Shown here: piece after piece, positions 1 to 42,855 of the stretch
Position numbering within the stretch: position 1 is the first letter of the stretch
Layout: each line of letters opens with the position of its first letter
Origin: a virus
Virus genome (UHGV): UHGV-0159603
Length of the DNA stretch: 42,855 bases
Reading direction: 5' to 3' (one strand)
Notes under the pieces: model-generated
Told to the model about the DNA's origin: nothing
The model's database searches: none
The model's input: the letters and a program-made list of their open reading frames with translations, nothing else
Translations under genes and position numbers: made by a program

Positions 1-46
1 TTAACAGCTAACTCATAGCAAGTCATTCCTATTCAGATACTAACTC

Positions 47-80
47 AACCCTCTGTTTTTACAGAGGGTTTTTGTTTTTA
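47..80 (+). terminator. Hairpin terminator AACCCTCTG-tttttA-CAGAGGGTT plus T-run; near-identical copy at 40395..40422, so candidate attL region
   Basis: Stem 47-55 pairs with 62-70, T-tract 71-80; shares AACCCTCTGTT and ACAGAGGGTTTTT blocks with the right-end hairpin. Confidence 0.45.
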
Positions 81-135
81 TGTATTCATTTCTATTCACT
101 CTACACCATATTTTTCGGCGGTACAGGTGACGGTA

Positions 136-150
136 TTACCTTAAAGGTAT
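136..150. promoter_or_regulatory. TTACC-TTAAA-GGTAT dyad motif upstream of int (member of dispersed TTACC-N5-GGTAA family)
   Basis: 15-mer identical to the reverse complement of the copy at 15603..15617. Confidence 0.4.
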
Positions 151-192
151 ACTCTCATACCGTCATGAAAATGGTTTCTATACGGGTGAATT

Positions 193-1449
193 GTGCTTAC
201 CGATACAAAATTAAAAAACCTCAAGCCGCAGGACAAACTGTACAAGGTCTCCGATCGTGACGGGCTGTATGTAGCTGTGCTTACGTCAGGCACGGTCTCG
301 TTTCGTTATGACTACCGTATCAACGGTCGCCGCGAAACACTGGTAATCGGGCAGTATGGGCGTGACGGTATCAGCCTGGCAGAAGCGCGAGAAGAACTGA
401 TTGCTGCAAAGAAGCTGCTTAAAGCAGGCCAGTCGCCGGCTGCGGCTAAGCGTGACGGTATCAAAAAGATTCGTGGTGCCGAGACGTTTGCGGTACATAC
501 CGACAGTTATATGAAACACGTCATCCTGGCTGACAGTACCCGCGCAATGAAGCAGGCGGTGATCGACCGTGACATACTTCCGGTTCTTGGCAACAAAATG
601 ATGGCTGAAATTACCACATCGATGGTTCGTGATTTGTGTGACCGGATTGTCGAACGCGGTGGTCGGGCAACAGCAGTACAGGCCAGGGAGATCATCAGCA
701 GCGTATACCGTCACGCCAATGACCGTGGTCATGGTTTGTTGAATCCTGCGGCTGACATTAAACCTTCGTCTATCGCCATATTTAAACCACGAGAGCGAAC
801 ACTGACACCAGAAGAAATTGGCCTGTTCTTCCGCACGCTGGATGCCATTGGTGCTATGGGCACTATGAAAATGGCTTTAAAGCTGGTGCTTATCACTATG
901 GTTCGTAAAGGCGAATTCACCAATGCAACGTGGGATGAAATAGATTTTAAAAAATGGACATGGACAATTCCTTCAGACCGCATGAAGGGAAGCCGGGCGC
1001 ACGTTATTTACCTGCCTAAACAGGCACAGGATATATTGGTTGGGTTGCAGATGTGCGCTGGTGGAAGTGAATATCTGGTTCCTGGTCGTTACAATTTCCG
1101 GAAGCCATTATCTAATGCCGCGCTGAACTCTCTGATCGACAGAACGGTGAAAATAATAAATGAAGATGGTGAGCATATTCAGGACTTCACCGTACACGAT
1201 ATGCGCCGTACAGCAAGTACGTTGTTGCATGAGGCTGGTTATCCTTCAGACTGGATTGAAAAGGCTCTGGCACATGAGCAGAAAGGTGTGCGCGCCGTAT
1301 ATAACAAAGCGGAATACGCCAGACAGCGCGCCTACATGTTGCAGCAGTGGGCCGATATGATTGATTCCTGGATTAACGGGGAGCATACGGATCTGATTCC
1401 GTTCTCCCCGTCGAAGTTTGAGAGGTGGATGGAAGACAGTAATAAATAA
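193..1449 (+). CDS. int: Tyrosine site-specific integrase, P4-like family (GTG start)
   Basis: N-terminus MLTDTKLKNLKPQDKLYKVSDRDGLYVAV typical of P4-type integrase arm-binding domain; C-terminal HxxR...Y catalytic region; position at prophage end. Confidence 0.9.
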   Translation: MLTDTKLKNLKPQDKLYKVSDRDGLYVAVLTSGTVSFRYDYRINGRRETLVIGQYGRDGISLAEAREELIAAKKLLKAGQSPAAAKRDGIKKIRGAETFAVHTDSYMKHVILADSTRAMKQAVIDRDILPVLGNKMMAEITTSMVRDLCDRIVERGGRATAVQAREIISSVYRHANDRGHGLLNPAADIKPSSIAIFKPRERTLTPEEIGLFFRTLDAIGAMGTMKMALKLVLITMVRKGEFTNATWDEIDFKKWTWTIPSDRMKGSRAHVIYLPKQAQDILVGLQMCAGGSEYLVPGRYNFRKPLSNAALNSLIDRTVKIINEDGEHIQDFTVHDMRRTASTLLHEAGYPSDWIEKALAHEQKGVRAVYNKAEYARQRAYMLQQWADMIDSWINGEHTDLIPFSPSKFERWMEDSNK

Positions 1450-1451
1450 TT

Positions 1452-2111
1452 CTATCCTTCCTGGACTTTGGTAAGCGTCAGATTTCCGCAGAACACTGCG
1501 CCGGTGTCGATGTACATCTGGTTTGCATACACCAGTGGGTGATGTGCTGGCGTATGACCGAAGATGAACAAATCGGCACCGGTTATCTCCGAGACAATAC
1601 CGTCCTGCGCGTCGCTAACCCGCTCACGATTCCATATCACCATTTCTTCTGGCACTGGCTTATCGAATGCGTATTCGTTGTGCGGGTAGTCTGCGTGACA
1701 GATGACGACCTTCTTATTGCCGGTAACCAGTTCGATAATCATCGGGAGGTTGTTAATCTTTGGCAGAAGGTATTTGAGTTGCACATCCTGCTCAGAATCA
1801 AGTTGGTGCCACCATCCACCGCCGTTTGACATCCAATGTCCGAAACTTCCGCCGTTGACCAGTGCATCCAGCATCATCTGCTCATGGTTGCCACGAACAG
1901 CTCGGAACCACGGCATAGTAATCAAATCCAGGCATTCGACGTTTTCAGCGCCGCGGTCAACAAGGTCACCAACGGAAATAAGTAAATCGCGCGCCGGGTC
2001 GAATGAAACTTTGTCGAGTTCGTTCATCAGCAGCGTGTAGCACCCATGCAGATCGCCGACGACGAAGATATTGCACCAGTCAGCGCCATTGATGCGTTGA
2101 TATAGGTTCAT
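1452..2111 (-). CDS. Ser/Thr protein phosphatase, lambda PPase (NinI-like) metallophosphoesterase
   Basis: GDLHG and GNHE metallophosphatase motifs; start refined to ATG at 2111 (MNLYQRING...), ATGA overlap with upstream gene. Confidence 0.8.
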
Positions 2112-2758
2112 GCAGCACGCTCCCGTCCCTGGTTGTCTGTTGGTGACAGCGGAGCATTGCTGAATGCATTTGTTAATCCGCCAATATCCAACGCGTATCC
2201 AGGGTGTAGTTGCACTGCCGGGTCTTCGCACTGATTACCCCAAACATCGAAGCCATGAGACGTCTGGCGGGCGAACAGTTCAATGCGAGAAACATCGCCT
2301 AATAATTGCACAAGTTTTTCACGAACGATATCTGGCTTTCTTGAATGCTCAAGCCGCGGTGCGGTAAATGACTGAACGATCCCTGCATTAATGCGCGTAG
2401 GTAGTTTTCCCTTTACCGCAAACAGGCAATCTTCACTATTGGCGCGAGTCATGTGTCCCATACCCATAACAAGTTTATCTGGTTGTCGACTACCACATTT
2501 TATCCACGTGAAGCCCTTCATCGTCATCAGACGGAATCCCCAGGCTTCAACAACTTTTAGTGCTTCGAGTGGTTGTGTTGGCACCCACCACATGGCCAAC
2601 AGACAGTTTTCATCGGCCAAATCCCACACGGGAAGGCGGCAGATATCCAGCACACTCATAACCGGATATTTAAAACCGGCACCGCGATTACCATCTGCGG
2701 CTTTGTCCCGGTATACCCAGGGTGGATCTGCATAGATTAGTGTGTATTTCTTAGTCAT
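2108..2758 (-). CDS. MT-A70 family N6-adenine DNA methyltransferase (orphan)
   Basis: YADPPW motif near N-terminus; start ATG 2758 (alternative GTG 2770). Confidence 0.8.
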
Positions 2759-3050
2759 AAACCACCCCACAACATCCTATGCCGCTATAGTCGCCACGGC
2801 GAAGGCCGTTACCTTTTGTGATACATTGGTCCCTGCGAACCGCGATCCTTGCACGTTCAACATCACCAGAAGCAACATCCATACACTGAAGCCAAAGGTG
2901 AGCGGCAATGCGGAACTGCCCTTTTTTCTCTCTTTCAATCGCGCGTTTTTCGATCTCTATCGCCGCAGGAGTAACGGCGACAATCTTTGACGGACTGCGC
3001 ATTGAAACCTTATTCATGTGATATTTTTCAAGTCGGCTTAACTTTCTCAC
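2751..3050 (-). CDS. Hypothetical small protein in leftward early operon
   Basis: ORF between AlpA-like gene and methyltransferase on same strand; start uncertain (GTG 3050 or internal ATG). Confidence 0.3.
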   Translation of the reverse strand: MRKLSRLEKYHMNKVSMRSPSKIVAVTPAAIEIEKRAIEREKKGQFRIAAHLWLQCMDVASGDVERARIAVRRDQCITKGNGLRRGDYSGIGCCGVVYD

Positions 3051-3159
3051 TTAATCCAACCCTCTCTGAAAATTAATGCCAGCAGATAAAGCCATGCTGA
3101 AACAGAGGCCAGGAATAAGTACCATCCTGACCATTTGCTCCAGTGCCTTAGCAGCGCAC

Positions 3160-3408
3160 TCATGCAGCGTTGCTCACGGGACGATATACACGTTGCTGAA
3201 CAGGAGGTTTTTTACCCTGGAACTCTGCCGGGCTTGCTGCCTGACGTTCATCAAGCCAACGCTCAACTTCGTCACGGTTCCATGCGCAGCGTTTGTCAGT
3301 GATATACCAGCGTTTAGGAAATTCCCCTGCGCGCTCCATACGGTCGATAGTGCTCCATGACAGTGGCACCACCGCCAGGAGTTCCTTCTTACCTAATGCA
3401 CCTTTCAT
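3160..3408 (-). CDS. AlpA-family DNA-binding protein (excisionase/transcriptional regulator)
   Basis: 82 aa, MerR/AlpA-like HTH pattern (LSWSTIDRMERAGEFPKRW...RDEVERWL); RBS AGAGAGG before ATG 3408. Confidence 0.7.
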   Translation of the reverse strand: MKGALGKKELLAVVPLSWSTIDRMERAGEFPKRWYITDKRCAWNRDEVERWLDERQAASPAEFQGKKPPVQQRVYRPVSNAA

Positions 3409-3430
3409 AAATACCTCTCTTGGTTGCAGT

Positions 3431-3449
3431 GCGGCGCGTGTGGCGCCGC
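3431..3449. promoter_or_regulatory. GC-rich inverted repeat GCGGCGC-GTGTG-GCGCCGC between bet and the AlpA-like gene
   Basis: Perfect 7-bp arms, no T-tract on either strand; possible protein-binding site or RNA structure. Confidence 0.3.
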
Positions 3450-3457
3450 GGTGGTGG

Positions 3458-4399
3458 TTACATAGATGTTTCGTTTAATTCTTCCCGACGAACGCTGTAA
3501 ACGTCGGTGGCTTTTGCCAGCAGTTCGTCATCATCTGAAAGTTTTTGTGCAATGTATTTGTAAGCCTTATCCAGTTCGGAGACAGTGCTGTAATTCATCG
3601 CTGCGCTGGTAAAGGCCATCAGCATTTCTTCTGGATCACGGCTATCCGCTTTACGAGTTTGCTCATCAGGCTTTTTCACTGGTTTAGCGTTGATCAGACT
3701 GTTCATTCCCGCAGCAGTGGTCGTTTGCGGAGTAATGTCTCGCTCAACGCGCGGTGCCGTTTCCTGTAACTCGTCTGGTGTGTAGACGCCCATGATTACG
3801 TCAGGACAGTGCAAGCGAGACCAGCGTTTTGTCGCAAGGTATGCGAGTTGTTGTTTCGGATCACTGGCCCAAAGTGTGGAGTTTCTTACCTGTGCTTGAG
3901 ACAGCATTAACTCAAGCACTCGAGGTTGATCCTCGCCCTTCATGGTTGCCCATACGCGAACACCGCAGCCTTCTTCGTCTTTTAGAGTCCAGCCTGGTGC
4001 GATATATGGATTGCCGTTTTTGGATGTTTTCTCAACAAACTTACCGATCACGCGTTCCCACGGCCCGAACCACTCGTAGTTGATGCGATCTTTTGTTGGC
4101 GACATCGTTGAGATAACTGCGTTTACTAATTGGGCTTCATAACCTAGCGTGCCGTTCACAACATGGGTTTTCTGAGCCACGGCAAACGGGTTCATTCCCC
4201 ACTGCGCAGCCTGCATTGCCACGGCCATGCAATCAGCTGGTTTCCCGGCGAGGTGCGCCGGTACCGTTACGCGGCTTTGCGCCATTACCTCGGCGAATTT
4301 CATCAGTTGGTTCAAGCCGTCTGGGCTGAAAATAGTTGCAGCAGTTCCAGCGATTGCTGTGTCTACTGGTGCGTTGATGTTTGCGATGTCGTTGCTCAT
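3458..4399 (-). CDS. bet: Single-strand annealing recombinase, lambda Bet (Red-beta) family
   Basis: C-terminal region resembles lambda Bet (PERDITP / ..RDITPQ, WSRLHCPD..); start refined to ATG 4399 with AGGA RBS and ATGA overlap with exonuclease. Confidence 0.7.
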   Translation of the reverse strand: MSNDIANINAPVDTAIAGTAATIFSPDGLNQLMKFAEVMAQSRVTVPAHLAGKPADCMAVAMQAAQWGMNPFAVAQKTHVVNGTLGYEAQLVNAVISTMSPTKDRINYEWFGPWERVIGKFVEKTSKNGNPYIAPGWTLKDEEGCGVRVWATMKGEDQPRVLELMLSQAQVRNSTLWASDPKQQLAYLATKRWSRLHCPDVIMGVYTPDELQETAPRVERDITPQTTTAAGMNSLINAKPVKKPDEQTRKADSRDPEEMLMAFTSAAMNYSTVSELDKAYKYIAQKLSDDDELLAKATDVYSVRREELNETSM

Positions 4400-5217
4400 A
4401 TGTACATATCCTGTTTGCGTGCCCACTCAGGGCGTTTAATGATTTCCACACCGCCCCATTCATCATTTATGCGGCATTCGTGATAGGTATTCAGATCCCG
4501 GCGGAACAGAGCGTTCCCGGCATCGACATCCGGCGCATCCAGCTCGAACACGCGTACCGGATACCGACCACAATCAATGCTTTCGCTCACGGCAAGAAAG
4601 AAAAAACCATGCGGCTGACCAGTAACCCTCATTGCGCCTTCGCGGTACATTGCGTCCTGCACGTGGTAGCGGAATTCCTCGATGTGGCGTGCAAAACGGT
4701 CCATATCTGCAACCTTTTTCACGTCGACGATCACGTTGTGCTCGTTCAGCCATTTGTCTGGACGAATGCGGCACAACTCACCAGTCTCTTCATCATTCCA
4801 GTACATTGATGCTTCGCAGTAACCAGGTGCTTCCAGCATCCAGCGTGCCGCCGGGTGAGCCATTGCGCTATCACGCATCAGCTCCAGTTTCCGCCACTGC
4901 TCGGCATCAAGTACCGTAATCCCCATATCCGCTACATCACGAAGAAATGCTTCTTCGTCAGCTTTACCTTGTTTCGTCCGACGATCGAACTTCGGTGAAA
5001 CAATGAAGCGTTTGTCGAATTCTCCAGGCTCCAGAAGCAGACAGTGCAATGCGGTTCCAATATCCAGTGCAGACTTTTTCTCTTCGTCTTCTGGTGCTGC
5101 CTGGACCCATTTAAGAAGCGCCGGATTCTTGGCAACCATGTCCAGTTGCGACTTACTCACGCCGTCACCGGCGTGGTAGTCTTCGTTGCTGATGTCGAAA
5201 TAAATTCCCGGTTTCAT
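4396..5217 (-). CDS. PD-(D/E)XK-family exonuclease (recombination partner of Bet, DUF3799-like)
   Basis: 273 aa, immediately upstream of and translationally coupled to bet; RBS AGAGGGA. Confidence 0.55.
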   Translation of the reverse strand: MKPGIYFDISNEDYHAGDGVSKSQLDMVAKNPALLKWVQAAPEDEEKKSALDIGTALHCLLLEPGEFDKRFIVSPKFDRRTKQGKADEEAFLRDVADMGITVLDAEQWRKLELMRDSAMAHPAARWMLEAPGYCEASMYWNDEETGELCRIRPDKWLNEHNVIVDVKKVADMDRFARHIEEFRYHVQDAMYREGAMRVTGQPHGFFFLAVSESIDCGRYPVRVFELDAPDVDAGNALFRRDLNTYHECRINDEWGGVEIIKRPEWARKQDMYI

Positions 5218-5513
5218 GCCGCGTCCCTCTGTCCATCAAGCTGATCCGCCAGATCCCAGCGGGCGATAATTGCCATTGCCTCTCGCCGATAGGCATCCAT
5301 CAGTTCTTCGAACTCAGGGCTGTCTTTAGCAGCCTCCAGTACTTCCTGACGAACGCCTTTGCCTGTTACAACGTCAAAAGTTGAGGACAGTTGATGAAGT
5401 CGGATGCTCTCAATCAGTTCAACTTGTCGGTCATATAGCTGTTCTGACAGGCGGTAGTCCTTGTCGAATGCCAGCATGATTTTTTGAAGATTTTTCTGCT
5501 GATTAACGTTCAT
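5214..5513 (-). CDS. Hypothetical protein (early-left operon)
   Basis: Start ATG 5513 preceded by GGGAGGG RBS; ATGA overlap with exonuclease gene. Confidence 0.5.
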   Translation of the reverse strand: MNVNQQKNLQKIMLAFDKDYRLSEQLYDRQVELIESIRLHQLSSTFDVVTGKGVRQEVLEAAKDSPEFEELMDAYRREAMAIIARWDLADQLDGQRDAA

Positions 5514-5515
5514 TA

Positions 5516-5668
5516 TCAGCCCTCCCATATCTCGTTATCGTTGGCCACATCGCGAGCTTCTTTGCTGACGAAAGCCCACTTAATGCCTTCCTGTAAGGTG
5601 CGGAACTTCCAGCTCATGAATCCGCATGCAGTAACGCAGTACCAACCGTTGATGATTTTCCACTGCAT
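5516..5668 (-). CDS. Small hypothetical protein, 50 aa (MQWKIINGWYCVTACGFMSWKFRTLQEGIKWAFVSKEARDVANDNEIWEG); below the ORF-track size cut-off
   Basis: ATG 5668 with GAGGT RBS 8 nt upstream; stop TGA 5516-5518 abuts next gene RBS; first gene of leftward operon. Confidence 0.4.
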   Translation of the reverse strand: MQWKIINGWYCVTACGFMSWKFRTLQEGIKWAFVSKEARDVANDNEIWEG

Positions 5669-5687
5669 AACTTGTTACCTCGGTCTG

Positions 5688-5764
5688 TTACCGTTGAGGT
5701 AATAATTATGCGTATCTGGTTTGATGTCAATAGATATGAGTTAAAAAAATTACCCGTTAGGTAA
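5688..5764. promoter_or_regulatory. Leftward early promoter/operator region (OL-like) with two TTACC-N5-GGTAA sites (5688..5702, 5750..5764)
   Basis: TTACCGTTGAGGTAA and TTACCCGTTAGGTAA between repressor terminator and first leftward gene. Confidence 0.55.
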
Positions 5765-5775
5765 TCGAATAGGCA

Positions 5776-5799
5776 ATAAAAAAGCCGCCATAAGGCGGC
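5776..5799 (-). terminator. Rho-independent terminator downstream of repressor gene
   Basis: GCCGCC-ATAA-GGCGGC hairpin followed by T-run on minus strand. Confidence 0.65.
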
Positions 5800-5821
5800 T
5801 TACTTACTGAAAAATATGATT

Positions 5822-6406
5822 TTATTGTTTGTTTTTTTCGTTCTGGTTGATGACAAATTCAATGTAACTTTCGATCTTTGCTTTCTCGGTTTCGGGTAAC
5901 AATGCGTAGCGCGAGCGGTCATAGTTGATAGTCGCAGGGTCGTGCGGGTGAATCAGTAATTCATAGCCATGACGCCCGAATGCGGATGCAACATTCTCCA
6001 GGGTGGAAATGGAAACGCTGACCTCATTGTTTAACAGGCGGCTGATTGTCACCTGGGCGACGCCGGATGCGCGGTGAAGTTTTCCCTGTGTTGAAAGGTC
6101 GCGGCTTTCGCTCATCCAGCGTTCCAGGTTGTGAGCCGCCAGCTGACCAATGTCGCTTGGTCCGACAGGCTGAAAACCCTCCTGAGAAAGCGAGCGATCG
6201 ATATCAAGCCAGTTACGTGGTTTATTGGCGACAGCTTCAATTTTTCGCGCAACCTGGTCGCCGATAACCTTCTTGCCAAGAGCCCAGCGGTTTACCAGAT
6301 TTGCCTGAGTTCCAAGTTTTTCAGCCATCCGCGTCTGAACACCATTGAATTCACGGTCGATCAAGTCGTTGAGATTTTGCCTGCGGACGTCCTGGATACT
6401 TTTCAT
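5822..6406 (-). CDS. Prophage repressor (CI-like), tandem HTH domains, no recognisable S24 peptidase autocleavage domain
   Basis: Two XRE-like HTH segments; divergent from Cro-like gene across an operator-rich 154-bp intergenic region; no GDSM-type serine motif. Confidence 0.6.
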   Translation of the reverse strand: MKSIQDVRRQNLNDLIDREFNGVQTRMAEKLGTQANLVNRWALGKKVIGDQVARKIEAVANKPRNWLDIDRSLSQEGFQPVGPSDIGQLAAHNLERWMSESRDLSTQGKLHRASGVAQVTISRLLNNEVSVSISTLENVASAFGRHGYELLIHPHDPATINYDRSRYALLPETEKAKIESYIEFVINQNEKNKQ

Positions 6407-6461
6407 TTTCTGGAAAATCGCCTCATATCTGAATCAGAAGATGATTCAATTTAAAGCAATA

Positions 6462-6524
6462 TTACCCAACAGGTAAATGCACCTCATGGGTAACTATCCT
6501 TGATTTTTGTTACCTTATAGGTGA
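6462..6524. promoter_or_regulatory. Divergent promoter/operator region (OR-like) with three dyad sites: 6462..6476 TTACCCAACAGGTAA, 6479..6493 GCACCTCATGGGTAA, 6510..6524 TTACCTTATAGGTGA
   Basis: Three copies of the TTACC-N5-GGTAA dyad between divergent repressor and cro-like genes, mirroring lambdoid OR1-3. Confidence 0.65.
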
Positions 6525-6560
6525 ATATTTATTATCTGAAATAAATATCAGGCAATAGCT

Positions 6561-6791
6561 ATGAGCGATAACGGACATTTCGATTTCAAAAAGCACTGGC
6601 TTGCACTTACTCCGGATGAGCGTGAAGCCTTCGCACAGGAAGCCGGAACGACGAGTCACTATATCCAGACTCACTTAACAGGTAAGCGCAAAATGCCAGG
6701 TAAGGTATTGATGAATGGGCTTTTTAAAGCCTGTAAATCAAGACAATGGCTGCGCTCAAAAGCAGAACTGGCATACTTCTTCTACTCATGA
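6561..6791 (+). CDS. Cro-like / YdaS-like HTH regulator
   Basis: 76 aa, divergent from repressor, HTH-like segment AGTTSHYIQTHLTGKRKMP. Confidence 0.5.
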   Translation: MSDNGHFDFKKHWLALTPDEREAFAQEAGTTSHYIQTHLTGKRKMPGKVLMNGLFKACKSRQWLRSKAELAYFFYS

Positions 6792-6813
6792 TATCCAGCC
6801 ACAACCCTCTGTA

Positions 6814-6836
6814 GACCGCCATCCGGCGGTCTTTTC
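6814..6836 (+). terminator. Rho-independent terminator after cro-like gene (tR1-like)
   Basis: GACCGCC-ATCC-GGCGGTC followed by TTTT. Confidence 0.6.
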
Positions 6837-6846
6837 ATATCTATTC

Positions 6847-6861
6847 GCACCTCAAAGGTAA
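6847..6861. promoter_or_regulatory. Dyad motif GCACC-TCAAA-GGTAA
   Basis: Member of the dispersed TTACC-N5-GGTAA family, between the tR1-like terminator and the next gene. Confidence 0.4.
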
Positions 6862-6941
6862 TAAAAAACCAAATCTGGTTGATCTTTTTTTTGTGTCAGC
6901 ACAAAATGACCGTAATCCCAATACTAATAACAGGGCTTACC

Positions 6942-7142
6942 ATGGAAATCATTACACGTATTGATGCCGCAAAGCGCGGACTTAAACGCTATTACACCGG
7001 AAAACAATGTAAGCACGGACATGACAGTGAACGCTGGGTTTACAACGGACACTGTGTTGAGTGCACCATGGAATCAAACCGTCGTATCAGGGCAGAGATT
7101 AAGCAGATCATGATTAATTCCTCCCCACAACATTCAAGCTGA
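6942..7142 (+). CDS. Small Cys/His-rich (putative zinc-binding) protein at the cII-equivalent position
   Basis: MEIITRIDAAKRGLKRYYTGKQCKHGHDSERWVYNGHCVEC...; start ATG 6942 with AGGG RBS. Confidence 0.45.
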   Translation: MEIITRIDAAKRGLKRYYTGKQCKHGHDSERWVYNGHCVECTMESNRRIRAEIKQIMINSSPQHSS

Positions 7143-7157
7143 TAGCGGAGATTAATC

Positions 7158-7973
7158 ATGAGCAGACATGCAACAGATTGGGCCTGGGAGACAGATCCAG
7201 GTAGCTCGTCATTAAAGCTCATACTGCTCTCGATGGCTGACAGAGCAGATGAATATAACCTCTGCTACCCCAGCATAGAACGCCTCGTTAAAGACACTTG
7301 CCTGAATAAAAAAACCGTGCAGGCCGGACTTATATCGCTCATGAAAATGGGGCTTATTTCAGATACCGGAGAGAGAAAGGGAGCGACGAAAAGAGTGCGG
7401 GTTTTCTCTCTTAATATAACCAAAAACGGGAACATTAAAGGCAACCGGGAAGGGGGTAATGAACCCGAAAACGGTAATGTTACCGAAAACGGGAATATAC
7501 CCAAAAACGGGATGTTGAATGATCCCAAAAACGGGATGTTGAATGATCCCAAAAACGGGATCCAGAACCAGTCATATAACCAGTCATTTAACCAAGAGAG
7601 GGAGAGCAGGACAAAAACCGGGGATTCTGTGCCTCATGACCCCGGCGCAAACAACGCCGTGATGAATAACTTTGTTCCTCCTGGTGGGCCAGGGCAATTA
7701 GGCAAATTTGTCATGCATGAACAATGGCAGCCATCAGATGACTTTCTTCGGAAAAGCTCATTGCAGGGGATCTACCTGGACAGTCTGCCAACGGCACAGG
7801 AACTTGCAGAGTTCAGAATTTACTGGATGGCTGAGGGTAAGGCATACCATCAGGCACAGTGGGAGCAGAAGCTGGCAAGGCGGCTGCAGATTAGCAGACA
7901 GAAGCAATCAACATTACCTGATAACAACGTTCCGCACTGGAACAGCCCTGAAGCATGGGAGGATTTCTTGTGA
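7158..7973 (+). CDS. Replication initiator (lambda O-like role) with iteron-containing central region
   Basis: N-terminal HTH-like replication-initiator domain; origin-type iterons inside the gene; immediately upstream of P-like gene. Confidence 0.55.
   Translation: MSRHATDWAWETDPGSSSLKLILLSMADRADEYNLCYPSIERLVKDTCLNKKTVQAGLISLMKMGLISDTGERKGATKRVRVFSLNITKNGNIKGNREGGNEPENGNVTENGNIPKNGMLNDPKNGMLNDPKNGIQNQSYNQSFNQERESRTKTGDSVPHDPGANNAVMNNFVPPGGPGQLGKFVMHEQWQPSDDFLRKSSLQGIYLDSLPTAQELAEFRIYWMAEGKAYHQAQWEQKLARRLQISRQKQSTLPDNNVPHWNSPEAWEDFL
7420..7560. repeat. Replication origin iterons: six direct repeats CC(A/G)AAAACGG(G/T)A
   Basis: Copies start at 7420, 7465, 7483, 7501, 7525, 7549 (spacing 18-24 bp), followed by ACCAGTCAT x2 AT-rich segment. 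Confidence 0.65.
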
Positions 7974-8755
7974 ACAACGTTTTTACCGCGATACAAAACC
8001 GTGACGGAGAAGCCCTTTCTCGCATGTCAGGTTATGAGCATCAGTACACCAACAATGACAACGTGGTGAACATGTCAGCAGAGAGGCTTGTTGATGCCCT
8101 TTTCAAACAGCTGAAACAACTGTTTCCGGCGGCAGTGGTAACCAACCTGAAGACGCCAGAGCAGGAAGTTGCTGCAAAACAGCAGTGGATTGCTGCGTTT
8201 GCCGAAGGGGGGATCCGAACCCGTGAACAGGTTTCTGCTGGTATGCGCCACGCCCGCGCCAGTGAATCTCCGTTCTGGCCGTCGCCTGGGCAATTCATCA
8301 AGTGGTGCAAAGACAGCAAGATGGTTCTTGGCGTCACCATTGACGATGTGATGGCGGAGTTTCACCGGTACAGCAAGGAAAAAAGTTTATATCCTGGTGG
8401 TCCCGAAAGATTTCCGTGGCGGCATCCGGTTATGTACTGGGTCGTATGTGATACCCGCCGTGCAATGTATCAGCGCCAGCTTAGCGAGATTGAGGTTGAG
8501 AAACACGCGCGCAGGCTGCTCGATGATTGGGCGAAAAAGGTGGCTTCCGGACAGCAGATACCCGATCCGGTGATCAGCATACAGGCAAAGCCAGAACCCA
8601 TGAGTACGCCTCCGGACACAGGGAGAGACGTTTACCATCCACCAGGGCGAAGTTTCGGGTGCATGCCTAACGCCGCCACCCTTGGGGGAATAACACCGGC
8701 GCAGTGGCTGATGGAGGAATACAGGCGGGGAAAGGCGGCAGGATTTATCAAGTAA
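7970..8755 (+). CDS. Replication protein P-like (DnaB helicase loader)
   Basis: EQVSAGMRHARASESPFWPSPGQFIKWC closely resembles lambda P EQVNAGMRVARRQNRPFLPSPGQFVAWC; GTG start 7970 with GGAGGA RBS, GTGA overlap with O. Confidence 0.75.
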   Translation: MNNVFTAIQNRDGEALSRMSGYEHQYTNNDNVVNMSAERLVDALFKQLKQLFPAAVVTNLKTPEQEVAAKQQWIAAFAEGGIRTREQVSAGMRHARASESPFWPSPGQFIKWCKDSKMVLGVTIDDVMAEFHRYSKEKSLYPGGPERFPWRHPVMYWVVCDTRRAMYQRQLSEIEVEKHARRLLDDWAKKVASGQQIPDPVISIQAKPEPMSTPPDTGRDVYHPPGRSFGCMPNAATLGGITPAQWLMEEYRRGKAAGFIK

Positions 8756-8792
8756 TACCAGCGCGATAGCGCATTTTTTTACGTCTATATGA

Positions 8793-8869
8793 TTACCTGG
8801 AGGGTAATAAAATGTTCTAATCTCTATTGATTTCATGTCTTATGTGGTTTTTAATTACCTAAGGGGTAA
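8793..8869. promoter_or_regulatory. Two dyad sites (8793..8807 TTACCTGGAGGGTAA; 8855..8869 TTACCTAAGGGGTAA) upstream of nin-like gene block
   Basis: TTACC-N5-GGTAA family; second copy overlaps the RBS of the 8873 gene. Confidence 0.5.
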
Positions 8870-8872
8870 ATC

Positions 8873-9226
8873 ATGAGAAAACAGATACAGGCTCTTGGTC
8901 GACTCAAAACAGGCCAGATGAACAAAACAGAATCTGCGTATTGCCAGCACCTTGAGCTGCGTAAACGTGCAGGAGAAATCGTCTGGTATCGATTTGAGGG
9001 TATCAAGCTGCGGTTAGCTGACAACTGCTTCCTGACTGTAGATTTTGCCGTGATGTTGGCTGACGGGCAGTTGGTGATGGTGGACGTTAAGGGAAGTAAG
9101 TCAGTCTTTACTGACGATGCGAGAGTCAAGATGAAGGTTGCGGCAGACAGCTATCCGTTTGTCTTTCAGGTTGCTTATCCAAAACCTAAAAAGCTCGGTG
9201 GTGGATGGGAGGTTGAGGAACTATGA
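8873..9226 (+). CDS. DUF1064-family phage protein
   Basis: Pattern HLELRKRAGEIVWYRFEGIKLRL...VDFAVMLADGQLVMVDVKG consistent with DUF1064. Confidence 0.45.
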   Translation: MRKQIQALGRLKTGQMNKTESAYCQHLELRKRAGEIVWYRFEGIKLRLADNCFLTVDFAVMLADGQLVMVDVKGSKSVFTDDARVKMKVAADSYPFVFQVAYPKPKKLGGGWEVEEL

Positions 9227-9831
9227 GCGAGAAGCCCAATGCTGCGGGATTGATTGTATCCGGTGATAAAAACCCGAATTGGAAGGGTGGGAAAATCGAA
9301 AAGGTTTGCTCCGTATGTGGCAGGCAATATCAGGTTAAGCGAGCCAACTCATCTTCAAGGTTCTGCTCACTTCAGTGTGTAGGAATTTCACAGCGAGGCA
9401 AGACGGTAAATCGGGAACTAAAGCGAGTATTAAAAATATGCTGCGTATGCGGATCTTCGTTCTCCGTTTTCTTGAGTCATGAGAAGCGTCATAAATGCTG
9501 CTCGAAACAGTGTTCCAACATAATGCGTTCTTCTCTGATGAAGGGGGAAGGAAATCCAAACTGGTCTGGTGGATTATCGAGATTGCCGTATCCGTGGGAT
9601 TTCCGAGAAACGAGCAAGAGGGTTATTGAGCGAGATGGTTTTACTTGTCAGAACCCATGTTGTGATGGAACAGACAAAAGGCTAACAACTCATCACATCA
9701 ATTACGACAAGCAAGACTGTCGTCAGGAGAACCTTATTTGCCTTTGTTCTAGCTGTAACTCGAAGGCTAATTTCGGTCGGCATAAGTGGCAAAAGTTTTA
9801 TGAATCACTGATGAAAAATAGATCGGCATGA
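9223..9831 (+). CDS. HNH endonuclease
   Basis: Cys-rich zinc-binding segments and HNH core (DGFTCQNPCCDG...THHINYDK...NLICLCSSCN). Confidence 0.8.
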   Translation: MSEKPNAAGLIVSGDKNPNWKGGKIEKVCSVCGRQYQVKRANSSSRFCSLQCVGISQRGKTVNRELKRVLKICCVCGSSFSVFLSHEKRHKCCSKQCSNIMRSSLMKGEGNPNWSGGLSRLPYPWDFRETSKRVIERDGFTCQNPCCDGTDKRLTTHHINYDKQDCRQENLICLCSSCNSKANFGRHKWQKFYESLMKNRSA

Positions 9832-9892
9832 ATCGACGATCTTTTTAGTTATCAATGTAATCAATAAGTTATGTGGATAAGCGAGGGTAAAG

Positions 9893-10372
9893 ATGGAAAG
9901 TAATATCAAAGGGTTAGTTGCCGCCGGGCATGAGATGGCTTCGGAACTGAAAGCTGAATGTGGTGCCGTTGATATGCGCAGTGTGGCAAAGCTGATCAGC
10001 GATTTGGCAACGCAACTGGAAGTGCAACTGGTGCGTGCTAATGCGCTGGCAGCGGAGAATGCGGGGATGAAGGCTGGAATACTGCAGGCATCAGAAAATA
10101 TGGAAGCACATCATGATGACCATGGCCTATTCAGCTATGACGCTGATGGCGAGCAAATGGACGCACTATTACGGCTTTGTGACGCTCAGGAATCAATAGC
10201 ATTGTTGGAGAATGTCAAAACCCCAGCCACCGACGCTTTCCTGGCTGAAGTGCGCGCGCAGGGGGTGGAGATGTTTGCTGCCAGCCTGAAGGTTGTTGGC
10301 GTTCATGAGCACCCATATTCAGCAGTGGCTAACGAGTTCGCTGACCAGCTTCGCAAAGGAGGCAACCAGTGA
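9893..10372 (+). CDS. Hypothetical acidic phage protein
   Basis: ORF with GAGGG RBS; no recognised domain. Confidence 0.5.
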   Translation: MESNIKGLVAAGHEMASELKAECGAVDMRSVAKLISDLATQLEVQLVRANALAAENAGMKAGILQASENMEAHHDDHGLFSYDADGEQMDALLRLCDAQESIALLENVKTPATDAFLAEVRAQGVEMFAASLKVVGVHEHPYSAVANEFADQLRKGGNQ

Positions 10373-10971
10373 GCAAAATTAACTACCAGGCACTGCGTGA
10401 GGCGGCAGAGAAGGCCACTCCTGGCCGCGTCGGTGACCGTATAGACGGAAGCGGTAGCATCAAATACGAATGCCATGGTTATGATGGGTCTCTGGTCTTA
10501 CGTACAGATCATAAAAACATGGAGTACGGATTTATTGGTGATAACAGTAACGCCGATGAGCTGTTCTTCAGGTTGTGTGTGCCAGATGTAATTCTGGCGC
10601 TGCTGGATGAGCTTGATAAGTGGCAACAGGAATCATCAGCATGGCAGGCGGTTGCGGAGAAGCACCTGGCTTTGGCGGAAGATGCAGAGAAGCGCATTGC
10701 AGAACTGGAAGCACGGGAAATAAAACCAGCCAAAGGTGAAGTTCTGGTCGTTGTATCTGGTTTTACTGGTTGCGGAAAAAGCGCCATTGCCGGGGAAATA
10801 GAAATCGCGATGAAGGCTATTGGTGTACCGGTTAAGTGGACTAATGGCGATGCAGAAAAGCGCATGACTGGCGCTGACTGGCTGACTGCGATTGAGATGT
10901 ACAAACCAACTGTGCGCATCGTGGAAGTTAATGTGCCCCGCACCGCTGGCATTCGCATCAAAGGAGAGTGA
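10369..10971 (+). CDS. Ead/Ea22-like family protein
   Basis: N-terminus MSKINYQALREAAEKATPG typical of Ea22-like proteins; GTG start with GGAGG RBS. Confidence 0.5.
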   Translation: MSKINYQALREAAEKATPGRVGDRIDGSGSIKYECHGYDGSLVLRTDHKNMEYGFIGDNSNADELFFRLCVPDVILALLDELDKWQQESSAWQAVAEKHLALAEDAEKRIAELEAREIKPAKGEVLVVVSGFTGCGKSAIAGEIEIAMKAIGVPVKWTNGDAEKRMTGADWLTAIEMYKPTVRIVEVNVPRTAGIRIKGE

Positions 10972-10972
10972 T

Positions 10973-11488
10973 ATGGCGTTAACACACCGCGAACTCTGTC
11001 AGATTGCGTACAAGTTCCTTAAGCGCAACGGGTTCAAGGTTTGTTTTCATGACCGCTTTATAGCTGTAACCAGTACCGGAGAACAGCCAGATGCTATGGG
11101 ATTCAGAAATTCAGCATCATGCCTGATAGAAGCGAAGTGTTCTCGTGCTGACTTGTTAGCAGATAGAAAAAAGCGTTTTCGTAAAAATCCGTCTCTTGGA
11201 ATGGGCGACTGGCGATTCTTTATTAGTGAGCCGGGAATTATTTCAATTGAGGATTTACCACCTGGCTGGGGATTACTTCACGTTGTTAACGGAAGAGTAC
11301 GGAAAGTACATGGATGGCCCAGGGGTAATTGCTGTTGGGGTAATCCTGACGATAAGCCATTTACTGGGAATAAGCAGGTTGAATGCGATTACATGTTATC
11401 TGCATTAAGGCGCATGGAGCTAAGAGGACACCTTAATGAAATATATGACGGTGTAATTGTTAATAAGAAAGAAGGAAACGCGGCATGA
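10973..11488 (+). CDS. Putative PD-(D/E)XK nuclease-fold protein (MmcB-like)
   Basis: QPD...IEAK motif arrangement; start ATG 10973 after AAGGAGAG RBS. Confidence 0.4.
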   Translation: MALTHRELCQIAYKFLKRNGFKVCFHDRFIAVTSTGEQPDAMGFRNSASCLIEAKCSRADLLADRKKRFRKNPSLGMGDWRFFISEPGIISIEDLPPGWGLLHVVNGRVRKVHGWPRGNCCWGNPDDKPFTGNKQVECDYMLSALRRMELRGHLNEIYDGVIVNKKEGNAA

Positions 11489-11991
11489 TCACTATTACCA
11501 AAGAGCGACTACTGACAATCAAGCAGTGGCGCGAAACATACGGACCTGGTAGCAACGTTGTACTGCCAGCAGAAGAAGCGGAAGAACTGGCACGAATTGC
11601 ACTGGCATCGCTGGAAGCAGAACCGGTGGCGTGGAAGGTAACATTCACGCAAATTGACCGTGAATATAACACGTTCACTGGTATGTATTCTGACAAAGCA
11701 GAAGTCGAACGGTGGGTGCGGCTGCATAAAGCATGTAATTTTCGGGCAGATATAACACCGCTTTATACCGCCAAGCCAGTGCCGGTAACTCCGGATGGTT
11801 GGATAAGCTGTAGTGAGCGAATGCCCGCTCAAGATGATTGGATTTTAATTTATTCAAAGCACGGCGAGTATATGGCAGGACAGGTGCAAGGGGAATACGT
11901 GGAGTTGAGCGACGGCACTTTATCGTGGTTAGGGAACGCCTTGTACTGGATGCCGCTACCAGAACCGCCGCAGGAGGTTAACCGTGGCTAA
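11485..11991 (+). CDS. DUF551 domain protein
   Basis: C-terminal ...WLGNALYWMPLPEPP signature of DUF551. Confidence 0.55.
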   Translation: MITITKERLLTIKQWRETYGPGSNVVLPAEEAEELARIALASLEAEPVAWKVTFTQIDREYNTFTGMYSDKAEVERWVRLHKACNFRADITPLYTAKPVPVTPDGWISCSERMPAQDDWILIYSKHGEYMAGQVQGEYVELSDGTLSWLGNALYWMPLPEPPQEVNRG

Positions 11992-12265
11992 CCTTCAACT
12001 GGCAGTTAACGGTGAATATTTCGACCAGATGAAGTCTGGAGAGAAAACGGAAGAGTATCGCTTGTGTAATGACTACTGGAATAAGCGAATTCTGTTCCGC
12101 GAGTATGACCGCCTGATTATCACAAAGGGATATCCGAAGCGCGATGATTCCAGTCGTAGAATAGACGTCCCGTATGAAGGGTATGAAATCAAGACAATCA
12201 CACATCCGCACTTCGGCGATAAACCGGTAAATGTGTTCGCGATAAAGGTAAATATTGATGGCTAA
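11984..12265 (+). CDS. Hypothetical protein (possible ASCH/PUA-like fold)
   Basis: GTG start preceded by AGGAGG; small nin-region ORF. Confidence 0.4.
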   Translation: MANLQLAVNGEYFDQMKSGEKTEEYRLCNDYWNKRILFREYDRLIITKGYPKRDDSSRRIDVPYEGYEIKTITHPHFGDKPVNVFAIKVNIDG

Positions 12266-12596
12266 ATCAGCAGCAGAGCGCAAAGCCGCTCAGAGAGCCA
12301 GACAAGCTGAATCCGGTGTACGTAAGCTGGAGATTGTGCTGGATGCTCAGGAAATTGAAATGCTGGAGCGTAACTGTGCCACGCGTCGCCCCGGGCGTGC
12401 GCCTTACGAATTTGGGGAGTATATAGCGTTACTGATCCGCCAGGATGATGCACGCGTGCGCGGGCGTATAAAATCGATTAGCAGAAAACGTTGCGGTAAG
12501 TGCGGCGAGAAAGTTCCCGTTAATTCATGCCCGTGTAATGGTGACTCGCAATGCTGGGTGACTAAAGGCTGGCATGAAACTAAATTAATAGTGTGA
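12258..12596 (+). CDS. Hypothetical protein with C-terminal Cys cluster
   Basis: RKRCGKCGEKVPVNSCPCNGDSQC zinc-ribbon-like tail; ATG 12258. Confidence 0.45.
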   Translation: MAKSAAERKAAQRARQAESGVRKLEIVLDAQEIEMLERNCATRRPGRAPYEFGEYIALLIRQDDARVRGRIKSISRKRCGKCGEKVPVNSCPCNGDSQCWVTKGWHETKLIV

Positions 12597-12604
12597 CATG
12601 TCAC
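12593..12604. repeat. Perfect 12-bp palindrome GTGACATGTCAC (copy 1 of 2)
   Basis: Identical copy at 32730..32741; both lie at a gene 3-prime end just before a terminator. Confidence 0.6.
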
Positions 12605-12645
12605 GAGTAGATTATGCATGATGAATTTGATGGGTTTTGAATACT

Positions 12646-12671
12646 GCCGCCAACTATGGCGGCTTTATTTT
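12646..12671 (+). terminator. Rho-independent terminator after nin-like block
   Basis: GCCGCC-AACTAT-GGCGGC then TTTATTTT. Confidence 0.65.
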
Positions 12672-12682
12672 GCATGGTACTA

Positions 12683-12715
12683 TTACCACAACGGTAACAA
12701 TTACCAGGGTGGTTA
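12683..12715. promoter_or_regulatory. Tandem dyad sites TTACCACAACGGTAA (12683..12697) and TTACCAGGGTGGTTA (12701..12715) before terminase genes
   Basis: TTACC-N5-GGTAA family; second copy overlaps RBS/start of small terminase gene. Confidence 0.5.
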
Positions 12716-13311
12716 TGATGCCTGCTGAACCTAAAACCTATAAACGCAAATCAACGCAATTTAAGCCACTAACCGCAATGCAGGAGGCTTATTGCCAGTC
12801 ATACATCAAAACGCCTGAAAACCAGACTCAGGCAGCGATTAACGCAGGATTCTCCCCAAATACAGCGGCAGTTAAAGCCAGTGTCATGATGCGCGATGAA
12901 CGCATTCAAAAACGGATTGCCGAGTTGATGGAGGAGCGCAACAAACGAATGCGCGTCAGTGCCGATTACGTTCTCATGCGCCTGGTGGAGATCGACCAGA
13001 TGGACGTGATCGACATCCTCAACGACGATGGGAGCCTTAAGCCAATCCGCGAGTGGCCGAAAATCTGGCGCACTACGCTTAGTGGCTTTGATCTGTCATC
13101 GACCATCATGAACATGAACGAGGATTCGATAGAGACAATCCTCAAAAAAATTAAATGGCCTGACAAGGTGAAGAACCTCGAACTGATTGGTAAGCACGTC
13201 GACGTCAACGCATTCAAAGAACGCCTGGATGTTAATGTGAATGTGACAATTGCTGATCGCATAGCAGCAGCCAGGAAGCGACTCAAAGAACGTCAGGATG
13301 GCAATCAGTGA
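12715..13311 (+). CDS. Terminase small subunit
   Basis: LTAMQEAYCQSYIKTPENQTQAAINAGFSPNTAAVKAS matches small-terminase HTH pattern; start ATG 12715/12718. Confidence 0.7.
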   Translation: MMPAEPKTYKRKSTQFKPLTAMQEAYCQSYIKTPENQTQAAINAGFSPNTAAVKASVMMRDERIQKRIAELMEERNKRMRVSADYVLMRLVEIDQMDVIDILNDDGSLKPIREWPKIWRTTLSGFDLSSTIMNMNEDSIETILKKIKWPDKVKNLELIGKHVDVNAFKERLDVNVNVTIADRIAAARKRLKERQDGNQ

Positions 13312-14783
13312 CAGATGCAGCGTTATCTCCTGAAGAGCAGTTGATCGAGGATATTGCAGGGTTCACTCACGATCCGCTTGGCTATGCCCTCTATGCGTTC
13401 CCGTGGGGGGAAGATGGGACTGAACTGGCACATGCCGCCGGTCCACGTCAGTGGCAGGCTGATGCGTTCCGAGAGATACGTGATCACCTGCAGAATCCAG
13501 AGACGCGCTATCAGCCGCTTATGCTGGCACGCGCTTCGGGTCACGGTATTGGTAAATCCGCATTCATCTCAATGCTGATCAACTGGGGCATGTCCACTTG
13601 CGAGGATTGTAAGGTTGTGGTGACCGCCAACACCGACAACCAGCTACGAACGAAGACCTGGCCGGAAATTATCAAGTGGTCGAACCTTGCTATCACGAAA
13701 GACTGGTTTACCTGTACCGCTACCGCGATGTACAGCAATGACCCTGGGCACGACAAGCGGTGGCGAGCTGACGCAATCCCCTGGTCTGAGCACAACACTG
13801 AGGCATTCGCCGGATTACACAATGAGCGCAAACGCATCATCGTGGTATTCGATGAAGCGTCGAACATTGCGGATCTGGTGTGGGAAGTTGCCGAGGGTGC
13901 GCTAACGGACGAAGACACTGAGATTATCTGGGTGGCGTTCGGAAACCCTACACGTAACACCGGGCGTTTTCGCGAATGTTTCCGCAAATATAAACACCGC
14001 TGGAAAACTGCGCAGATTGACAGCCGGACGGTGGAAGGCACTAACAAACAGCAGTTGCAGAAATGGGTTGATGACTACGGGGAAGACAGCGACTTCGTTA
14101 AAATCCGTGTGCGCGGCATATTCCCTGATGCATCTGAATTGCAGTTTATCCCTACCGGCCTTACTGACGAGGCAATGAAACGGGTGGTCACCGCTGCGCA
14201 GGTTGCACATGCTCCGGTGATAATCGGTGTTGACCCGGCATATTCAGGCGTTGATGACGCGGTGATATACCTGCGGCAGGGGCTACACAGTAAGGTGCTG
14301 TGGACTGGCAACAAGACTACCGACGATCTGATTATGGCGAAGCGTATCGCTGACTTTGAAGACCAGTATCAGGCTGACGCGGTGTTCATCGACTTCGGTT
14401 ACGGAACCGGTTTGAAGTCAATCGGTGATGGCTGGGGACGTACATGGCAACTTGTTCCGTTCGGTGGTGCGTCAACTGACCCTCAGATGCTCAACAAGCG
14501 CGGGGAGATGTTCAACTCATGCAAGACATGGCTGAGGTTGGGCGGGATGCTGGATGACCAGGAAACAGCGGACGATCTGTCGGCGGCAGAGTACAAAGTT
14601 CGCGTGGACGGTAAAATCGTTATCGAACCGAAGGAAGATATCAAAGAACGACTTGGGCGTTCGCCTGGTAAAGGAGATGCGCTACTGCTGACGTTTGCTT
14701 TCCCGGTGTCAAAGCGCCTGCGACTTCCCGGGCAGCAGAACCAGCAAGGCAAGGCGCTTACCGAGTACGATCCATATGCTTAG
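13308..14783 (+). CDS. Terminase large subunit
   Basis: Walker A-like SGHGIGKS, ATPase plus nuclease domain architecture, 491 aa. Confidence 0.85.
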   Translation: MTDAALSPEEQLIEDIAGFTHDPLGYALYAFPWGEDGTELAHAAGPRQWQADAFREIRDHLQNPETRYQPLMLARASGHGIGKSAFISMLINWGMSTCEDCKVVVTANTDNQLRTKTWPEIIKWSNLAITKDWFTCTATAMYSNDPGHDKRWRADAIPWSEHNTEAFAGLHNERKRIIVVFDEASNIADLVWEVAEGALTDEDTEIIWVAFGNPTRNTGRFRECFRKYKHRWKTAQIDSRTVEGTNKQQLQKWVDDYGEDSDFVKIRVRGIFPDASELQFIPTGLTDEAMKRVVTAAQVAHAPVIIGVDPAYSGVDDAVIYLRQGLHSKVLWTGNKTTDDLIMAKRIADFEDQYQADAVFIDFGYGTGLKSIGDGWGRTWQLVPFGGASTDPQMLNKRGEMFNSCKTWLRLGGMLDDQETADDLSAAEYKVRVDGKIVIEPKEDIKERLGRSPGKGDALLLTFAFPVSKRLRLPGQQNQQGKALTEYDPYA

Positions 14784-15598
14784 TCTTTATTTTTATCCTC
14801 GAAACCTGATAATCCAGATAGAACACCAAAGTTATTAAAAACGTTTGGCTTACCAGATTTTAATCCGGATAAGTTGTGTTGCTCCAAAAAGTTGCTAATT
14901 GTTTGGCCGTTGCCAAGTGCAAGGCTTTTTATTTGAGATTTTTCAGGGTATTTGAGTTTGTATTCGTCGAAATCATTTTGGAGGGTCTTATATGCCTCAT
15001 TCATTCTTCCAAGAGTTTCCGATATCTCTTTTAATGAATGATTTAGAGCTGCTAACTGAGCACTGGCGGATCTCAATTCGTCATCTTTAGCTTTCAACTC
15101 GGCAGTCAATTCCCCCATACTATTCTTTGATCGAATAATCTCTTCTTTCATCTCTTGGATGTCTTTTTCCGCGCCAGTCTTAACTTTGTCGTATGTAACA
15201 TCTTTTTTAGCCAATAACCTCTGCAGTCTTGTTTCACGCTGGATTTTTCTTGCCTTCAGGTGATTTTCGATTGAGTCATTATTATCAAGAGGCTTTGCTT
15301 GCCATACGTTAATGATATTGTTTACCCATGGTAATAGGCAGCAGATAGCAATTACAGATAAGCATGGATAAAACATAACAGTTTTCCATGTGCTGTTATC
15401 TGAGATATATGAAATTTTATCTATTATGTTTGATTTGCTAAAAAATAGATAAAGAATTGATTTCCAGTTGAAGGCGCACCAGGACATAACAAAAGCACCA
15501 AGCACAGGGTTTTTGGCTCGATTCACGGCAGTATTGGCAGTAGATAAAAACAGCTCTTTGAACGATTCAAACATGCTAATTACCTTGAAGTTTTTCAT
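14780..15598 (-). CDS. AT-rich moron: membrane protein with N-terminal TM helices and C-terminal coiled coil, unknown function
   Basis: Opposite strand to flanking late genes, about 37% GC, own terminator upstream and dyad site at RBS; ATG 15598. Confidence 0.6.
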   Translation of the reverse strand: MKNFKVISMFESFKELFLSTANTAVNRAKNPVLGAFVMSWCAFNWKSILYLFFSKSNIIDKISYISDNSTWKTVMFYPCLSVIAICCLLPWVNNIINVWQAKPLDNNDSIENHLKARKIQRETRLQRLLAKKDVTYDKVKTGAEKDIQEMKEEIIRSKNSMGELTAELKAKDDELRSASAQLAALNHSLKEISETLGRMNEAYKTLQNDFDEYKLKYPEKSQIKSLALGNGQTISNFLEQHNLSGLKSGKPNVFNNFGVLSGLSGFEDKNKD

Positions 15599-15602
15599 GA
15601 TT

Positions 15603-15617
15603 ATACCTTTAAGGTAA
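15603..15617. promoter_or_regulatory. Dyad site ATACC-TTTAA-GGTAA overlapping the moron RBS
   Basis: TTACC-N5-GGTAA family; 5 nt upstream of ATG 15598. Confidence 0.45.
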
Positions 15618-15631
15618 TTTGCGGTCATCAA

Positions 15632-15657
15632 GCAAAAAAATGCCCGGCGAACCGGGC
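15632..15657 (-). terminator. Rho-independent terminator downstream of tRNA
   Basis: GCCCGG-TTCG-CCGGGC followed by T7 run on minus strand. Confidence 0.65.
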
Positions 15658-15820
15658 GAACTGGAAGCAATGAGTTATGCCTTCCGTGGCTGCACGGGTT
15701 TACAGCATGAAGTCATCGCAATGGCGTCCTGCTGTAAAAAGGGCGGTGATAGTCCTTCAAGGGAAACTATCACCGCCAAGCACCTGGAACTTCTGGCATC
15801 ACGGTCCTTAGGCGTGATTC

Positions 15821-15897
15821 TGGCGTGGTATGCAGGATTCGAACCTGCGACCAACCGCTTAGAAGGCGGTTGCTCTGTCCAACTGAGCTAATGCCAC
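15821..15897 (-). tRNA. tRNA-Arg (anticodon UCU), phage-encoded
   Basis: Minus-strand cloverleaf: D-arm GCTCAGTTGGACAGAGC, anticodon loop CTTCTAA, T-arm GCAGGTTCGAATCCTGC, 3-prime CCA encoded; one C-A mismatch in acceptor stem. Confidence 0.8.
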
Positions 15898-16219
15898 AAC
15901 GCTGAGAGCACTTAGCCTGTTAAGGCGCCACACTTTGTCGCGGCTCCATAAATGCTCTCATCGTTGTACCCTCGTCTCTTCCGAGGCGTCACACCAAATC
16001 GCCGGGATGGTGAATCCCCGTGCGCGGAATAAAACCGCTCGACTTGCACATTCCGGCTACCTGGTTCGTTTGCCCGAGCAAGGGAGGGTGCCCCTTAAAC
16101 GTATCCAGACCGCTATCGTCGCATGTGCCATACGCCGTACTGCTCAAAATAAAAGCTCACTCCACCTGTTCAATTTAACGACAAGCCAGTCAGGTTAATA
16201 ACCGGAATGAACCCTTTAC

Positions 16220-16234
16220 TTACCTGAAAGGTAA
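16220..16234. promoter_or_regulatory. Dyad site TTACCTGAAAGGTAA upstream of head-gene operon
   Basis: TTACC-N5-GGTAA family, about 90 bp upstream of ATG 16325. Confidence 0.45.
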
Positions 16235-16324
16235 TAATTTGTGCGTTAAATGTCAACTATCTACGATAAATAAATCATATGTGGTTAAATTGGTAATGAT
16301 TTAATTGCGTACGGAGTCATTGAT

Positions 16325-16531
16325 ATGTGCATGGGTAGCTCACCATCAGTGCCTGCAACACCAGAAGTTCAGGCAGCACCACAGGAGCAGGATGCCGCCG
16401 TTGTTGATGCCCGCGACGAAGAAACACGTCGCCGTCGCGCTGCTGCTGGTCGTAGTTCTACGCTGCTTACCGGTTCTCAGGGCGACACATCAACCGCTAA
16501 TACCAGCGGTAAAACGCTGCTTGGTCAGTAA
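16325..16531 (+). CDS. Small low-complexity hypothetical protein preceding portal gene
   Basis: RBS context GGAGTCATTGA repeated before this ORF and before the portal gene. Confidence 0.4.
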   Translation: MCMGSSPSVPATPEVQAAPQEQDAAVVDARDEETRRRRAAAGRSSTLLTGSQGDTSTANTSGKTLLGQ

Positions 16532-16545
16532 CCGGAGTCATTGAA

Positions 16546-18225
16546 ATGGCGGAAACAACTAAAGAGCGATTGAACAAACAGTTCGCACAACTTGAAAGCG
16601 AGCGTCAGTCGTTCGAGCCGCACTGGCGCGAGTTGAGTGATTACATCAACCCGCGTGGTTCCCGCTTTCTGACTTCTGAGGTCAACCGTAACGATCGACG
16701 CAATACACGCATTATTGATTCGACCGGGACTATGGCGGCGCGCACTCTCGCCAGCGGCATGATGTCAGGCATCACAAGCCCCGCCCGTCCGTGGTTTCGC
16801 CTGGCTACGCCAGATCCTGAAATGATGGATTATGGCCCTGTTAAGTTGTGGCTTGAGGCGGTGCAGAACCGCATGAACGATATGTTCAATAAGTCGAATC
16901 TCTACCAGTCTCTTCCGCAGTTATACGGAAGCCTCGGCACATACAGCACTGGTGCAATGGCGGTGCTGGAGGATGACGAGGACATCATTCGCACAATGCC
17001 ATTCCCTATAGGCAGTTACTACCTGGCTAACTCACCTCGTGGCAGTGTGGACACCTGTTTCCGCAAGTTCTCTATGACTGTTCGTCAGCTTGTTCAGGAG
17101 TTCGGGCTAAATAACGTCAGCGAATCCGTAAAAAGCATGTGGGAAAGCGGCACCTACGAGAAGTGGATTGAAGTGATGCATTCGGTTTACCCGAACATTG
17201 ACCGCGATACATCGAAGCTGGATAGCAAGAACAAGCCATTCAAATCGGTTTATTACGAGGTTGGTGGCGATAACGACAAGTTGTTGCGTGAGTCCGGATT
17301 CGATGAGTTTCCAATTATGGCTCCGCGCTGGGAAGTTAACGGCGAAGATGTTTATGGATCATCATGCCCGGGTATGCTGGCGCTTGGACCTGTTAAGGCA
17401 TTGCAGCTTCTCCAGAAGCGCAAGTCGCAGTTGATTGATAAAGCCACCAATCCGCCGATGGTTGCTCCGACTTCCCTCAAGAATCAGCGCGCCTCCCTTC
17501 TTCCTGGCGACATCACGTATATCGATCAGATTACTGGTCAGGATGGCTTCAGGCCTGCTTATCTGGTTAACCCCAGTACAGCAGATTTGGTGGCAGACAT
17601 TCAGGACACCCGTCAAATCATTAACAGCGCCTACTTTGTCGATCTGTTCATGATGTTGCAGAACATCAATACCCGCTCGATGCCTGTTGAAGCGGTAATC
17701 GAAATGAAAGAAGAAAAACTTCTGATGTTGGGGCCGGTTCTGGAGCGTCTGAACGACGAATGTCTTAATCCTCTCATTGACCGCGCTTTCTCGATGATGG
17801 TGCGTAAAAACATGCTGCCGCCACCGCCTGACGCGATGGAAGGTATGCCCCTGAAGGTCGAATACATTTCCGTCATGGCTCAGGCGCAGAAGTCTATCGG
17901 CCTGTCCAGTCTGGCGTCTACGGTCAACTTCATTGGTCAACTTGCGCAAGCGAAACCAGAAGCTCTCGACAAACTCAACGTTGATCAGGCGATCGATGCA
18001 TTCGCTGATATGTCCGGAGTGTCTCCAACCGTCATTGTTCCGCAGGAACAGGTTGAGCAGGCTCGCCAGCAACGGGCACAGCAGCAACAGCAGCAACAAA
18101 TGATGGCGATGGGGATGGCGGCGGCACAGGGTGCCAAGACGCTAAGCGAAGCTAAAACTTCGGATCCGAGTGTTTTGTCAGCTATGGCGAATGCAGTTAG
18201 TGGTCAGGGTGGGCAATCACAATGA
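16546..18225 (+). CDS. Portal (head-to-tail connector) protein, T7 gp8-like
   Basis: C-terminal QQQQQQQMMAMGMAAAQGA tail resembles T7 gp8 C-terminus; 559 aa; position after terminase. Confidence 0.7.
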   Translation: MAETTKERLNKQFAQLESERQSFEPHWRELSDYINPRGSRFLTSEVNRNDRRNTRIIDSTGTMAARTLASGMMSGITSPARPWFRLATPDPEMMDYGPVKLWLEAVQNRMNDMFNKSNLYQSLPQLYGSLGTYSTGAMAVLEDDEDIIRTMPFPIGSYYLANSPRGSVDTCFRKFSMTVRQLVQEFGLNNVSESVKSMWESGTYEKWIEVMHSVYPNIDRDTSKLDSKNKPFKSVYYEVGGDNDKLLRESGFDEFPIMAPRWEVNGEDVYGSSCPGMLALGPVKALQLLQKRKSQLIDKATNPPMVAPTSLKNQRASLLPGDITYIDQITGQDGFRPAYLVNPSTADLVADIQDTRQIINSAYFVDLFMMLQNINTRSMPVEAVIEMKEEKLLMLGPVLERLNDECLNPLIDRAFSMMVRKNMLPPPPDAMEGMPLKVEYISVMAQAQKSIGLSSLASTVNFIGQLAQAKPEALDKLNVDQAIDAFADMSGVSPTVIVPQEQVEQARQQRAQQQQQQQMMAMGMAAAQGAKTLSEAKTSDPSVLSAMANAVSGQGGQSQ

Positions 18226-18518
18226 CAGATTACGAAGACGATCAACTGAAAGAAGAAAACGCCCGTAAGCAACGTGACATGGCGCAGCGTGAAATTGATG
18301 ACATTCGCTTTGTCATGAGCAGTGAACAGGGGCGTCGCGTTGTCTGGTCGGTGCTGGAGAAAGGCCGTGTGTTTTCCGCTATCTCACCGATGGACGCTAT
18401 GGCAATGGCATTTAATGAGGGGCAACGCAATCTGGCGCTGGAACTGTTTCAACGCGTTATGGCGCATTGCCCTGAACAGTATTTGAAGATGGCCAAAGAG
18501 GCCAGTGAACAGGAGTGA
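18222..18518 (+). CDS. Hypothetical phage protein
   Basis: ATGA-coupled to portal gene. Confidence 0.45.
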   Translation: MTDYEDDQLKEENARKQRDMAQREIDDIRFVMSSEQGRRVVWSVLEKGRVFSAISPMDAMAMAFNEGQRNLALELFQRVMAHCPEQYLKMAKEASEQE

Positions 18519-18520
18519 TC

Positions 18521-19216
18521 ATGAATTTATTTGAGCGTTTGCTGTATCGCCATCTTTGCAATGAGCAACCAGTCGATGGTGGAGCAGCTCCGGCTGCGTC
18601 AGAACCGTCAGCGCCTGCAGGTGATAACCCTGCTCCAGTTGGTGATCCATCACAACAGGAAGGTGATAAGCCACAACCTGTTGCTGATGGCGATAAACCT
18701 GCTGATGACAAAAAGCCTGAAAACGATAAGCAGGATGAAAAAAAGGACGGCGATAAACCAGAGGGTGCGCCTGAGAAGTACGAGTTTCAGGCTGCCGAAG
18801 GCGTAGAGCTGGATACAGAAGCGTTGAAGGAATTCGAGCCGGTGGCGCGAGAACTTAACCTGACCAACGAGCAAGCGCAAAAGCTGGTTGATGCTTATCC
18901 GAAGATTCTGGCAGGTGTTCAGCAGCGCCAGGCAGAAGCCTGGCAGAAAACAACCGAGCAGTGGGCTGCGGATGTAAAAGCTGACAAAGAAATCGGTGGC
19001 GACAAGTTGATTTCTAACCTTAGCGTCGCACAGCGTGCGCTTGACCAGTTCGGGACACCTGAACTCAAAGAATATCTGAACACCACCGGGCTGGGTAATC
19101 ACCCTGATCTGGTCAAAACGTTCGTGAAAATCGGAAAGGCGATGTCTGAAGATGGCATGGTCACCGGTGGTAATGAAGGCCAGCGTAGTGCGGCCGAAGT
19201 GCTCTATGGCAAATAA
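18521..19216 (+). CDS. Scaffolding protein (acidic, low complexity)
   Basis: Highly acidic K/D/E/P-rich N-terminus, between portal and capsid genes; ATG 18521 after AGGAG. Confidence 0.5.
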   Translation: MNLFERLLYRHLCNEQPVDGGAAPAASEPSAPAGDNPAPVGDPSQQEGDKPQPVADGDKPADDKKPENDKQDEKKDGDKPEGAPEKYEFQAAEGVELDTEALKEFEPVARELNLTNEQAQKLVDAYPKILAGVQQRQAEAWQKTTEQWAADVKADKEIGGDKLISNLSVAQRALDQFGTPELKEYLNTTGLGNHPDLVKTFVKIGKAMSEDGMVTGGNEGQRSAAEVLYGK

Positions 19217-19230
19217 GAGAGGAAATGACA

Positions 19231-20217
19231 ATGGCTGTTAAAGGCTTAACTGCGCTAACGCTGGCTGACTGGGGTAAGCGCGTCGATCCAAACGGGAAAG
19301 TCGATAAGATTATCGAGCTTCTCGGTCAAACTAACCCGATCCTTCAGGATATGCCTTTTGTCGAAGGGAACCTTCCTACCGGACACCGAACCACCATTCG
19401 TTCTGGTTTACCTTCAGCTACCTGGCGTTTGCTGAACTATGGCGTACAGCCAAGCAAATCAACCACAGTGCAGGTAACCGATTCCGTTGGCATGCTGGAA
19501 ACCTATGCTGAAGTCGATAAGTCACTGGCTGATCTGAACGGCAATACCGCTGAATTCCGCCTGTCTGAAGACCGCGCATTTATTGAAGCGATGAATCAGC
19601 AGATGGCGCAGACGCTGTTTTATGGTGATTCCAGCGTTAACCCTCAGCAGTTTATGGGACTGTCCTCCCGCTATTCCAGCCTGTCTGCGGGTAATGCTCA
19701 GAACATCATTGATGCTGGTGGCACGGGTACAGATAACACCTCAATCTGGTTAGTGGTGTGGGGCGAAAACACCGTGCATGGCATCTTCCCGAAAGGGAAG
19801 AAGGCTGGCATCCAGATGGAAGATAAAGGCCAGGTGACACTGGAAGATGCGAATGGCGGCAAGTACGAAGGCTACCGTACCCATTACAAATGGGACAACG
19901 GACTTGCTCTGCGTGACTGGCGTTATGTTGTTCGCATTGCAAACATCGATGTCAGCAATCTTTCAGAACCTTCTTCTGCCGCAAATATTGCGAAGTTGAT
20001 GGTTAAAGCACTGCATCGCATTCCAAACCGTGGCATGGGGCGTCCAGTGTTCTACATGAACCGCACTGTAGGCCAGGCTCTTGATCTGCAATCTCTGGAG
20101 AAAACATCTCTGGCGATCAGCGTAAAAGAGACAGAAGGCGAGTGGTGGACTTCATTCCGTGGTGTACCAATCCGTGAAACTGATGCGCTTCTGGAAACAG
20201 AAGCCCGCGTGGTGTAA
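19231..20217 (+). CDS. Major capsid protein (putative)
   Basis: About 330 aa ORF directly after scaffold gene; alternative start 19225. Confidence 0.55.
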   Translation: MAVKGLTALTLADWGKRVDPNGKVDKIIELLGQTNPILQDMPFVEGNLPTGHRTTIRSGLPSATWRLLNYGVQPSKSTTVQVTDSVGMLETYAEVDKSLADLNGNTAEFRLSEDRAFIEAMNQQMAQTLFYGDSSVNPQQFMGLSSRYSSLSAGNAQNIIDAGGTGTDNTSIWLVVWGENTVHGIFPKGKKAGIQMEDKGQVTLEDANGGKYEGYRTHYKWDNGLALRDWRYVVRIANIDVSNLSEPSSAANIAKLMVKALHRIPNRGMGRPVFYMNRTVGQALDLQSLEKTSLAISVKETEGEWWTSFRGVPIRETDALLETEARVV

Positions 20218-20233
20218 CGCCTGTTATTAACCT

Positions 20234-20253
20234 GTGGGTCGTAACAGACCCAC
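20234..20253 (+). other. Hairpin GTGGGTC-GTAACA-GACCCAC immediately after capsid gene (no T-tract)
   Basis: Perfect 7-bp stem; possible RNA processing or attenuation element. Confidence 0.3.
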
Positions 20254-20268
20254 TAATGGAGAAAGAAG

Positions 20269-20706
20269 ATGATCACCGACAAACTGTTGATGTTCTCCGA
20301 AGCTCAGGCGGTTACGAATACCGCGGCTTCTACTGACGTAATCGATCTCGGTCCAATTGACGGAAAACGTCGTGATATCGGCGTGGGTTACCCGCTTGAG
20401 TTTTGGGCGCTGGTTAACACAGCCGCCGCGGCAAGCGGTGATGCAACTGTAAACATCCAGTTGCAGACGAGTGAGAATAACAGCTCATGGACCACTATTT
20501 ATGATAGTGGCGCACTGGCAAAGACCGCCCTGACAGCAGGTAAACGAGTTGTTTCTGCAAAGGTGCCTGCCGGTGTTCAGCGATATCTGCGTGTTAACTA
20601 CTCCGTCGCAACTGGCCCACTAACGGCTGGCGAATTCACTGCTGGTATCAGTCTTGATGTTGATGCCAATACGCCGTATCCGATCCGCTCAAAAGTAACT
20701 GGTTAA
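20269..20706 (+). CDS. Hypothetical virion protein (possible minor capsid/decoration)
   Basis: Position within head module; RBS GGAGAAAG. Confidence 0.4.
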   Translation: MITDKLLMFSEAQAVTNTAASTDVIDLGPIDGKRRDIGVGYPLEFWALVNTAAAASGDATVNIQLQTSENNSSWTTIYDSGALAKTALTAGKRVVSAKVPAGVQRYLRVNYSVATGPLTAGEFTAGISLDVDANTPYPIRSKVTG

Positions 20707-20716
20707 GGTGATATCG

Positions 20717-21052
20717 ATGTCAGGTGAGAAACCAAGATACCGCGTTCTGCGCCTCTCTCATATCCATAACACTCTGTGGCCGGAGGGGGCAGAAATCGAA
20801 TACGAAGGTGAGCCTGGTAGCGCACTGGAACCTGTTAACGATGCAGCCAGACAGGCAAAAGCAAAAGTTGCAGGAAAGGTGTCAATGGCAGCAACCAGCA
20901 CCAAAATCATCAACGATGTGTCAGATGATGGTGAACTGGATAAGCTCCGTGAAGAGTACGAATTGCTCTTTAACGAGAAGCCACACCATAACGCCAAAGC
21001 CGAAACGCTCCGCGAGAAGATCGCAGATAAGCGTAAAGAACTGGGCGTGTAA
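20717..21052 (+). CDS. Hypothetical phage protein
   Basis: ATG 20717 preceded by AAGGTGA. Confidence 0.4.
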   Translation: MSGEKPRYRVLRLSHIHNTLWPEGAEIEYEGEPGSALEPVNDAARQAKAKVAGKVSMAATSTKIINDVSDDGELDKLREEYELLFNEKPHHNAKAETLREKIADKRKELGV

Positions 21053-21070
21053 GCCTCGCGGATCAGACAA

Positions 21071-21090
21071 GGGGCTTCGGCCCCTTTATT
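21071..21090 (+). terminator. Rho-independent terminator after capsid gene block (T-phi-like position)
   Basis: GGGGC-TTCG-GCCCC followed by TTTATT. Confidence 0.65.
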
Positions 21091-21102
21091 GCAGGAGTGT
21101 AT

Positions 21103-21426
21103 ATGGAACTCGTAAACCTCAAAACCGGCACTGACAGCTACCAGGATGAGAGCGGAGAAACCAGAACTCGCGATGAATACCCGTGGGGGCTGTGCATCAC
21201 TCTTAATAACGACACATTGAATAAGCTGAAGGCGCAACCTCAGGGCGTCGGAACAGAAGTGATGATAACTGCAAAGGCTGTTATTCGAGGCCTGTCTGCC
21301 AGAGAAACTGACGATGGTGTTAATCGCAGCGCCGATCTGCAGATCACTGATATGGCGATCGCTCCTGTTTCCGGGGATGTAGAAAAATCAGCGGCTGAAA
21401 CTCTGTACGGCAATGGGGGGGAGTAA
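21103..21426 (+). CDS. Hypothetical virion protein
   Basis: ATG 21103 preceded by AGGAG. Confidence 0.4.
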   Translation: MELVNLKTGTDSYQDESGETRTRDEYPWGLCITLNNDTLNKLKAQPQGVGTEVMITAKAVIRGLSARETDDGVNRSADLQITDMAIAPVSGDVEKSAAETLYGNGGE

Positions 21427-22031
21427 TGGCCTCTGTAGTAGAGATCTGCAATCGTGCGCTGTCCAATATTGGCAATAGCCGCAGCATTAACAGCCTGACG
21501 GAAGCCAGCAAGGAAGTGGGGGAATGTTCGCTGCACTTTGAGGCCTGCCGTGATGCTGTGCTTTCTGATTTTGACTGGAACTTTGCTACCAAACGCGTGG
21601 CGCTTGCAGATACGAGCAATCCACCGCCTGACTGGGAATATGCGTATCAGTACCCGTCCGATTGTCTGCGCATTACTGAAATTATGCTTCCTGGTGTACG
21701 CAATCCAACAGCAGCAATGCGCGTTCAGTACGAAGTTGGTGCAGACACCAACGGAACAGGAAAGTTGATCTACACAGACCAGCCGCAGGCATGGCTCAAG
21801 TATGTCTCTCGCGTTTCAGATGTGAACATGTTTGATGCCATTTTTATGGAGGCGTTGGCCTGGCGTCTTGCGGCAGCTATTAACATGGCGCTGACTGGGA
21901 ATGCAGACCTCGGTACGTTTGCCCTCAATATGTACAATCGCGTGATTCTTAGTGCTGGCTCGCATAGCCAGAATGAATCACAGGAACCACTGCCACCGGT
22001 TGACGAGTTTACCATTGCGAGGTTGTCCTGA
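21426..22031 (+). CDS. Tail tubular protein A (T7 gp11-like)
   Basis: N-terminus ICNRALSNIGNSRSINSL resembles gp11 NDILASIGEPPVSTL; about 200 aa followed by about 800 aa partner. Confidence 0.5.
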   Translation: MASVVEICNRALSNIGNSRSINSLTEASKEVGECSLHFEACRDAVLSDFDWNFATKRVALADTSNPPPDWEYAYQYPSDCLRITEIMLPGVRNPTAAMRVQYEVGADTNGTGKLIYTDQPQAWLKYVSRVSDVNMFDAIFMEALAWRLAAAINMALTGNADLGTFALNMYNRVILSAGSHSQNESQEPLPPVDEFTIARLS

Positions 22032-24502
22032 TGGCTATCAGTTGGATCCAGCCCAGCTTTGCCGGTGGTGAGATTGGACCGTCGTTGTACGGTCGTATCG
22101 ACATGGCGAAGTACCAGGTGGCATTGCGCAAGTGCGATAACTTTATCGTGCGGCAGTATGGCGGAGTTGAGAATCGACCTGGTACGCGTTTTGTCGGTGC
22201 CGCCAAATACCCAAATCGGAAATGCCGCCTGATCCCGTTCCAGTTCTCGACGGTTCAGACTTATGCTCTGGAGTTCGGACACCAGTACATGCGCGTTATC
22301 AAAGATGGTGCGTTGGTGCTGAACAGCAGCAATGTTATTTATGAAATTGCCACGCCATATACTGAAGCCGATCTGTTCCGAATTAAATTCACGCAAAGCG
22401 CCGACGTGCTTACGCTGGTTCACCCTGCATACCCGCCGAAAGAGTTGCGCCGATATGCTCATGACAACTGGCAACTGGTTGATGTGGTAACGAAGAACGG
22501 TCCATTTGAAGATATCAATATTGACGAGTCAGTGACGGTTTATGCCAGCGCCAGCACCGGGACAATTACGTTAACGGCAAGCGCCTCTATTTTTGGCGCG
22601 GAGCAGGTAGGCAAATTGTTCTATCTGGAACAGCCTGTAGTGGATTCAGTGCCGGTATGGGAAACCAGTAAGAGTACGTCGATTGGCGATATTCGCCGTG
22701 CAGACAGTAACTACTATCGAGCCGTTACAGCAGGCAAAACAGGCACTTTGCGCCCTTCGCATACAGAAGGCACATCATGGGATGGCTGGGGCGGATCCGG
22801 TGATGATGATACTGGCATTGAGTGGGAGTATCTGCACAGTGGTTTTGGCATTGCCCGTATAACTGCTGTAAATGGCACTACTGCAACTGCTGAGGTGATT
22901 TCCTATATCCCTTCGCAGGTAGTTGGCGAGGATAATGCCAGCTATAAATGGGCTAAATATGCCTGGAACAGTGTTAATGGTTATCCCGGCACTGTTGTTT
23001 ATTATCAACAGCGTCTTTACTTCGCCGCATCGACTGCGTTCCCTCAGACTATCTGGGCCAGCCGTACCGGGGATTATAAGGATTTTGGCAAAAGCAATCC
23101 TACGCAGGATGACGACAGAATTATCTACACCTATGCCGGGCGTCAGGTTAATGAGATCCGCCACCTGATTGATGTTGGTTCGCTGGTGGCGCTGACTTCC
23201 GGAGGTGAGTACGTCATCACCGGCGACCAGAACAAAGTGTTAACCCCATCATCATTTGCATTCAGCTCTCAGGGATCAAATGGCTCGAGCAATGTCCCAC
23301 CAATTGCCGTGGCGAATATTGCTCTGTTCGTACAGGAGAAAGGCAGTGTTGTCCGTGATCTGGCCTACTCATTCGATGTTGACGGCTATCAGGGGAACGA
23401 CCTTACTATCCTTGCCAATCATCTTTTTCAGAAGCACAGCATTGTTGACTGGTGCTTCTCTATTGTCCCTTACTCCAGCGCCTTCTGCATTCGTGATGAC
23501 GGTAAATTACTGGTGATGACCTATTTGCGTGATCAACAGGTTTTTGCATGGGCACCACAGTCCAGTACCGGAAAATATGAAAGCACATGCAGTATCAGCG
23601 AAGGCAATGAAGATGCGGTGTATTTCGTCATTAACCGAACCGTTAACGGGCAAACAGTGAGATACATCGAGCGACTGTCCAGCCGTTTATTTACCAGCGA
23701 TGAAGATGCTTTCTTTGTTGATTCTGGCCTTAGCTATGATGGAAGAAATACGTCTGACAGAACGATGACCATCACTGGTGGTTCTGGTGAATGGGATTAC
23801 CGTGCGGAATATACAATCAGTGTTTCTGGTGGTGCGTACTTCACCAGTAGTGATGTCGGCGCGCAACTACAGTTCCCTTATACCGGAACTGATCCTGATA
23901 CTGGCGATGAAGTGTCAAAAGAATTACGTTGCGACATTATTTCTGTAACCAGCAATACCGCTGTAGTGGTTCGTGCTAACAGGAACGTCCCGCCATCCCT
24001 CAGGAATGTGGCCACCACGAACTGGCAGATGGCGCGCCGGACATTTGGAGGCCTGTCTCATCTTGAAGGCCAGGCCGTAAACATTCTCTCTGATGCGAAC
24101 GTGGAACCACAGAAAGTGGTTTCCGGAGGTGCCGTCACGCTGGAATCACCGGGGGCTGTTGTGCACATCGGCCTGCCAATAACTGCTGAATTCGAAACAC
24201 TGGATATCAACATTAACGGACAGGAAACGCTACTGGACAAAAAACAGGTGATCCCATCCGTTACTCTGGTTGTGAATGCCAGCCGCGGCATCTGGGCGAC
24301 TACGCCCGGCGGTAAATGGTACGAATATCCACAGCGTGAATTCGAGTTCTACGATGATCCTGTTGATGATGCTACCGGAAAAGTAGAAGTGAAACTGGAC
24401 AGTAACTGGGGCAAAAACGGACGTGTAAGAATCCGTCAGCTTGACCCGTTGCCGCTGTCTGTTCTTGCCGTTATTCCTCGCCTTACTGTTGGGGGATTCT
24501 GA
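22031..24502 (+). CDS. Tail tubular protein B (T7 gp12-like)
   Basis: 823 aa immediately downstream of gp11-like gene. Confidence 0.5.
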   Translation: MAISWIQPSFAGGEIGPSLYGRIDMAKYQVALRKCDNFIVRQYGGVENRPGTRFVGAAKYPNRKCRLIPFQFSTVQTYALEFGHQYMRVIKDGALVLNSSNVIYEIATPYTEADLFRIKFTQSADVLTLVHPAYPPKELRRYAHDNWQLVDVVTKNGPFEDINIDESVTVYASASTGTITLTASASIFGAEQVGKLFYLEQPVVDSVPVWETSKSTSIGDIRRADSNYYRAVTAGKTGTLRPSHTEGTSWDGWGGSGDDDTGIEWEYLHSGFGIARITAVNGTTATAEVISYIPSQVVGEDNASYKWAKYAWNSVNGYPGTVVYYQQRLYFAASTAFPQTIWASRTGDYKDFGKSNPTQDDDRIIYTYAGRQVNEIRHLIDVGSLVALTSGGEYVITGDQNKVLTPSSFAFSSQGSNGSSNVPPIAVANIALFVQEKGSVVRDLAYSFDVDGYQGNDLTILANHLFQKHSIVDWCFSIVPYSSAFCIRDDGKLLVMTYLRDQQVFAWAPQSSTGKYESTCSISEGNEDAVYFVINRTVNGQTVRYIERLSSRLFTSDEDAFFVDSGLSYDGRNTSDRTMTITGGSGEWDYRAEYTISVSGGAYFTSSDVGAQLQFPYTGTDPDTGDEVSKELRCDIISVTSNTAVVVRANRNVPPSLRNVATTNWQMARRTFGGLSHLEGQAVNILSDANVEPQKVVSGGAVTLESPGAVVHIGLPITAEFETLDININGQETLLDKKQVIPSVTLVVNASRGIWATTPGGKWYEYPQREFEFYDDPVDDATGKVEVKLDSNWGKNGRVRIRQLDPLPLSVLAVIPRLTVGGF

Positions 24503-24966
24503 TGATCGATGTTCGAATTATTCCCGCCACCGAAGAGCATCTTCAGATGATTTTGCCGGATGTTCGTCAGGCTGATATTGACGAACTGTATGCGGTATCG
24601 CTGATGACTACCGAAGATGCGCTGCGTGTTGGTCTTCGCACTGCGACTATGGCCTGGTCAGGGTTCGCGAACGGAGAACTGGTAACCATGTTTGGTGTAT
24701 CTCCGGCGTCAATGATCGGTGGCAATGGTACGCCATGGCTGGTAGGAACCAGCCGTATTGAAAAATATCAGAAGACATTTCTGCGCCACTGCCGCCCTGT
24801 ATTGCAGCAGATGCTGGCAGTTTATCCGCGCCTGGAAAACTACGTCGACGAGCGAAACCATGTTGCCAAAGCATGGCTGCACTGGCTTGGATTCAGGCTT
24901 GAAGAAGCCGCGCCTTATGGTGCTCTTGGTCTTAATTTCCACAGATTTCACATGGAGAGAAAATAA
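24502..24966 (+). CDS. Hypothetical virion protein (gp13-like position)
   Basis: Translationally coupled within tail/ejection block. Confidence 0.4.
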   Translation: MIDVRIIPATEEHLQMILPDVRQADIDELYAVSLMTTEDALRVGLRTATMAWSGFANGELVTMFGVSPASMIGGNGTPWLVGTSRIEKYQKTFLRHCRPVLQQMLAVYPRLENYVDERNHVAKAWLHWLGFRLEEAAPYGALGLNFHRFHMERK

Positions 24967-25511
24967 TGTGCGATCCGGTTATTGCTGGTGGCGCAATGCT
25001 CGCCATGAGTGGCATTCAGGCATACACCCAGTACCAACAGGGAAAGTATGCCTCGAAGGTTGCAGAAGCGAACGCAGATATAGCCACAGCTCAGGCAAAT
25101 GATGCAATAAACAGAGGTAACGCTGAAGCTGAGCAACGACGCAGAGAGACCCGACAGCGGCTTGGTACACAGGCGGCGACAATGGGGGCTACCGGCGCTG
25201 ATTTATCTACAGGTAACGCGCTGGATATATTTGGCGACACTGCCCAGTTTGGCGCTCTTGATTCGCTGACGACGGTGAATAACGCGCAACGCGAGGCTTA
25301 CGGTTATCAGGTTCAGGCTGCCAACTATAAAGCAGAAGCCAGTTCAGCCCGTAAACAGGGGAATGTGGGAGCAGCAACAACATTGCTCACTGCGCCTCTG
25401 AAGGCATACGGTGCGTACCAGATGTTTGGTGGGACGTGGAGTCCGTTTACTCAAAGCACTCCTGCGCCAATCGGGGCAGCAGCAGGAACCAGATTACCCG
25501 GAGGATTATAA
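24966..25511 (+). CDS. Internal virion protein (gp14-like position)
   Basis: Ala/Gly/Gln-rich 181 aa protein before large ejection proteins. Confidence 0.4.
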   Translation: MCDPVIAGGAMLAMSGIQAYTQYQQGKYASKVAEANADIATAQANDAINRGNAEAEQRRRETRQRLGTQAATMGATGADLSTGNALDIFGDTAQFGALDSLTTVNNAQREAYGYQVQAANYKAEASSARKQGNVGAATTLLTAPLKAYGAYQMFGGTWSPFTQSTPAPIGAAAGTRLPGGL

Positions 25512-28024
25512 TGCCAGTCGTACCAACAGTATCCGGACGTCAGGTTGAGAGTCGTGGAGTTCAGTCAGCAGGCTTGCAGACGTTTTCTCAGCCAGGTATT
25601 GGTGATGCTTTTGTTCGGGCAGGGGAAGAGGCAATTGATGTTTTTGGTCAGGCAAAACAGCGTGCCAATATCGCTCTGGCTCAGGAGGCATCTCTTAACC
25701 TCAGTCAGATAAGCAGCGATTTGCTGAATAACCCTGAAACAGGTTTGCTTAACCTGAAAGGGAAAAATGCTATTGGAAAAGGTCAGGAGTATACGCAGCA
25801 GTTTGATGCCCAGGTCGAGCAACTGGCTATGTCGCTGCCGGATGAACAGGCTCGTAATGCTTTCATGCAGCAGGCGCAGCAGCAGCGCATTCAGTTCACT
25901 ACACAGGCCGGGCGGCACGAGATAGGGCAAATAAATGCATACGAAGAAGGCCAGTTTCAGGCTACGCTGCTGAACAATGGTAAAAATGCCGCAGCATTGT
26001 ATGGCGACAACGCCGCATACGTATTGGCTAATAAGCAAACTTTCCAGCAAATTGAGGATTACGGCATTGCGCATGGCTGGAGCGACGAGCAAATCCAGGC
26101 CAAGAAAGTCGAGTTTAAAGAGAAGGTTGCTGATGCTGCATTGTCACAGTGGTCGGCAAACAATGCGACCGCATTCATCCAAAGTAATGGCGAATTAAGT
26201 GATACTGCTTCTGGAGCTCGCCGTGCTGTAGCAGATAGTGGCTCTTCCGAGCGTGTCCGTGGCATACGCAACAATAACCCCGGAAATCTCGAATACAGCA
26301 AAACTAATCCGTGGGTAGGCCAGACCGGTGATGATGGTAGATTTGCTAAATTCGAAACACCTGAACACGGGATTCGTGCATTAGGGCGGAACCTGATGTC
26401 GTATCAGCGGCAGGGTATTGATACCGTCAGCGAGATAATTAATCGCTGGGCACCGCCTACTGATAAAAATGACACTATGTCGTATATCAAAGCAGTGTGC
26501 GAACAACTTGGCGTTTCTGCTGATGAGCCTCTCGATGCATCAAATCCTGATACCCTGAAGGCGCTTTGTGCAGCCATTATCCATCATGAGAACGGTAGCC
26601 AGCCATACAGTGATCAGCAGTTAACTGCTGGTGTCAGTGCAGCACTTGGTTTATCAACAATTCCAACCAACACCAAACGCTATACCGGTAATGCAGCATT
26701 CGATGCGGCATCTCCTGAGGCTCAGGCAAGTTTTATGCGGCAGGCGGATCAACTGCGTCGGCAGCAGCAGGCTGAATATAAAACGATGATTGACAGCCAG
26801 GTTCGCGATGCGACGGCTGCGTATATGCGTGGCGTTGAATTTCCTAACCCACCTAGTGAGGATGATTTTATTGCAGCTTATGGAGTCAGAGAAGGAAACC
26901 TGCGATATACCGAGTTTAAGAATACGCAGATCGCCGGACAGTATATAGGCTCTTTCCGCAACATGCCGACAAGCAGCATTACAGCATATGTTGAGCAATT
27001 ACGCCCGGATACTGGTGATACAGGGGAGGGGTATGCGGCACGCGCAGCTCTTTATGACAACGTTGTTTCGGCTGCAAATCAGGTGATAAAGCAGCGGCAG
27101 TCGGATCCTGTGCAGTTCTCTCTTGCCTCCGGACAGGCAAAGCCTATCGACATGAGCAATAAGGATAACTTTGGACAGAGCGTTGCCTTGCGTGCCGCTC
27201 AGGTCAGTGACCTTGCTAAGTCATATGGCACTCCACTGACGTTCTTTTCCAAAGACGAGGCCAATCAGATCAGTGTTTTCTTTCGTGATGCTCCAGTTTC
27301 CCAACAGGCAGCATATCTCGATACCATCAGGCAGAGCACTGGTGGTGGGCAGGTGTATATGTCAGCACTACAGCAGATCAGTGCCAACGCTCCATCTGCT
27401 GCCGTTGCCGGGATACTGATGGATAAGCCTGGTGGTATTTTGGCAGAAAAAAACTGGTTTAATCCGGATGTTTCCGTGTCTCCTGAAACCGCTGCGCAGA
27501 CAATTCTTGCTGGCGCGGCGGCTCGTAAAGGTACTGATGATGCGAAAGGTATTCCGATGCCTAAAGATGCTGATCTTCGCCTTGAGTTTTCTGACATGGT
27601 GAAGGATGCATTTGCTGGTGACGCTCAGGGGGCATCAATGGCATACGAGATCGCAAAGGATTATTACGCTGGTGTGATGGCGAAAAAAGGCGTGGTATCA
27701 GGCGAAATTGACAATGATATCTGGAAACAGGCTGTTAACGTAGCTACAGGTGGCGTGCATGACTATAACGGAATGGGGAATGTTCTTTTGCCGTGGGGAA
27801 TGTCTGCAGAGCAATTCGATAAGCAGGTTAATCAGGCTTGGAATGAACAAGTTGTTGGCACAGGGATAAAAACACCGCCTGGTCAGTATGGTTTGCAAAG
27901 TTACGGCGATAGTCAGTACCTGGTGAAACTTGGTACTGGTTATCTGCTAAAAGATGATGGTTCTCCCGTTGTTCTTGATCTGACACAGAAGCGTCAGAGA
28001 TTCTCCGGAGATATTCCGCAATGA
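25511..28024 (+). CDS. Internal virion/ejection protein carrying conserved RNNNPGNL domain
   Basis: Size and order consistent with T7 gp15/gp16-type core proteins; ATG 25511 after GGAGGA. Confidence 0.5.
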   Translation: MPVVPTVSGRQVESRGVQSAGLQTFSQPGIGDAFVRAGEEAIDVFGQAKQRANIALAQEASLNLSQISSDLLNNPETGLLNLKGKNAIGKGQEYTQQFDAQVEQLAMSLPDEQARNAFMQQAQQQRIQFTTQAGRHEIGQINAYEEGQFQATLLNNGKNAAALYGDNAAYVLANKQTFQQIEDYGIAHGWSDEQIQAKKVEFKEKVADAALSQWSANNATAFIQSNGELSDTASGARRAVADSGSSERVRGIRNNNPGNLEYSKTNPWVGQTGDDGRFAKFETPEHGIRALGRNLMSYQRQGIDTVSEIINRWAPPTDKNDTMSYIKAVCEQLGVSADEPLDASNPDTLKALCAAIIHHENGSQPYSDQQLTAGVSAALGLSTIPTNTKRYTGNAAFDAASPEAQASFMRQADQLRRQQQAEYKTMIDSQVRDATAAYMRGVEFPNPPSEDDFIAAYGVREGNLRYTEFKNTQIAGQYIGSFRNMPTSSITAYVEQLRPDTGDTGEGYAARAALYDNVVSAANQVIKQRQSDPVQFSLASGQAKPIDMSNKDNFGQSVALRAAQVSDLAKSYGTPLTFFSKDEANQISVFFRDAPVSQQAAYLDTIRQSTGGGQVYMSALQQISANAPSAAVAGILMDKPGGILAEKNWFNPDVSVSPETAAQTILAGAAARKGTDDAKGIPMPKDADLRLEFSDMVKDAFAGDAQGASMAYEIAKDYYAGVMAKKGVVSGEIDNDIWKQAVNVATGGVHDYNGMGNVLLPWGMSAEQFDKQVNQAWNEQVVGTGIKTPPGQYGLQSYGDSQYLVKLGTGYLLKDDGSPVVLDLTQKRQRFSGDIPQ

Positions 28025-29823
28025 GTTACTTTGGCCTTAATCCAGTAAACCAGAATCAGCAGCTTGAGGAAGCAGCATCAAATCCAGTTGGCTTTAACAG
28101 CGATGTTGGTTTTTTCGACAATGCTGTAGGAGCGGCATTGTCTGGTTTGTACTCCGGGCTGGTGGCAAAGCCAGATCAGTTGCTCTGGGCAGGGATGGAT
28201 AAAATCGTATCCCCGATTGCTCAGTTTGTTAACGAAAACACCTCGCTCAATGACACTTCAGTTTCATACATTGCCGAGCAGAGAAAACTAGCAGAGCAGC
28301 AGGTTAAGCGGCTGACGCCTGATGCCGCGACAACCGGAACCGCCGGGCAGGTTCTTTATGGGTTGTTCGATATGGGCGGGCAGGCTGTTATCGGTACAAC
28401 GCTCGGTGGTCCGGTCGGAGGTGCTGCGGCGGTAACTTCGCTACAGGGTTTTTCTGAGTTTGAACGGCTGACAGCACAGGGTGTTGATTTCAGGACGGCG
28501 CAGGAAGCGGGATTAGTGCAGGGTATTACTGCTGGTGCCGGAACACTGATCCCTATGAGCCTCGGGTTACGTGCTGGTGGTGCGCTGGCGGAAGGTGTGG
28601 CGGCTCAGCTTGCGCGGACGGGTGAAAGTTCAGTGCGACGCGCCGCAGCAACAGCAGTACGTGCAACGCCAGATATTGCCTATGCCGCAGGTACAAATAT
28701 TGCGTTCGGTATGGCACAGCGTGGGCTTACTGCAAAAACGCTTCGTGATGGTGGCTATAGCGAAATGGCTAACCAGTATGATGTGTTGGATCGACAGGCA
28801 ATTGCTATTGATGCTGTTCTTGGGGTGGCGTTTGGTGGTGTCGGCAGATTTATTAACTCTCGCGGTGAGGCTACAAGCACCCCCAATTTTTCACCAGTTG
28901 ATGTCGATGCTGCACTGGCGGCGAATGCCGCTCATCATGCTGAAATTGATATTTCTCCCGGCGTGCCGATCAACGTGCTTTCGCGCAATTCTCACATTCA
29001 GGCTCTGCGAAAAGCTATGTCTGATGTTAGCCAGGGGAGACCTGTAGACGTTGCCAGCATTGTTGAGTCTGCATCTTTCAGTGAAATTCCTGGGCGCAAG
29101 AGTCTGCTGTCTCAGGCAGTTAATGAGGCTCTGTCATCTGTAGATGATGGAGTAACGGCGCGCGCTATAGAAAATCGGTTGCTTGAAGAACAGGCCGCGC
29201 AGCTTTTGCCGCGTGGAGATAGACAGGTTTACCAGTCTGAAATCGCTAATAGCCAACGAATTATTGAAAATCTCACTGAACAGCGTGCACAAATTCTTGC
29301 AGAAGAGCCAACCGGTAGCGGTAAAGCTTTGTCTCGTGCTCGATCAGATAAACAGGCCAGACTTCGCGATATTGACCAACGAATCCGGCAGGCACAAGAA
29401 CGCCTGGAATTTTCTCGTAACGCGTTGGCACCGCATGAGCCTGGCGGTCAGTTTTTTGAAGCTCGAGCAGAACTGGCTCGGAGACAGCAGGCAGAAAGTG
29501 AACTTAATGCTCAGGCTGTTTCATTCTATAAAACAGCAGAGGTCAGGACGCCAGACGAAGTAGCTCCTTTTGAGCCTGATAAAATATTGCAACAGGCAGA
29601 ACAAAAAATGATGGCGGATCAGGCAGGAGATATTGATCTGCGCATAGCTGAAGACTCGCTGCTTGAATCACCTGACATGATAATCACCGTGCTGGATGAT
29701 GATGGTAATCCACAATCGCGCAGCGCGCGTGAAGTACTGGATGAAGCGAACAGGGAAAGTGAGCAGGCAATACAGGATTCCAGCCTGTTTGATGTCGCTG
29801 TGGCGTGTTTCTTGAGAGGTTAA
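28021..29823 (+). CDS. Internal virion/ejection protein
   Basis: 600 aa, Ala/Gly-rich, translationally coupled. Confidence 0.45.
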   Translation: MSYFGLNPVNQNQQLEEAASNPVGFNSDVGFFDNAVGAALSGLYSGLVAKPDQLLWAGMDKIVSPIAQFVNENTSLNDTSVSYIAEQRKLAEQQVKRLTPDAATTGTAGQVLYGLFDMGGQAVIGTTLGGPVGGAAAVTSLQGFSEFERLTAQGVDFRTAQEAGLVQGITAGAGTLIPMSLGLRAGGALAEGVAAQLARTGESSVRRAAATAVRATPDIAYAAGTNIAFGMAQRGLTAKTLRDGGYSEMANQYDVLDRQAIAIDAVLGVAFGGVGRFINSRGEATSTPNFSPVDVDAALAANAAHHAEIDISPGVPINVLSRNSHIQALRKAMSDVSQGRPVDVASIVESASFSEIPGRKSLLSQAVNEALSSVDDGVTARAIENRLLEEQAAQLLPRGDRQVYQSEIANSQRIIENLTEQRAQILAEEPTGSGKALSRARSDKQARLRDIDQRIRQAQERLEFSRNALAPHEPGGQFFEARAELARRQQAESELNAQAVSFYKTAEVRTPDEVAPFEPDKILQQAEQKMMADQAGDIDLRIAEDSLLESPDMIITVLDDDGNPQSRSAREVLDEANRESEQAIQDSSLFDVAVACFLRG

Positions 29824-29828
29824 ATTAA

Positions 29829-32303
29829 ATGAGACAGGAATGTATACAAGCGGTCCAGCAGGCGGCGCAGCGCACGTTAACGGCGCGAGAAATACAGAAC
29901 ATTGAAGACCGCATTTATCGAAATATGCGCTCCATTGCTCGTGATGACCCGATGTCGTGGAGACAACTTTCCGAATCAGAGCGGCTATATCGTGCAGCAC
30001 AATTGGCATCTGAAGAATTACAGCGAGAAGCGGCATTAAAGAAACGTCGTGTGGCCCTCACTATAGCCGCACGTCAGAGATTGGATAAATTTATCAATAG
30101 CTATCAAGGGGCTGATGGGAAACTTGGCGCTCTTAACCGTACTATTGCTTTTAATGCAGACGGTAAATCGAATTTCCTCTCTGTGGAGTCCAGAACAAAA
30201 GCCACTCGTGATTATGCATTGAGTCAATTGCAAGAGGCATTTGAAGCAGTTGATCCTCGCTTTTTTGGCCTGTTTGAAGATGAAGCTGGCGTGCGTGACC
30301 TGGTATATGAAATGCGAGGGCAAAATACTGGCAATGCTAAAGCAAGAAAAGGTGCTAAGGCGTGGAGAGAAGTGACAGAGCTACTGCGCCGCCGGTTTAA
30401 TGATGCTGGTGGGGACATTGGCTATCTCGAAAACTGGGGGATCCCTCAACATCATTCTATGGAAAAGGTTGGGGCGGTATCAAAAGATAAATGGGTTAGC
30501 GATGTTATAGGTAAGCTGGATCGCAAATATTATACCCGAGCCGATGGACAACTGATGAACGATGCCGAGTTGTCTGCATTTCTTGGAGAGGCTTATAACA
30601 CGATCGCTACTGGTGGGCTGAATAAGCTTACTGATACTGGAATGCGAATTTCCGGCGCACGTGCTAACCGTGGTAATGCATCACGACAGATACATTTCAA
30701 AGATGCAGATTCCTATCTCCAATATCAACAACTTTATGGTGATCGCTCTCTATGGGAAATCATGGTCGGTCACCTGGAAGGTATCAGTAAAGATATTGCT
30801 CTGGTGGAAACATATGGCCCAAACCCCGATCATGTTTTCCGTTCCCTTCTTGATCAGGTGAAGGCAGAAACGGCAACAGCTAACCCGAGTAAAACCGGTA
30901 GCGTCGAGCGGCTGGCGAACAAAACAGAGAACCTGTACAACTTTATTTCCGGAAAGACACAGCCTGTTGCGAATCCTCACATCGCGCGCTGGTCTGACAA
31001 TATCAGAAACTGGCTGGTTGCCAGCAGACTCGGATCCGCGTTGCTGTCATCGTTCTCTGATCTTGGAACCATGTATCTGTCTGCGAAGGTTACCAACCTT
31101 CCAATGAACCAGTTATTCCGCAACCAGCTTGAAGCTATGGACCCAACGAACCGTATAGAACTTGCGCGGGCGCGCCGCGCTGGTCTGGCGATGGAATCTC
31201 TACTTGGCAGCGTTAACCGCTGGGCGATGGATAATATGGGGCCGTCTGTGTCTCGTTGGGCGGCAACGGCGGTAATGCGTGCCAGTGGGCTTACAGCATG
31301 GTCAGATGCGCACAAGCGCGCCTATGGCGTAACCATGATGGGAAGCCTGGGAGAAGTAGTGTCACGGACACCAGACCTTCGTAGCCTCGATGATTCTGAT
31401 TTTCGTATCCTGAAAAGCAAAGGGATTACTGACACAGACTGGAGCGTATGGAAGCTGGCGCAACAGGAGGACTGGGGGAACGGTAATAATACGATGCTGA
31501 CACCGGAAAGCATTATGCGTATCCATGATTCAGCAGTTAAACATCTTGGTGAGCCTGAACGCGTGAAATTTGAGGCAATGCGTAAACTGCTCGGTGCCGT
31601 AACTGAAGAAGTTGATATGGCTGTTATTACACCGGGCGCACGTGAACAGATGTTCGTAGGGTCTGGTCTTCAGCGTGGAACATGGAAAGGTGAATTAACG
31701 AGAAGTGTTTTCCTGTTTAAATCGTTCCCTATCTCGGTAGTTATGCGTCACTGGCATAGAGCTATGGGGATGCCGTCTGCTGGTGGGCGTGCGGCATATA
31801 TAGCAACGTTTTTAGCAAGCACAACCATGCTTGGTGCTCTTTCCATGCAGATTACTGATCTTATTAATGGGAGAAATCCAAAAGAAATGACCGGTGACAA
31901 CATGGTTAAATTCTGGATAAATGCATTTTTAAAAGGTGGTGGGGCAGGGTTGTATGGTGATTTTCTTTTCTCTGACCACACCAGGTACGGGAGCGGCGCA
32001 CTAGCGTCGATGCTTGGCCCGGTAGCTGGTCTGGTTGATGACGTAGTGAAGATTGCTCAGGGCATACCGTTAAATGCTGTGGAAGGGAAGAATGAGCAGA
32101 CTGGTGGTGATTTGGTTAAGCTTGGGAAAGGTTTGATGCCTGGTGCGAATCTCTGGTACTTGAAGGCGGCTCTCGATCACATGATCTTTAACCAGATGCA
32201 GGAGTATTTTTCACCAGGCTATTTGCGTAAAATGGAGCAACGTTCAAAGAAAGAGTTTAACCAGACATACTGGTGGCGACCTCAGGATGTCACTCCGCAA
32301 TAA
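29829..32303 (+). CDS. Internal virion/ejection protein (large)
   Basis: 824 aa, last large gene of ejection block. Confidence 0.45.
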   Translation: MRQECIQAVQQAAQRTLTAREIQNIEDRIYRNMRSIARDDPMSWRQLSESERLYRAAQLASEELQREAALKKRRVALTIAARQRLDKFINSYQGADGKLGALNRTIAFNADGKSNFLSVESRTKATRDYALSQLQEAFEAVDPRFFGLFEDEAGVRDLVYEMRGQNTGNAKARKGAKAWREVTELLRRRFNDAGGDIGYLENWGIPQHHSMEKVGAVSKDKWVSDVIGKLDRKYYTRADGQLMNDAELSAFLGEAYNTIATGGLNKLTDTGMRISGARANRGNASRQIHFKDADSYLQYQQLYGDRSLWEIMVGHLEGISKDIALVETYGPNPDHVFRSLLDQVKAETATANPSKTGSVERLANKTENLYNFISGKTQPVANPHIARWSDNIRNWLVASRLGSALLSSFSDLGTMYLSAKVTNLPMNQLFRNQLEAMDPTNRIELARARRAGLAMESLLGSVNRWAMDNMGPSVSRWAATAVMRASGLTAWSDAHKRAYGVTMMGSLGEVVSRTPDLRSLDDSDFRILKSKGITDTDWSVWKLAQQEDWGNGNNTMLTPESIMRIHDSAVKHLGEPERVKFEAMRKLLGAVTEEVDMAVITPGAREQMFVGSGLQRGTWKGELTRSVFLFKSFPISVVMRHWHRAMGMPSAGGRAAYIATFLASTTMLGALSMQITDLINGRNPKEMTGDNMVKFWINAFLKGGGAGLYGDFLFSDHTRYGSGALASMLGPVAGLVDDVVKIAQGIPLNAVEGKNEQTGGDLVKLGKGLMPGANLWYLKAALDHMIFNQMQEYFSPGYLRKMEQRSKKEFNQTYWWRPQDVTPQ

Positions 32304-32312
32304 GGAACAACA

Positions 32313-32726
32313 ATGAAGGAATTATTGCTGTTATCGGTATTTTTGATATACGCTTGCTCGACATCCTATGATGTTTATGACGGTGTTGATAAGGCATATT
32401 GCGACAAAGTTAAAATGGATTTTTCTCTTGCCAAGACGGCGAAGGATAGTTGTATTGATCACTACGTCAAGACTTATACCAAGCCAGCCTCATCGGCATC
32501 TGATATTGCTGAAGGTGCTGTGTTTGAGTGTAACAAGGTGATATCCATCGCAGCGAGTTCTTCATACGATGCTGCTGTATGTGCAATGGCTGAAAGAAAC
32601 GGCATGTCAGTGCAAAAAATTAATAGCATGATAAGCAGTAATGACGAAGCCAAAATAAGAACTGATATCAGCTCGGTGAAAAAAGATGCCATGAACAGAG
32701 TTGTAAAATATCAGTCATCTTTATAA
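32313..32726 (+). CDS. Small exported protein, possible lipoprotein
   Basis: N-terminal signal-like LLLLSVFLIYAC followed by Cys; AAGGAA RBS. Confidence 0.5.
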   Translation: MKELLLLSVFLIYACSTSYDVYDGVDKAYCDKVKMDFSLAKTAKDSCIDHYVKTYTKPASSASDIAEGAVFECNKVISIAASSSYDAAVCAMAERNGMSVQKINSMISSNDEAKIRTDISSVKKDAMNRVVKYQSSL

Positions 32727-32729
32727 GTC

Positions 32730-32741
32730 GTGACATGTCAC
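32730..32741. repeat. Perfect 12-bp palindrome GTGACATGTCAC (copy 2 of 2)
   Basis: Identical to 12593..12604; 4 nt after stop codon and 1 nt before terminator stem. Confidence 0.6.
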
Positions 32742-32742
32742 A

Positions 32743-32766
32743 GGCCGCTTTCGCGGCCTTGTTTTT
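32743..32766 (+). terminator. Rho-independent terminator ending the virion operon
   Basis: GGCCGC-TTTC-GCGGCC followed by TTGTTTTT. Confidence 0.7.
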
Positions 32767-32925
32767 AACGAATGCCACCGCCACCCGGGCGGGAATCCGC
32801 AGAACGCCCACCGCAGCGGGAGCCGTCAGCGGCAGTATCGCTGTCGTGCTGACAACGACCGGCAAAGGCCTGAGTTGAAGCTACCAGAGACAACAAAACG
32901 AACAGTGCAGCAAATGCTTTTTTCA
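32765..32925 (-). CDS. Small predicted secreted peptide (53 aa, signal peptide plus 31-aa Cys-containing tail)
   Basis: MKKAFAALFVLLSLVASTQAFA signal-like N-terminus; own sigma70-like promoter (TTGACG..17..TATAGA) and terminators on both sides. Confidence 0.4.
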
Positions 32926-33003
32926 TTGTGAAATTTCCATCTATAAGCCACCTCAATGTGGCGTCAATGAGTGTAGCACTGGCTTTTGTTTCGTCCACAA
33001 AAA

Positions 33004-33018
33004 AGCCCGCAGCGCGGG
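33004..33018. terminator. Bidirectional hairpin terminator GCCCGC-AGC-GCGGGC with flanking A/T runs
   Basis: Directly after stop of the 33019..33885 gene on minus strand. Confidence 0.55.
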
Positions 33019-33885
33019 CTATTCTTTTTTGCTATTTCTTTGATATATATTTCTTCCATTTTTGGTAACACGAATAACGTGCCCCCTGGATTCTACTTTG
33101 TTATTTGTTGCTTTATATACTTCAAAATCAAACCATGATATATAACTTATTTCGTCAATAGACACCATGATCTCAAGTCCTGGCACTTTCTTTCTGCTAA
33201 TTCCTCTTATTGCTGCAGTCCGCTTGACCTGTATTTCTCCTGGATAAGCATTAGTGAATGTGACAGATAAGTTGTCTTTGTTCCTGTATCCTGACATTAA
33301 AGGAACAAAAGATATGTGCTGATGCGGAGCCTGATTTTCCGTTGGTTCACCAGAACCATTTATTATTCCAACATACACTTTGTTTGATGATAAAGTAATC
33401 AGCATTGGTCGTTTAGGATCCGATTCAATAGCATCAAGCAATAGTAAGTCTAAAGAACCTTGCGAGTAAGTTTTTCGCAGTACTCTGGCCTTCATTGCCT
33501 CTGTTTTTTGCTCGTAAATATCACGTTTATAAAAACAACCAAGAAGAAAATCTTTCACCCACACAACAGACACATAACACAAAGAGAAGCAAATGGATGT
33601 GGCTGAGAGAAGAAGCAGCCACATGTAAATTCTATCTGTTTCTGGTTTTGACGTTACATTAAAAGTTTCCACCATATCGTGAACTAGGTGAAAATCAGGA
33701 TATTTATATTTTATAAATGCGGCAATTATTACCGAAGCAACAAGGCAATATGTACCTAATGCAGCTACTTTCATATAAAGAAGCTGGCCTTCATGTCGGT
33801 ATAAACGGAAATAATGATACTGGTTAGCGGTTATCATAATATAACCACTAACCAGAATGGGGATAATTAGAAGAGCTAACAACAC
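33019..33885 (-). CDS. AT-rich moron: membrane protein with N-terminal TM helices and roughly 170-aa C-terminal soluble domain, unknown function
   Basis: About 35% GC versus about 50% surroundings; opposite strand to virion genes; start GTG 33885 or ATG 33837. Confidence 0.55.
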   Translation of the reverse strand: MLLALLIIPILVSGYIMITANQYHYFRLYRHEGQLLYMKVAALGTYCLVASVIIAAFIKYKYPDFHLVHDMVETFNVTSKPETDRIYMWLLLLSATSICFSLCYVSVVWVKDFLLGCFYKRDIYEQKTEAMKARVLRKTYSQGSLDLLLLDAIESDPKRPMLITLSSNKVYVGIINGSGEPTENQAPHQHISFVPLMSGYRNKDNLSVTFTNAYPGEIQVKRTAAIRGISRKKVPGLEIMVSIDEISYISWFDFEVYKATNNKVESRGHVIRVTKNGRNIYQRNSKKE

Positions 33886-34094
33886 TATTTTCTGACAGTG
33901 GCAAGATCCTGTTTAACGATTGCAGCAGCGAGACGACGCATCTCCTTAACCTCAGGAAGCTCAGAAATTTGCTGTGATGAGATATACACACCACCACGCT
34001 TGTTAACCTGCGCTGACGCCGGAACTTCTGCATTTTTTGCCTGAGGGCTGGGTGCATTATCCCTCGTTTTTGTACGAGCGAACCAAAATCCCAT
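33885..34094 (-). CDS. Small hypothetical protein (69 aa) upstream of and overlapping the membrane-protein gene
   Basis: GGAGGAG RBS before ATG 34094; stop overlaps downstream GTG by 1 nt. Confidence 0.5.
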   Translation of the reverse strand: MGFWFARTKTRDNAPSPQAKNAEVPASAQVNKRGGVYISSQQISELPEVKEMRRLAAAIVKQDLATVRK

Positions 34095-34120
34095 ATCTCC
34101 TCCTCATGTAAACACATGGT

Positions 34121-34135
34121 TTACCTTTAAGGTAA
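34121..34135. promoter_or_regulatory. Dyad site TTACCTTTAAGGTAA upstream of the 69-aa/membrane-protein operon
   Basis: TTACC-N5-GGTAA family, 27 nt upstream of ATG 34094. Confidence 0.45.
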
Positions 34136-34183
34136 TAGTACGCTATTCACCCCCGGTCTGCAATCTGTACAGAATTATTTAAA

Positions 34184-34199
34184 GGCACATCCATGTGCC
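34184..34199 (-). terminator. Hairpin GGCACAT-CC-ATGTGCC downstream of Bro-N gene
   Basis: 9 nt after stop, followed by A/T-rich run on minus strand. Confidence 0.4.
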
Positions 34200-34207
34200 G
34201 CCGCCCG

Positions 34208-34918
34208 TCAGAAGAACCCTGCCTTGTCATTGATGTACTCTGCGTGTGTCTGGATATCACGCAGGCATTTGCTCACACCGACGATGTAGCAGAACATGGT
34301 GGTCAGCTCCGCCGCCGCGCCCGATACGTCGTGCCCGTCGTCCTGTAACTGGTTCAGCAGATTCATCAGCAGTGAGTTCTCCGTCAGGCCGAGAACACCA
34401 GACGGAGAATGAATCAGACTGCGGTAGCCGGGCTTCAGTGGGGCGCTGTAGGTTTTGTTCTCTATCTTCATTGCCTGCATCACTGCTGATGCTGTGGCGT
34501 TGGCTACCTGGTCGGCAACCATCTTTATGCGTTCTTCCTGCGGGAGCGAGTTTTTAATGTAACTTCCGGTGCGGCGGATCTGAGGAAGAACCTCACCTGT
34601 AACCCATTTACGAAAGCGATAGGGGATAGTGCCTGGTGTCACCGCATCGCGGCAGCGGAGGATCAGTGTGTAGAGGCCTGACTCGGAGATGATGTTGATC
34701 TCTTTTACTCGGCTGTCAAAAATTGCACGATGTTCATGCCCTATGTTGAACATAGACCTTTCATCATCATCCAGTTTTTCAAGTGCTTGAGTGACGTTTT
34801 GGATACGCAGCGCACTACAAACGTCTTGGGCTACAAACCATGGTTGGCCATCAATAATGATGGAACGGATAGGGTTAACAGATTCAAATTTGAAGATGGC
34901 AGTTTGAGCATTAGCCAT
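34208..34918 (-). CDS. Bro-N domain protein (prophage antirepressor-like)
   Basis: N-terminal Bro-N pattern (FESVNPIRSIIIDGQPWFVAQDVCSAL...); C-terminal about 70 aa paralogous to the 35234..35491 product. Confidence 0.65.
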   Translation of the reverse strand: MANAQTAIFKFESVNPIRSIIIDGQPWFVAQDVCSALRIQNVTQALEKLDDDERSMFNIGHEHRAIFDSRVKEINIISESGLYTLILRCRDAVTPGTIPYRFRKWVTGEVLPQIRRTGSYIKNSLPQEERIKMVADQVANATASAVMQAMKIENKTYSAPLKPGYRSLIHSPSGVLGLTENSLLMNLLNQLQDDGHDVSGAAAELTTMFCYIVGVSKCLRDIQTHAEYINDKAGFF

Positions 34919-35073
34919 GGTGGTTATCTCCACTTAGTGATTTTAATCACCACCGCAACGCCAATTACTGGTGGTGAACTGGACAAGGTTGGCGTACCGG
35001 CCTAAGTGGTACCGGCGTCCTTTCGGACCCCTGCCCAGCCCACCATAATTCGGATATAGCTGTGCTTAACGCA

Positions 35074-35097
35074 TAAAAAAACCACGTCTGGCGTGGT
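35074..35097 (-). terminator. Rho-independent terminator after the 85-aa gene
   Basis: ACCACG-TCTGG-CGTGGT hairpin followed by T7-8 on minus strand. Confidence 0.55.
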
Positions 35098-35130
35098 ATG
35101 CGCCACTTAGTAACTCGGGACGCCAATCCC

Positions 35131-35152
35131 GGCACTGGATTTTGCCAGTGCC
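35131..35152. other. Stable hairpin/palindrome GGCACTGG-ATTTTG-CCAGTGCC in the 300-bp leader upstream of the Bro-N gene
   Basis: Perfect 8-bp arms, no T-tract. Confidence 0.3.
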
Positions 35153-35187
35153 CGATTACTATGGCACAAGAGGAGTGCGATGTAAAT

Positions 35188-35202
35188 TTACCGCAAAGGT
35201 AA
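35188..35202. promoter_or_regulatory. Dyad site TTACCGCAAAGGTAA
   Basis: TTACC-N5-GGTAA family, in leader region upstream of Bro-N gene. Confidence 0.4.
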
Positions 35203-35233
35203 ATATAAGCACTCCACTTGGTAATTGCAAACC

Positions 35234-35491
35234 TTATCTGGTTTGTTTTCGTAATTGTTCGGCACAATAGTCGAGATGTGTTTGCAGATCCCGCATAGAC
35301 ATCTGTGAGCTGGTGACGTAGTTAATCAGTGCAGTCAGTTCGGCAAGTGGGCCATCGACATTAAATCCATCCTTATCGAGCTCCCGGAGTAATTTCATCA
35401 AGTGCGATCCCTCCACCAGTGATCTGACGCCTCCCGGCGTGTGAATCCTTTCGGTAAATCCGTCTTCCAGTGGATAGTGATACTGCTGCAT
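35234..35491 (-). CDS. Small protein (85 aa) paralogous to Bro-N protein C-terminal domain; candidate SOS-inducible antirepressor
   Basis: Alignable with C-terminus of 34208..34918 product (RIHTPGGVRSLVEGSHLMKLL vs SLIHSPSGVLGLTENSLLMNLL; MRDLQTH vs LRDIQTH); ATG 35491 with GGAGAAG RBS; LexA box 22 nt upstream. Confidence 0.6.
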   Translation of the reverse strand: MQQYHYPLEDGFTERIHTPGGVRSLVEGSHLMKLLRELDKDGFNVDGPLAELTALINYVTSSQMSMRDLQTHLDYCAEQLRKQTR

Positions 35492-35511
35492 CTTATCTTC
35501 TCCATGCAATA

Positions 35512-35529
35512 ACTGTATAAATATACAGT
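35512..35529. promoter_or_regulatory. LexA (SOS) box ACTGTATAAATATACAGT
   Basis: Matches CTGT-N8-ACAG consensus with AT-rich spacer; sits over the promoter of the 85-aa gene. Confidence 0.7.
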
Positions 35530-35567
35530 ATCAAATAATTTGTTTGCTATCCAGCACGTTTTGCGAA

Positions 35568-35582
35568 TCACCTGAAAGGTAA
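35568..35582. promoter_or_regulatory. Dyad site TCACCTGAAAGGTAA in divergent region before tailspike gene
   Basis: TTACC-N5-GGTAA family. Confidence 0.4.
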
Positions 35583-35686
35583 TATCTGTTCGTATTTATG
35601 GGTTATCTATCCATATGTGGTTTTTCAGGTAATAGAATAACCGGATATGCGGCGCAACGGGTGCTGCGACTATCTGGAGATTTAAC

Positions 35687-38347
35687 ATGACGGTCTCAAC
35701 CGAAGTTGACCACAACGAATACACCGGTAACGGCGTTACGACATCATTCCCTTATACATTCAGGGTTTTCAATAAATCTGATCTGGTAGTGCAGGTGATT
35801 GATCTTGACGAAAATATCACTGTACTGGCTCTTGATACTGATTACACGGTTACCGGCGCGGGAGGGTATAACGGTGGTAATGTAATTCTGTCGAAGGCGT
35901 TGGCTAACGGTTATCAGATTTCTATATCTCGAGAGCTACCGGTTACGCAGGAAACTGATCTGCGCAATCAGGGTAAGTTCTTTGCGGAAGTGCATGAGGA
36001 TGCTTTTGATAAGTTGACTATGCTAATCCAGAAATGCTTTAGTAAGCTTCGCCTGGCTCTTATGCGTCCATCATTTGTTGCTAATTATTATGATGCTCTT
36101 AATTATTACATCAGAAATGTAAGAGAGCCCTCTCAGCCAAGTGATGCTACAAATAAAAATTATGTTGATACGCTTGCAACTAACAATTTGAATAAAACTC
36201 TAAGAGTCCCAGAGGGATATATCCCAACTCTTCCTGTTGCAAATGTAAGAAAGAACAAAATTGTAGCAATGGATAATAGTGGTAATCCAATGATGGTTTT
36301 ACCTGAAAGCGGAAGTGCTGCTGATGTAATGATTGAATTAGCTAAGCCAACCGGTGCTGGGCTTATTGGGTTTAATGATATTACAGTATCTAAACAGCTT
36401 GAAATATTATTAAGCGAGTCGGCCCCTCTATTTCAGGGTCATATAAAAACCCTCGATTATTGGGCTGCCAAGATGCATGGCGGGGAAACCGTCAGAATTA
36501 CTTGCTATGGCGACTCGACAACAGACGGTAACGGTTCTACCGGGTGGACAGCAAACCCAACAACGCCGGTTTCTGGATTTGCATGGGATACCGCTCCCGT
36601 AGCAAATAGCGATCATAACTCAGAAGCGCCAAACGCATGGCCGGTTAAATTGCAAACCATTCTGCGGCAGTATCACCGCAACAATAATATCAGCGTTTAC
36701 AATGCCGGCTATAGTGGTCAGCAGATGCAGAATGGCTGGGCCAATTATTATTTCGAAAAAGCTGTGCTGCAAAACCCATACATCCCATCAAATCCGCAGA
36801 TTGTAATTATTGGTTTTGGGCTGAACGACATCACTGACGCAGGAAACAAGATCACTCAGCATATTGCTCAGACAATCGAGGTAATGAAAAAAGTTGTGGC
36901 GGCTGGCGCAACTCCGGTTTTGGTTACGTGTGACGCAAACTGGCGTTCATATAATGGCTGGAATTCCGGATCTACGGGTCGTGACAATGAAGAGGCAGCA
37001 GCGCAGATTGACGCTGCTAAAAAATACATGTCAGAAGTTCTTGGCGTCTCGATTATCGATCAGGACTTCATGCAAAAAAAATGGATGTCGAAAAATTCCG
37101 ACTATTCGAATCAGTACCAGTTACAACCAGACGGACTGCACTGGGGCGACACCGGTCACTCGATGAAGGCGGCATTTGTGGCACAGTCGTTTATGCCTGA
37201 CATTCTTCGCTGCTACGGTACAGATATTGAGCGCATCTGCTGGATGGACAGCAGAATGCGCTATGCCAAGAATTACACTTCAAGCTGGGTTCCCACCTCA
37301 GGCGAAGAGGGTTACCGTTATTCGAGATTCCCACGCATCTGGTATATCCAGGCTGCAGATTATGCAGGCAGCGAAGTCATCTTTGACTTTTTTGTTTGGA
37401 GTGAAGGCAACCAGGACTCATTGCTCTACCGTAACTTTGGCAACAGCAATATTGGTTCAGCTTACGCTGCCGAGCAACTTCCTCGCGTGAGGGTTTTCTC
37501 TCTCGGATCCACGACTGCATATTATGACAAAGAGCTACCGGATACCGGGGAGGATGAAGCATATATAAATGCCACCGATCGCCCCTTCTATCTGACAAAG
37601 CTCCGCTACGGACTTAACCGTATCCAGCTAATTGCGCCATCGACGAGCGGGGTCGGGGCGTTCTGGGGCGGCTGGTTTGAGTTCAATCCATTCTGGAAAG
37701 CCAAAGCCACGTTTGGTTACGTGAACAACTACGGCGCGCCAAACTATGTGCAGGTGAATGCGCTGGAGAAAACTGGTCCCCTCGATTTCCGGTTTGAGGC
37801 GGATACGGCGAATAACCGCGTGGCGTTTATGAACCCTGAAATGTTTGACGGAACGAACTGTGCTGATATCGGGCAGGTTGGTGATAAGGTCGAAATACTG
37901 GTTGAAGGTTTCTTCGATACCGATACGGGTTTCCTGTTCTTCGGCGGTAAATCCCTGAACCGTAATTCAGGCTCGACGGATAATAACCAGGAGGACAACT
38001 GCCTGCTCCTGTATGCCACATCGAAAACGTTTAACCTGCTCCAGTTGCGCTACCCATATCAAAGCTCTGCACCATACCCTCAAATCCAGACCGGTATTGA
38101 TGATGTTTACAGCGCGACGGACAGGGCTCGCAAGTTCCTTATTCGCTGTGAAAAGACTTCGCCGACAACGCAGACCATTAAGGTCTACGACGGGTGGGAG
38201 ACTATCGACACCCCTGTCCTGAACTATAAGGGAGACTGGATGCAGGGTAAGTTCTGCGGAGGTGGGATTATTGGTGGAGTTTACGCAACGAGAAACATTG
38301 CCAGGACGGTACGCGTCAGCCAACTATTAATTAGAAAATTTAAGTAG
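35687..38347 (+). CDS. Tail fiber/tailspike with T7 gp17-like N-terminal adaptor and SGNH/GDSL esterase domain
   Basis: N-terminus resembles T7 tail-fiber N-domain; GDS block (CYGDSTTDG), GLND block and DGLHWGD (DxxH) block of SGNH hydrolases. Confidence 0.7.
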   Translation: MTVSTEVDHNEYTGNGVTTSFPYTFRVFNKSDLVVQVIDLDENITVLALDTDYTVTGAGGYNGGNVILSKALANGYQISISRELPVTQETDLRNQGKFFAEVHEDAFDKLTMLIQKCFSKLRLALMRPSFVANYYDALNYYIRNVREPSQPSDATNKNYVDTLATNNLNKTLRVPEGYIPTLPVANVRKNKIVAMDNSGNPMMVLPESGSAADVMIELAKPTGAGLIGFNDITVSKQLEILLSESAPLFQGHIKTLDYWAAKMHGGETVRITCYGDSTTDGNGSTGWTANPTTPVSGFAWDTAPVANSDHNSEAPNAWPVKLQTILRQYHRNNNISVYNAGYSGQQMQNGWANYYFEKAVLQNPYIPSNPQIVIIGFGLNDITDAGNKITQHIAQTIEVMKKVVAAGATPVLVTCDANWRSYNGWNSGSTGRDNEEAAAQIDAAKKYMSEVLGVSIIDQDFMQKKWMSKNSDYSNQYQLQPDGLHWGDTGHSMKAAFVAQSFMPDILRCYGTDIERICWMDSRMRYAKNYTSSWVPTSGEEGYRYSRFPRIWYIQAADYAGSEVIFDFFVWSEGNQDSLLYRNFGNSNIGSAYAAEQLPRVRVFSLGSTTAYYDKELPDTGEDEAYINATDRPFYLTKLRYGLNRIQLIAPSTSGVGAFWGGWFEFNPFWKAKATFGYVNNYGAPNYVQVNALEKTGPLDFRFEADTANNRVAFMNPEMFDGTNCADIGQVGDKVEILVEGFFDTDTGFLFFGGKSLNRNSGSTDNNQEDNCLLLYATSKTFNLLQLRYPYQSSAPYPQIQTGIDDVYSATDRARKFLIRCEKTSPTTQTIKVYDGWETIDTPVLNYKGDWMQGKFCGGGIIGGVYATRNIARTVRVSQLLIRKFK

Positions 38348-38445
38348 GAATAAACTTAGGGTAACAATTATACGTATATGGTTTATTGTGTATGATGAAC
38401 TTTCCAACTAAGGGGGTTCTTTATGCACAATAAACGGTGGTTACT

Positions 38446-38850
38446 ATGGCAACCACGCTGACAACGGAGTCACTAAATCAGGGTCTTAGCCTGAGTGCGC
38501 TGGTTTCGGTGTTAGCGGGTGTGCCGCCAGAGGTGGCTTTAGGGGCGCTTGCCGGTGCGGTAATATTTGTCACCTCGGCGGTTGAGTACCCCATAAAGCG
38601 GCGGTTACTCCTGGCGTTTCTCAGCTTCTTCTGCGGCCTTCTCTTCTACAAAGCGACAGCATCAATTCTTATCGGCATAGCCAGCCTGATCCCTACCATC
38701 ACGCAGGACTCTTTTGAAAAAGGGATTGTTTTCTCTGCAGGCGCATTCGTGTCAGCAATTGTCGCTGTGCGTATTGGTATATGGCTCTATCACCGTTCCG
38801 ATAATCCACGCGAGTTAATTTCGGGGAGAAAAGACGATGGTAACGCATGA
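38446..38850 (+). CDS. Holin (multi-TM), possible dual start with GTG 38437
   Basis: Several hydrophobic helices, first gene of lysis cassette; GGTGG RBS before ATG 38446. Confidence 0.55.
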   Translation: MATTLTTESLNQGLSLSALVSVLAGVPPEVALGALAGAVIFVTSAVEYPIKRRLLLAFLSFFCGLLFYKATASILIGIASLIPTITQDSFEKGIVFSAGAFVSAIVAVRIGIWLYHRSDNPRELISGRKDDGNA

Positions 38851-39145
38851 GTTTTTTTTGCTTATCACCAATGCAGTTATTTGCACTGGCATAGCAATTC
38901 GCGTTGTCACATTCCGGCGTAACGGCTCTCAACATAGAAGGTGGGGAGGATGGCTTGCTTATTTCCTGATTGTTGCTGCGGCCAGTATTCCTGTTCGAGT
39001 CTCCTATGCAATCTGGTTACGTACGCCAATGGCTGTGGATTTATCTGAGGTCATTATCAACGCTGTCATGCTGGCTGCGGTTATTAAAACGCGCGGTAAC
39101 GTCGTTCAAATTTTTAAAGTATCGAGGTCTAAACATGGAGATTAA
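38837..39145 (+). CDS. Second small membrane protein of lysis cassette (holin/antiholin-like)
   Basis: 102 aa with two or three TM helices between holin and endolysin. Confidence 0.45.
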   Translation: MVTHEFFLLITNAVICTGIAIRVVTFRRNGSQHRRWGGWLAYFLIVAAASIPVRVSYAIWLRTPMAVDLSEVIINAVMLAAVIKTRGNVVQIFKVSRSKHGD

Positions 39146-39764
39146 ACAATTCCAGCGAGCTGCTGGTATCAGCGAGGCACTGGCCGCACGCTGGTTCTCG
39201 CATATAACTTCTGCGATGAAAGAGTTTGGTATCAGCAAAGCAGAAGATCAGGCAATGTTTATTGCTCAAGTCGGGCATGAGTCTGGGAGCTTCACCAGGT
39301 TGCAGGAGAATTTCAACTACAGTGTCAGCGGACTGGCTAACTTCGTTCGGGCTGGGCGTCTCACTCAGGGGCAGGCTAATGCACTGGGGCGCCGTGCTGG
39401 TGAACCACCATTGCCACTTGAGCGCCAGCGCGCGATCGCAAATCTGGTATACAACAAACGCATGGGGAACAATGCCCCTGGTGATGGCTGGAATTACCGA
39501 GGGCGCGGACTTATCCAGATTACCGGTTTGAATAACTATCGTGATTGCGGAAACGGTCTGAAGGTTGACCTGCTGGAGAGCCCTGAACTGCTGGCGCAGG
39601 ACGAATATGCGGCTCGTAGCGCGGCGTGGTTCTTCGCCAGCAAAGGATGCATGAAGTATACCGGCGATATTGCACGTGTAACTCTGATTATCAATGGTGG
39701 CCGGAACGGCATCGACGACCGGCGAGCGCGGTACATCACTGCCAGTAAGGTGCTGGCGGTATGA
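39135..39764 (+). CDS. Endolysin, glycoside hydrolase family 19 type
   Basis: AQVGHESGSF and NYRGRGLIQITG motifs characteristic of GH19 phage endolysins; ATG 39135 after GAGG. Confidence 0.7.
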   Translation: MEIKQFQRAAGISEALAARWFSHITSAMKEFGISKAEDQAMFIAQVGHESGSFTRLQENFNYSVSGLANFVRAGRLTQGQANALGRRAGEPPLPLERQRAIANLVYNKRMGNNAPGDGWNYRGRGLIQITGLNNYRDCGNGLKVDLLESPELLAQDEYAARSAAWFFASKGCMKYTGDIARVTLIINGGRNGIDDRRARYITASKVLAV

Positions 39765-40243
39765 TCTGGGCATTCGTAAAAGCATACTGGAAACAGTTGC
39801 TTATCGTGGCAGTGCTTGCTGTTCTGGTCATATCAGGAGTGGTTGCCTGGAATATACACGGCAGTCGCCAGTACGATGCCGGGTATGTTCAGGCGGAAGA
39901 AGACCGCAAAGCCGAAGAAGACAAAGTTCGTCAGTACTACGAACAGGAGAAAGTGACCAATGAACGTGAAGCTCAGCAGAGGATCGACCAGGCGCGCAAT
40001 GATGCTCTTGATGCTGCCGCTAGCGCTGGCCGGTTGCAGCAACAACTCTTTGCCATCCGTGAGCAGCTCAGGCAGTATAACGCCATTGTCGGCGCTGGGT
40101 CGTCAGCCGCAGACACCGGAGTTTTGCTTGCCGACGTGCTCAGCAAATCTCTCGAGAGAAACAGACAACTGGCAGAGTATGCTGACCGGGCAGCCGAAGC
40201 CGGAAGAGTCTGCGAAAAACAGTACGACACTTTGACCAGATAG
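39761..40243 (+). CDS. Rz-like i-spanin
   Basis: N-terminal TM helix then coiled-coil periplasmic domain; ATGA overlap with endolysin. Confidence 0.7.
   Translation: MIWAFVKAYWKQLLIVAVLAVLVISGVVAWNIHGSRQYDAGYVQAEEDRKAEEDKVRQYYEQEKVTNEREAQQRIDQARNDALDAAASAGRLQQQLFAIREQLRQYNAIVGAGSSAADTGVLLADVLSKSLERNRQLAEYADRAAEAGRVCEKQYDTLTR
39960..40235 (+). CDS. Rz1-like o-spanin lipoprotein embedded in +1 frame of Rz
   Basis: Signal peptide with lipobox LALAGC; AGGAGAAAG RBS; Pro-rich mature region. Confidence 0.65.
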   Translation: MNVKLSRGSTRRAMMLLMLPLALAGCSNNSLPSVSSSGSITPLSALGRQPQTPEFCLPTCSANLSRETDNWQSMLTGQPKPEESAKNSTTL

Positions 40244-40394
40244 CATGGCATTTTTCATGGTACTGATTTCCGGTGACGGTATATAAAACGGTACGGGGAA
40301 AATTGAGATTTGGAAAAATGTTATCACTCAATTGGTTATGGTTATCGTAAATAATTGAGTGGGAATGATTTGACCCTGCACTATGAATGAACAA

Positions 40395-40422
40395 AACCCT
40401 CTGTTACTACAGAGGGTTTTTT
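40395..40422. repeat. Right-end hairpin AACCCTCTG-ttactA-CAGAGGGTT plus T-run; candidate attR / host bidirectional terminator
   Basis: Near-identical to 47..80; lies between last phage gene and convergent host gene. Confidence 0.45.
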
Positions 40423-40460
40423 ATACTCACGAATCATAGGCTTGAAGTTACTGACATCGC

Positions 40461-41000
40461 TTAGTTAAACCAGCTGTCCGATTTGTTCTCTTCTGCTTTG
40501 CCCACGCTTTTCATCAGATCGCGACCGCCTTCAGTCATATTTCTGTTTGCGTCAGCTTCAGATTGCACCACATCGGTTTGCGCAGCTTTGTGCTTCAGTT
40601 CCTGATCGATAAATTCGTTTTCTCGCTTAACGCGGGCTTCTTCTTTCGCAAGCGCCAGTTTTTGTTTCTGAATCTCTAAGCTGCGTAGTTCATCTTCATA
40701 ACTTTGATCGCGTTTTTTGTCCGCAGTGGCTTCGGCGTCCAGTTTATCCTGACGAGCTTTCTTATTTGCCGCTGCCGTTGCCGCTCTTTTGTTAGCGGCG
40801 GCCTGGGCGTTTGCGCGACGTTGCTTCTCTTGCTGGATTTCCCTGTTGCGCTCCGCGACCCATTCGTCATGCTGCCTTTGCTCTTCATTTTTACCTTGCT
40901 GTTCCGCTTCTGCAACAGCAGAGAGTTGATCCTGCAATGATGAGGCGATAGCCGGATAGCTTAAGGAGGCTAAGATGGCGCAAAGAAAAACTTTCTTCAT
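40461..41000 (-). CDS. yfgI: Host periplasmic coiled-coil protein with signal peptide (YfgI-like by size and context)
   Basis: 179 aa, signal peptide, AGGAGG RBS; gene order 63-aa / 172-aa lipoprotein / 179-aa matches the E. coli yfgG-yfgH-yfgI arrangement as remembered. Confidence 0.5.
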   Translation of the reverse strand: MKKVFLCAILASLSYPAIASSLQDQLSAVAEAEQQGKNEEQRQHDEWVAERNREIQQEKQRRANAQAAANKRAATAAANKKARQDKLDAEATADKKRDQSYEDELRSLEIQKQKLALAKEEARVKRENEFIDQELKHKAAQTDVVQSEADANRNMTEGGRDLMKSVGKAEENKSDSWFN

Positions 41001-41015
41001 GACTCCTCCTGATTA

Positions 41016-41534
41016 TTAGCTCTTTTCAGGACATTTGGTATTTGGCTGAATACGCGTTTCGTTATACGTCGTGGTAATAACAACGGCTAAACCTGTCGTA
41101 AACTGGCACTCTTTACCCACCTGGGTGGAGGTATACACTTTGGTGCCTTCCTTATACGTTAGAGAAACACCTTCCACTAAGGTTTTATCATTCACCATAG
41201 AACCCGCTGCCGCGCCAACAGCTCCGCCGCCAACTGCACCTGCCGTCGTTCCGGAATTGCTGCCAGACCCCACGTTGTGGCCGATTACACCGCCAGCGAC
41301 TGCACCAATAAGCGCGCCGAAGGCTTGTGCGTTTCGTTTATTTTGGGAGTTGTCTACGGCAACTTTTGCGGGAAGAATGGAAATAATATTAACGGTTTTA
41401 GTTTCTTGTTTGGTATTCAGTTGATCGGTTTGATAAACATCGGCGGCATGATCATCAGCATTTGACTGGCATCCTGCCAGAGTGAATGACGCTAACATTG
41501 CCACAGGCAGAAGACATTTTTTAAATTTCATCAC
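41016..41534 (-). CDS. yfgH: Host outer-membrane lipoprotein with glycine-zipper domain (YfgH-like)
   Basis: Lipobox LAGC, Gly/Ala-rich glycine zipper (GALIGAVAGGVIG); 172 aa. Confidence 0.5.
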   Translation of the reverse strand: MMKFKKCLLPVAMLASFTLAGCQSNADDHAADVYQTDQLNTKQETKTVNIISILPAKVAVDNSQNKRNAQAFGALIGAVAGGVIGHNVGSGSNSGTTAGAVGGGAVGAAAGSMVNDKTLVEGVSLTYKEGTKVYTSTQVGKECQFTTGLAVVITTTYNETRIQPNTKCPEKS

Positions 41535-41844
41535 TATTCCTTGTTATACACATTACGAAAAATAAGACATTTAAGATCATCAAAAGAGGAAAGTAAATGT
41601 ATTGCGTATAAAGGAATAGATTAAATTTATTAAAATTCACGTGGAAAATAATTTATAAAAATACATCATTAAAACATATGTATTAATTTTATATTTATTT
41701 CGCAGCCAAACAGGATAAACATCAGTCAGGACAAAGACGTAAAATTTAAGATGAAAGAATATCTGCCGCTTTGATAATCCCAAAGAGCAAAAGCATCCGA
41801 CAGCGAGGTGCCGTTATGTTCTGTGAAAGTGGAGAAGGTAACCG

Positions 41845-42036
41845 CTAACGTTGTACCGGTGATTCGACGGAGAGTGTGGATTGCTGAGCTTCTTTTTTGC
41901 TCTGATGGTGCTGCCATGCACCGACGGACGAGTAGATAAAACGGCCAAAGAAGAAGATAAAGCTGATGAGCAGTACGATACGGGTCATGCGACTGTTAAA
42001 TCGGTGTCGTTTTCGCATACAGGTTGCCTGACTCAC
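41845..42036 (-). CDS. yfgG: Small host membrane protein (YfgG-like, 63 aa)
   Basis: Single TM helix (IVLLISFIFFFGRFIY); size and position consistent with yfgG. Confidence 0.4.
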   Translation of the reverse strand: MSQATCMRKRHRFNSRMTRIVLLISFIFFFGRFIYSSVGAWQHHQSKKEAQQSTLSVESPVQR

Positions 42037-42387
42037 AAAAGGTTCCTTGAAGTATGTCCCACGCTGTGGACGGTACTTACATTAAGGCACAACAGGACAA
42101 AATGGTCAATTCTTCGTTATGTAAAAAAGCGTCAGTGGATACATATTTTAATGTTATGGAAGTTAATTTAATTATTTACAATGATGATGTAATAATGATG
42201 AATTAACATGATAAACGTAATAATTCATTAATCAGGGTTATTTTGTTTGATATATATCAATTGGAACTTTCATATGACACTTAGAATCAATGCTCTCTAT
42301 AGTGATGAATAATCATCATTCGAAGTCAGGTGGGATGCCTGTCTGAATACACCTCCTTCAGGATGTGGGGGATTCTGCTGAGCATCT

Positions 42388-42810
42388 ATGAAACTGAATG
42401 CAACTTATATAAAAATACGTGATAAATGGTGGGGGCTTCCGCTGTTCCTGCCTTCTTTAATCTTGCCCATTTTCGGCCACATCAATACTTTCGCGCATAT
42501 TTCTTCCGGTGAGGTTTTTCTCTTTTATCTGCCTCTGGCACTGATGATCAGCATGATGATGTTTTTCAGCTGGGCGGCATTGCCAGGGATCGCCTTAGGG
42601 ATTTTTGTCCGCAAATATGCAGAGCTGGGTTTCTACGAAACGCTCTCATTAACGGCTAATTTTATTATCATTATCATTCTCTGTTGGGGCGGTTACAGGG
42701 TCTTTACTCCCCGGCGTAACAACGTTTCACATGGTGATACCCGTTTAATTTCCCAGCGTATACTCTGGCAGATTGTGTTTCCTGCAACGCTGTTTCTGCC
42801 CGTTTTCTAG
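42388..42810 (+). CDS. Membrane protein, MASE1-like N-terminal domain (resembles N-terminus of a c-di-GMP phosphodiesterase such as YfgF/PdeF); ORF stops after 140 codons
   Basis: Multiple TM helices; divergent from yfgG-like gene; in-frame stop at 42808-42810 before window end. Confidence 0.4.
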   Translation: MKLNATYIKIRDKWWGLPLFLPSLILPIFGHINTFAHISSGEVFLFYLPLALMISMMMFFSWAALPGIALGIFVRKYAELGFYETLSLTANFIIIIILCWGGYRVFTPRRNNVSHGDTRLISQRILWQIVFPATLFLPVF

Positions 42811-42855
42811 CTCAACACGAAACATTGCATTAGACAATGCTTCAACTATAACTCC

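Follow-up and report, generated by a model that had tools for sequence, protein, structure and literature searches.

The window analyzed here, a stretch of 42,855 nt taken at its full length, is a prophage of the genus Uetakevirus (98% to phiV10/PAS61), with guaA as its integration site. Although the first-pass annotation had read it as lambdoid, the element is an epsilon15/phiV10-type podovirus residing as an E. coli prophage, from a genus in which dispersed sites of the kind described below occur throughout and are annotated in epsilon15. The relevant features are as follows, with dyads given without strand and as putative operators.

136..150: site between attL and int, one mismatch (GGTAT)
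2751-3408: PerC-like or AlpA-like genes, candidate other regulators
5688..5702: OL proximal operator, exact; shares its outer T with the PL -10, which ends on it
5730..5702, minus: PL promoter TTGACA-17-AATTAT, from a promoter scan
5750..5764: OL distal operator, exact; precedes the PL -35 by 19 nt and stands 62 bp from the proximal operator
5822..6406, minus: Rep, prophage repressor by homology, 194 aa, two HTH-type domains
6462..6476: OR operator closest to rep, exact, by pattern match
6479..6493: OR middle operator, two mismatches (GCACC...GGTAA), 17 bp from 6462
6510..6524: OR operator in the PR promoter, between -35 and -10, one mismatch
6561..6791, plus: Cro-like small repressor, 76 aa (phrog_35 'transcriptional repressor', E = 9e-13)
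6847..6861: operator after a tR1-like terminator (6813-6832), two mismatches
8793..8807: Pnin distal operator, exact, right after the terminator following gene P
8855..8869: Pnin proximal operator, exact, 62 bp from 8793
12683..12697: terS upstream operator 1, exact, 20 nt after a terminator (12646-12663)
12701..12715: terS upstream operator 2, one mismatch, 18 bp from operator 1
15603..15617: promoter operator of a leftward 272-aa accessory gene, one mismatch
16220..16234: single exact operator that precedes the head operon, ~55 nt before a conserved late box
34121..34135: exact operator where the leftward 69-aa/288-aa unit starts
35188..35202: exact promoter operator of the leftward unit made up of isrK/C4-RNA and the Bro-N antirepressor
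35234..35491, minus: Ant, by homology to the SPC32H antirepressor
35513..35528: consensus LexA box by sequence match, CTGTATAAATATACAG, directly upstream of ant
35568..35582: operator between the divergent ant and tailspike genes, one mismatch
38350..38364: remnant of a lysis-upstream operator, right half-site GGTAA (38360-38364) only

Pattern counts over the whole window revealed nine exact copies of TTACC-N5-GGTAA as compared with 0.03 expected, a number reached by none of 100 shuffled sequences, which bears out the proposed enrichment of the dyad. With up to one mismatch we counted 15 dyads (0.69 expected), and with up to two 38 (12.3 expected), so that the majority of two-mismatch matches are chance; for the two such sites retained as candidates, 6479 and 6847, it is only position and synteny that speak. 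All 16 copies located in the first-pass annotation lie where it had placed them, and every one falls entirely within non-coding DNA, which makes up 7.7% of the prophage. Likewise, 14 of the 15 dyads with at most one mismatch are non-coding (probability ~4e-15 if placed at random). The fifteenth, a one-mismatch match at 38549, is internal to a CDS and has no syntenic counterpart, and is thus attributed to chance. Three of the copies cluster at rep/cro and two at PL, as expected of a protein operator, and further copies were indeed seen before nearly every other transcription unit.

The motif is conserved in related phages. A position matrix built from 55 exact sites in seven other genomes widened it to 17 bp (A-TTACC-nnWnn-GGTAA-T), with A or T as the central base in 96% of the sites. 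The dyad was the top over-represented one in all five relatives scanned (phiV10, epsilon15, SPC32H, Tyrion, and BUCT711), its layout is syntenic in prophages of six other enterobacterial species, and its dispersed distribution is universal in the genus Uetakevirus. In a sister prophage, the accessory modules carry dyad copies of their own. The 62-bp operator pair was found in at least 120 IMG/VR stretches, almost all on contigs of up to ~44 kb, the size of these phages.

Two readings would dispense with a dedicated DNA-binding protein. The cassettes that carry the dyad are paralogous dispersed repeats (families D3, D4, and D10), and at several promoters the -10 ends on its first T, as would be the case if the dyad had simply been copied along with promoter cassettes, or were a core-promoter element read by RNA polymerase, no other protein being dedicated to it. 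Between genera, however, the flanks vary freely while the 10 half-site bases stay fixed, the symmetry and the fixed N5 around an A/T centre are what dimeric HTH proteins typically recognise, and the distal copies lie outside any core promoter; we regard this explanation as scarcely credible. The earlier proposal of 5-bp RNA hairpins controlling translation or mRNA stability could draw on the Shine-Dalgarno (SD) sequences within 8855 and 12701 and on the AGG that the palindrome gives in transcripts of both orientations. It fared poorly nonetheless: predicted stems are weak (-2 to -7 kcal/mol), a base pair is broken in 26 of 36 single-mismatch variants, syntenic sites show no compensatory double changes (the stem is invariant, without covariation), Rfam gave no match at the dyad sites, and the distal copies, upstream of the -35, would stay untranscribed. 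Such hairpins are therefore highly improbable.

The placement of the dyads relative to promoter-like hexamers points instead to operators, with the promoters themselves assigned by consensus matching only. At PL, a perfect TTGACA-17-AATTAT abuts the proximal operator, in a layout kept in 10 genomes, and the rep terminator (5801..5782) precedes the distal one. At Pnin, TTGATT-17-TTTAAT ends on the first T of the 8855 operator, and the phiV10 record annotates a terminator at the place equivalent to that after gene P. Both regions share the order terminator, distal operator, -35, -10, and proximal operator, with a 62-bp spacing that stays within 61-63 bp in all 20 of the PL and Pnin pairs from the 10 genomes. 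In this first layout, the distal operator would stand ~19 nt upstream of the -35, and the proximal one would cover the transcription start, since the -10 ends on its first T; centre to centre, the two are 62 bp apart, or about six helical turns. A -10 fused to the dyad together with a -35 (score ≥9) was found for three site-orientations, as compared with ~0.08 expected (background rate 0.24%). The predicted promoter of the Bro-N unit, TTGCAA-17-TATATT (35230..35202), ends on the first T of the 35188 operator, in a leftward unit with Rfam matches to C4 and isrK, and a -10-like TACTAT on the minus strand ends on the first T of 34121.

In a second layout, predicted for PR, the 15603 unit, and possibly terS, the operator would lie in the spacer or over the -10. 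The promoter scan placed PR (TTGTTA-17-TATTAT) at 6507-6535, and a TTGATT immediately upstream is conserved in all genomes. Promoters predicted by the scan overlap 6510, 15603, and 35188. At OR, the 6462..6476 site overlaps a possible rep promoter -35, and an exact site occupies the place of 6479 in epsilon15, SPC32H, and BUCT711. The 6847 site precedes by 17 nt a conserved TTGATC -35-like hexamer that stands before the replication genes; its equivalents in phiV10 and Tyrion have one mismatch. Several copies had been said to overlap an SD sequence. This is real at 8855, where the SD of the DUF1064 gene (ATG at 8873) falls in the right half of the dyad, and at 12701, which covers the terS SD (GGGTGG) and abuts the terS ATG at 12715/12718. 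The placement of 15603 at a ribosome binding site, on the other hand, is probably wrong, because the PHROG profile of the 272-aa gene starts at residue 9, its second ATG; with that start, the site would fall in the spacer and -10 of the promoter ATGACC-17-TATAAT (15628..15600), which a terminator (15657..15642) precedes.

The sites had also been termed stoperator-like, which would make them roadblocks at which a dyad-bound repressor stops read-through RNA polymerase rather than initiation. Most clusters do lie directly after an intrinsic terminator (5782-5801, 6813-6832, 12646-12663, and 15642-15657, with the phiV10 terminator annotations in addition), and at terS no convincing -35/-10 fits between terminator and ATG, with the second site abutting the start codon. 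The stoperators of mycobacteriophage L5 and cluster A are asymmetric, lie in transcribed regions in one orientation, and block elongation. L5 resembles the window in having many immunity repressor sites outside the immunity region, whereas the window's sites are symmetric (hence without orientation bias), intergenic rather than operon-internal, and promoter-associated, overlapping or flanking -35 and -10 elements in a fixed register at PL, PR, Pnin, the Bro-N promoter, and the 15603 unit; they number about 16, all at unit boundaries. The label is not supported, and roadblocks as the general explanation are unlikely. At terS and at the post-terminator sites, blocking of this kind could supplement promoter repression, the mechanisms being compatible, and the two terS sites may act differently from the others (e.g., by roadblock or by occlusion of the ribosome-binding region on DNA).

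A third layout would comprise a distal operator only, at the head, tailspike, lysis (in relatives), and LexA-controlled ant promoters. The 35568 operator lies upstream of both the -35 region of the LexA-controlled ant promoter and the tailspike late box. Full lysis-upstream sites are present in phiV10 and epsilon15, where they adjoin O-antigen modification genes that are absent from the window prophage; these conversion genes need expression in lysogens, which counts against a repression reading. The 136 site retains its GGTAT mismatch in all relatives and has inverted Int arm-type sites on either side, GTGACGGTAT (127-136) and ATACCGTCAT (157-166), making it a candidate operator, Int site, or both.

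As to the binding protein, Rep is 99.5% identical to phiV10 p40 and to the ZX5 repressor, homologous over its full length to SPC32H Rep (PDB 5D50; E = 1.4e-41), and 42% identical to epsilon15 gp38. Its N-terminal segment NLVNRW, probably the recognition helix, is invariant among Reps of just 42-45% identity, which would explain the half-site that is unchanged across phages. We consider it likely that the dyad is a Rep operator at the start of almost every transcription unit, and the Cro-like protein probably binds it too; sequence cannot separate the two, and we infer both the binder and which copies are occupied. A binder other than Rep (Cro alone, another phage regulator such as the PerC-like or AlpA-like products, or a host protein, maybe as a late-promoter activator) would account for sites that are identical among phages whose Reps share 42% identity. 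The Cro HTH stretch AGTTSHYIQTHLTG, invariant in five genomes, is as constant as the Rep helix, and the head, tailspike, and lysis promoters have a single site ~50-65 bp upstream of a conserved core, a distance that would suit activation or looping as well as repression. Against such a binder, the triple cluster at rep/cro with the PL pair is the signature of an immunity repressor, and the epsilon15 record gives its sites to the repressor; moreover, we know of no host regulator with this consensus. Such a binder is quite unlikely.

Among known systems, epsilon15 is closest, with the same 17-bp dyad (ATTACC-N5-GGTAAT), genus, and gene order. Its GenBank record (AY150271.2) labels the equivalent positions 'protein_bind, repressor, lysogeny', an annotation that may be purely computational; the places shared are those before terS, nin, and the head operon, in the tailspike/ant divergent region, and at OL, with the counterparts of 16220 and 35568 annotated 'repressor' and the three OR sites and the second copy of each pair unannotated. 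The window differs in its extra copies at the accessory units (15603, 34121, and 35188) and in having lost half of the lysis-upstream site. The Rep/Ant switch of SPC32H (PDB 5D4Z, 5D50) has the same dyads and a homologous full-length Rep, and the window likewise has the Ant homolog and a LexA box, kept upstream of ant in phiV10, epsilon15, and SPC32H. SPC32H Rep is a tetramer that binds palindromic sites and is inactivated by the antirepressor Ant (PMC9638917). Overexpression of the ZX5 repressor abolished free phage and lowered holin and endolysin mRNA by >99.9% (PMC9782041).

As in lambda, the divergent repressor and cro genes have a tripartite operator between them, operators are present at PL, and one operator is centred ~44 bp upstream of the inferred rep transcription start; unlike lambda, the window has operators beyond OL/OR, and domain comparison revealed no S24 peptidase domain in Rep. 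In phage P1, C1 operators are scattered over the genome, one of them before the c4-icd-ant immI operon. The window resembles P1 in that a single immunity repressor would have operators at promoters of many unlinked operons, and in an antirepressor operon that follows a C4-type RNA and a repressor operator (35188, C4/isrK). The operators of P1 are 17-mers without symmetry, and C1 is from another protein family, whereas the window has a symmetric dyad and an XRE-type HTH protein as putative binder.

Most likely, then, the dyads are classical promoter operators of a genome-wide Rep regulon, with binding outside OL/OR putative. In the SPC32H Rep tetramer, N-terminal domains pair across dimers to read palindromic sites; paired operators (17-18 or 62 bp) would thus most simply hold one tetramer on two dyads, which would clamp the promoter between them. 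The genome is an array of terminator-insulated transcription units, nearly all starting with a putative operator and most with a promoter predicted beside or under it. As copies precede nearly all units, early, late, and accessory units are very probably under a single regulator, and one protein could shut them down in the lysogen. Silencing would act directly on the early-left and early-right units, on replication, nin, terminase, head, and tailspike, and on the antirepressor and accessory units, with no antitermination cascade of the lambda type; a search of the window prophage's genes recognised none for N/Q antitermination. Since sites are already annotated in the epsilon15 record, this regulon would be a well-documented ordinary case and not a new system.

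A pattern search for the 15-bp dyad TTACC-N5-GGTAA returned 9 exact copies in the 42,855-bp window, where dinucleotide-preserving shuffles predict 0.03, and 15 matches with at most one mismatch (0.69 expected), which bears out the enrichment claimed in the first-pass annotation. At up to two mismatches, 38 matches compare with 12.3 expected and the signal merges with noise, so that sites 6479 and 6847, carrying two mismatches each, owe their place in the set to position and synteny alone: the equivalent of 6479 in epsilon15 is an exact dyad, and the equivalents of 6847 in phiV10 and Tyrion are one-mismatch dyads. The operator set thus comprises the 9 exact copies, five more one-mismatch copies and these two sites. 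According to a hand-curated gene map, all 16 lie wholly within non-coding DNA, which makes up 7.7% of the prophage (P ~4e-15); an extra one-mismatch match at 38549, inside a gene and without a syntenic counterpart, was attributed to chance. A position matrix based on 55 exact sites from seven other genomes widened the motif to 17 bp (i.e., A-TTACC-nnWnn-GGTAA-T, with A or T as the central base in 96% of those sites) and scored the window sites at 15.7-23.2 bits, with the exception of 12701 (8.3), 6847 (8.1) and 6479 (4.8).

The best-supported reading is that the dyads constitute a genome-wide immunity-repressor regulon of classical promoter operators. In agreement with the earlier proposal that the dyad serves early, late and accessory units, 11 of the 16 sites fall outside OL and OR, all are intergenic, and several lie on -35 or -10 elements. 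In alignments of syntenic intergenic DNA covering ten genomes, sequence identity concentrates at the dyads, which lie within recurring promoter cassettes.

Dyads of the window and associated elements
136-150, int-proximal dyad, flanked by inverted Int arm-type sites GTGACGGTAT (127-136) and ATACCGTCAT (157-166)
5688 and 5750 (OL, at PL), 8793 and 8855 (Pnin), paired dyads in the order intrinsic terminator, distal dyad, ~19 nt, -35 (TTGACA or TTGATT), 17 nt, -10, proximal dyad
6462, OR dyad overlapping a possible rep -35
6479, middle OR dyad
6510, OR dyad between the -35 and -10 of PR
6847, dyad after a tR1-like terminator, in the "distal" slot upstream of a conserved promoter-like element (TTGATC-N16/17-CAAAAT) before the replication genes
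12683 and 12701, two dyads 18 bp apart after a terminator, before terS; the second covers the Shine-Dalgarno sequence and abuts the ATG
15603, dyad in the spacer and -10 of an ATGACC-17-TATAAT promoter
34121 and 35188, dyads on whose first T a -10-like hexamer ends
16220 (head) and 35568 (tailspike), one upstream dyad only, followed by a shared late box, as at the lysis promoter in relatives
16276-16297, 35612-35633 and ~38372-38390, late box preceding the head, tailspike and lysis genes
38350-38364, lysis-upstream operator remnant, right half-site only

At PL and Pnin, the -10 and the proximal dyad overlap by one T, the last of the former and the first of the latter; the proximal dyad would cover the transcription start, and all 20 dyad pairs across the ten genomes have a spacing of 61-63 bp. 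At Pnin, a very short leader takes its Shine-Dalgarno sequence from the right half of the proximal dyad. The three OR dyads are spaced by 17 and 31 bp. We infer a rep promoter at OR, and the middle dyad would be centred ~44 bp upstream of the corresponding rep start, a placement like that of OR2 relative to PRM in lambda. The dyad at 15603 had been assigned to the ribosome-binding site of an accessory gene, which is probably wrong: because the PHROG profile starts at the second ATG of the downstream open reading frame, this site is read as a promoter operator rather than a ribosome-binding-site element. A sigma-70 promoter was sought at terS and at int, and neither place gave a convincing -35; at int, just 15 nt separate the TATACT hexamer from the best -35-like hexamer. 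At terS and at sites directly following terminators, a roadblock imposed by bound repressor is a possible added contribution. Fused -10/-35 scores of at least 9 occurred in three site-orientations, compared with ~0.08 expected from the background rate of 0.24%.

The late promoters share a box, CATATGTGGTT-N7-GGTAAT, ~40-55 nt downstream of the dyad (lysis variant, TATATGGTTTATTGTGTATGAT), which is conserved from E. coli to Klebsiella phages and may be a late-activator site or an unusual core promoter. Separately, CCATATATGG was considered as a second enriched motif and rejected, with 19 matches at up to two mismatches versus 16.8 expected window-wide; the longer late box is the only one of the two that registers as a repeat (family D10). 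More generally, the cassettes register as dispersed repeats (families D3, D4 and D10), and therefore spread by duplication is suggested. The closely related prophage of E. coli TCM3e1 carries extra modules (a DUF2335 unit, and an unnamed open reading frame followed by a YafO-family toxin gene), and its accessory modules are each preceded by their own TTACC-N5-GGTAA (L006 34504, 35564 and 35689).

Two other readings had been put forward for the dispersed sites. Stoperators are asymmetric and located within transcripts. Compared with those of mycobacteriophages, the window motif is a perfect dyad of no single orientation, and its sites are intergenic, several on -35/-10 elements, instead of inside transcripts away from promoters; the description "stoperator-like" is therefore not retained. 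The second reading, in which the dyads act in cis as RNA hairpins or translational operators, has in its favor that copies such as those at terS and Pnin overlap or supply a Shine-Dalgarno sequence. We reject it because the predicted stems reach only -2 to -7 kcal/mol, a base pair is broken in 26 of 36 single-mismatch variants, no compensatory change occurs at any syntenic site, the stem keeps an invariant sequence and does not covary, and distal dyads lie upstream of promoters.

That the dyads are operators is also in keeping with the properties of the prophage repressor Rep (5822..6406, minus strand), an XRE/HTH_3-type protein. Rep shares 99.5% identity with both phiV10 p40 and the ZX5 repressor, and it matches SPC32H Rep, the structure of which has already been solved (PDB 5D50), over its full length (residues 1-190, E 1.4e-41). 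SPC32H Rep is reported to bind palindromic DNA as a tetramer in which the paired N-terminal domains belong to different dimers, one tetramer being enough for repression (PMC9638917). Overexpression of the ZX5 repressor abolished free phage and lowered holin and endolysin transcripts by >99.9% (PMC9782041). Overall identity among phiV10-, Klebsiella- and epsilon15-type Reps is only 42-45% (N-terminal domain, 53-56%; C-terminal domain, 40-44%), yet the N-terminal segment "NLVNRW" with its surrounding residues is invariant among them, which fits the unchanged dyad half-site. Binding of Rep to the dyads of the window is strongly implied by these comparisons. The 76-aa Cro-like protein (phrog_35), with its invariant "AGTTSHYIQTHLTG" stretch, probably binds them as well, and we know of no host regulator with a matching consensus that could be an alternative binder.

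The element had been labeled lambdoid, a name that does not fit: its immunity region is 98% identical to those of phages phiV10, PAS61 and phiv142-3 (genus Uetakevirus), making it phiV10/epsilon15-type. The motif is conserved in this group. In an unbiased count of all 5-mer dyads (gaps of 1-9) in six genomes, TTACC with a gap of 5 ranked first in phiV10, epsilon15, SPC32H, Enterobacter phage Tyrion, Klebsiella phage BUCT711 and the window. A search of GTDB genomes, one per bacterial species, added six species with a Rep homolog (Superficieibacter, Erwinia dacicola, Klebsiella pneumoniae, two Citrobacter and Scandinavium), and all six prophages share the syntenic arrangement of the dyad. It is absent in the distant relatives that match only the Rep N-terminal domain (Hydrogenovibrio, Thiomicrospira and Paraburkholderia). 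An IMG/VR scan for Rep relatives yielded near-identical copies only, with no added diversity; at least 120 IMG/VR stretches contain two exact dyads 61-63 bp apart, nearly all on contigs of up to ~44 kb, the size of these phages.

The operator motif is already known from epsilon15, and the system itself is not new. The epsilon15 GenBank record (AY150271.2) annotates "protein_bind, repressor, lysogeny" features with the sequence ATTACC-N5-GGTAAT at equivalent positions (i.e., upstream of the small terminase gene, the head operon and the RuvC/nin block, in the gp19-tailspike gap, and three to the left of the repressor gene), and the window has dyads at all of these (OL, terS, head, tailspike/ant and nin). 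The phiV10 record annotates terminators only, and a full-text literature search for the motif gave nothing relevant. Since motif, synteny and Rep orthology are all shared, we assign the dyad set to the epsilon15/SPC32H-type Rep operator regulon, with Rep binding predicted. In the literature searched, we found no description of the pairing at 62 bp, the fusion of -10 and dyad, the late box or the invariance of the operator across divergent Reps; these regularities are refinements and not a new class.

The system is of neither the lambda OL/OR type nor the stoperator type. Lambda confines its operators to OL and OR, where only 5 of the 16 window sites lie, and Rep lacks the RecA-dependent S24 autocleavage domain, a Pfam search having given HTH families only. 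Closest in logic is the P1 C1 regulon, in which one immunity repressor has operators at many unlinked operons, although C1 belongs to another family and its 17-bp operator is asymmetric, unlike the symmetric dyad of the XRE/HTH_3-type Rep. As in P1, a repressor operator precedes a C4-type antisense RNA and an antirepressor gene.

Antirepressor elements
34967-35050, minus strand, C4 antisense RNA (Rfam, 66 bits)
35075-35151, minus strand, isrK Hfq-binding RNA (Rfam, 67 bits)
35513-35528, consensus LexA box CTGTATAAATATACAG, immediately upstream of the antirepressor gene ant, whose promoter has the 35568 dyad in distal position

The two RNAs lie between the operator/promoter at 35188 and the Bro-N antirepressor gene (34933..34208), and the three together form a P1/P7 immI-like antirepressor control module under a predicted Rep operator. 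The LexA box at ant is conserved (phiV10 20822, epsilon15 19841, SPC32H 19958), and induction therefore probably proceeds via LexA-controlled Ant and not via repressor cleavage. We also observed a LexA-like palindrome, CTGAAATAAATATCAG (6536-6551), downstream of the PR -10 and ahead of the cro start codon, which phiV10-type genomes (Tyrion, Superficieibacter, Erwinia) share and epsilon15-type ones lack. Ant itself (35234-35491) is near-identical in phiV10-type and epsilon15-type phages (L002, L003 and L005 compared); the Reps of the two types share only ~40%, the Ant-binding C-terminal domain included.

At the int end, the arm-type sites flanking the dyad are as annotated in epsilon15, and the A-to-T "mismatch" of this dyad (GGTAT), conserved in every relative, creates the TATACT hexamer. 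The lysis operator remnant follows the tailspike gene, which ends at 38347; in phiV10, epsilon15 and SPC32H, this operator adjoins O-antigen modification genes that are absent in the window. The annotated phiV10 terS start (TTG at 41; phiV10 41-120) lies upstream of the intrinsic terminator and both operators, and the epsilon15/Tyrion start corresponds to the window ATG at 12715/12718, directly after the second operator (region 12637-12720). Copies of a 32-bp terminator-like repeat (88% identical, 42-73 and 40390-40421) lie on either side of the prophage and mark its attL and attR, at the 3' end of guaA, with host yfgI, yfgH and yfgG from 40461; the TCM3e1 prophage likewise sits at the guaA 3' end with these three genes on its far side. 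Iteron-like repeats (CCCAAAAACGGGAT, four to six, 18-24 bp period) within the DnaT-like gene at 7409-7564 are probably the replication origin. A tRNA-Arg (TCT) gene (15821-15897, minus strand) lies between the head-operon operator and a 272-aa accessory gene, and occupies the same place in SPC32H and TCM3e1.

With regard to mechanism, Rep, and probably Cro too, would bind operators at the promoters of separate units, and a single Rep tetramer may hold paired dyads and clamp the promoter in between; terminators insulate most cassettes, and each unit therefore needs separate repression. A more far-reaching version, which we consider unlikely, is that the genus runs its whole programme on one operator "word". 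Rep tetramers would then clamp PL and Pnin between dyads exactly 62 bp apart in a very tight promoter loop, and the late-promoter dyad, ~50-65 bp upstream of the late box, would be a remote timing switch for Rep, Cro or both, possibly an activating one. Phages of Escherichia, Salmonella, Klebsiella, Enterobacter, Citrobacter and Erwinia all have the same operator and recognition segment, and on this account they would therefore be mutually immune at the DNA level, in which case specificity would sit elsewhere.

Prophages of the epsilon15/phiV10 type are common in E. coli (including O157 and other STEC), Salmonella and Klebsiella, and the dyad map shows how they probably stay silent. Each terminator-insulated unit appears to be repressed directly, unlike in lambda with its two master promoters. 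The sites provide a ready list of candidate Rep targets, and the operator map corrects gene starts, such as the annotated phiV10 terS start. We predict that, in lysogens, any accessory gene of these prophages is silent if it has the dyad.

Follow-up and report, generated by a model that had tools for sequence, protein, structure and literature searches.

The 12-bp palindrome GTGACATGTCAC, of the general form YGTGAC-N2-GTCACR, is best read as the putative cognate double-stranded DNA site of a small protein encoded at 12258–12596 of the window (the whole 42,855-nucleotide stretch analysed, UHGV virus genome UHGV-0159603). Control of transcription across operon boundaries is its likeliest role, and we consider this reading probable, though by a limited measure. 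The motif is linked to this one regulator gene and not to the head-tail module, whose boundaries it had been proposed to mark. Among the roles suggested in the earlier note, that of a regulator site is the best supported, since the motif co-occurs with, and usually adjoins, the gene of one small protein of DNA-binding type, and this co-occurrence spans phages with nothing else in common.

An exact search placed the palindrome at 12593–12604 and 32730–32741 and nowhere else in the window, which confirmed the earlier report of two identical copies; their positions also bear out that each lies at the 3′ end of a gene, just before an intrinsic terminator. The sequence was present in none of 100 dinucleotide shuffles of the window and was the only repeated one among its ten perfect 12-bp palindromes. 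A repeated 12-bp palindrome of any kind arose in 36 of 1500 Markov-1 simulations (p ~0.024 for the window alone), so that the improbability of the repeat, judged from the window alone, is modest. The decisive evidence came from the comparison with relatives, which confirmed that the palindrome is real and strongly conserved.

Copy 1 (S1, 12593–12604, read as TGTGACATGTCACG and assigned to neither strand) overlaps the stop codon of the regulator gene (plus strand, 12258–12596, 112 residues, PHROG 536; the open reading frame begins at 12255 or 12258), whose TGA at 12594–12596 falls inside the palindrome and whose product is the inferred binder. After a further 41 nt comes an intrinsic terminator on the plus strand (12646–12671; stem 12646–12663 followed by a T run), which separates the regulator gene from terS and is kept in epsilon15 and Tyrion. 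The terminase genes terS and terL (plus strand, 12715–14783), assigned through a Terminase_2 Pfam match and the phiV10 and epsilon15 annotation, open the late gene set beyond S1 and its terminator; terS probably starts at 12715, ~120 bp past copy 1. Copy 2 (32730–32741, CGTGACATGTCACA, likewise strandless, corresponding to S3 in the relatives) begins 3 nt past the TAA stop (32724–32726) of the variable last gene of the late operon (plus strand, 32313–32726, PHROG 8691) and directly adjoins a second plus-strand terminator (32742–32769; stem 32742–32759 and T run), which lies within a conserved island and is common to a convergent minus-strand open reading frame at 32765–32998. The 137-residue product of 32313–32726 carries a signal peptide and a lipobox-like LIYAC motif and is a putative lipoprotein; unrelated small genes stand in its place in phiV10 (p21), epsilon15 (gp18) and Tyrion (gp19).

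The window is a phiV10/epsilon15-like (Uetakevirus) prophage of Escherichia coli, and its morphogenesis module, described earlier as T7-like, is of the epsilon15/phiV10 type and not T7-like in the strict sense. The exact 12-mer was found at matching places in relatives from Escherichia, Salmonella, Enterobacter and Klebsiella. The S1 position holds a site in epsilon15 (39612), Tyrion (41755) and BUCT711 (431), as well as in ~75 of 80 IMG/VR relatives, and copy 2 has syntenic counterparts in phiV10 (19493), epsilon15 (19517), Tyrion (20377) and BUCT711 (18526). In these phages, the 12-mer is kept exactly against diverged flanks, with epsilon15 at ~77% nucleotide identity. The phiV10 record starts inside a palindrome, which is an artefact of linearisation, as the record was cut just past the stop codon of the last gene. 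Many relatives carry a third copy (S2) after terL, ~2.2–2.45 kb past S1, so that the two copies do not define the ~20-kb morphogenesis module, inside which S2 lies. This terL-side junction copy is absent from the window, where a minus-strand cargo gene (14780–15670, 296 residues, PHROG 4780) overlaps the stop of terL and fills the locus of S2 and its terminator in the relatives, leaving only two copies. The Uetakevirus copies thus occupy three junctions, namely between the early operon and terS, at the cargo gene by terL and at the end of the late operon, and every one follows the order gene stop, site, intrinsic terminator in the reading direction of the upstream gene. BUCT711 also has one site inside a virion gene.

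Sites of the form YGTGAC-N2-GTCACR were also found in otherwise unrelated carriers of a regulator homologue: the myovirus ZF40, N15, phiKO2, a P2-like Yersinia phage, Vibrio K303 and Aeromonas prophages. Each genome has two to four copies, usually ~3, often with one on the stop codon of the regulator gene. Across ten regulator-bearing genomes, 27 such sites were observed against 0.39 expected, and there were none in lambda or P2. In ZF40 the exact site occurs three times, once 2 nt past the stop of the homologue; N15 and phiKO2 have three GTGAC-TG-GTCAC sites each at syntenic places, one of which overlaps the homologue's stop. In these two phages the site also adjoins the Shine-Dalgarno sequence of the gene that follows. 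In Aeromonas prophages, GTGACCGGTCAC lies on or adjoins the stop; K303 has three sites, with sites 20–30 nt upstream of start codons and one ~20 nt upstream of terS. Of the two sites in the Yersinia phage, one is exact and the other has a single mismatch; neither is at the regulator's stop. The regulator was the only open reading frame of the window common to all four unrelated genomes. ZF40, N15, phiKO2 and K303 have their sites within genes or in early or regulatory parts of the genome, which further contradicts the description of the sites as module boundaries. Since some fall within coding regions (ZF40 gp08 and gp12, N15 repA, the BUCT711 virion gene), adjacency to a terminator is not universal and may partly mirror where non-coding DNA is available.

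The two-fold symmetry of the site reaches past its core: of 66 half-sites, 64 are preceded by a pyrimidine on the 5′ side. The two central bases vary from one phage clade to another (AT, TG, AC/GC or CG), even within one host species; N15 and the phiV10-like phages both infect E. coli, yet differ at this position. This points to a reader encoded by the phage and not by the host.

The candidate reader is an uncharacterised protein of PHROG 536, homologous to phiV10 p55, epsilon15 gp49 and N15 gp46. Its AlphaFold2 model (mean pLDDT 90.5) is confidently interpreted as a ribbon-helix-helix (RHH) fold, with the predicted β-α-α arrangement of that DNA-binding domain, combined with a Cys4 zinc module. 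Conserved across the family are invariant cysteines in a CxxC...C...C pattern and an N-terminal basic helix, RKxxQRxR. The β-strand residues do not map in any simple way onto the central dinucleotide.

From the conservation, gene linkage and symmetry observed among these phages, together with the modelled fold, we infer that the regulator would bind the site as a dimer and affect transcription. The dimer would sit symmetrically on the palindrome, with YGTGACATGTCACR as the predicted duplex target. The gene and one copy of the site, on or adjoining the gene's own stop codon, form a conserved cassette, to which each phage adds one to three further copies. Bound regulator could then control transcription across operon boundaries, among them the passage from early to late genes ahead of terS, by acting as a roadblock or insulator; alternatively, it might modulate read-through at the adjacent terminators.

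Known phage and plasmid RHH repressor–operator pairs (P22 Arc and Mnt, CopG, AmrZ and type II antitoxins such as TacA and ParD) offer one close comparison, as they share the fold predicted here, a short symmetric DNA target and, like the regulator, a small phage-borne protein. Their classical operators, however, overlap the promoter of their own operon, whereas here the regulator gene and other genes have the site at their 3′ ends. An autoregulatory operator over the gene's own promoter was not found, as the site is on or after the stop in Uetakeviruses, ZF40, N15, phiKO2 and Aeromonas prophages. RHH autoregulators do not typically have a site at the 3′ end of their own gene, and this counts against the regulator-site reading. 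The regulator further differs from these proteins in its additional conserved N-terminal basic helix and C-terminal zinc module and in having no partner toxin. Lambda Q with its DNA binding element and tR′ terminator partly resembles the Uetakevirus arrangement, in which the early-right genes end with the regulator, followed by the site, a promoter-like element, a terminator and the late genes. At this junction, the palindrome itself also supplies the −35-like GTGACA, followed by a 17–18-nt spacer and a weak −10 (TAAATT or CATGAT); the element was seen only in Uetakeviruses, and neither the other copies nor ZF40 have it. Unlike Q, however, the regulator has further sites within genes or where operons end, positions at which antitermination would serve little purpose. 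Comparison with Q proteins gave no Pfam or PDB match, and ZF40, N15 and phiKO2 encode a separate Q-like antiterminator beside the regulator, which is therefore not a general late switch.

Several other explanations were weighed against a regulator site. The palindrome and terminator could form a conserved island that anchors the exchange of variable cargo genes, either passively, as a homology patch for the RecE/RecT-type recombinase that the phage family encodes, or actively, with the exchange itself keeping the island conserved. Around copy 2, the match to phiV10, epsilon15 and Tyrion is lost at 32306, returns exactly at 32729, 1 nt before the palindrome, and is lost again after an island of only 40–59 bp comprising palindrome and terminator. 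At S2, at least seven unrelated minus-strand cargo 3′ ends adjoin the palindrome, mostly through a TAA-CACC junction. The earlier proposal of a module junction for recombination thus stands in part: short conserved sequence does occur at mosaic breakpoints of the relatives, at copy 2 and the terL-side copy, but the description of these points as the limits of the morphogenesis module fails. The islands recall lambdoid linker sequences and moron terminators, which likewise lie exactly at breakpoints flanking variable cargo; here, in contrast, one exact sequence is used repeatedly, at several loci as well as across unrelated types of phage, and co-varies with one protein gene. Although compatible with protein binding, exchange as the primary role seems unlikely, as it leaves unexplained the same 12-mer at three loci and in unrelated phages, the copies inside conserved genes (N15 repA, ZF40 gp12), the copy welded to a stop codon and the clade-specific centre; moreover, 12 bases alone are too short for homologous recombination.

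The half-sites, GTGAC and GTCAC, are identical to those of the 13-bp E. coli matS consensus (GTGACATTGTCAC, or GTGAC[AG]N[TC]GTCAC; PMC8669397, PMC3603311), so that the phage site equals GTGACATTGTCAC minus one central base. As with matS, the phage sites are few and dispersed rather than clustered as operators, with ~3 per genome in most lineages. The phage protein might accordingly bridge these sites or organise phage DNA instead of controlling transcription, possibly in interplay with host Ter-macrodomain or MukBEF functions. The identified hosts all belong to Enterobacterales, Vibrio or Aeromonas, which have MatP, but this range may just mirror phage relatedness. We judge such an architectural role distinctly unlikely. 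All 33 phage sites are 12 bp long with an N2 spacer, none has the 13-bp (RNY) spacing, and no matS 13-mer occurs in the window or in N15. The regulator family profile showed no detectable sequence homology to E. coli MatP in hhalign (probability 0.6%, i.e. <1%; E 0.1). In the model, the regulator has one N-terminal helix, the RHH and the zinc module, with no four-helix bundle or C-terminal coiled coil, so that its predicted likeness to MatP is structural and confined to the RHH. It also differs from MatP in being phage-encoded, with one site welded to the stop codon of its gene. Binding of the 12-bp sites by the host's own MatP, or by some other factor of the host, is highly improbable despite the identical half-sites: the spacer is never the N3 of matS, the centre varies among phages of one host species, the site is found strictly together with a phage gene, and prophages are reported to avoid matS (PMC3603311).

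A transcript-level element, with the hairpin serving as a processing site, a nut-like or RAT-like antiterminator or a 3′-end stabiliser, would suit sites that are transcribed and lie immediately 5′ of terminator hairpins in Uetakeviruses, by a Shine-Dalgarno sequence in phiKO2 and N15 and shortly before start codons in K303. It is nonetheless very improbable, as the palindrome hairpin reaches only −1.2 kcal/mol (z ~0), no better than shuffled sequence, and sites with an asymmetric centre point either way with respect to local transcription; neither a stable hairpin nor a consistent orientation was thus found. The symmetric Y...R flanks instead fit a DNA dimer site, and the candidate binder has a predicted DNA-binding fold. 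Least credible of all is a pac or terminase recognition site, despite the proximity of copy 1 and of one K303 site to terS. A packaging role, also raised earlier, was rejected because there are two to four identical copies per genome, up to 20 kb apart, because they occur in phages that package differently and because the site tracks the regulator gene and not the terminase. The N15 record has 12-nt cohesive ends and the Yersinia phage has P2-type terminase genes, and both carry sites, although their terminases are unlike that of this prophage. The motif is neither a unique site in or near terS nor one that follows terminase type.

To our knowledge, it has yet to be established how epsilon15/phiV10-like phages, among them serotype-converting and O157-typing phages, switch to late genes and insulate their operons. 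The regulator and its site provide a candidate protein and cis-element for this switch that are directly testable, and the site marks hot spots of cargo (moron) gene exchange. More speculatively, and with little confidence, the PHROG 536 protein with its ~3 sites may be a phage analogue of MatP/matS, active through looping or bridging or through interference with MatP/MukBEF, or else a new DNA-tethered factor of terminator efficiency at operon boundaries, including the epsilon15-like early-to-late switch. The one-base difference in spacing raises the question of shared ancestry or convergence between the phage and host systems. The offset may hide phage sites from MatP, which, if true, would agree with the report that prophages lack matS. 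As at least six lineages of temperate phages of Enterobacterales, Vibrio and Aeromonas, not otherwise related, carry the gene-plus-site cassette, one experiment would annotate a widespread family of "hypothetical proteins".

The exact 12-mer GTGACATGTCAC was found at two positions in the window, 12593–12604 (copy 1) and 32730–32741 (copy 2), and at no others. As an earlier note on this sequence had accurately described, both copies lie at gene 3′ ends ahead of terminators. Copy 1 encloses the TGA stop codon (12594–12596) of an ORF (12255/12258–12596) that encodes a 112-residue PHROG 536 protein, hereafter the regulator, and an intrinsic terminator with a stem at 12646–12663 and a T run follows 41 nt downstream, before terS. 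Copy 2 starts 3 nt past the TAA stop of ORF 32313–32726, whose 137-residue product carries a lipobox-like sequence, LIYAC, as well as a signal peptide, and is immediately adjoined by a second terminator (stem 32742–32759 and T run). Ten perfect 12-bp palindromes are present in the window, among which GTGACATGTCAC alone is repeated. It was held by none of 100 dinucleotide-preserving shuffles, and a repeated 12-bp palindrome of any kind arose in 36 of 1500 Markov-1 simulations (p ~0.024); the significance of the repeat within the window is modest.

Megablast grouped the window with the phiV10/epsilon15-like temperate podoviruses of the genus Uetakevirus, at 95–98% identity to the E. coli phages phiV10, PAS61, ZX5 and TL-2011b. 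The "T7-like" label previously given to the morphogenesis module holds only loosely, given these relatives, whose terminase is compared in annotated records with P1 PacB and Sf6 gp2. The right flank corresponds to E. coli yfgI-yfgH-pdeF, so the window represents an integrated prophage. This host flank (40300–42855; yfgI, yfgH, pdeF and yfgG) agrees with integration near guaA, as reported for phage ZX5 (PMC9782041).

The 12-mer recurs at the same two places, the regulator stop and the end of the last late gene, in epsilon15 of Salmonella (39612 and 19517; ~77% nucleotide identity in conserved genes), Enterobacter phage Tyrion (41755 and 20377) and Klebsiella phage BUCT711 (431 and 18526). In phiV10, the copy after the last late gene is at 19493, and the regulator-stop copy, which carries one mismatch (GTGACATGTTAC), is at the record junction. 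Many relatives have one copy more, sited between terL and a cargo gene on the minus strand that is convergent with it: phiV10 (2262), epsilon15 (2142) and Tyrion (2702), and likewise 49 of 80 IMG/VR relatives. This third copy is missing from the window because the minus-strand ORF 14780–15670 overlaps the terL stop, which leaves no intergenic space. Every Uetakevirus copy follows one layout, comprising, in the direction of the upstream gene, a stop codon (overlapping or within 30 nt), the palindrome, 0–41 nt, and a terminator hairpin with a T run.

ORF 14780–15670 encodes 296 residues (PHROG 4780), with a 4-nt opposite-strand overlap with the terL stop, and occupies a cargo hot spot at which relatives have other genes and the third palindrome copy. 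Also in the variable cargo stretch that separates terL from the portal-proximal genes is a tRNA-Arg gene (anticodon TCT; 15821–15897, minus strand), with two minus-strand terminator-like hairpins (15777–15742 and 15657–15642) beside it. On the reverse strand of BUCT711, just past the regulator-stop palindrome, a LexA-box-like TACTGT-N8-ACAGTA lies within a large hairpin, together with a promoter-like TTGACT...TATACT; downstream is a small gene that forms an insertion between the regulator and terS.

The regulator is the counterpart of phiV10 p55 and epsilon15 gp49; its PHROG label, "transcriptional regulator", is annotation only, and no Pfam family is assigned to it. Homologues were retrieved by tblastn from 154 phage records of several unrelated types, and GTGAC-N2-GTCAC sites were present in each homologue-bearing type examined. 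Pectobacterium myovirus ZF40 has three exact GTGACATGTCAC copies, one of them 2 nt past the homologue's stop, and the linear-plasmid siphoviruses N15 and phiKO2 have three syntenic GTGAC-TG-GTCAC sites each, one of which overlaps the homologue's stop and adjoins the Shine-Dalgarno sequence of the next gene. Vibrio phage K303 carries three sites with centres AC, AC and GC, two of them 20–30 nt upstream of start codons, including that of terS; a P2-like Yersinia phage has one exact AT-centred site and a neighbour with one mismatch; and Aeromonas and Symbiopectobacterium prophages have GTGACCGGTCAC on or beside the stop, with inverted pairs in some. Ten regulator-bearing genomes together yielded 27 sites where base composition predicts 0.39, and zero sites were found in the lambda and P2 genomes. 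Of the window ORFs of at least 50 residues, the regulator is the only one with a homologue in each of the four unrelated complete genomes. By these sequence comparisons, the palindrome follows the regulator gene rather than the morphogenesis module, and many temperate phages of Enterobacterales, Vibrio and Aeromonas carry the gene-plus-site cassette. We regard it as nearly certain that selection acts on the palindrome and that it has a function.

A pyrimidine lies 5′ of 64 of the 66 half-sites (33 non-redundant sites), which extends the element to a symmetric 14-mer, YGTGAC-N2-GTCACR. The central dinucleotide is clade-specific, TG in N15 and AT in phiV10-like phages, and this difference between phages of one host, E. 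coli, argues for a phage-encoded reader.

Several arrangements outside Uetakevirus were also recorded. In Yersinia phage vB_YenM_42.18 (8073–11728), an 872-residue gene annotated as "Smc" chromosome partition protein separates the regulator homologue from a pair of sites at 11675 and 11708; the gene lies in what is, in P2, the accessory-gene region, and may serve defence or be cargo, with the regulator and its sites on either side of it. Two Aeromonas-type viral contigs (L091 and L094) have two imperfect sites 20–60 nt past the regulator stop, GTGTCCGGTCAC-N6-GTGACCGGACAC, which form an inverted repeat with 14-bp arms followed by a T-rich tract, and a hairpin resembling a terminator could form here from the sites themselves, in this clade. 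Conserved sites of N15 (28550 and 33237) and phiKO2 (32783 and 37663; record coordinates) fall in two places, one within repA and the other in the antirepressor operon leader, past the stop of the preceding gene and ahead of the terminator of the operon; this hints at a role in immunity or replication control of these telomere phages.

Four features stood out in an alignment of 58 diverse homologues of the regulator: a basic helix at the N terminus with the conserved sequence RKxxQRxR, a short strand that leads into two helices, one long helix, and invariant cysteines in a CxxC...C...C pattern. A single-sequence AlphaFold2 model was poor (pLDDT 44) and was replaced by one computed from this alignment (mean pLDDT 90.5). 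Pfam RHH matches were below threshold, and a profile search against the PDB returned a marginal match of the C-terminal half to the TraR/YbiI zinc fingers (E ~0.03), which hints at a DksA/TraR-like zinc module. Foldseek searches of the model against the PDB and BFVD gave no informative match. We conclude that the regulator is a DNA-binding protein composed of an RHH and a zinc module, and we infer that it binds the palindrome duplex (TGTGACATGTCACG) as a dimer. No simple recognition code was found between β-strand residues and the central dinucleotide. That the palindrome is the binding site of the adjacent regulator is, in our judgement, highly probable.

Of the three roles proposed in the earlier note, namely module junction, pac element or regulator site, the last is the best reading, supported by the tie of the motif to the regulator gene. 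A pac function is contradicted by the several copies, by the presence of sites both in a phage with cohesive ends (N15) and in one with P2-type terminase genes (the Yersinia phage), and by a site that follows the regulator and not the terminase. A cos or pac end taken from the start of the phiV10 record inside the palindrome was rejected as a linearisation artefact, the record having been cut right after the p55 stop. The junction proposal survived in part: the bracketing of the morphogenesis module was not borne out, but mosaic breakpoints do coincide with the site. Homology of the window to phiV10, epsilon15 and Tyrion ends at 32306, restarts exactly at 32729 for 40–59 bp and ends again, and the 3′ ends of at least seven unrelated cargo genes lie 4–5 nt from the palindrome at the copy near terL, mostly via the same TAA-CACC junction. 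The island of palindrome and terminator thus anchors cargo hot spots, which may be either a cause or a consequence of its conservation. Past copy 2 and its terminator, the window has convergent minus-strand cargo ORFs at 32765–32998 (77 residues; PHROG 3117/14503, a "membrane associated protein" moron) and 33019–33885 (288 residues; PHROG 3630), and this region is non-homologous to its phiV10 counterpart save for a short stretch past the terminator, to 32787.

Recognition of the palindrome as RNA rather than DNA is unlikely, since its fold (−1.2 kcal/mol) is not better than that of shuffled sequence, sites with asymmetric centres are seen in both orientations relative to local transcription, and the symmetric Y...R flanks fit a dimer on duplex DNA. 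CRP, FNR and LexA sites were rejected on half-site spacing, and a restriction or methylation target on account of a central dinucleotide that varies between fixed half-sites.

All Uetakevirus copies lie just upstream of operon-end terminators, with copy 1 at the early-to-late junction. The GTGACA of copy 1 is a −35-like hexamer, followed 17–18 nt on by a weak −10 (CATGAT in the window; TAAATT in epsilon15 and Tyrion) and then by the terminator. On the simplest reading, the regulator, once bound, would control transcription across operon boundaries, whether by blocking or insulating against polymerase passage or through an effect on read-through or on a local promoter; we advance this role tentatively, as somewhat short of an even chance. 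Sites inside genes (ZF40 gp08 and gp12, N15 repA and a BUCT711 virion gene) and separate Q-like genes in ZF40, N15 and phiKO2 caution against regarding the regulator as a late switch, or terminator adjacency as the function; the likeness to lambda Q is one of layout, and at copy 1 only.

TTACC-N5-GGTAA inverted repeats, a motif to which the epsilon15 record gives the label "repressor" operator, are scattered over the prophage at 5688, 5750, 6462, 8793, 8855, 12683, 12700, 16220, 34121 and 35188, that is, around the repressor/cro region, upstream of a gp3-like gene and in the antirepressor/tailspike region, with two tandem copies directly upstream of terS that overlap its ribosome-binding region. 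This placement suggests that the prophage repressor may act directly on late transcription units. In the phiV10 annotation, a TTG serves as the terS start codon (41–715 of its record; window 12637–12718), so that the coding sequence would take in the terminator hairpin and the operator repeats; an ATG at window position 12715 or 12718 is more plausible because the Terminase_2 match starts at residue 19 of the shorter protein.

The 12-mer was absent from every paper in the library that was searched, so prior mention elsewhere is possible; searches on Uetakevirus late regulation and N15 gp46 found nothing relevant, and none of the many protein-binding sites marked in the epsilon15 RefSeq record falls at the palindrome coordinates. 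The closest sequence analogue is matS, the site of MatP, with the pattern GTGAC[AG]N[TC]GTCAC and the E. coli consensus GTGACATTGTCAC (PMC3603311, PMC8669397). With one central base removed, GTGACATTGTCAC becomes the phage site, and MatP, too, binds through an RHH. The regulator and its site were nevertheless not counted as members of the MatP/matS system, as the phage spacing is N2 in 33 of 33 sites, matS-type 13-mers are absent from the window, a profile comparison of the regulator family with E. coli MatP (a sequence in agreement with PDB 4d8j) was not significant, and the domain architecture differs. Classical RHH systems (Arc, Mnt, CopG and antitoxins) have the same fold and symmetric sites, but their operators lie in promoters, whereas the phage site lies at gene 3′ ends. 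The cassette is best classed as a probable RHH regulator–operator pair with three unusual traits, namely a zinc module next to the RHH, a site joined to the stop codon of the regulator's own gene, and matS-like half-sites. Escherichia and Salmonella prophages have been reported to lack matS (PMC3603311), and we speculate that the one-base offset may keep the phage sites orthogonal to MatP.

Follow-up and report, generated by a model that had tools for sequence, protein, structure and literature searches.

The prophage UHGV-0159603, analysed here as a window of 42,855 nucleotides, carries a short AT-rich stretch that runs against its late genes. The initial annotation described this stretch as one unit, in which a phage tRNA-Arg(UCU) reading AGA codons is paired with a two-helix membrane and coiled-coil protein of 272 residues, a candidate exclusion or abortive-infection factor expressed from the lysogen. 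We asked whether the tRNA and the protein gene belong together, how the protein gene is controlled, and what its product might do.

Two elements in one accessory slot

The prophage is of the phiV10/epsilon15 type (Uetakevirus), which has an accessory slot between the large terminase gene terL and the portal gene. The slot and its borders comprise the following features.

13308..14783, plus strand: large terminase gene terL (open reading frame and RefSeq annotation)
14784..15633, minus strand: swappable cargo cassette with a promoter and operator-like site, a Shine-Dalgarno sequence and one open reading frame (identity drop at both borders)
15634..15657, minus strand: intrinsic terminator GCCCGG-TTCG-CCGGGC followed by seven T (stem-loop 15642-15657)
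15736..15777, minus strand: first of the terminator-like hairpins 3' of the tRNA, with a 14-bp stem and then CTTTTT
15821..15897, minus strand: tRNA-Arg(UCU), 77 nt with an encoded CCA end (ARAGORN and Rfam)
15898..16220, minus strand: conserved non-coding stretch, 98-100% identical among E. coli relatives
16221..16256, minus strand: predicted leftward promoter of the tRNA transcript (read from the sequence)

Identity to the sister prophages L004, phiV10 and TL-2011b falls from 92-100% to 10-50% precisely between 14784 and about 15633, delimiting a reverse-strand insert between packaging and head genes, as had been described. The other reported properties of the insert also held: its stop codon (TAA, 14782-14780 on the reverse strand) overlaps the convergent terL stop (TAG, 14781-14783) by 2 nt, and the GC content of its reading frame, given as about 37%, is 0.369, with 300-nt windows at 0.35-0.39 and the flanks at 0.50-0.55. 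Different small reverse genes fill the same position in phiV10, epsilon15 and TL-2011b, the cargo of phiV10 and epsilon15 being PF13876, and across the terL-portal slot there are at least ten allele classes with differing C-termini and near-identical flanks. Because phiV10 and TL-2011b were deposited as phage genomes and lack the cassette gene, the gene is dispensable. The cassette has the marks of a moron, as Hendrix and Juhala use the word, in its patchy presence with sharp borders, its own promoter (by sequence match) and its deviant base composition. It has no downstream terminator of its own: 3' of the reading frame we found no convincing intrinsic terminator, only a weak 5-bp hairpin inside terL (14662-14646). 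These comparisons support the view that the cassette is a discrete, non-essential accessory insert.

The tRNA is a valid one. ARAGORN reads the anticodon as tct, with UCU at position 35 of tRNA-Arg, and Rfam family RF00005 scores 68.9 bits (E = 2e-14), its gathering score being 29. Its pairing with the cassette gene did not survive comparison with relatives. The tRNA accompanies other cargo in phiV10 and TL-2011b; it is also present in L004 and absent from epsilon15 and a Salmonella locus (L012). The gene family, in turn, lacks the tRNA in 16 of 58 epsilon15-like IMG/VR loci and in Salmonella, lambdoid, P2-like and phage-plasmid carriers. tRNA-Arg is already annotated in phiv142-3 and the O157 typing phages 9 and 10, in a stretch about 98% identical, and in SPN9TCW and SPC32H/N, where the entire matched stretch is only about 82% identical. 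The tRNA-Arg(UCU) of phiV10-type phages is the same gene, an ordinary one that was known and annotated before, and its distribution places it in the backbone of the E. coli phiV10-type lineage. The suggested co-dependence through AGA codons fared no better, as AGA use is raised across the whole prophage (7.5 per 1000 codons, mainly in tail and early genes) and the cassette gene has only four AGA codons, which is unexceptional for this phage. The tRNA would supply decoding of the AGA codons enriched throughout the phage.

The arrangement of predicted transcription signals also separates the two genes. The hairpin assigned to the cassette gene as its own terminator (15632-15657) exists, with a GC-rich stem and a T-run, but it lies upstream of the cassette gene, following the tRNA and directly preceding the cassette promoter; the conserved backbone begins at 15634. 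This position makes it an insulator and the end of the tRNA transcript, not the terminator of the cassette gene. Most epsilon15-like carriers have a hairpin and T-run ahead of the -35, and several exported copies show no evident one. On the other side of the tRNA, we read 16221..16256 as a putative leftward promoter, at a place where the promoter scan made no call, with TTGACA (16256-16251), a 17-nt spacer and TACCTT (16233-16228). This TACCTT is one arm of an operator-like site (16221-16233) whose other arm abuts a TAATAAT facing the gp3 and portal genes; epsilon15 has the identical arrangement, with the site annotated 'repressor'. The stretch 15898..16220, in which no Rfam family matched, may be a leader between this promoter and the tRNA. 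In this arrangement the tRNA would be transcribed leftward from an operator-bearing promoter near 16256 and its transcript ended by the two hairpins. As judged by their distribution, the tRNA and the cassette are two independent elements in one accessory slot.

Start codon and architecture of the cassette protein

The cassette gene and the parts of its product map as follows.

14780..15574, minus strand: cassette gene, most likely 264 codons, stop codon 14780-14782 (open reading frame and homologue starts)
15575..15598, minus strand: in-frame 8-codon extension of the 272-residue model (homologues start at Met9)
15583..15586, minus strand: Shine-Dalgarno sequence AAGG (read from the sequence, 8 nt before the ATG at 15574)
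15095..15574, minus strand: conserved N-terminal membrane module, residues 1-160 (conservation, model and hydropathy)
15440-15511, minus strand: TM1, residues 22-45 (hydropathy and model)
15305-15385, minus strand: TM2, residues 64-90 (hydropathy and model)
14783..15094, minus strand: variable distal coiled coil and disordered tail, residues 161-264 (conservation and pLDDT)

The reverse-strand open frame (14780-15598) is as reported and corresponds to a 272-residue hypothetical protein in RefSeq (WP_000787773.1), but its assigned start needs revision. All 45 of the 45 aligned homologues begin at Met9, the upstream ATG is lineage-specific (CATG in the window, CAGA in other alleles), and this ATG starts 2 nt past the predicted -10 hexamer; the product is therefore most likely a 264-residue protein starting at 15574. 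Other alleles keep AAAGG or AAGG at the Shine-Dalgarno position. The 8-codon extension (15575..15598) is probably untranslated.

Conservation divides the protein in two. The majority-residue fraction per 20-residue block is 0.74-0.93 over residues 1-160 and drops at a cliff at residue 160 to 0.21-0.36, with 0.43 over the last four residues, and alleles from the same slot align only up to residues 159-243. The conserved module consists, in order, of an amphipathic helix (residues 2-19), a kinked TM1, a short loop helix, TM2 and a basic juxtamembrane stalk, with ten Lys/Arg in the 40 residues past TM2. Two N-terminal transmembrane helices had been proposed. TM2 is the sole strongly hydrophobic segment (Kyte-Doolittle peak of 2.15), and a helical hairpin appears in the model; TM1, at about 1.2 and with a Lys inside it, is of marginal hydrophobicity, which makes the topology tentative.

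An AlphaFold2 model built from a 147-sequence alignment (pLDDT of 84) superseded a low-confidence model built with 46 close homologues (pLDDT of 65). It contains a helical hairpin followed by a single helix spanning residues 63-208 at pLDDT 90-98, and pLDDT falls below 55 after residue 210. Together with heptad a/d occupancy of 6-8 out of 8 over residues 134-197, this bears out the long coiled coil of the initial annotation. In the model only about 18 residues would be periplasmic and the bulk of the protein cytoplasmic. We infer membrane topology and oligomerisation from these predictions: the conserved hairpin would anchor the protein in the inner membrane, and the helix, of about 145 residues, would extend into the cytoplasm by the positive-inside rule, presumably as a coiled-coil oligomer.

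An operator-like palindrome in the cassette promoter

Two overlapping features lie upstream of the gene.

15600..15628, minus strand: sigma70-like promoter ATGACC-17 nt-TATAAT (scan, 10 of 12 matches)
15604..15616, no strand assigned: operator-like palindrome TACCTTAAAGGTA, extended form ATTACCTTAAAGGTAT (motif count and epsilon15 annotation)

Nearly all of 32 distinct upstream sequences, drawn from all carrier types, have the arrangement (A/G)TGAC(C/T)-17-TAnAAT or TAnACT at a constant 25-27 nt from the ATG; an exception is a Klebsiella lambdoid copy (L008), which has GTCACC. The palindrome TACCTTAAAGGTA covers the promoter spacer and the first two bases of the -10. Its core is enriched: the window has 11 exact copies of TACC-N5-GGTA where 0.37 would be expected, and 14 of a stricter pattern with at most one mismatch where 0.64 would be. 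Nearly all of the 11 exact sites are at promoters, including the interval between the HTH repressor gene and a cro-like gene. The consensus (ATTACC-N5-GGTAAT) is based on these counts and on the GenBank feature table of epsilon15, in which ATTACCTAAAAGGTAAT, the same motif, is annotated as a repressor binding site. The site at the cassette promoter matches the perfect palindrome TTACCTTAAAGGTAA at 14 of 15 positions and is among the best copies in the genome. An MqsA-type site (ACCT-N3-AGGT) was considered and dropped, since the genome-wide distribution at phage promoters points to the phage repressor instead. By motif, the cassette promoter falls in the predicted operator regulon of the Uetakevirus immunity repressor, together with early, integrase, anti-repressor and packaging promoters.

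When overexpressed, the Uetakevirus repressor blocks lytic gene transcription (PMC9782041). A near-perfect operator copy overlapping the -10 makes expression of the cassette gene in the lysogen doubtful, and the resident repressor, a protein of 194 residues encoded at 5825-6406, probably shuts this promoter there. If so, the gene could not protect the lysogen in the classical way. Among distinct upstream sequences, 21 of the 22 that come from epsilon15-like carriers have both operator arms intact, compared with 4 of the 10 that come from elsewhere (Fisher p = 0.0014, for sequences that are not phylogenetically independent), which suggests selection on the site only where the repressor is present. 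We infer repressor binding, expression timing and, ultimately, biological role from such sequence patterns.

These observations bear on a classical moron, constitutively expressed in the lysogen for exclusion or abortive infection, whose palindrome would be a mere part of the promoter or only weakly occupied. Such a gene would make sense of the near-consensus -10 and the insulating terminator, which fit autonomous expression, and the lambdoid copies must in any case be expressed without the cognate repressor. Moreover, an operator (site 6463) also covers the -10 of the promoter predicted for the repressor gene, so geometry alone is no proof of silencing. Nevertheless, a site of this quality, whose arms are kept by epsilon15-like carriers and lost in 6 of the 10 others, is hard to square with an incidental palindrome, and we consider constitutive expression in the lysogen unlikely.

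A phage-borne family that moves between lineages

The cassette protein matches PHROG 4780, which has no assigned function, over its full length (E = 3.2e-137; residues 9-272 in 272-residue numbering on profile positions 1-267 of 275). A profile of the N-terminal module recovered 2,492 clusters at 50% identity, 374 of them with E <= 1e-10, from a coiled-coil membrane family found mostly on phages; the variable C-terminal 104 residues, used as sole query, returned three fragments. Carriers of the gene without the tRNA include a lambdoid nin region, an SSU5-like phage-plasmid and a P2/186-like prophage, and in the gene-called loci the gene is antisense to its neighbours. Across at least four types of temperate phage, family members sit in recognised accessory or defence hotspots. 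Movement between lineages has left a directional record: lambdoid carriers retain 3' remnants of terL, 26-150 codons long and in some cases frameshifted, beside the cassette gene. As these remnants are of the epsilon15 type, they point to export from epsilon15-like phages.

A distant member of 514 residues (P0188), which matches the N-terminal module at E = 3e-19, has its gene exactly between Phage_GPA and the portal gene in a P2/186-like prophage. The P2 gpA-gpQ site is the old/tin defence hotspot, which houses many validated systems (PMC9122126), and by guilt by association this location may hint at a defence role. In very divergent epsilon15-like phages, other distant members (27-29% identity) are found in the terL-portal slot, and at locus L089 a member runs in the same direction as the scaffold and capsid genes of another podovirus, between which it lies. 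Judged by sequence and position, the members that keep the slot fit an old phage-intrinsic accessory function equally well.

Such a function would be that of an early accessory protein for the phage's own lytic growth, active in counter-defence against membrane-associated immunity or as a replication or assembly tether like phi29 p16.7. The L089 arrangement and the regulon that the operator-bearing promoter is predicted to share with lytic promoters both favour it, as does the alternative cargo PF13876, which, going by its Pfam name (N4 Gp49/Sf6 gene 66), is presumably also present in phage N4. On the other hand, phiV10 and TL-2011b do without the gene, no nucleic-acid-binding or other domain is detectable in its product, and an intact, promoter-bearing solo gene persists in unrelated phage types, often with a decayed operator. 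This solo survival argues for a function independent of epsilon15-type machinery, and we hold a lytic accessory role to be possible but improbable.

The distribution might also suit a host-fitness or lysogenic-conversion factor that acts on the cell envelope, in stress tolerance, colonisation or surface properties, and has nothing to do with phages. By DNA search the gene is patchily spread, in about 61 of 5,426 complete E. coli genomes; it encodes a membrane protein on a temperate phage at low GC, and morons of this kind are known, such as neaT at a P2-like moron site (PMC3573123). However, the protein is predicted to be mostly cytoplasmic, and its mosaic C-terminus and its presence in hotspots look more like those of a conflict gene. 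In the related phage ZX5, lysogeny left the tested host phenotypes unchanged, a weak point because ZX5 matches the backbone from 15635 onward only and apparently carries other cargo. We regard this explanation as very unlikely.

Possible role of the cassette protein

Searches for known function returned coiled-coil matches or none. No Pfam family reached its cut-off for the cassette protein, including SLATT and other two-TM effector families, and with 54 diverse members at E <= 1e-3 only coiled-coil families appeared and no catalytic domain. For the query and the same 54 members, PADLOC-DB v2 yielded only the coiled-coil arms of DndD, PbeC, LmuB and JetC, with E no better than 2e-5, or 3.9e-7 among those members. 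We rejected the Pfam, NCBIfam and PADLOC matches to SMC, DndD, LmuB, JetC and similar proteins as homology, as they are coiled-coil cross-matches. Foldseek found no match at E < 1 in PDB or BFVD, and a profile search of PDB sequences found none. Lambda SieB was discarded as a relative (hhalign probability of 2.2%, no Pfam match).

A virion or assembly component, an outcome that would have spoken against the initial annotation, found no support in any test run: matches to PHROG head and tail families were coiled-coil noise (E > 4e-3), and the gene is absent from the relatives phiV10 and TL-2011b and antisense to the late genes. WP_000787773.1 is not mentioned in the literature searched, nor does it appear among the entries listed in the accessible part of the DefensePredictor paper supplements.

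We tentatively favor a reading in which the slot holds two independent elements and the cassette protein serves in phage-versus-phage conflict, plausibly by superinfection exclusion or abortive infection. The cassette is a self-contained, horizontally mobile unit composed of a sigma70-like promoter with operator, a Shine-Dalgarno sequence and a 264-residue reading frame, downstream of an insulating hairpin. Sequence comparison establishes this anatomy and mobility, along with the family structure and the enrichment of the operator motif. The protein's conserved membrane module would be the effector, and the swappable distal stalk and tail would form the specificity or sensor part. In the home phage, the immunity repressor would keep the promoter off or low in the lysogen, and the promoter would fire on infection or induction. 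In lambdoid exports, where the cognate repressor is absent and the operator partly decayed, expression would be constitutive.

A more specific version, for which we have distinctly less confidence, is a single-protein device with a membrane-hairpin effector and an exchangeable coiled-coil tip, wired to the repressor and made only in lytic growth, which would guard against superinfecting or co-resident phages and become constitutive after export. Weighing against any conflict role, sequence searches reveal no homology to validated defence or exclusion proteins, and the coiled coil may diverge fast because it is weakly constrained, not because of an arms race.

The cassette gene represents a large family without a Pfam entry, a structural relative or an assigned function, and its conserved N-terminal module and swappable C-terminus make it a clean domain-swap system. 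The terL remnants are a rare directional record of gene movement between phage lineages. Additionally, going by the operator in the cassette promoter, 'morons' need not all be expressed in the lysogen, and some may follow the lytic switch.

Comparison with known systems

Like the cassette gene, P22 sieA is a lone prophage gene amid late genes that encodes a small inner-membrane protein with no partner, and SieA too comes in several divergent sequence types (PMC10883804). It differs in its length of 162-164 residues, its three predicted TM helices and its lack of a coiled coil, and it is expressed in the lysogen (PMC10883804). Compared at the level of Pfam, the two proteins have no family in common. 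SieB of lambda and P22, an exclusion protein of the abortive-infection type, resembles the cassette protein in having hydrophobic N-terminal segments followed by a cytoplasmic part, and its gene is likewise a lone prophage gene antisense to its neighbours; it has neither the long coiled coil nor the organisation into conserved N-terminus and variable C-terminus.

The terL-portal slot itself is reminiscent of the P2 gpA-gpQ hotspot, with sharp borders and many alternative cargoes (PMC9122126). No PADLOC model, those of the hotspot-encoded candidates (HEC) included, matches the cassette protein outside the coiled coil. CapRel SJ46 is a prophage-borne, fused sensor-effector with a conserved N-terminal effector and a fast-swapped C-terminal part. 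It has an enzymatic toxin domain where the cassette protein has a membrane hairpin and stalk, so the likeness is one of organisation only. Phi29 p16.7, an early-expressed membrane protein, combines a TM segment, a coiled coil and a C-terminal domain, and T4 Imm and Sp are early membrane proteins that exclude secondary infection during lytic growth. No sequence relationship of these proteins to the cassette protein is expected. They are small, membrane-anchored and made in lytic mode, as predicted for the cassette protein; unlike it, they come from virulent phages and do not travel as mobile cassettes.

A swappable cassette between the terminase and portal genes

UHGV-0159603 is an E. coli prophage of the phiV10/epsilon15 type (Uetakevirus). 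Over 14700-16550 it matches the chromosome of E. coli TCM3e1 at 100% identity and, outside the reverse ORF, phages phiV10, phiv142-3, TL-2011b and others at 98%. The 1.76-kb gap between the terminase and portal genes holds a tRNA and the cassette, with the following landmarks:

12637-14783, small terminase gene (terS; Pfam Terminase_2) and large terminase gene (terL)
15628-15600, minus strand, sigma70-like promoter of the cassette, ATGACC-17 nt-TATAAT, 10/12 matches
15616-15604, minus strand, operator-like palindrome TACCTTAAAGGTA, in the promoter spacer and -10
15657-15634, minus strand, GC hairpin (stem 15657-15642) followed by T7, between the 14-bp hairpin and the cassette promoter
15777-15742, minus strand, 14-bp hairpin, the first after the tRNA
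from 16546, portal gene (Head-tail_con, E = 1.6e-187)

Sister prophages match at 92-100% up to 14783, at 10-50% within the cassette and at 92-100% again from about 15634; the cargo is thus confined to 14784-15633, and the conserved backbone includes the tRNA and both hairpins. The same slot holds a PF13876 (N4 gp49/Sf6 gp66) gene in phiV10 and epsilon15, and an unrelated 115-aa gene in TL-2011b. Two duck E. coli strains have 41,027-bp "plasmid" records (NZ_CP079771.1 and NZ_CP079768.1) with the terL-cassette-tRNA-portal stretch, which is also carried by their chromosomes; these records appear to be the phage genome in its excised, circular form, which was assembled as a replicon.

The cassette gene occupies a reverse frame that is open over 14780-15598 and annotated as a hypothetical protein of 272 aa (WP_000787773.1). 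As the initial annotation had stated, it is AT-rich (about 37% GC) and its stop overlaps that of the convergent terL: GC content is 0.369, with 300-nt windows at 0.35-0.39 compared to 0.50-0.55 outside, and the two stops have two bases in common, within TTAG at 14780-14783. The length of 272 aa fares less well. All 45 aligned homologues begin at query Met9, the ATG annotated as the start (15598) begins two bases past the -10, and AAGG lies 8 nt upstream of the second ATG; the product is therefore most likely a 264-aa protein starting at 15574. At the annotated start, the window reads CATG and other alleles read CAGA.

The tRNA belongs to the phage backbone

ARAGORN identified a single tRNA in the window, a tRNA-Arg (anticodon tct; 15821-15897, minus strand), and Rfam scored it at 68.9 bits (threshold 29), bearing out the tRNA-Arg(UCU) proposed earlier. 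This part is already known, as the tRNA is annotated in several deposited genomes. Its proposed pairing with the cassette gene did not hold up. Besides being part of the backbone, the tRNA is present in phiV10 and TL-2011b and absent in epsilon15, and of 69 IMG/VR loci in which a relative of the gene is encoded, 58 are epsilon15-like and have it in the slot; the tRNA is present in 42 of these and missing from 16. AGA codons are used throughout the prophage at 7.5 per 1000, several-fold over the E. coli average, with the highest counts in tail and early genes, and the four in the cassette gene are unexceptional for the phage. We conclude that the tRNA is a general phage asset.

Reading along the minus strand, the tRNA is followed by the 14-bp hairpin, the GC hairpin with T7, the cassette promoter and the gene. 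The GC hairpin with its T-run is real, but it is not the gene's own terminator, as had been supposed, because it lies upstream of the promoter. It terminates the tRNA transcript and shields the cassette-gene promoter. No convincing terminator was found downstream of the cassette ORF.

On the other side of the tRNA, at 16221-16256, back-to-back predicted promoters share one operator: a leftward one (TTGACA-17 nt-TACCTT) points toward the tRNA and a rightward one (GGTAATAAT) faces gp3 and the portal gene. The 320-nt stretch between the leftward promoter and the tRNA (15898-16220) is non-coding, 98-100% conserved and without an Rfam match; epsilon15, which has no tRNA, retains flanking parts of the 15898-16256 region. 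A forward 90-aa ORF (15619-15891) runs antisense to the tRNA and both terminator hairpins. Its equivalents are annotated as hypothetical in phiV10 (gp04) and TL-2011b (gp24), and these are probably spurious gene calls.

The cassette moves between phages

Between near-identical flanks in E. coli and Salmonella, the slot contains alleles at 49-75% identity with differing C-termini, and members at 27-29% identity occupy it in divergent epsilon15-like prophages from metagenomes. Outside the slot, the gene stands alone and antisense to its neighbors in the gene-called loci. Klebsiella lambdoid prophages carry it in the nin region, an SSU5-like phage-plasmid has it between parA and the tail-fibre genes, and in a P2/186-like Pantoea prophage it is flanked by gpA and the portal gene. 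This last site corresponds to the old/tin hotspot, which has been shown to house many anti-phage systems (PMC9122126).

Directly behind the gene, the lambdoid carriers have a truncated 3' end of an epsilon15-type terL, 26-150 codons long and in some cases frameshifted, that abuts the gene's stop exactly as in the window. This remnant points to transfer out of epsilon15-like phages, and comparison of the loci indicates that the cassette is mobile and originated from the terL-portal slot. A second kind of hitch-hiking flank occurs in a non-epsilon15 carrier (L084, 6607-6897), where the backbone piece between tRNA and promoter, equivalent to window 15660-15800, moved with the cassette. On a different podovirus-like contig (L089, 7001-7717), a member with 51% identity over the N-terminal module sits between scaffold-like and capsid-like genes and is co-oriented with them, whereas the other carriers examined are antisense.

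The cassette promoter carries a predicted repressor operator

The palindrome at the cassette promoter recurs across the prophage. TACC-N5-GGTA has 11 exact copies in the window compared to 0.37 expected (maximum of 2 in 100 shuffles), and the stricter TACCTNNNAGGTA with at most one mismatch has 14 compared to 0.64. Almost all copies lie at promoters:

137-149, before the integrase gene
5689-5701 and 5751-5763, left of the repressor gene
6463-6475 and 6511-6523, between the 194-aa HTH repressor gene (5825-6406, minus strand) and the cro-like gene (6561-6788)
6848-6860, 8794-8806 and 8856-8868, before replication genes
12684-12696, before terS
16221-16233, before gp3 and the portal gene
34122-34134, 35189-35201 and 35569-35581, around the Bro-N anti-repressor gene

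In the GenBank record of epsilon15, ATTACCTAAAAGGTAAT, the equivalent of the 16221 copy, is annotated as a repressor binding site. In the related phage ZX5, the overexpressed repressor, reported to be identical in sequence to that of phiV10, blocks lytic transcription (PMC9782041).

No such site was found at the genes that fill the slot in phiV10 and TL-2011b, so the operator is a property of this cassette. Of 22 distinct upstream sequences in epsilon15-like carriers, 21 have both arms intact; in other carriers, 4 of 10 do (Fisher p = 0.0014, for sequences that are not independent). Nearly all sequences of both groups preserve the -35 and -10. We infer that the resident repressor controls the cassette promoter in the home phage. 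This makes expression from the lysogen, as the initial annotation had suggested, doubtful there. A similar operator arrangement occurs at the predicted promoter of the repressor gene itself, so geometry alone is no proof of silencing.

Three side observations concern these sites. The terS start annotated at TTG 12637 (224 aa) places the 12684-12696 operator inside the coding region; in TL-2011b, terS is annotated at 197 aa and starts about 22 nt past the equivalent site, and the true start in the window is probably near 12709-12718. Two AT-rich ORFs, 32313-32726 (plus strand, GC 0.39) and 33019-33885 (minus strand, GC 0.36), are found in the interval from the tail genes to the Bro-N gene, the second of them downstream of the operator-bearing promoter at 34122. 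They have no Pfam match, fall in PHROG 8691 and 3630, respectively, and may be further accessory cargo. Finally, the plus strand carries all three copies of ATGTGGTT (8842-8849, 16279-16286 and 35615-35622). An operator precedes each by 46-58 nt, and a rightward operon begins shortly after it: the 8873 ORF, gp3/portal and the 35687 tail gene, respectively. The count is not significant alone (1.4 expected), but the placement suggests a second shared promoter element.

A conserved membrane module with a variable distal part

An AlphaFold2 model built from a 147-sequence alignment (pLDDT 84) has helices at residues 2-19 (N-terminal), 23-45 (kinked) and 50-60 (short), then a single unbroken one at 63-208, with a disordered tail. 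The two N-terminal transmembrane helices described earlier are unequally supported: residues 64-90 are strongly hydrophobic (Kyte-Doolittle peak 2.15) and the model forms a helical hairpin, but residues 22-45 are marginal (about 1.2), Trp-rich and contain an internal Lys. Ten Lys/Arg fall within the 40 residues following TM2, which by the positive-inside rule would place the stalk in the cytoplasm.

Conservation per 20-residue block is 0.74-0.93 through residue 160 and 0.21-0.36 thereafter, rising to 0.43 in the last four residues. The near-invariant residues (R19, P23, G26, F28, W32, N36, W37, P70 and P82) are concentrated in the membrane part. The N-terminal module, searched as a profile, matched 2,492 clusters (50% identity) at E <= 1e-3 and 374 at E <= 1e-10; among the matches listed, the module is almost always N-terminal and total length is mostly 220-400 aa. 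Coiled-coil noise aside, no family in Pfam, NCBIfam or PADLOC matches the query or 54 diverse members, and PHROG 4780 (function unknown) matches over the full length. Structure searches found nothing specific, and lambda SieB proved unrelated. A DNA-detectable relative is present in about 61 of 5,426 complete E. coli genomes.

A possible role in phage conflict

Sequence comparison establishes the anatomy, mobility and family structure of the cassette gene. For its role, we tentatively favor a phage-conflict protein acting by exclusion at the membrane or by abortive infection, in light of the hotspot locations, the solo antisense layout, the promoter that moves with the gene, the gene's survival in unrelated phages and its conserved N-terminus with swapped C-termini. 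The conserved membrane module would then be the effector and the variable distal part the specificity determinant. In the home phage, the gene would probably be turned on together with the lytic programme. Two other readings seem improbable: that the gene acts early to assist growth of its own phage, through counter-defence or by organising membranes, and that it is a classical moron expressed from the lysogen. A host-fitness factor is more improbable still. Its dispensability and orientation rule out a virion or assembly role.

Prophage accessory membrane genes are a familiar class, of which the cassette gene is a new, uncharacterised member. The very large unannotated family, the directional transfer footprint and the operator-bearing promoter make it a more valuable target for experiments. 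The prophage's dispersed predicted operators resemble the many-operator immunity layout of P1 C1, in contrast to the two-site pattern of lambda.

Follow-up and report, generated by a model that had tools for sequence, protein, structure and literature searches.

The window analysed here, 42,855 nucleotides of viral DNA, is that of a phiV10/epsilon15-like coliphage, and the locus under study very probably serves this epsilon15/phiV10-like temperate podophage as its antirepression arm, with two antirepressor genes under different controls. We consider it highly probable that these genes form two modules, one an SOS-induced antirepressor (Ant) of the SPC32H type and the other an RNA-gated antirepressor that joins a Bro-N domain to an Ant-like domain (Bro-N::Ant), the contacts of LexA, of Ant with the repressor Rep and of the RNAs being deduced from sequence. 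The case for the first module rests on orthology to the SPC32H system, which has been characterised experimentally and structurally, while the second is suggested by RNA-family matches, covariation and the position of an operator.

A small antirepressor of the SPC32H type

The small antirepressor gene and its control sites are as follows:
35234..35491, minus strand: ant, small antirepressor, SPC32H Ant orthologue (5D50_E match, 88% identity, phrog_450)
35513..35528: putative LexA (SOS) box CTGT-N8-ACAG, CTGTATAAATATACAG, from consensus match and conserved position
35568..35582: Rep operator-like inverted repeat TCACC-N5-GGTAA with one mismatch, in the control region shared by the divergent ant and tailspike genes, on the far side of the ant promoter from ant (upstream)

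Compared with known antirepressors, a check proposed in the initial annotation, the 85-aa product of ant matched chain E of PDB 5D50 ('Anti-repressor protein', SPC32H) over residues 2-84 with E=5.5e-47, and BLASTP put its identity to the Ant protein of Salmonella phage SPC32H at 88%. No Pfam family was found for it above threshold, and a sub-threshold match to DUF724 was disregarded. A scan of 1.84 billion proteins returned only 44 cluster representatives and no more distant known family; judged by sequence, the Ant family is small. We placed the start of ant at the ATG at 35491, which is preceded by GGAG, and rejected a TTG at 35509 since the ATG has a Shine-Dalgarno sequence and fits the N-terminus of SPC32H Ant.

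The near-consensus LexA box that had been reported at the ant promoter (35512-35529) was confirmed at 35513-35528, where the minus-strand 20-mer TACTGTATATTTATACAGTT agrees with 18 of the 20 positions of the consensus TACTGTATATATATACAGTA. It tentatively overlaps the probable -10 hexamer of ant, TATATT (35525..35520, minus strand); the ant promoter was not called by a consensus promoter scan, and its -35 and -10 elements were assigned manually. The motif CTGT-N8-ACAG occurs twice in the window against 0.56 expected, a count reached by 11 of 100 shuffles. We took the second occurrence (20232), with its GC-rich spacer and its location inside a structural-gene span (19225..20217 / 20269..20706), to be chance. 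The box at ant has an AT-rich spacer, its distance to the ant start codon is identical in SPC32H, epsilon15, Tyrion and TL-2011b, and its position stays fixed even though identity in the flanks of these phages is only about 78%; phiV10 has a one-base variant. At the place equal to that of the operator-like repeat upstream, the motif in epsilon15 carries the annotation 'repressor' binding site.

Likeness to SPC32H extends beyond the protein. Both phages have a full-length Rep homologue without an autocleavage domain alongside orthologous Ant proteins, the LexA box lies equally far from the ant start codon, and the TTACC-N5-GGTAA operator motif is shared, being annotated so in the close relative epsilon15. 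Comparison of the window's open reading frames with SPC32H and epsilon15 places ant outside the immunity region, on the reverse strand beside the tailspike gene and divergent from it. This site between the ejection-protein and tailspike genes had been presented as a novelty, which it is not, as SPC32H ant (on the opposite strand between a large internal-protein gene and the tailspike gene) and its epsilon15 homologue gp19 sit likewise. The differences are that Rep of SPC32H is only 41% identical and that in SPC32H and epsilon15 ant stands alone, without the isrK-C4-Bro-N::Ant unit described below.

For SPC32H, reviews credit Kim and Ryu (2013, J Virol) with the finding that LexA-controlled Ant inactivates the repressor by protein-protein binding, and the Ant tetramer is described as binding two Rep dimers and breaking the Rep tetramer. 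Crystal structures of SPC32H Rep/Ant are available (PDB 5D4Z, 5D50). By analogy to this orthologous system, the earlier interpretation of the small gene as a LexA-derepressed antirepressor acting against a non-autocleaving repressor is supported, and the small-Ant switch is a rediscovery, a switch whose working had been solved before and which appears here in a phage of E. coli. Kim and Ryu reportedly described SPC32H Ant as a distinct class of antirepressor. A parallel with 186 Tum and the Gifsy phages had also been drawn, and this stands for the logic of LexA and antirepressor, but the closest known system is SPC32H Rep/Ant. Like ant, the genes for 186 Tum, N15 AntC and Gifsy GfoA/GfhA/GftA encode LexA-repressed small proteins that bind an uncleaved repressor, and they lie outside the immunity region (Lemire et al., 2011; PMC3121763); this likeness is functional only.

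The repressor and its putative operators

The following features belong to the repressor:
5822..6406, minus strand: rep, 194-aa repressor and SPC32H Rep homologue, having two HTH regions but lacking an S24 domain
6462..6476 and 6510..6524: two putative Rep operators in the rep/cro-like divergent region, from a motif scan
34121..34135: perfect putative Rep operator, 3' of the Bro-N gene and upstream of the genes at 33885..34094 and 33019..33885
35188..35202: perfect Rep operator TTACC-N5-GGTAA, a putative binding site, abutting the -35 hexamer of PisrK

Rep is the presumed target of both antirepressors. Pfam gave an HTH_3 match at aa 106-147, a weaker HTH-like match at aa 21-60 and no match to Peptidase_S24, in agreement with the tandem HTH domains and missing S24 motif ascribed to this protein before. 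It matched the 'Repressor' chain of 5D50 (5D50_A) over its full length (residues 1-190, E=1.4e-41), and its identity is 99.5% to Rep of phiV10/ZX5 and 41% to that of SPC32H. With Rep only 41% but Ant 88% identical to the SPC32H counterparts, conservation of the Ant-Rep interface is an assumption. The scan counted 15 sites of the operator motif TTACC-N5-GGTAA in the window, where 0.69 would be expected.

A probable second antirepressor gene behind two RNA genes

Downstream of ant we found the following features:
35158..35186, minus strand: PisrK, a sequence-predicted sigma-70-like promoter, TTTACA-17-CATAGT, with TG upstream of the -10
35075..35151, minus strand: isrK sRNA, equivalent of the a1/b1 element of the C4 system (RF01394, 67.2 bits against a gathering threshold of 50)
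34967..35050, minus strand: C4 antisense RNA (RF01695, 66 bits against 45, full-length model match)
34919..34966, minus strand: Bro-N gene leader with two C4 targets predicted from pairing, AUUGGCGU (34965..34958) and CUAAGUGG (34937..34930)
34208..34918, minus strand: large antirepressor, 236 aa, with a Bro-N domain and a C-terminal Ant-like domain (phrog_130, 'anti-repressor Ant')
34583..34870, minus strand: Bro-N domain (PF02498), aa 17-112 (71.5 bits against 25.6, E=9.5e-20)
34226..34456, minus strand: C-terminal Ant-like domain, aa 155-231 (5D50_E, E=2.2e-13)
33885..34094 and 33019..33885, minus strand: genes downstream of the Bro-N gene, function unassigned

The alignment of the 85-aa product with the last 70 or so residues of the Bro-N protein had been noted at the outset, and BLASTP bore it out, with 32 of 74 residues identical (43%) in a gapless match to residues 155-228 of 236 (E=3e-16). 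This paralogy spans the whole Ant fold. The Bro-N paralog, first taken for a duplicated domain, is more than that; the isrK and C4 genes and the repressor operators indicate a second antirepressor under separate control. In phiv142-3 the same C-terminal domain follows an AntA N-domain in place of Bro-N, a swap suggesting that the effector is the Ant-like domain, the part held constant, and across Tyrion and the Klebsiella phage this domain diverges together with Rep. The large protein is 81% identical to ORF4 of the sister phage vB_EcoP_ZX5 and near-identical to it from about aa 75 to the end. Overexpression of ORF4 from a plasmid, as a GST fusion, took the ZX5 prophage titre from 1e9 to 1e6 (PMC9782041). 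The Bro-N gene of phiV10 is frameshifted, and the second module is therefore dispensable for a viable temperate phage. PADLOC gave no match for the Bro-N protein or the two genes downstream of it. At 43% identity to Ant, the Ant-like domain may have another partner.

The gap between ant and the Bro-N gene is 315 bp long and holds two minus-strand RNA genes found with Rfam, isrK and C4, which the initial annotation had overlooked. The isrK RNA has two hairpins; its tail CUAAGUGG (35110..35103) is single-stranded, and its intrinsic terminator comprises 35097..35081 and a U-run. This RNA overlaps a match to c4-a1b1 (RF03163) that scored 44.3 bits, just below the gathering threshold of 46.7. Loop B of C4 is UACCACUUAGG (35011..35001), and a single-stranded ACGCCAA lies at 34995..34989. 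Folding of the region gave z=-4.9 and recovered the C4 and isrK hairpins. The predicted start of PisrK coincides with the 5' end of isrK (35151), a promoter-like pair was read by eye at the same distance before isrK in other loci, and ZX5, TL-2011b, Tyrion and the Klebsiella phage all conserve the block of operator and promoter. No intrinsic terminator was found in the stretch from ant to isrK. In TL-2011b that stretch is occupied by cargo genes on the opposite strand, a layout that marks the second module as a separable unit.

In the leader, CUAAGUGG overlaps the Shine-Dalgarno sequence GGAG (34931..34928) and AUUGGCGU lies 21 nt upstream of CUAAGUGG. A GTG at 34933 was rejected as the start of the Bro-N gene, the ATG at 34918 having a Shine-Dalgarno sequence. 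Translational coupling through a leader ORF, in the style of P1 icd or Gifsy-1 orf45, was also rejected because no ORF reaches the Bro-N start; the sole ORF across C4 ends at 34965, 47 nt short of the ATG.

Covariation of C4 with its predicted targets

The C4 RNA is complementary to isrK through both of its single-stranded segments, and this complementarity covaries across loci. We compared pairing in 8 related loci with 8 different loop-B sequences. The C4 loop paired best with its own isrK tail in all 8 and with its own leader in 7 of the 8, at mean energies of -11.8 kcal/mol (own) against -3.5 (foreign) for the tail and -11.4 against -5.2 for the leader. For the window the computed duplex of C4 with its own leader target has -12.6 kcal/mol. 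The second contact, ACGCCAA/UUGGCGU, is changed in all three partners in Tyrion. Among coliphages with Rep at least 98% identical there are two classes of C4 loop, with matching targets within each class: class I (CCACTTAG) in the window, HEMP4 and phiv142-3, and class II (CCTTTTAG) in phiV10, TL-2011b, ZX5, PH444 and Phi05_2388B.

From these matches we infer that the Bro-N::Ant gene is an RNA-gated second antirepressor of the P1-immI / Gifsy-1-IsrK type.

A two-module model of induction

We propose that in the lysogen host LexA would occupy the box overlapping the ant promoter, and that upon DNA damage its removal would allow the 85-aa Ant to be made. Ant would then bind the non-autocleaving Rep and dismantle the DNA-binding Rep tetramer, freeing operators scattered over the genome. 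The isrK-C4-broN::ant unit would have its own promoter, and since PisrK abuts a Rep operator, this second module should switch on only when Rep is absent or inactivated. The C4 loop and 3' single strand would pair with the Bro-N::Ant leader across the Shine-Dalgarno sequence and block translation, while IsrK, carrying both target sequences, would titrate C4 away as a decoy; synthesis of the large antirepressor should therefore begin only above a threshold ratio of IsrK to C4. Its C-terminal Ant-like domain would act on Rep, either reinforcing lytic commitment or defeating immunity on superinfection.

As no intrinsic terminator separates ant from isrK, SOS-driven ant transcripts probably end at the isrK terminator and so carry the decoy, which would link the two modules. 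A wider scheme for phiV10-like coliphages, to which we give tentative credence at most, combines bipartite immunity like that of P1/P7, built on the SPC32H switch, with delivery of the C4 decoy by the SOS-induced ant transcript. Phages with one and the same Rep and SOS-controlled small Ant would be made heteroimmune by C4 loops of at least two specificity classes. If true, DNA damage would also lift the translational block on the large antirepressor and so lock induction by feed-forward.

Other roles for the large protein

It is possible, if on balance doubtful, that the Bro-N::Ant unit is an anti-immunity device of the immI type (P1/P7, P22) that works outside SOS induction. The product of an incoming genome would inactivate the Rep already in the cell, except where the resident prophage supplied a matching C4, and specificity of the C4 loop would form a second layer of immunity. 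The architecture of P1 immI is indeed matched here, with an operator-controlled promoter, a1/b1, C4 and targets at the antirepressor operon's ribosome-binding site, and the two loop classes with matching targets among coliphages of at least 98% identical Rep parallel P1/P7, where C1 is common to both and c4 specificity different. However, resident Rep should silence the incoming PisrK as well, through the abutting operator, so that a second, constitutive promoter would be needed; none like P51b of P1 was identified for the isrK unit. This role is compatible with the two-module account.

We think it unlikely that the large protein spares its own Rep and acts on the repressors of other resident prophages, as in Gifsy/Fels-like crosstalk. 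Antirepressors that hit non-cognate repressors are documented (PMC3121763), and the Ant-like domain shares no more than 43% of its residues with the cognate small Ant, but overexpression of ORF4 alters lysogeny of ZX5 itself (PMC9782041), and the C-terminal domain diverges along with Rep in Tyrion and the Klebsiella phage. Very improbable, in our judgement, is a large protein that does not bind Rep and instead modulates or sequesters the small Ant by hetero-oligomerisation; paralogy over the whole fold and the tetrameric state of Ant would suit it, but the ZX5 result is pro-lytic, the opposite of an anti-induction effect (PMC9782041). That the LexA box and the protein similarity are chance or functionless relics is barely credible: two CTGT-N8-ACAG matches are insignificant by themselves, but this reading is already contradicted by conservation, namely the 18/20 box with its AT-rich spacer and kept position, the Ant/Bro-N similarity and the occurrence of the module in 534 genomes out of 5426 complete ones of E. 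coli.

Comparison with other RNA-controlled antirepressors

Returning to the two-module account, its second module resembles P1/P7 immI in having a C4 family RNA on the antirepressor strand, an element of a1/b1 type ahead of that RNA, a pair of complementary targets at the antirepressor operon's ribosome-binding site, an operator of the primary repressor at the promoter, and RNA specificity classes among phages with a common primary repressor. It differs in that an icd-like leader ORF is absent and the target overlaps the antirepressor gene's own Shine-Dalgarno sequence, in that a fusion of Bro-N with an Ant-like domain takes the place of P1 Ant, and in that the phage is a podovirus with an extra LexA-controlled small antirepressor upstream. 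The immI region of P1/P7 is said, after Citron and Schuster in 1990, to comprise c4 antisense RNA, icd and ant1/2, with C1 common to both phages and c4 specificity differing. P22 immI (mnt-arc-ant) is an antirepressor region between the ejection-protein and tailspike genes of a temperate podovirus, controlled by the Arc and Mnt proteins and sar RNA, with neither LexA nor C4. In VT2-Sakai orf34 overlaps the start of its ant, unlike in the window.

In the isrK-orf45-anrP region of Gifsy-1, too, an sRNA of the isrK family has a promoter of its own and a terminator that leaks; next come an RNA of roughly 80 nt (processed STnc1160 there, a C4 RNA gene here) and an antirepressor gene whose translation depends on RNA, apparently so in the window. 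PisrK of Gifsy-1 has been demonstrated experimentally, and the action of IsrK was explained by structure switching around upstream orf45 with translational coupling and not by titration of a C4-like RNA; the complementarity of IsrK and STnc1160 was noted by the same authors (Hershko-Shalev et al., 2016; PMC4825925). In the window an orf45-type coupling ORF is absent, a Rep operator and a paralogous gene under LexA control lie ahead of the unit, and the locus adjoins the tailspike gene, whereas that of Gifsy-1 lies near a Q-like antiterminator. With no coupling ORF reaching the Bro-N start, the Gifsy-1 switching model and the C4-titration model are not interchangeable. We offer a simple reading in which IsrK would be the a1/b1 decoy of C4 RNA.

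ZX5 is a sister phage with the same locus, in which ORF4, named 'anti-repressor' (Li et al., 2022; PMC9782041), is 81% and Rep 99.5% identical to those of the window, and overexpression of ORF4 lowers lysogeny; its C4 loop is of the other class. The ZX5 paper makes no mention of the small Ant, LexA, SPC32H or RNAs (PMC9782041).

Distribution and significance

Of the genomes with module matches (about 10% of the complete E. coli genomes searched), 200 cover at least 80% of the module, and the carriers include phiV10-type phages of O157 strains. RefSeq labels the 85-aa protein 'hypothetical' and its partner only 'BRO-N domain-containing'. The value of the small-Ant part is mainly one of annotation, as the SPC32H assignment predicts the induction route of these prophages. 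The RNA-gated paralog would bring together within one 1.4-kb locus SPC32H Ant, P1 immI and Gifsy-1 IsrK, which have been studied apart, and it predicts that phages sharing a repressor fall into classes of heteroimmunity. We found no description of Ant paired with an RNA-gated paralog in a literature search that most subscription journals lay outside of; the tandem pairing of SOS-Ant and RNA-gated circuits appears undescribed, but incremental. ORFs annotated 'Ash family protein' or 'hypothetical' across the gap between ant and the Bro-N gene are RNA genes read as protein-coding.

An SPC32H-type antirepressor under a LexA box

The window is a temperate coliphage of epsilon15/phiV10-like type (Uetakevirus). 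Its antirepressor locus lies on the minus strand, with the last of the large internal-protein genes on one side and the tailspike gene, which is transcribed divergently, on the other; over 33900-35700, identity is 98% with HEMP4 and 92-95% with TL-2011b, ZX5 and phiV10. Along the minus strand the order is a CTGT-N8-ACAG box, an 85-aa ORF (ant), a 315-bp gap and the gene for a 236-aa Bro-N protein.

Features of the antirepressor locus, with the repressor gene
35513-35528: CTGT-N8-ACAG (LexA) box, 18/20 consensus match
35234..35491, minus strand: ant, 85-aa ORF, SPC32H Ant match
35075-35151, minus strand: isrK (Rfam, 67.2 bits, gathering 50)
34967-35050, minus strand: C4 antisense RNA (Rfam, 66 bits, gathering 45)
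34208..34918, minus strand: Bro-N protein gene, 236 aa
5822..6406, minus strand: repressor gene rep, HTH matches and a match to the 'Repressor' chain of PDB 5D50
35687..38347, plus strand: tailspike gene, 886 aa

The initial annotation proposed that a LexA-derepressed antirepressor induces this prophage. The LexA box on which it relied, TACTGTATATTTATACAGTT, was borne out at 18 of 20 consensus positions; the window contains only one other CTGT-N8-ACAG, situated at 20232 among structural-gene ORFs, and its spacer is GC-rich. The distance from box to start codon is equal in SPC32H, epsilon15, Tyrion and TL-2011b, even though flanking sequences are just ~78% identical. The 85-aa protein is 88% identical to Ant of SPC32H, a Salmonella phage with a Rep/Ant system, and matches the 'Anti-repressor protein' chain of 5D50 (E=5.5e-47), while the rep product matches the 'Repressor' chain over residues 1-190 (E=1.4e-41). 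As had been noted, Rep shows matches to HTH domains and none to the S24 peptidase. It is 99.5% identical to the Rep of phiV10 and ZX5 and 41% identical to that of SPC32H; compared with SPC32H, the antirepressor is far better conserved than its presumed partner and target. The reverse-strand location beside the tailspike gene, earlier regarded as peculiar, has precedents: SPC32H carries ant there, on the opposite strand and adjoining the tailspike gene, and epsilon15 has the homologous gp19 in the corresponding position. In reviews, LexA-controlled Ant and inactivation of the repressor by protein-protein interaction are credited to Kim and Ryu 2013. Because of the Ant/Rep matches, the slot, the conserved LexA box and these reviews, the proposed mechanism is correct yet not new, and belongs to the known, structurally solved SPC32H system. 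The module is common: of 5426 complete E. coli genomes, 534 have matches to it, and their annotation of the small protein is 'hypothetical'.

The large protein carries an Ant-like domain

In the large protein (Bro-N::Ant), the Bro-N domain occupies residues 17-112. The suspected paralogy of its C-terminus with the 85-aa protein held up, with an ungapped alignment over residues 155-228 (43% identity, E=3e-16), and the C-terminal domain also matches 5D50 Ant (E=2.2e-13). At full length the protein has matches among the PHROG antirepressor families. A scan of 1.84 billion proteins gave 44 Ant-domain representatives at 50% clustering, so the family is small, and the domain is found either free, at 85-90 aa, or C-terminal in Bro-N, AntA and Rha-domain proteins. 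Phage phiv142-3, whose Rep and C4 loop class are those of the window, has AntA instead of Bro-N before a near-identical Ant-like C-terminal domain (local 1583-2239). Since this domain is the constant part while the N-terminal domain is swapped, we infer that it is the effector.

ORF4 of ZX5 shares 81% identity with the large protein as a whole, and beyond roughly residue 75 the two are near-identical. With ORF4 overexpressed, prophage titre fell from 1e9 to 1e6 and repressor transcription also went down (Li et al., 2022, PMC9782041); that paper does not mention LexA, SPC32H, the small Ant or the RNAs. TL-2011b, ZX5, HEMP4, Tyrion and the window all have an intact Bro-N::Ant gene, and in the type phage phiV10 a frameshift divides the gene into p23 (194 aa) and p22 (29 aa; local 3180-3859). 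In Klebsiella phage ST11-OXA245phi3.2 (local 2045-2305 and 2620-3309) the small Ant has DGHDVSGAAAE, a motif typical of the large paralog, rather than DGFNVDGPLAE, which suggests that the paralogs have exchanged sequence by recombination or gene conversion.

isrK and C4 RNAs covary with the Bro-N leader

The initial annotation described the box, genes and repressor correctly and missed two RNA genes in the 315-bp gap, where Rfam matches place isrK and a C4 antisense RNA on the minus strand. isrK overlaps a match to the c4-a1b1 family ('a1, b1 targets of C4') that falls slightly below the gathering score (44.3 against 46.7 bits), and the 242-nt stretch with the RNA genes folds into the expected hairpins (z=-4.9). 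By our reading of the sequence, C4 loop B, CCACUUAG, has its complement, CUAAGUGG, in the single-stranded tail of isrK. A further complement of the loop is CUAAGUGG in the Bro-N leader; this target overlaps the Shine-Dalgarno GGAG, whose end is 9 nt upstream of the ATG. A second contact pairs the C4 single strand ACGCCAA with UUGGCGU, present in isrK hairpin 2 and in the Bro-N leader.

We took homologous units from phiV10, TL-2011b, VT2-Sakai, Tyrion, a Klebsiella prophage, a Yersinia phage, Salmonella phage 118970_sal3 and Hafnia phage yong2. The isrK and C4 pair precedes an antirepressor-like gene in all eight, and is absent from SPC32H. Loop B is distinct in each lineage, and both targets change along with it. 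With RNAduplex, the loop's best partner was its own isrK tail in 8/8 loci (mean -11.8 vs -3.5 kcal/mol for foreign tails) and its own leader in 7/8 (-11.4 vs -5.2 kcal/mol); in Tyrion the second contact is altered on all three partners (GACCAA / UUGGUC). Because loop B and both targets covary across loci, there is strong comparative evidence for P1-type C4 control, made up of an upstream decoy, the antisense RNA and a target at the ribosome-binding site.

The RNA part was matched by 257 phage records, mostly Stx phages. In the nin region of VT2-Sakai (local 2482-3467), orf34 and ant come after the isrK-C4 pair, as they do in 197 further Stx-phage records. VT2-Sakai orf34 ('hypothetical protein', local 2563-2736), the ZX5 'ash family protein' (local 1727-1840) and a 100-aa window ORF (34965..35267, minus strand) are translations of the isrK/C4 RNA genes and have the peptide ELWWA in common.

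Predicted Rep control of the second unit

At 35186..35158 is a sigma-70-like isrK promoter, PisrK (TTTACA-17-CATAGT, with TG preceding the -10), its predicted start being the isrK 5' end; by eye, other loci have comparable hexamers at equal distance. The window has 15 copies of the inverted repeat TTACC-N5-GGTAA against 0.69 expected (one mismatch allowed), dispersed across early, late and accessory regions; in epsilon15 this motif, beside gp19, is annotated as the site bound by the lysogeny repressor.

Start positions of the 15-bp TTACC-N5-GGTAA sites
136, 5688, 5750, 6462, 6510, 8793, 8855, 12683, 12701, 15603, 16220, 34121, 35188, 35568, 38549

The rep/cro-like divergent region has two of the copies; one is upstream of the ant promoter (35568-35582), one comes after the Bro-N gene (34121-34135), and a perfect copy (35188-35202) abuts the PisrK -35. 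Given this distribution, the isrK-C4-Bro-N unit is most likely Rep-repressed. C1 operators of P1 are likewise dispersed, and the predicted repression parallels that of P1 immI by C1.

The ant and isrK-C4-Bro-N modules are separable transcription units. In TL-2011b (local 2683-3411) ant is separated from the operator-PisrK-isrK block by an opposite-strand gene for a 242-aa Cys-rich protein, and in one E. coli prophage (MS20654) a YafO-family toxin gene is annotated inside the matched stretch. The window has no intrinsic terminator between ant and isrK, so the isrK terminator is probably where SOS-driven transcripts end.

Downstream of the Bro-N gene, behind the Rep operator, are minus-strand genes for a 288-aa protein with a hydrophobic N-terminus (33019..33885, phrog_3630) and a 69-aa protein (33885..34094, phrog_5739), neither matched in Pfam or PADLOC. 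Other genes fill this slot in TL-2011b and ZX5.

A two-arm model

By orthology, LexA keeps ant off, and DNA damage releases Ant to inactivate the non-cleavable Rep. Rep loss would then open PisrK. C4 would block translation of the large antirepressor and IsrK would titrate C4; past a threshold, the large antirepressor would be made and act on Rep via its Ant-like domain. This second arm may reinforce induction or may be an anti-immunity device on superinfection. Among coliphages whose Rep is at least 98% identical, two classes of C4 loop occur, and in each class the targets match the loop, a pattern that recalls the heteroimmunity of P1 and P7.

The isrK-C4-Bro-N unit also matches the Gifsy-1 isrK-orf45-anrP locus (Hershko-Shalev et al., 2016, PMC4825925). 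One point sets the window apart from that locus: its antirepressor gene has no coupled leader ORF, and the sole ORF spanning C4 ends 47 nt before the ATG. A LexA-controlled Ant in tandem with a paralogous fusion under Rep and C4/IsrK control was not found described in the searchable literature; the increment is moderate because each half is already known.

Other features

The N-terminus of the tailspike is of the epsilon15/phiV10 type, and a GDSL/SGNH esterase domain occupies aa 272-493, which suggests that the protein destroys its receptor as an O-antigen deacetylase-type enzyme rather than as a glycanase. A tRNA-Arg gene (anticodon TCT) lies within the phage at 15821-15897 on the minus strand, with the surrounding ORFs on the opposite strand.
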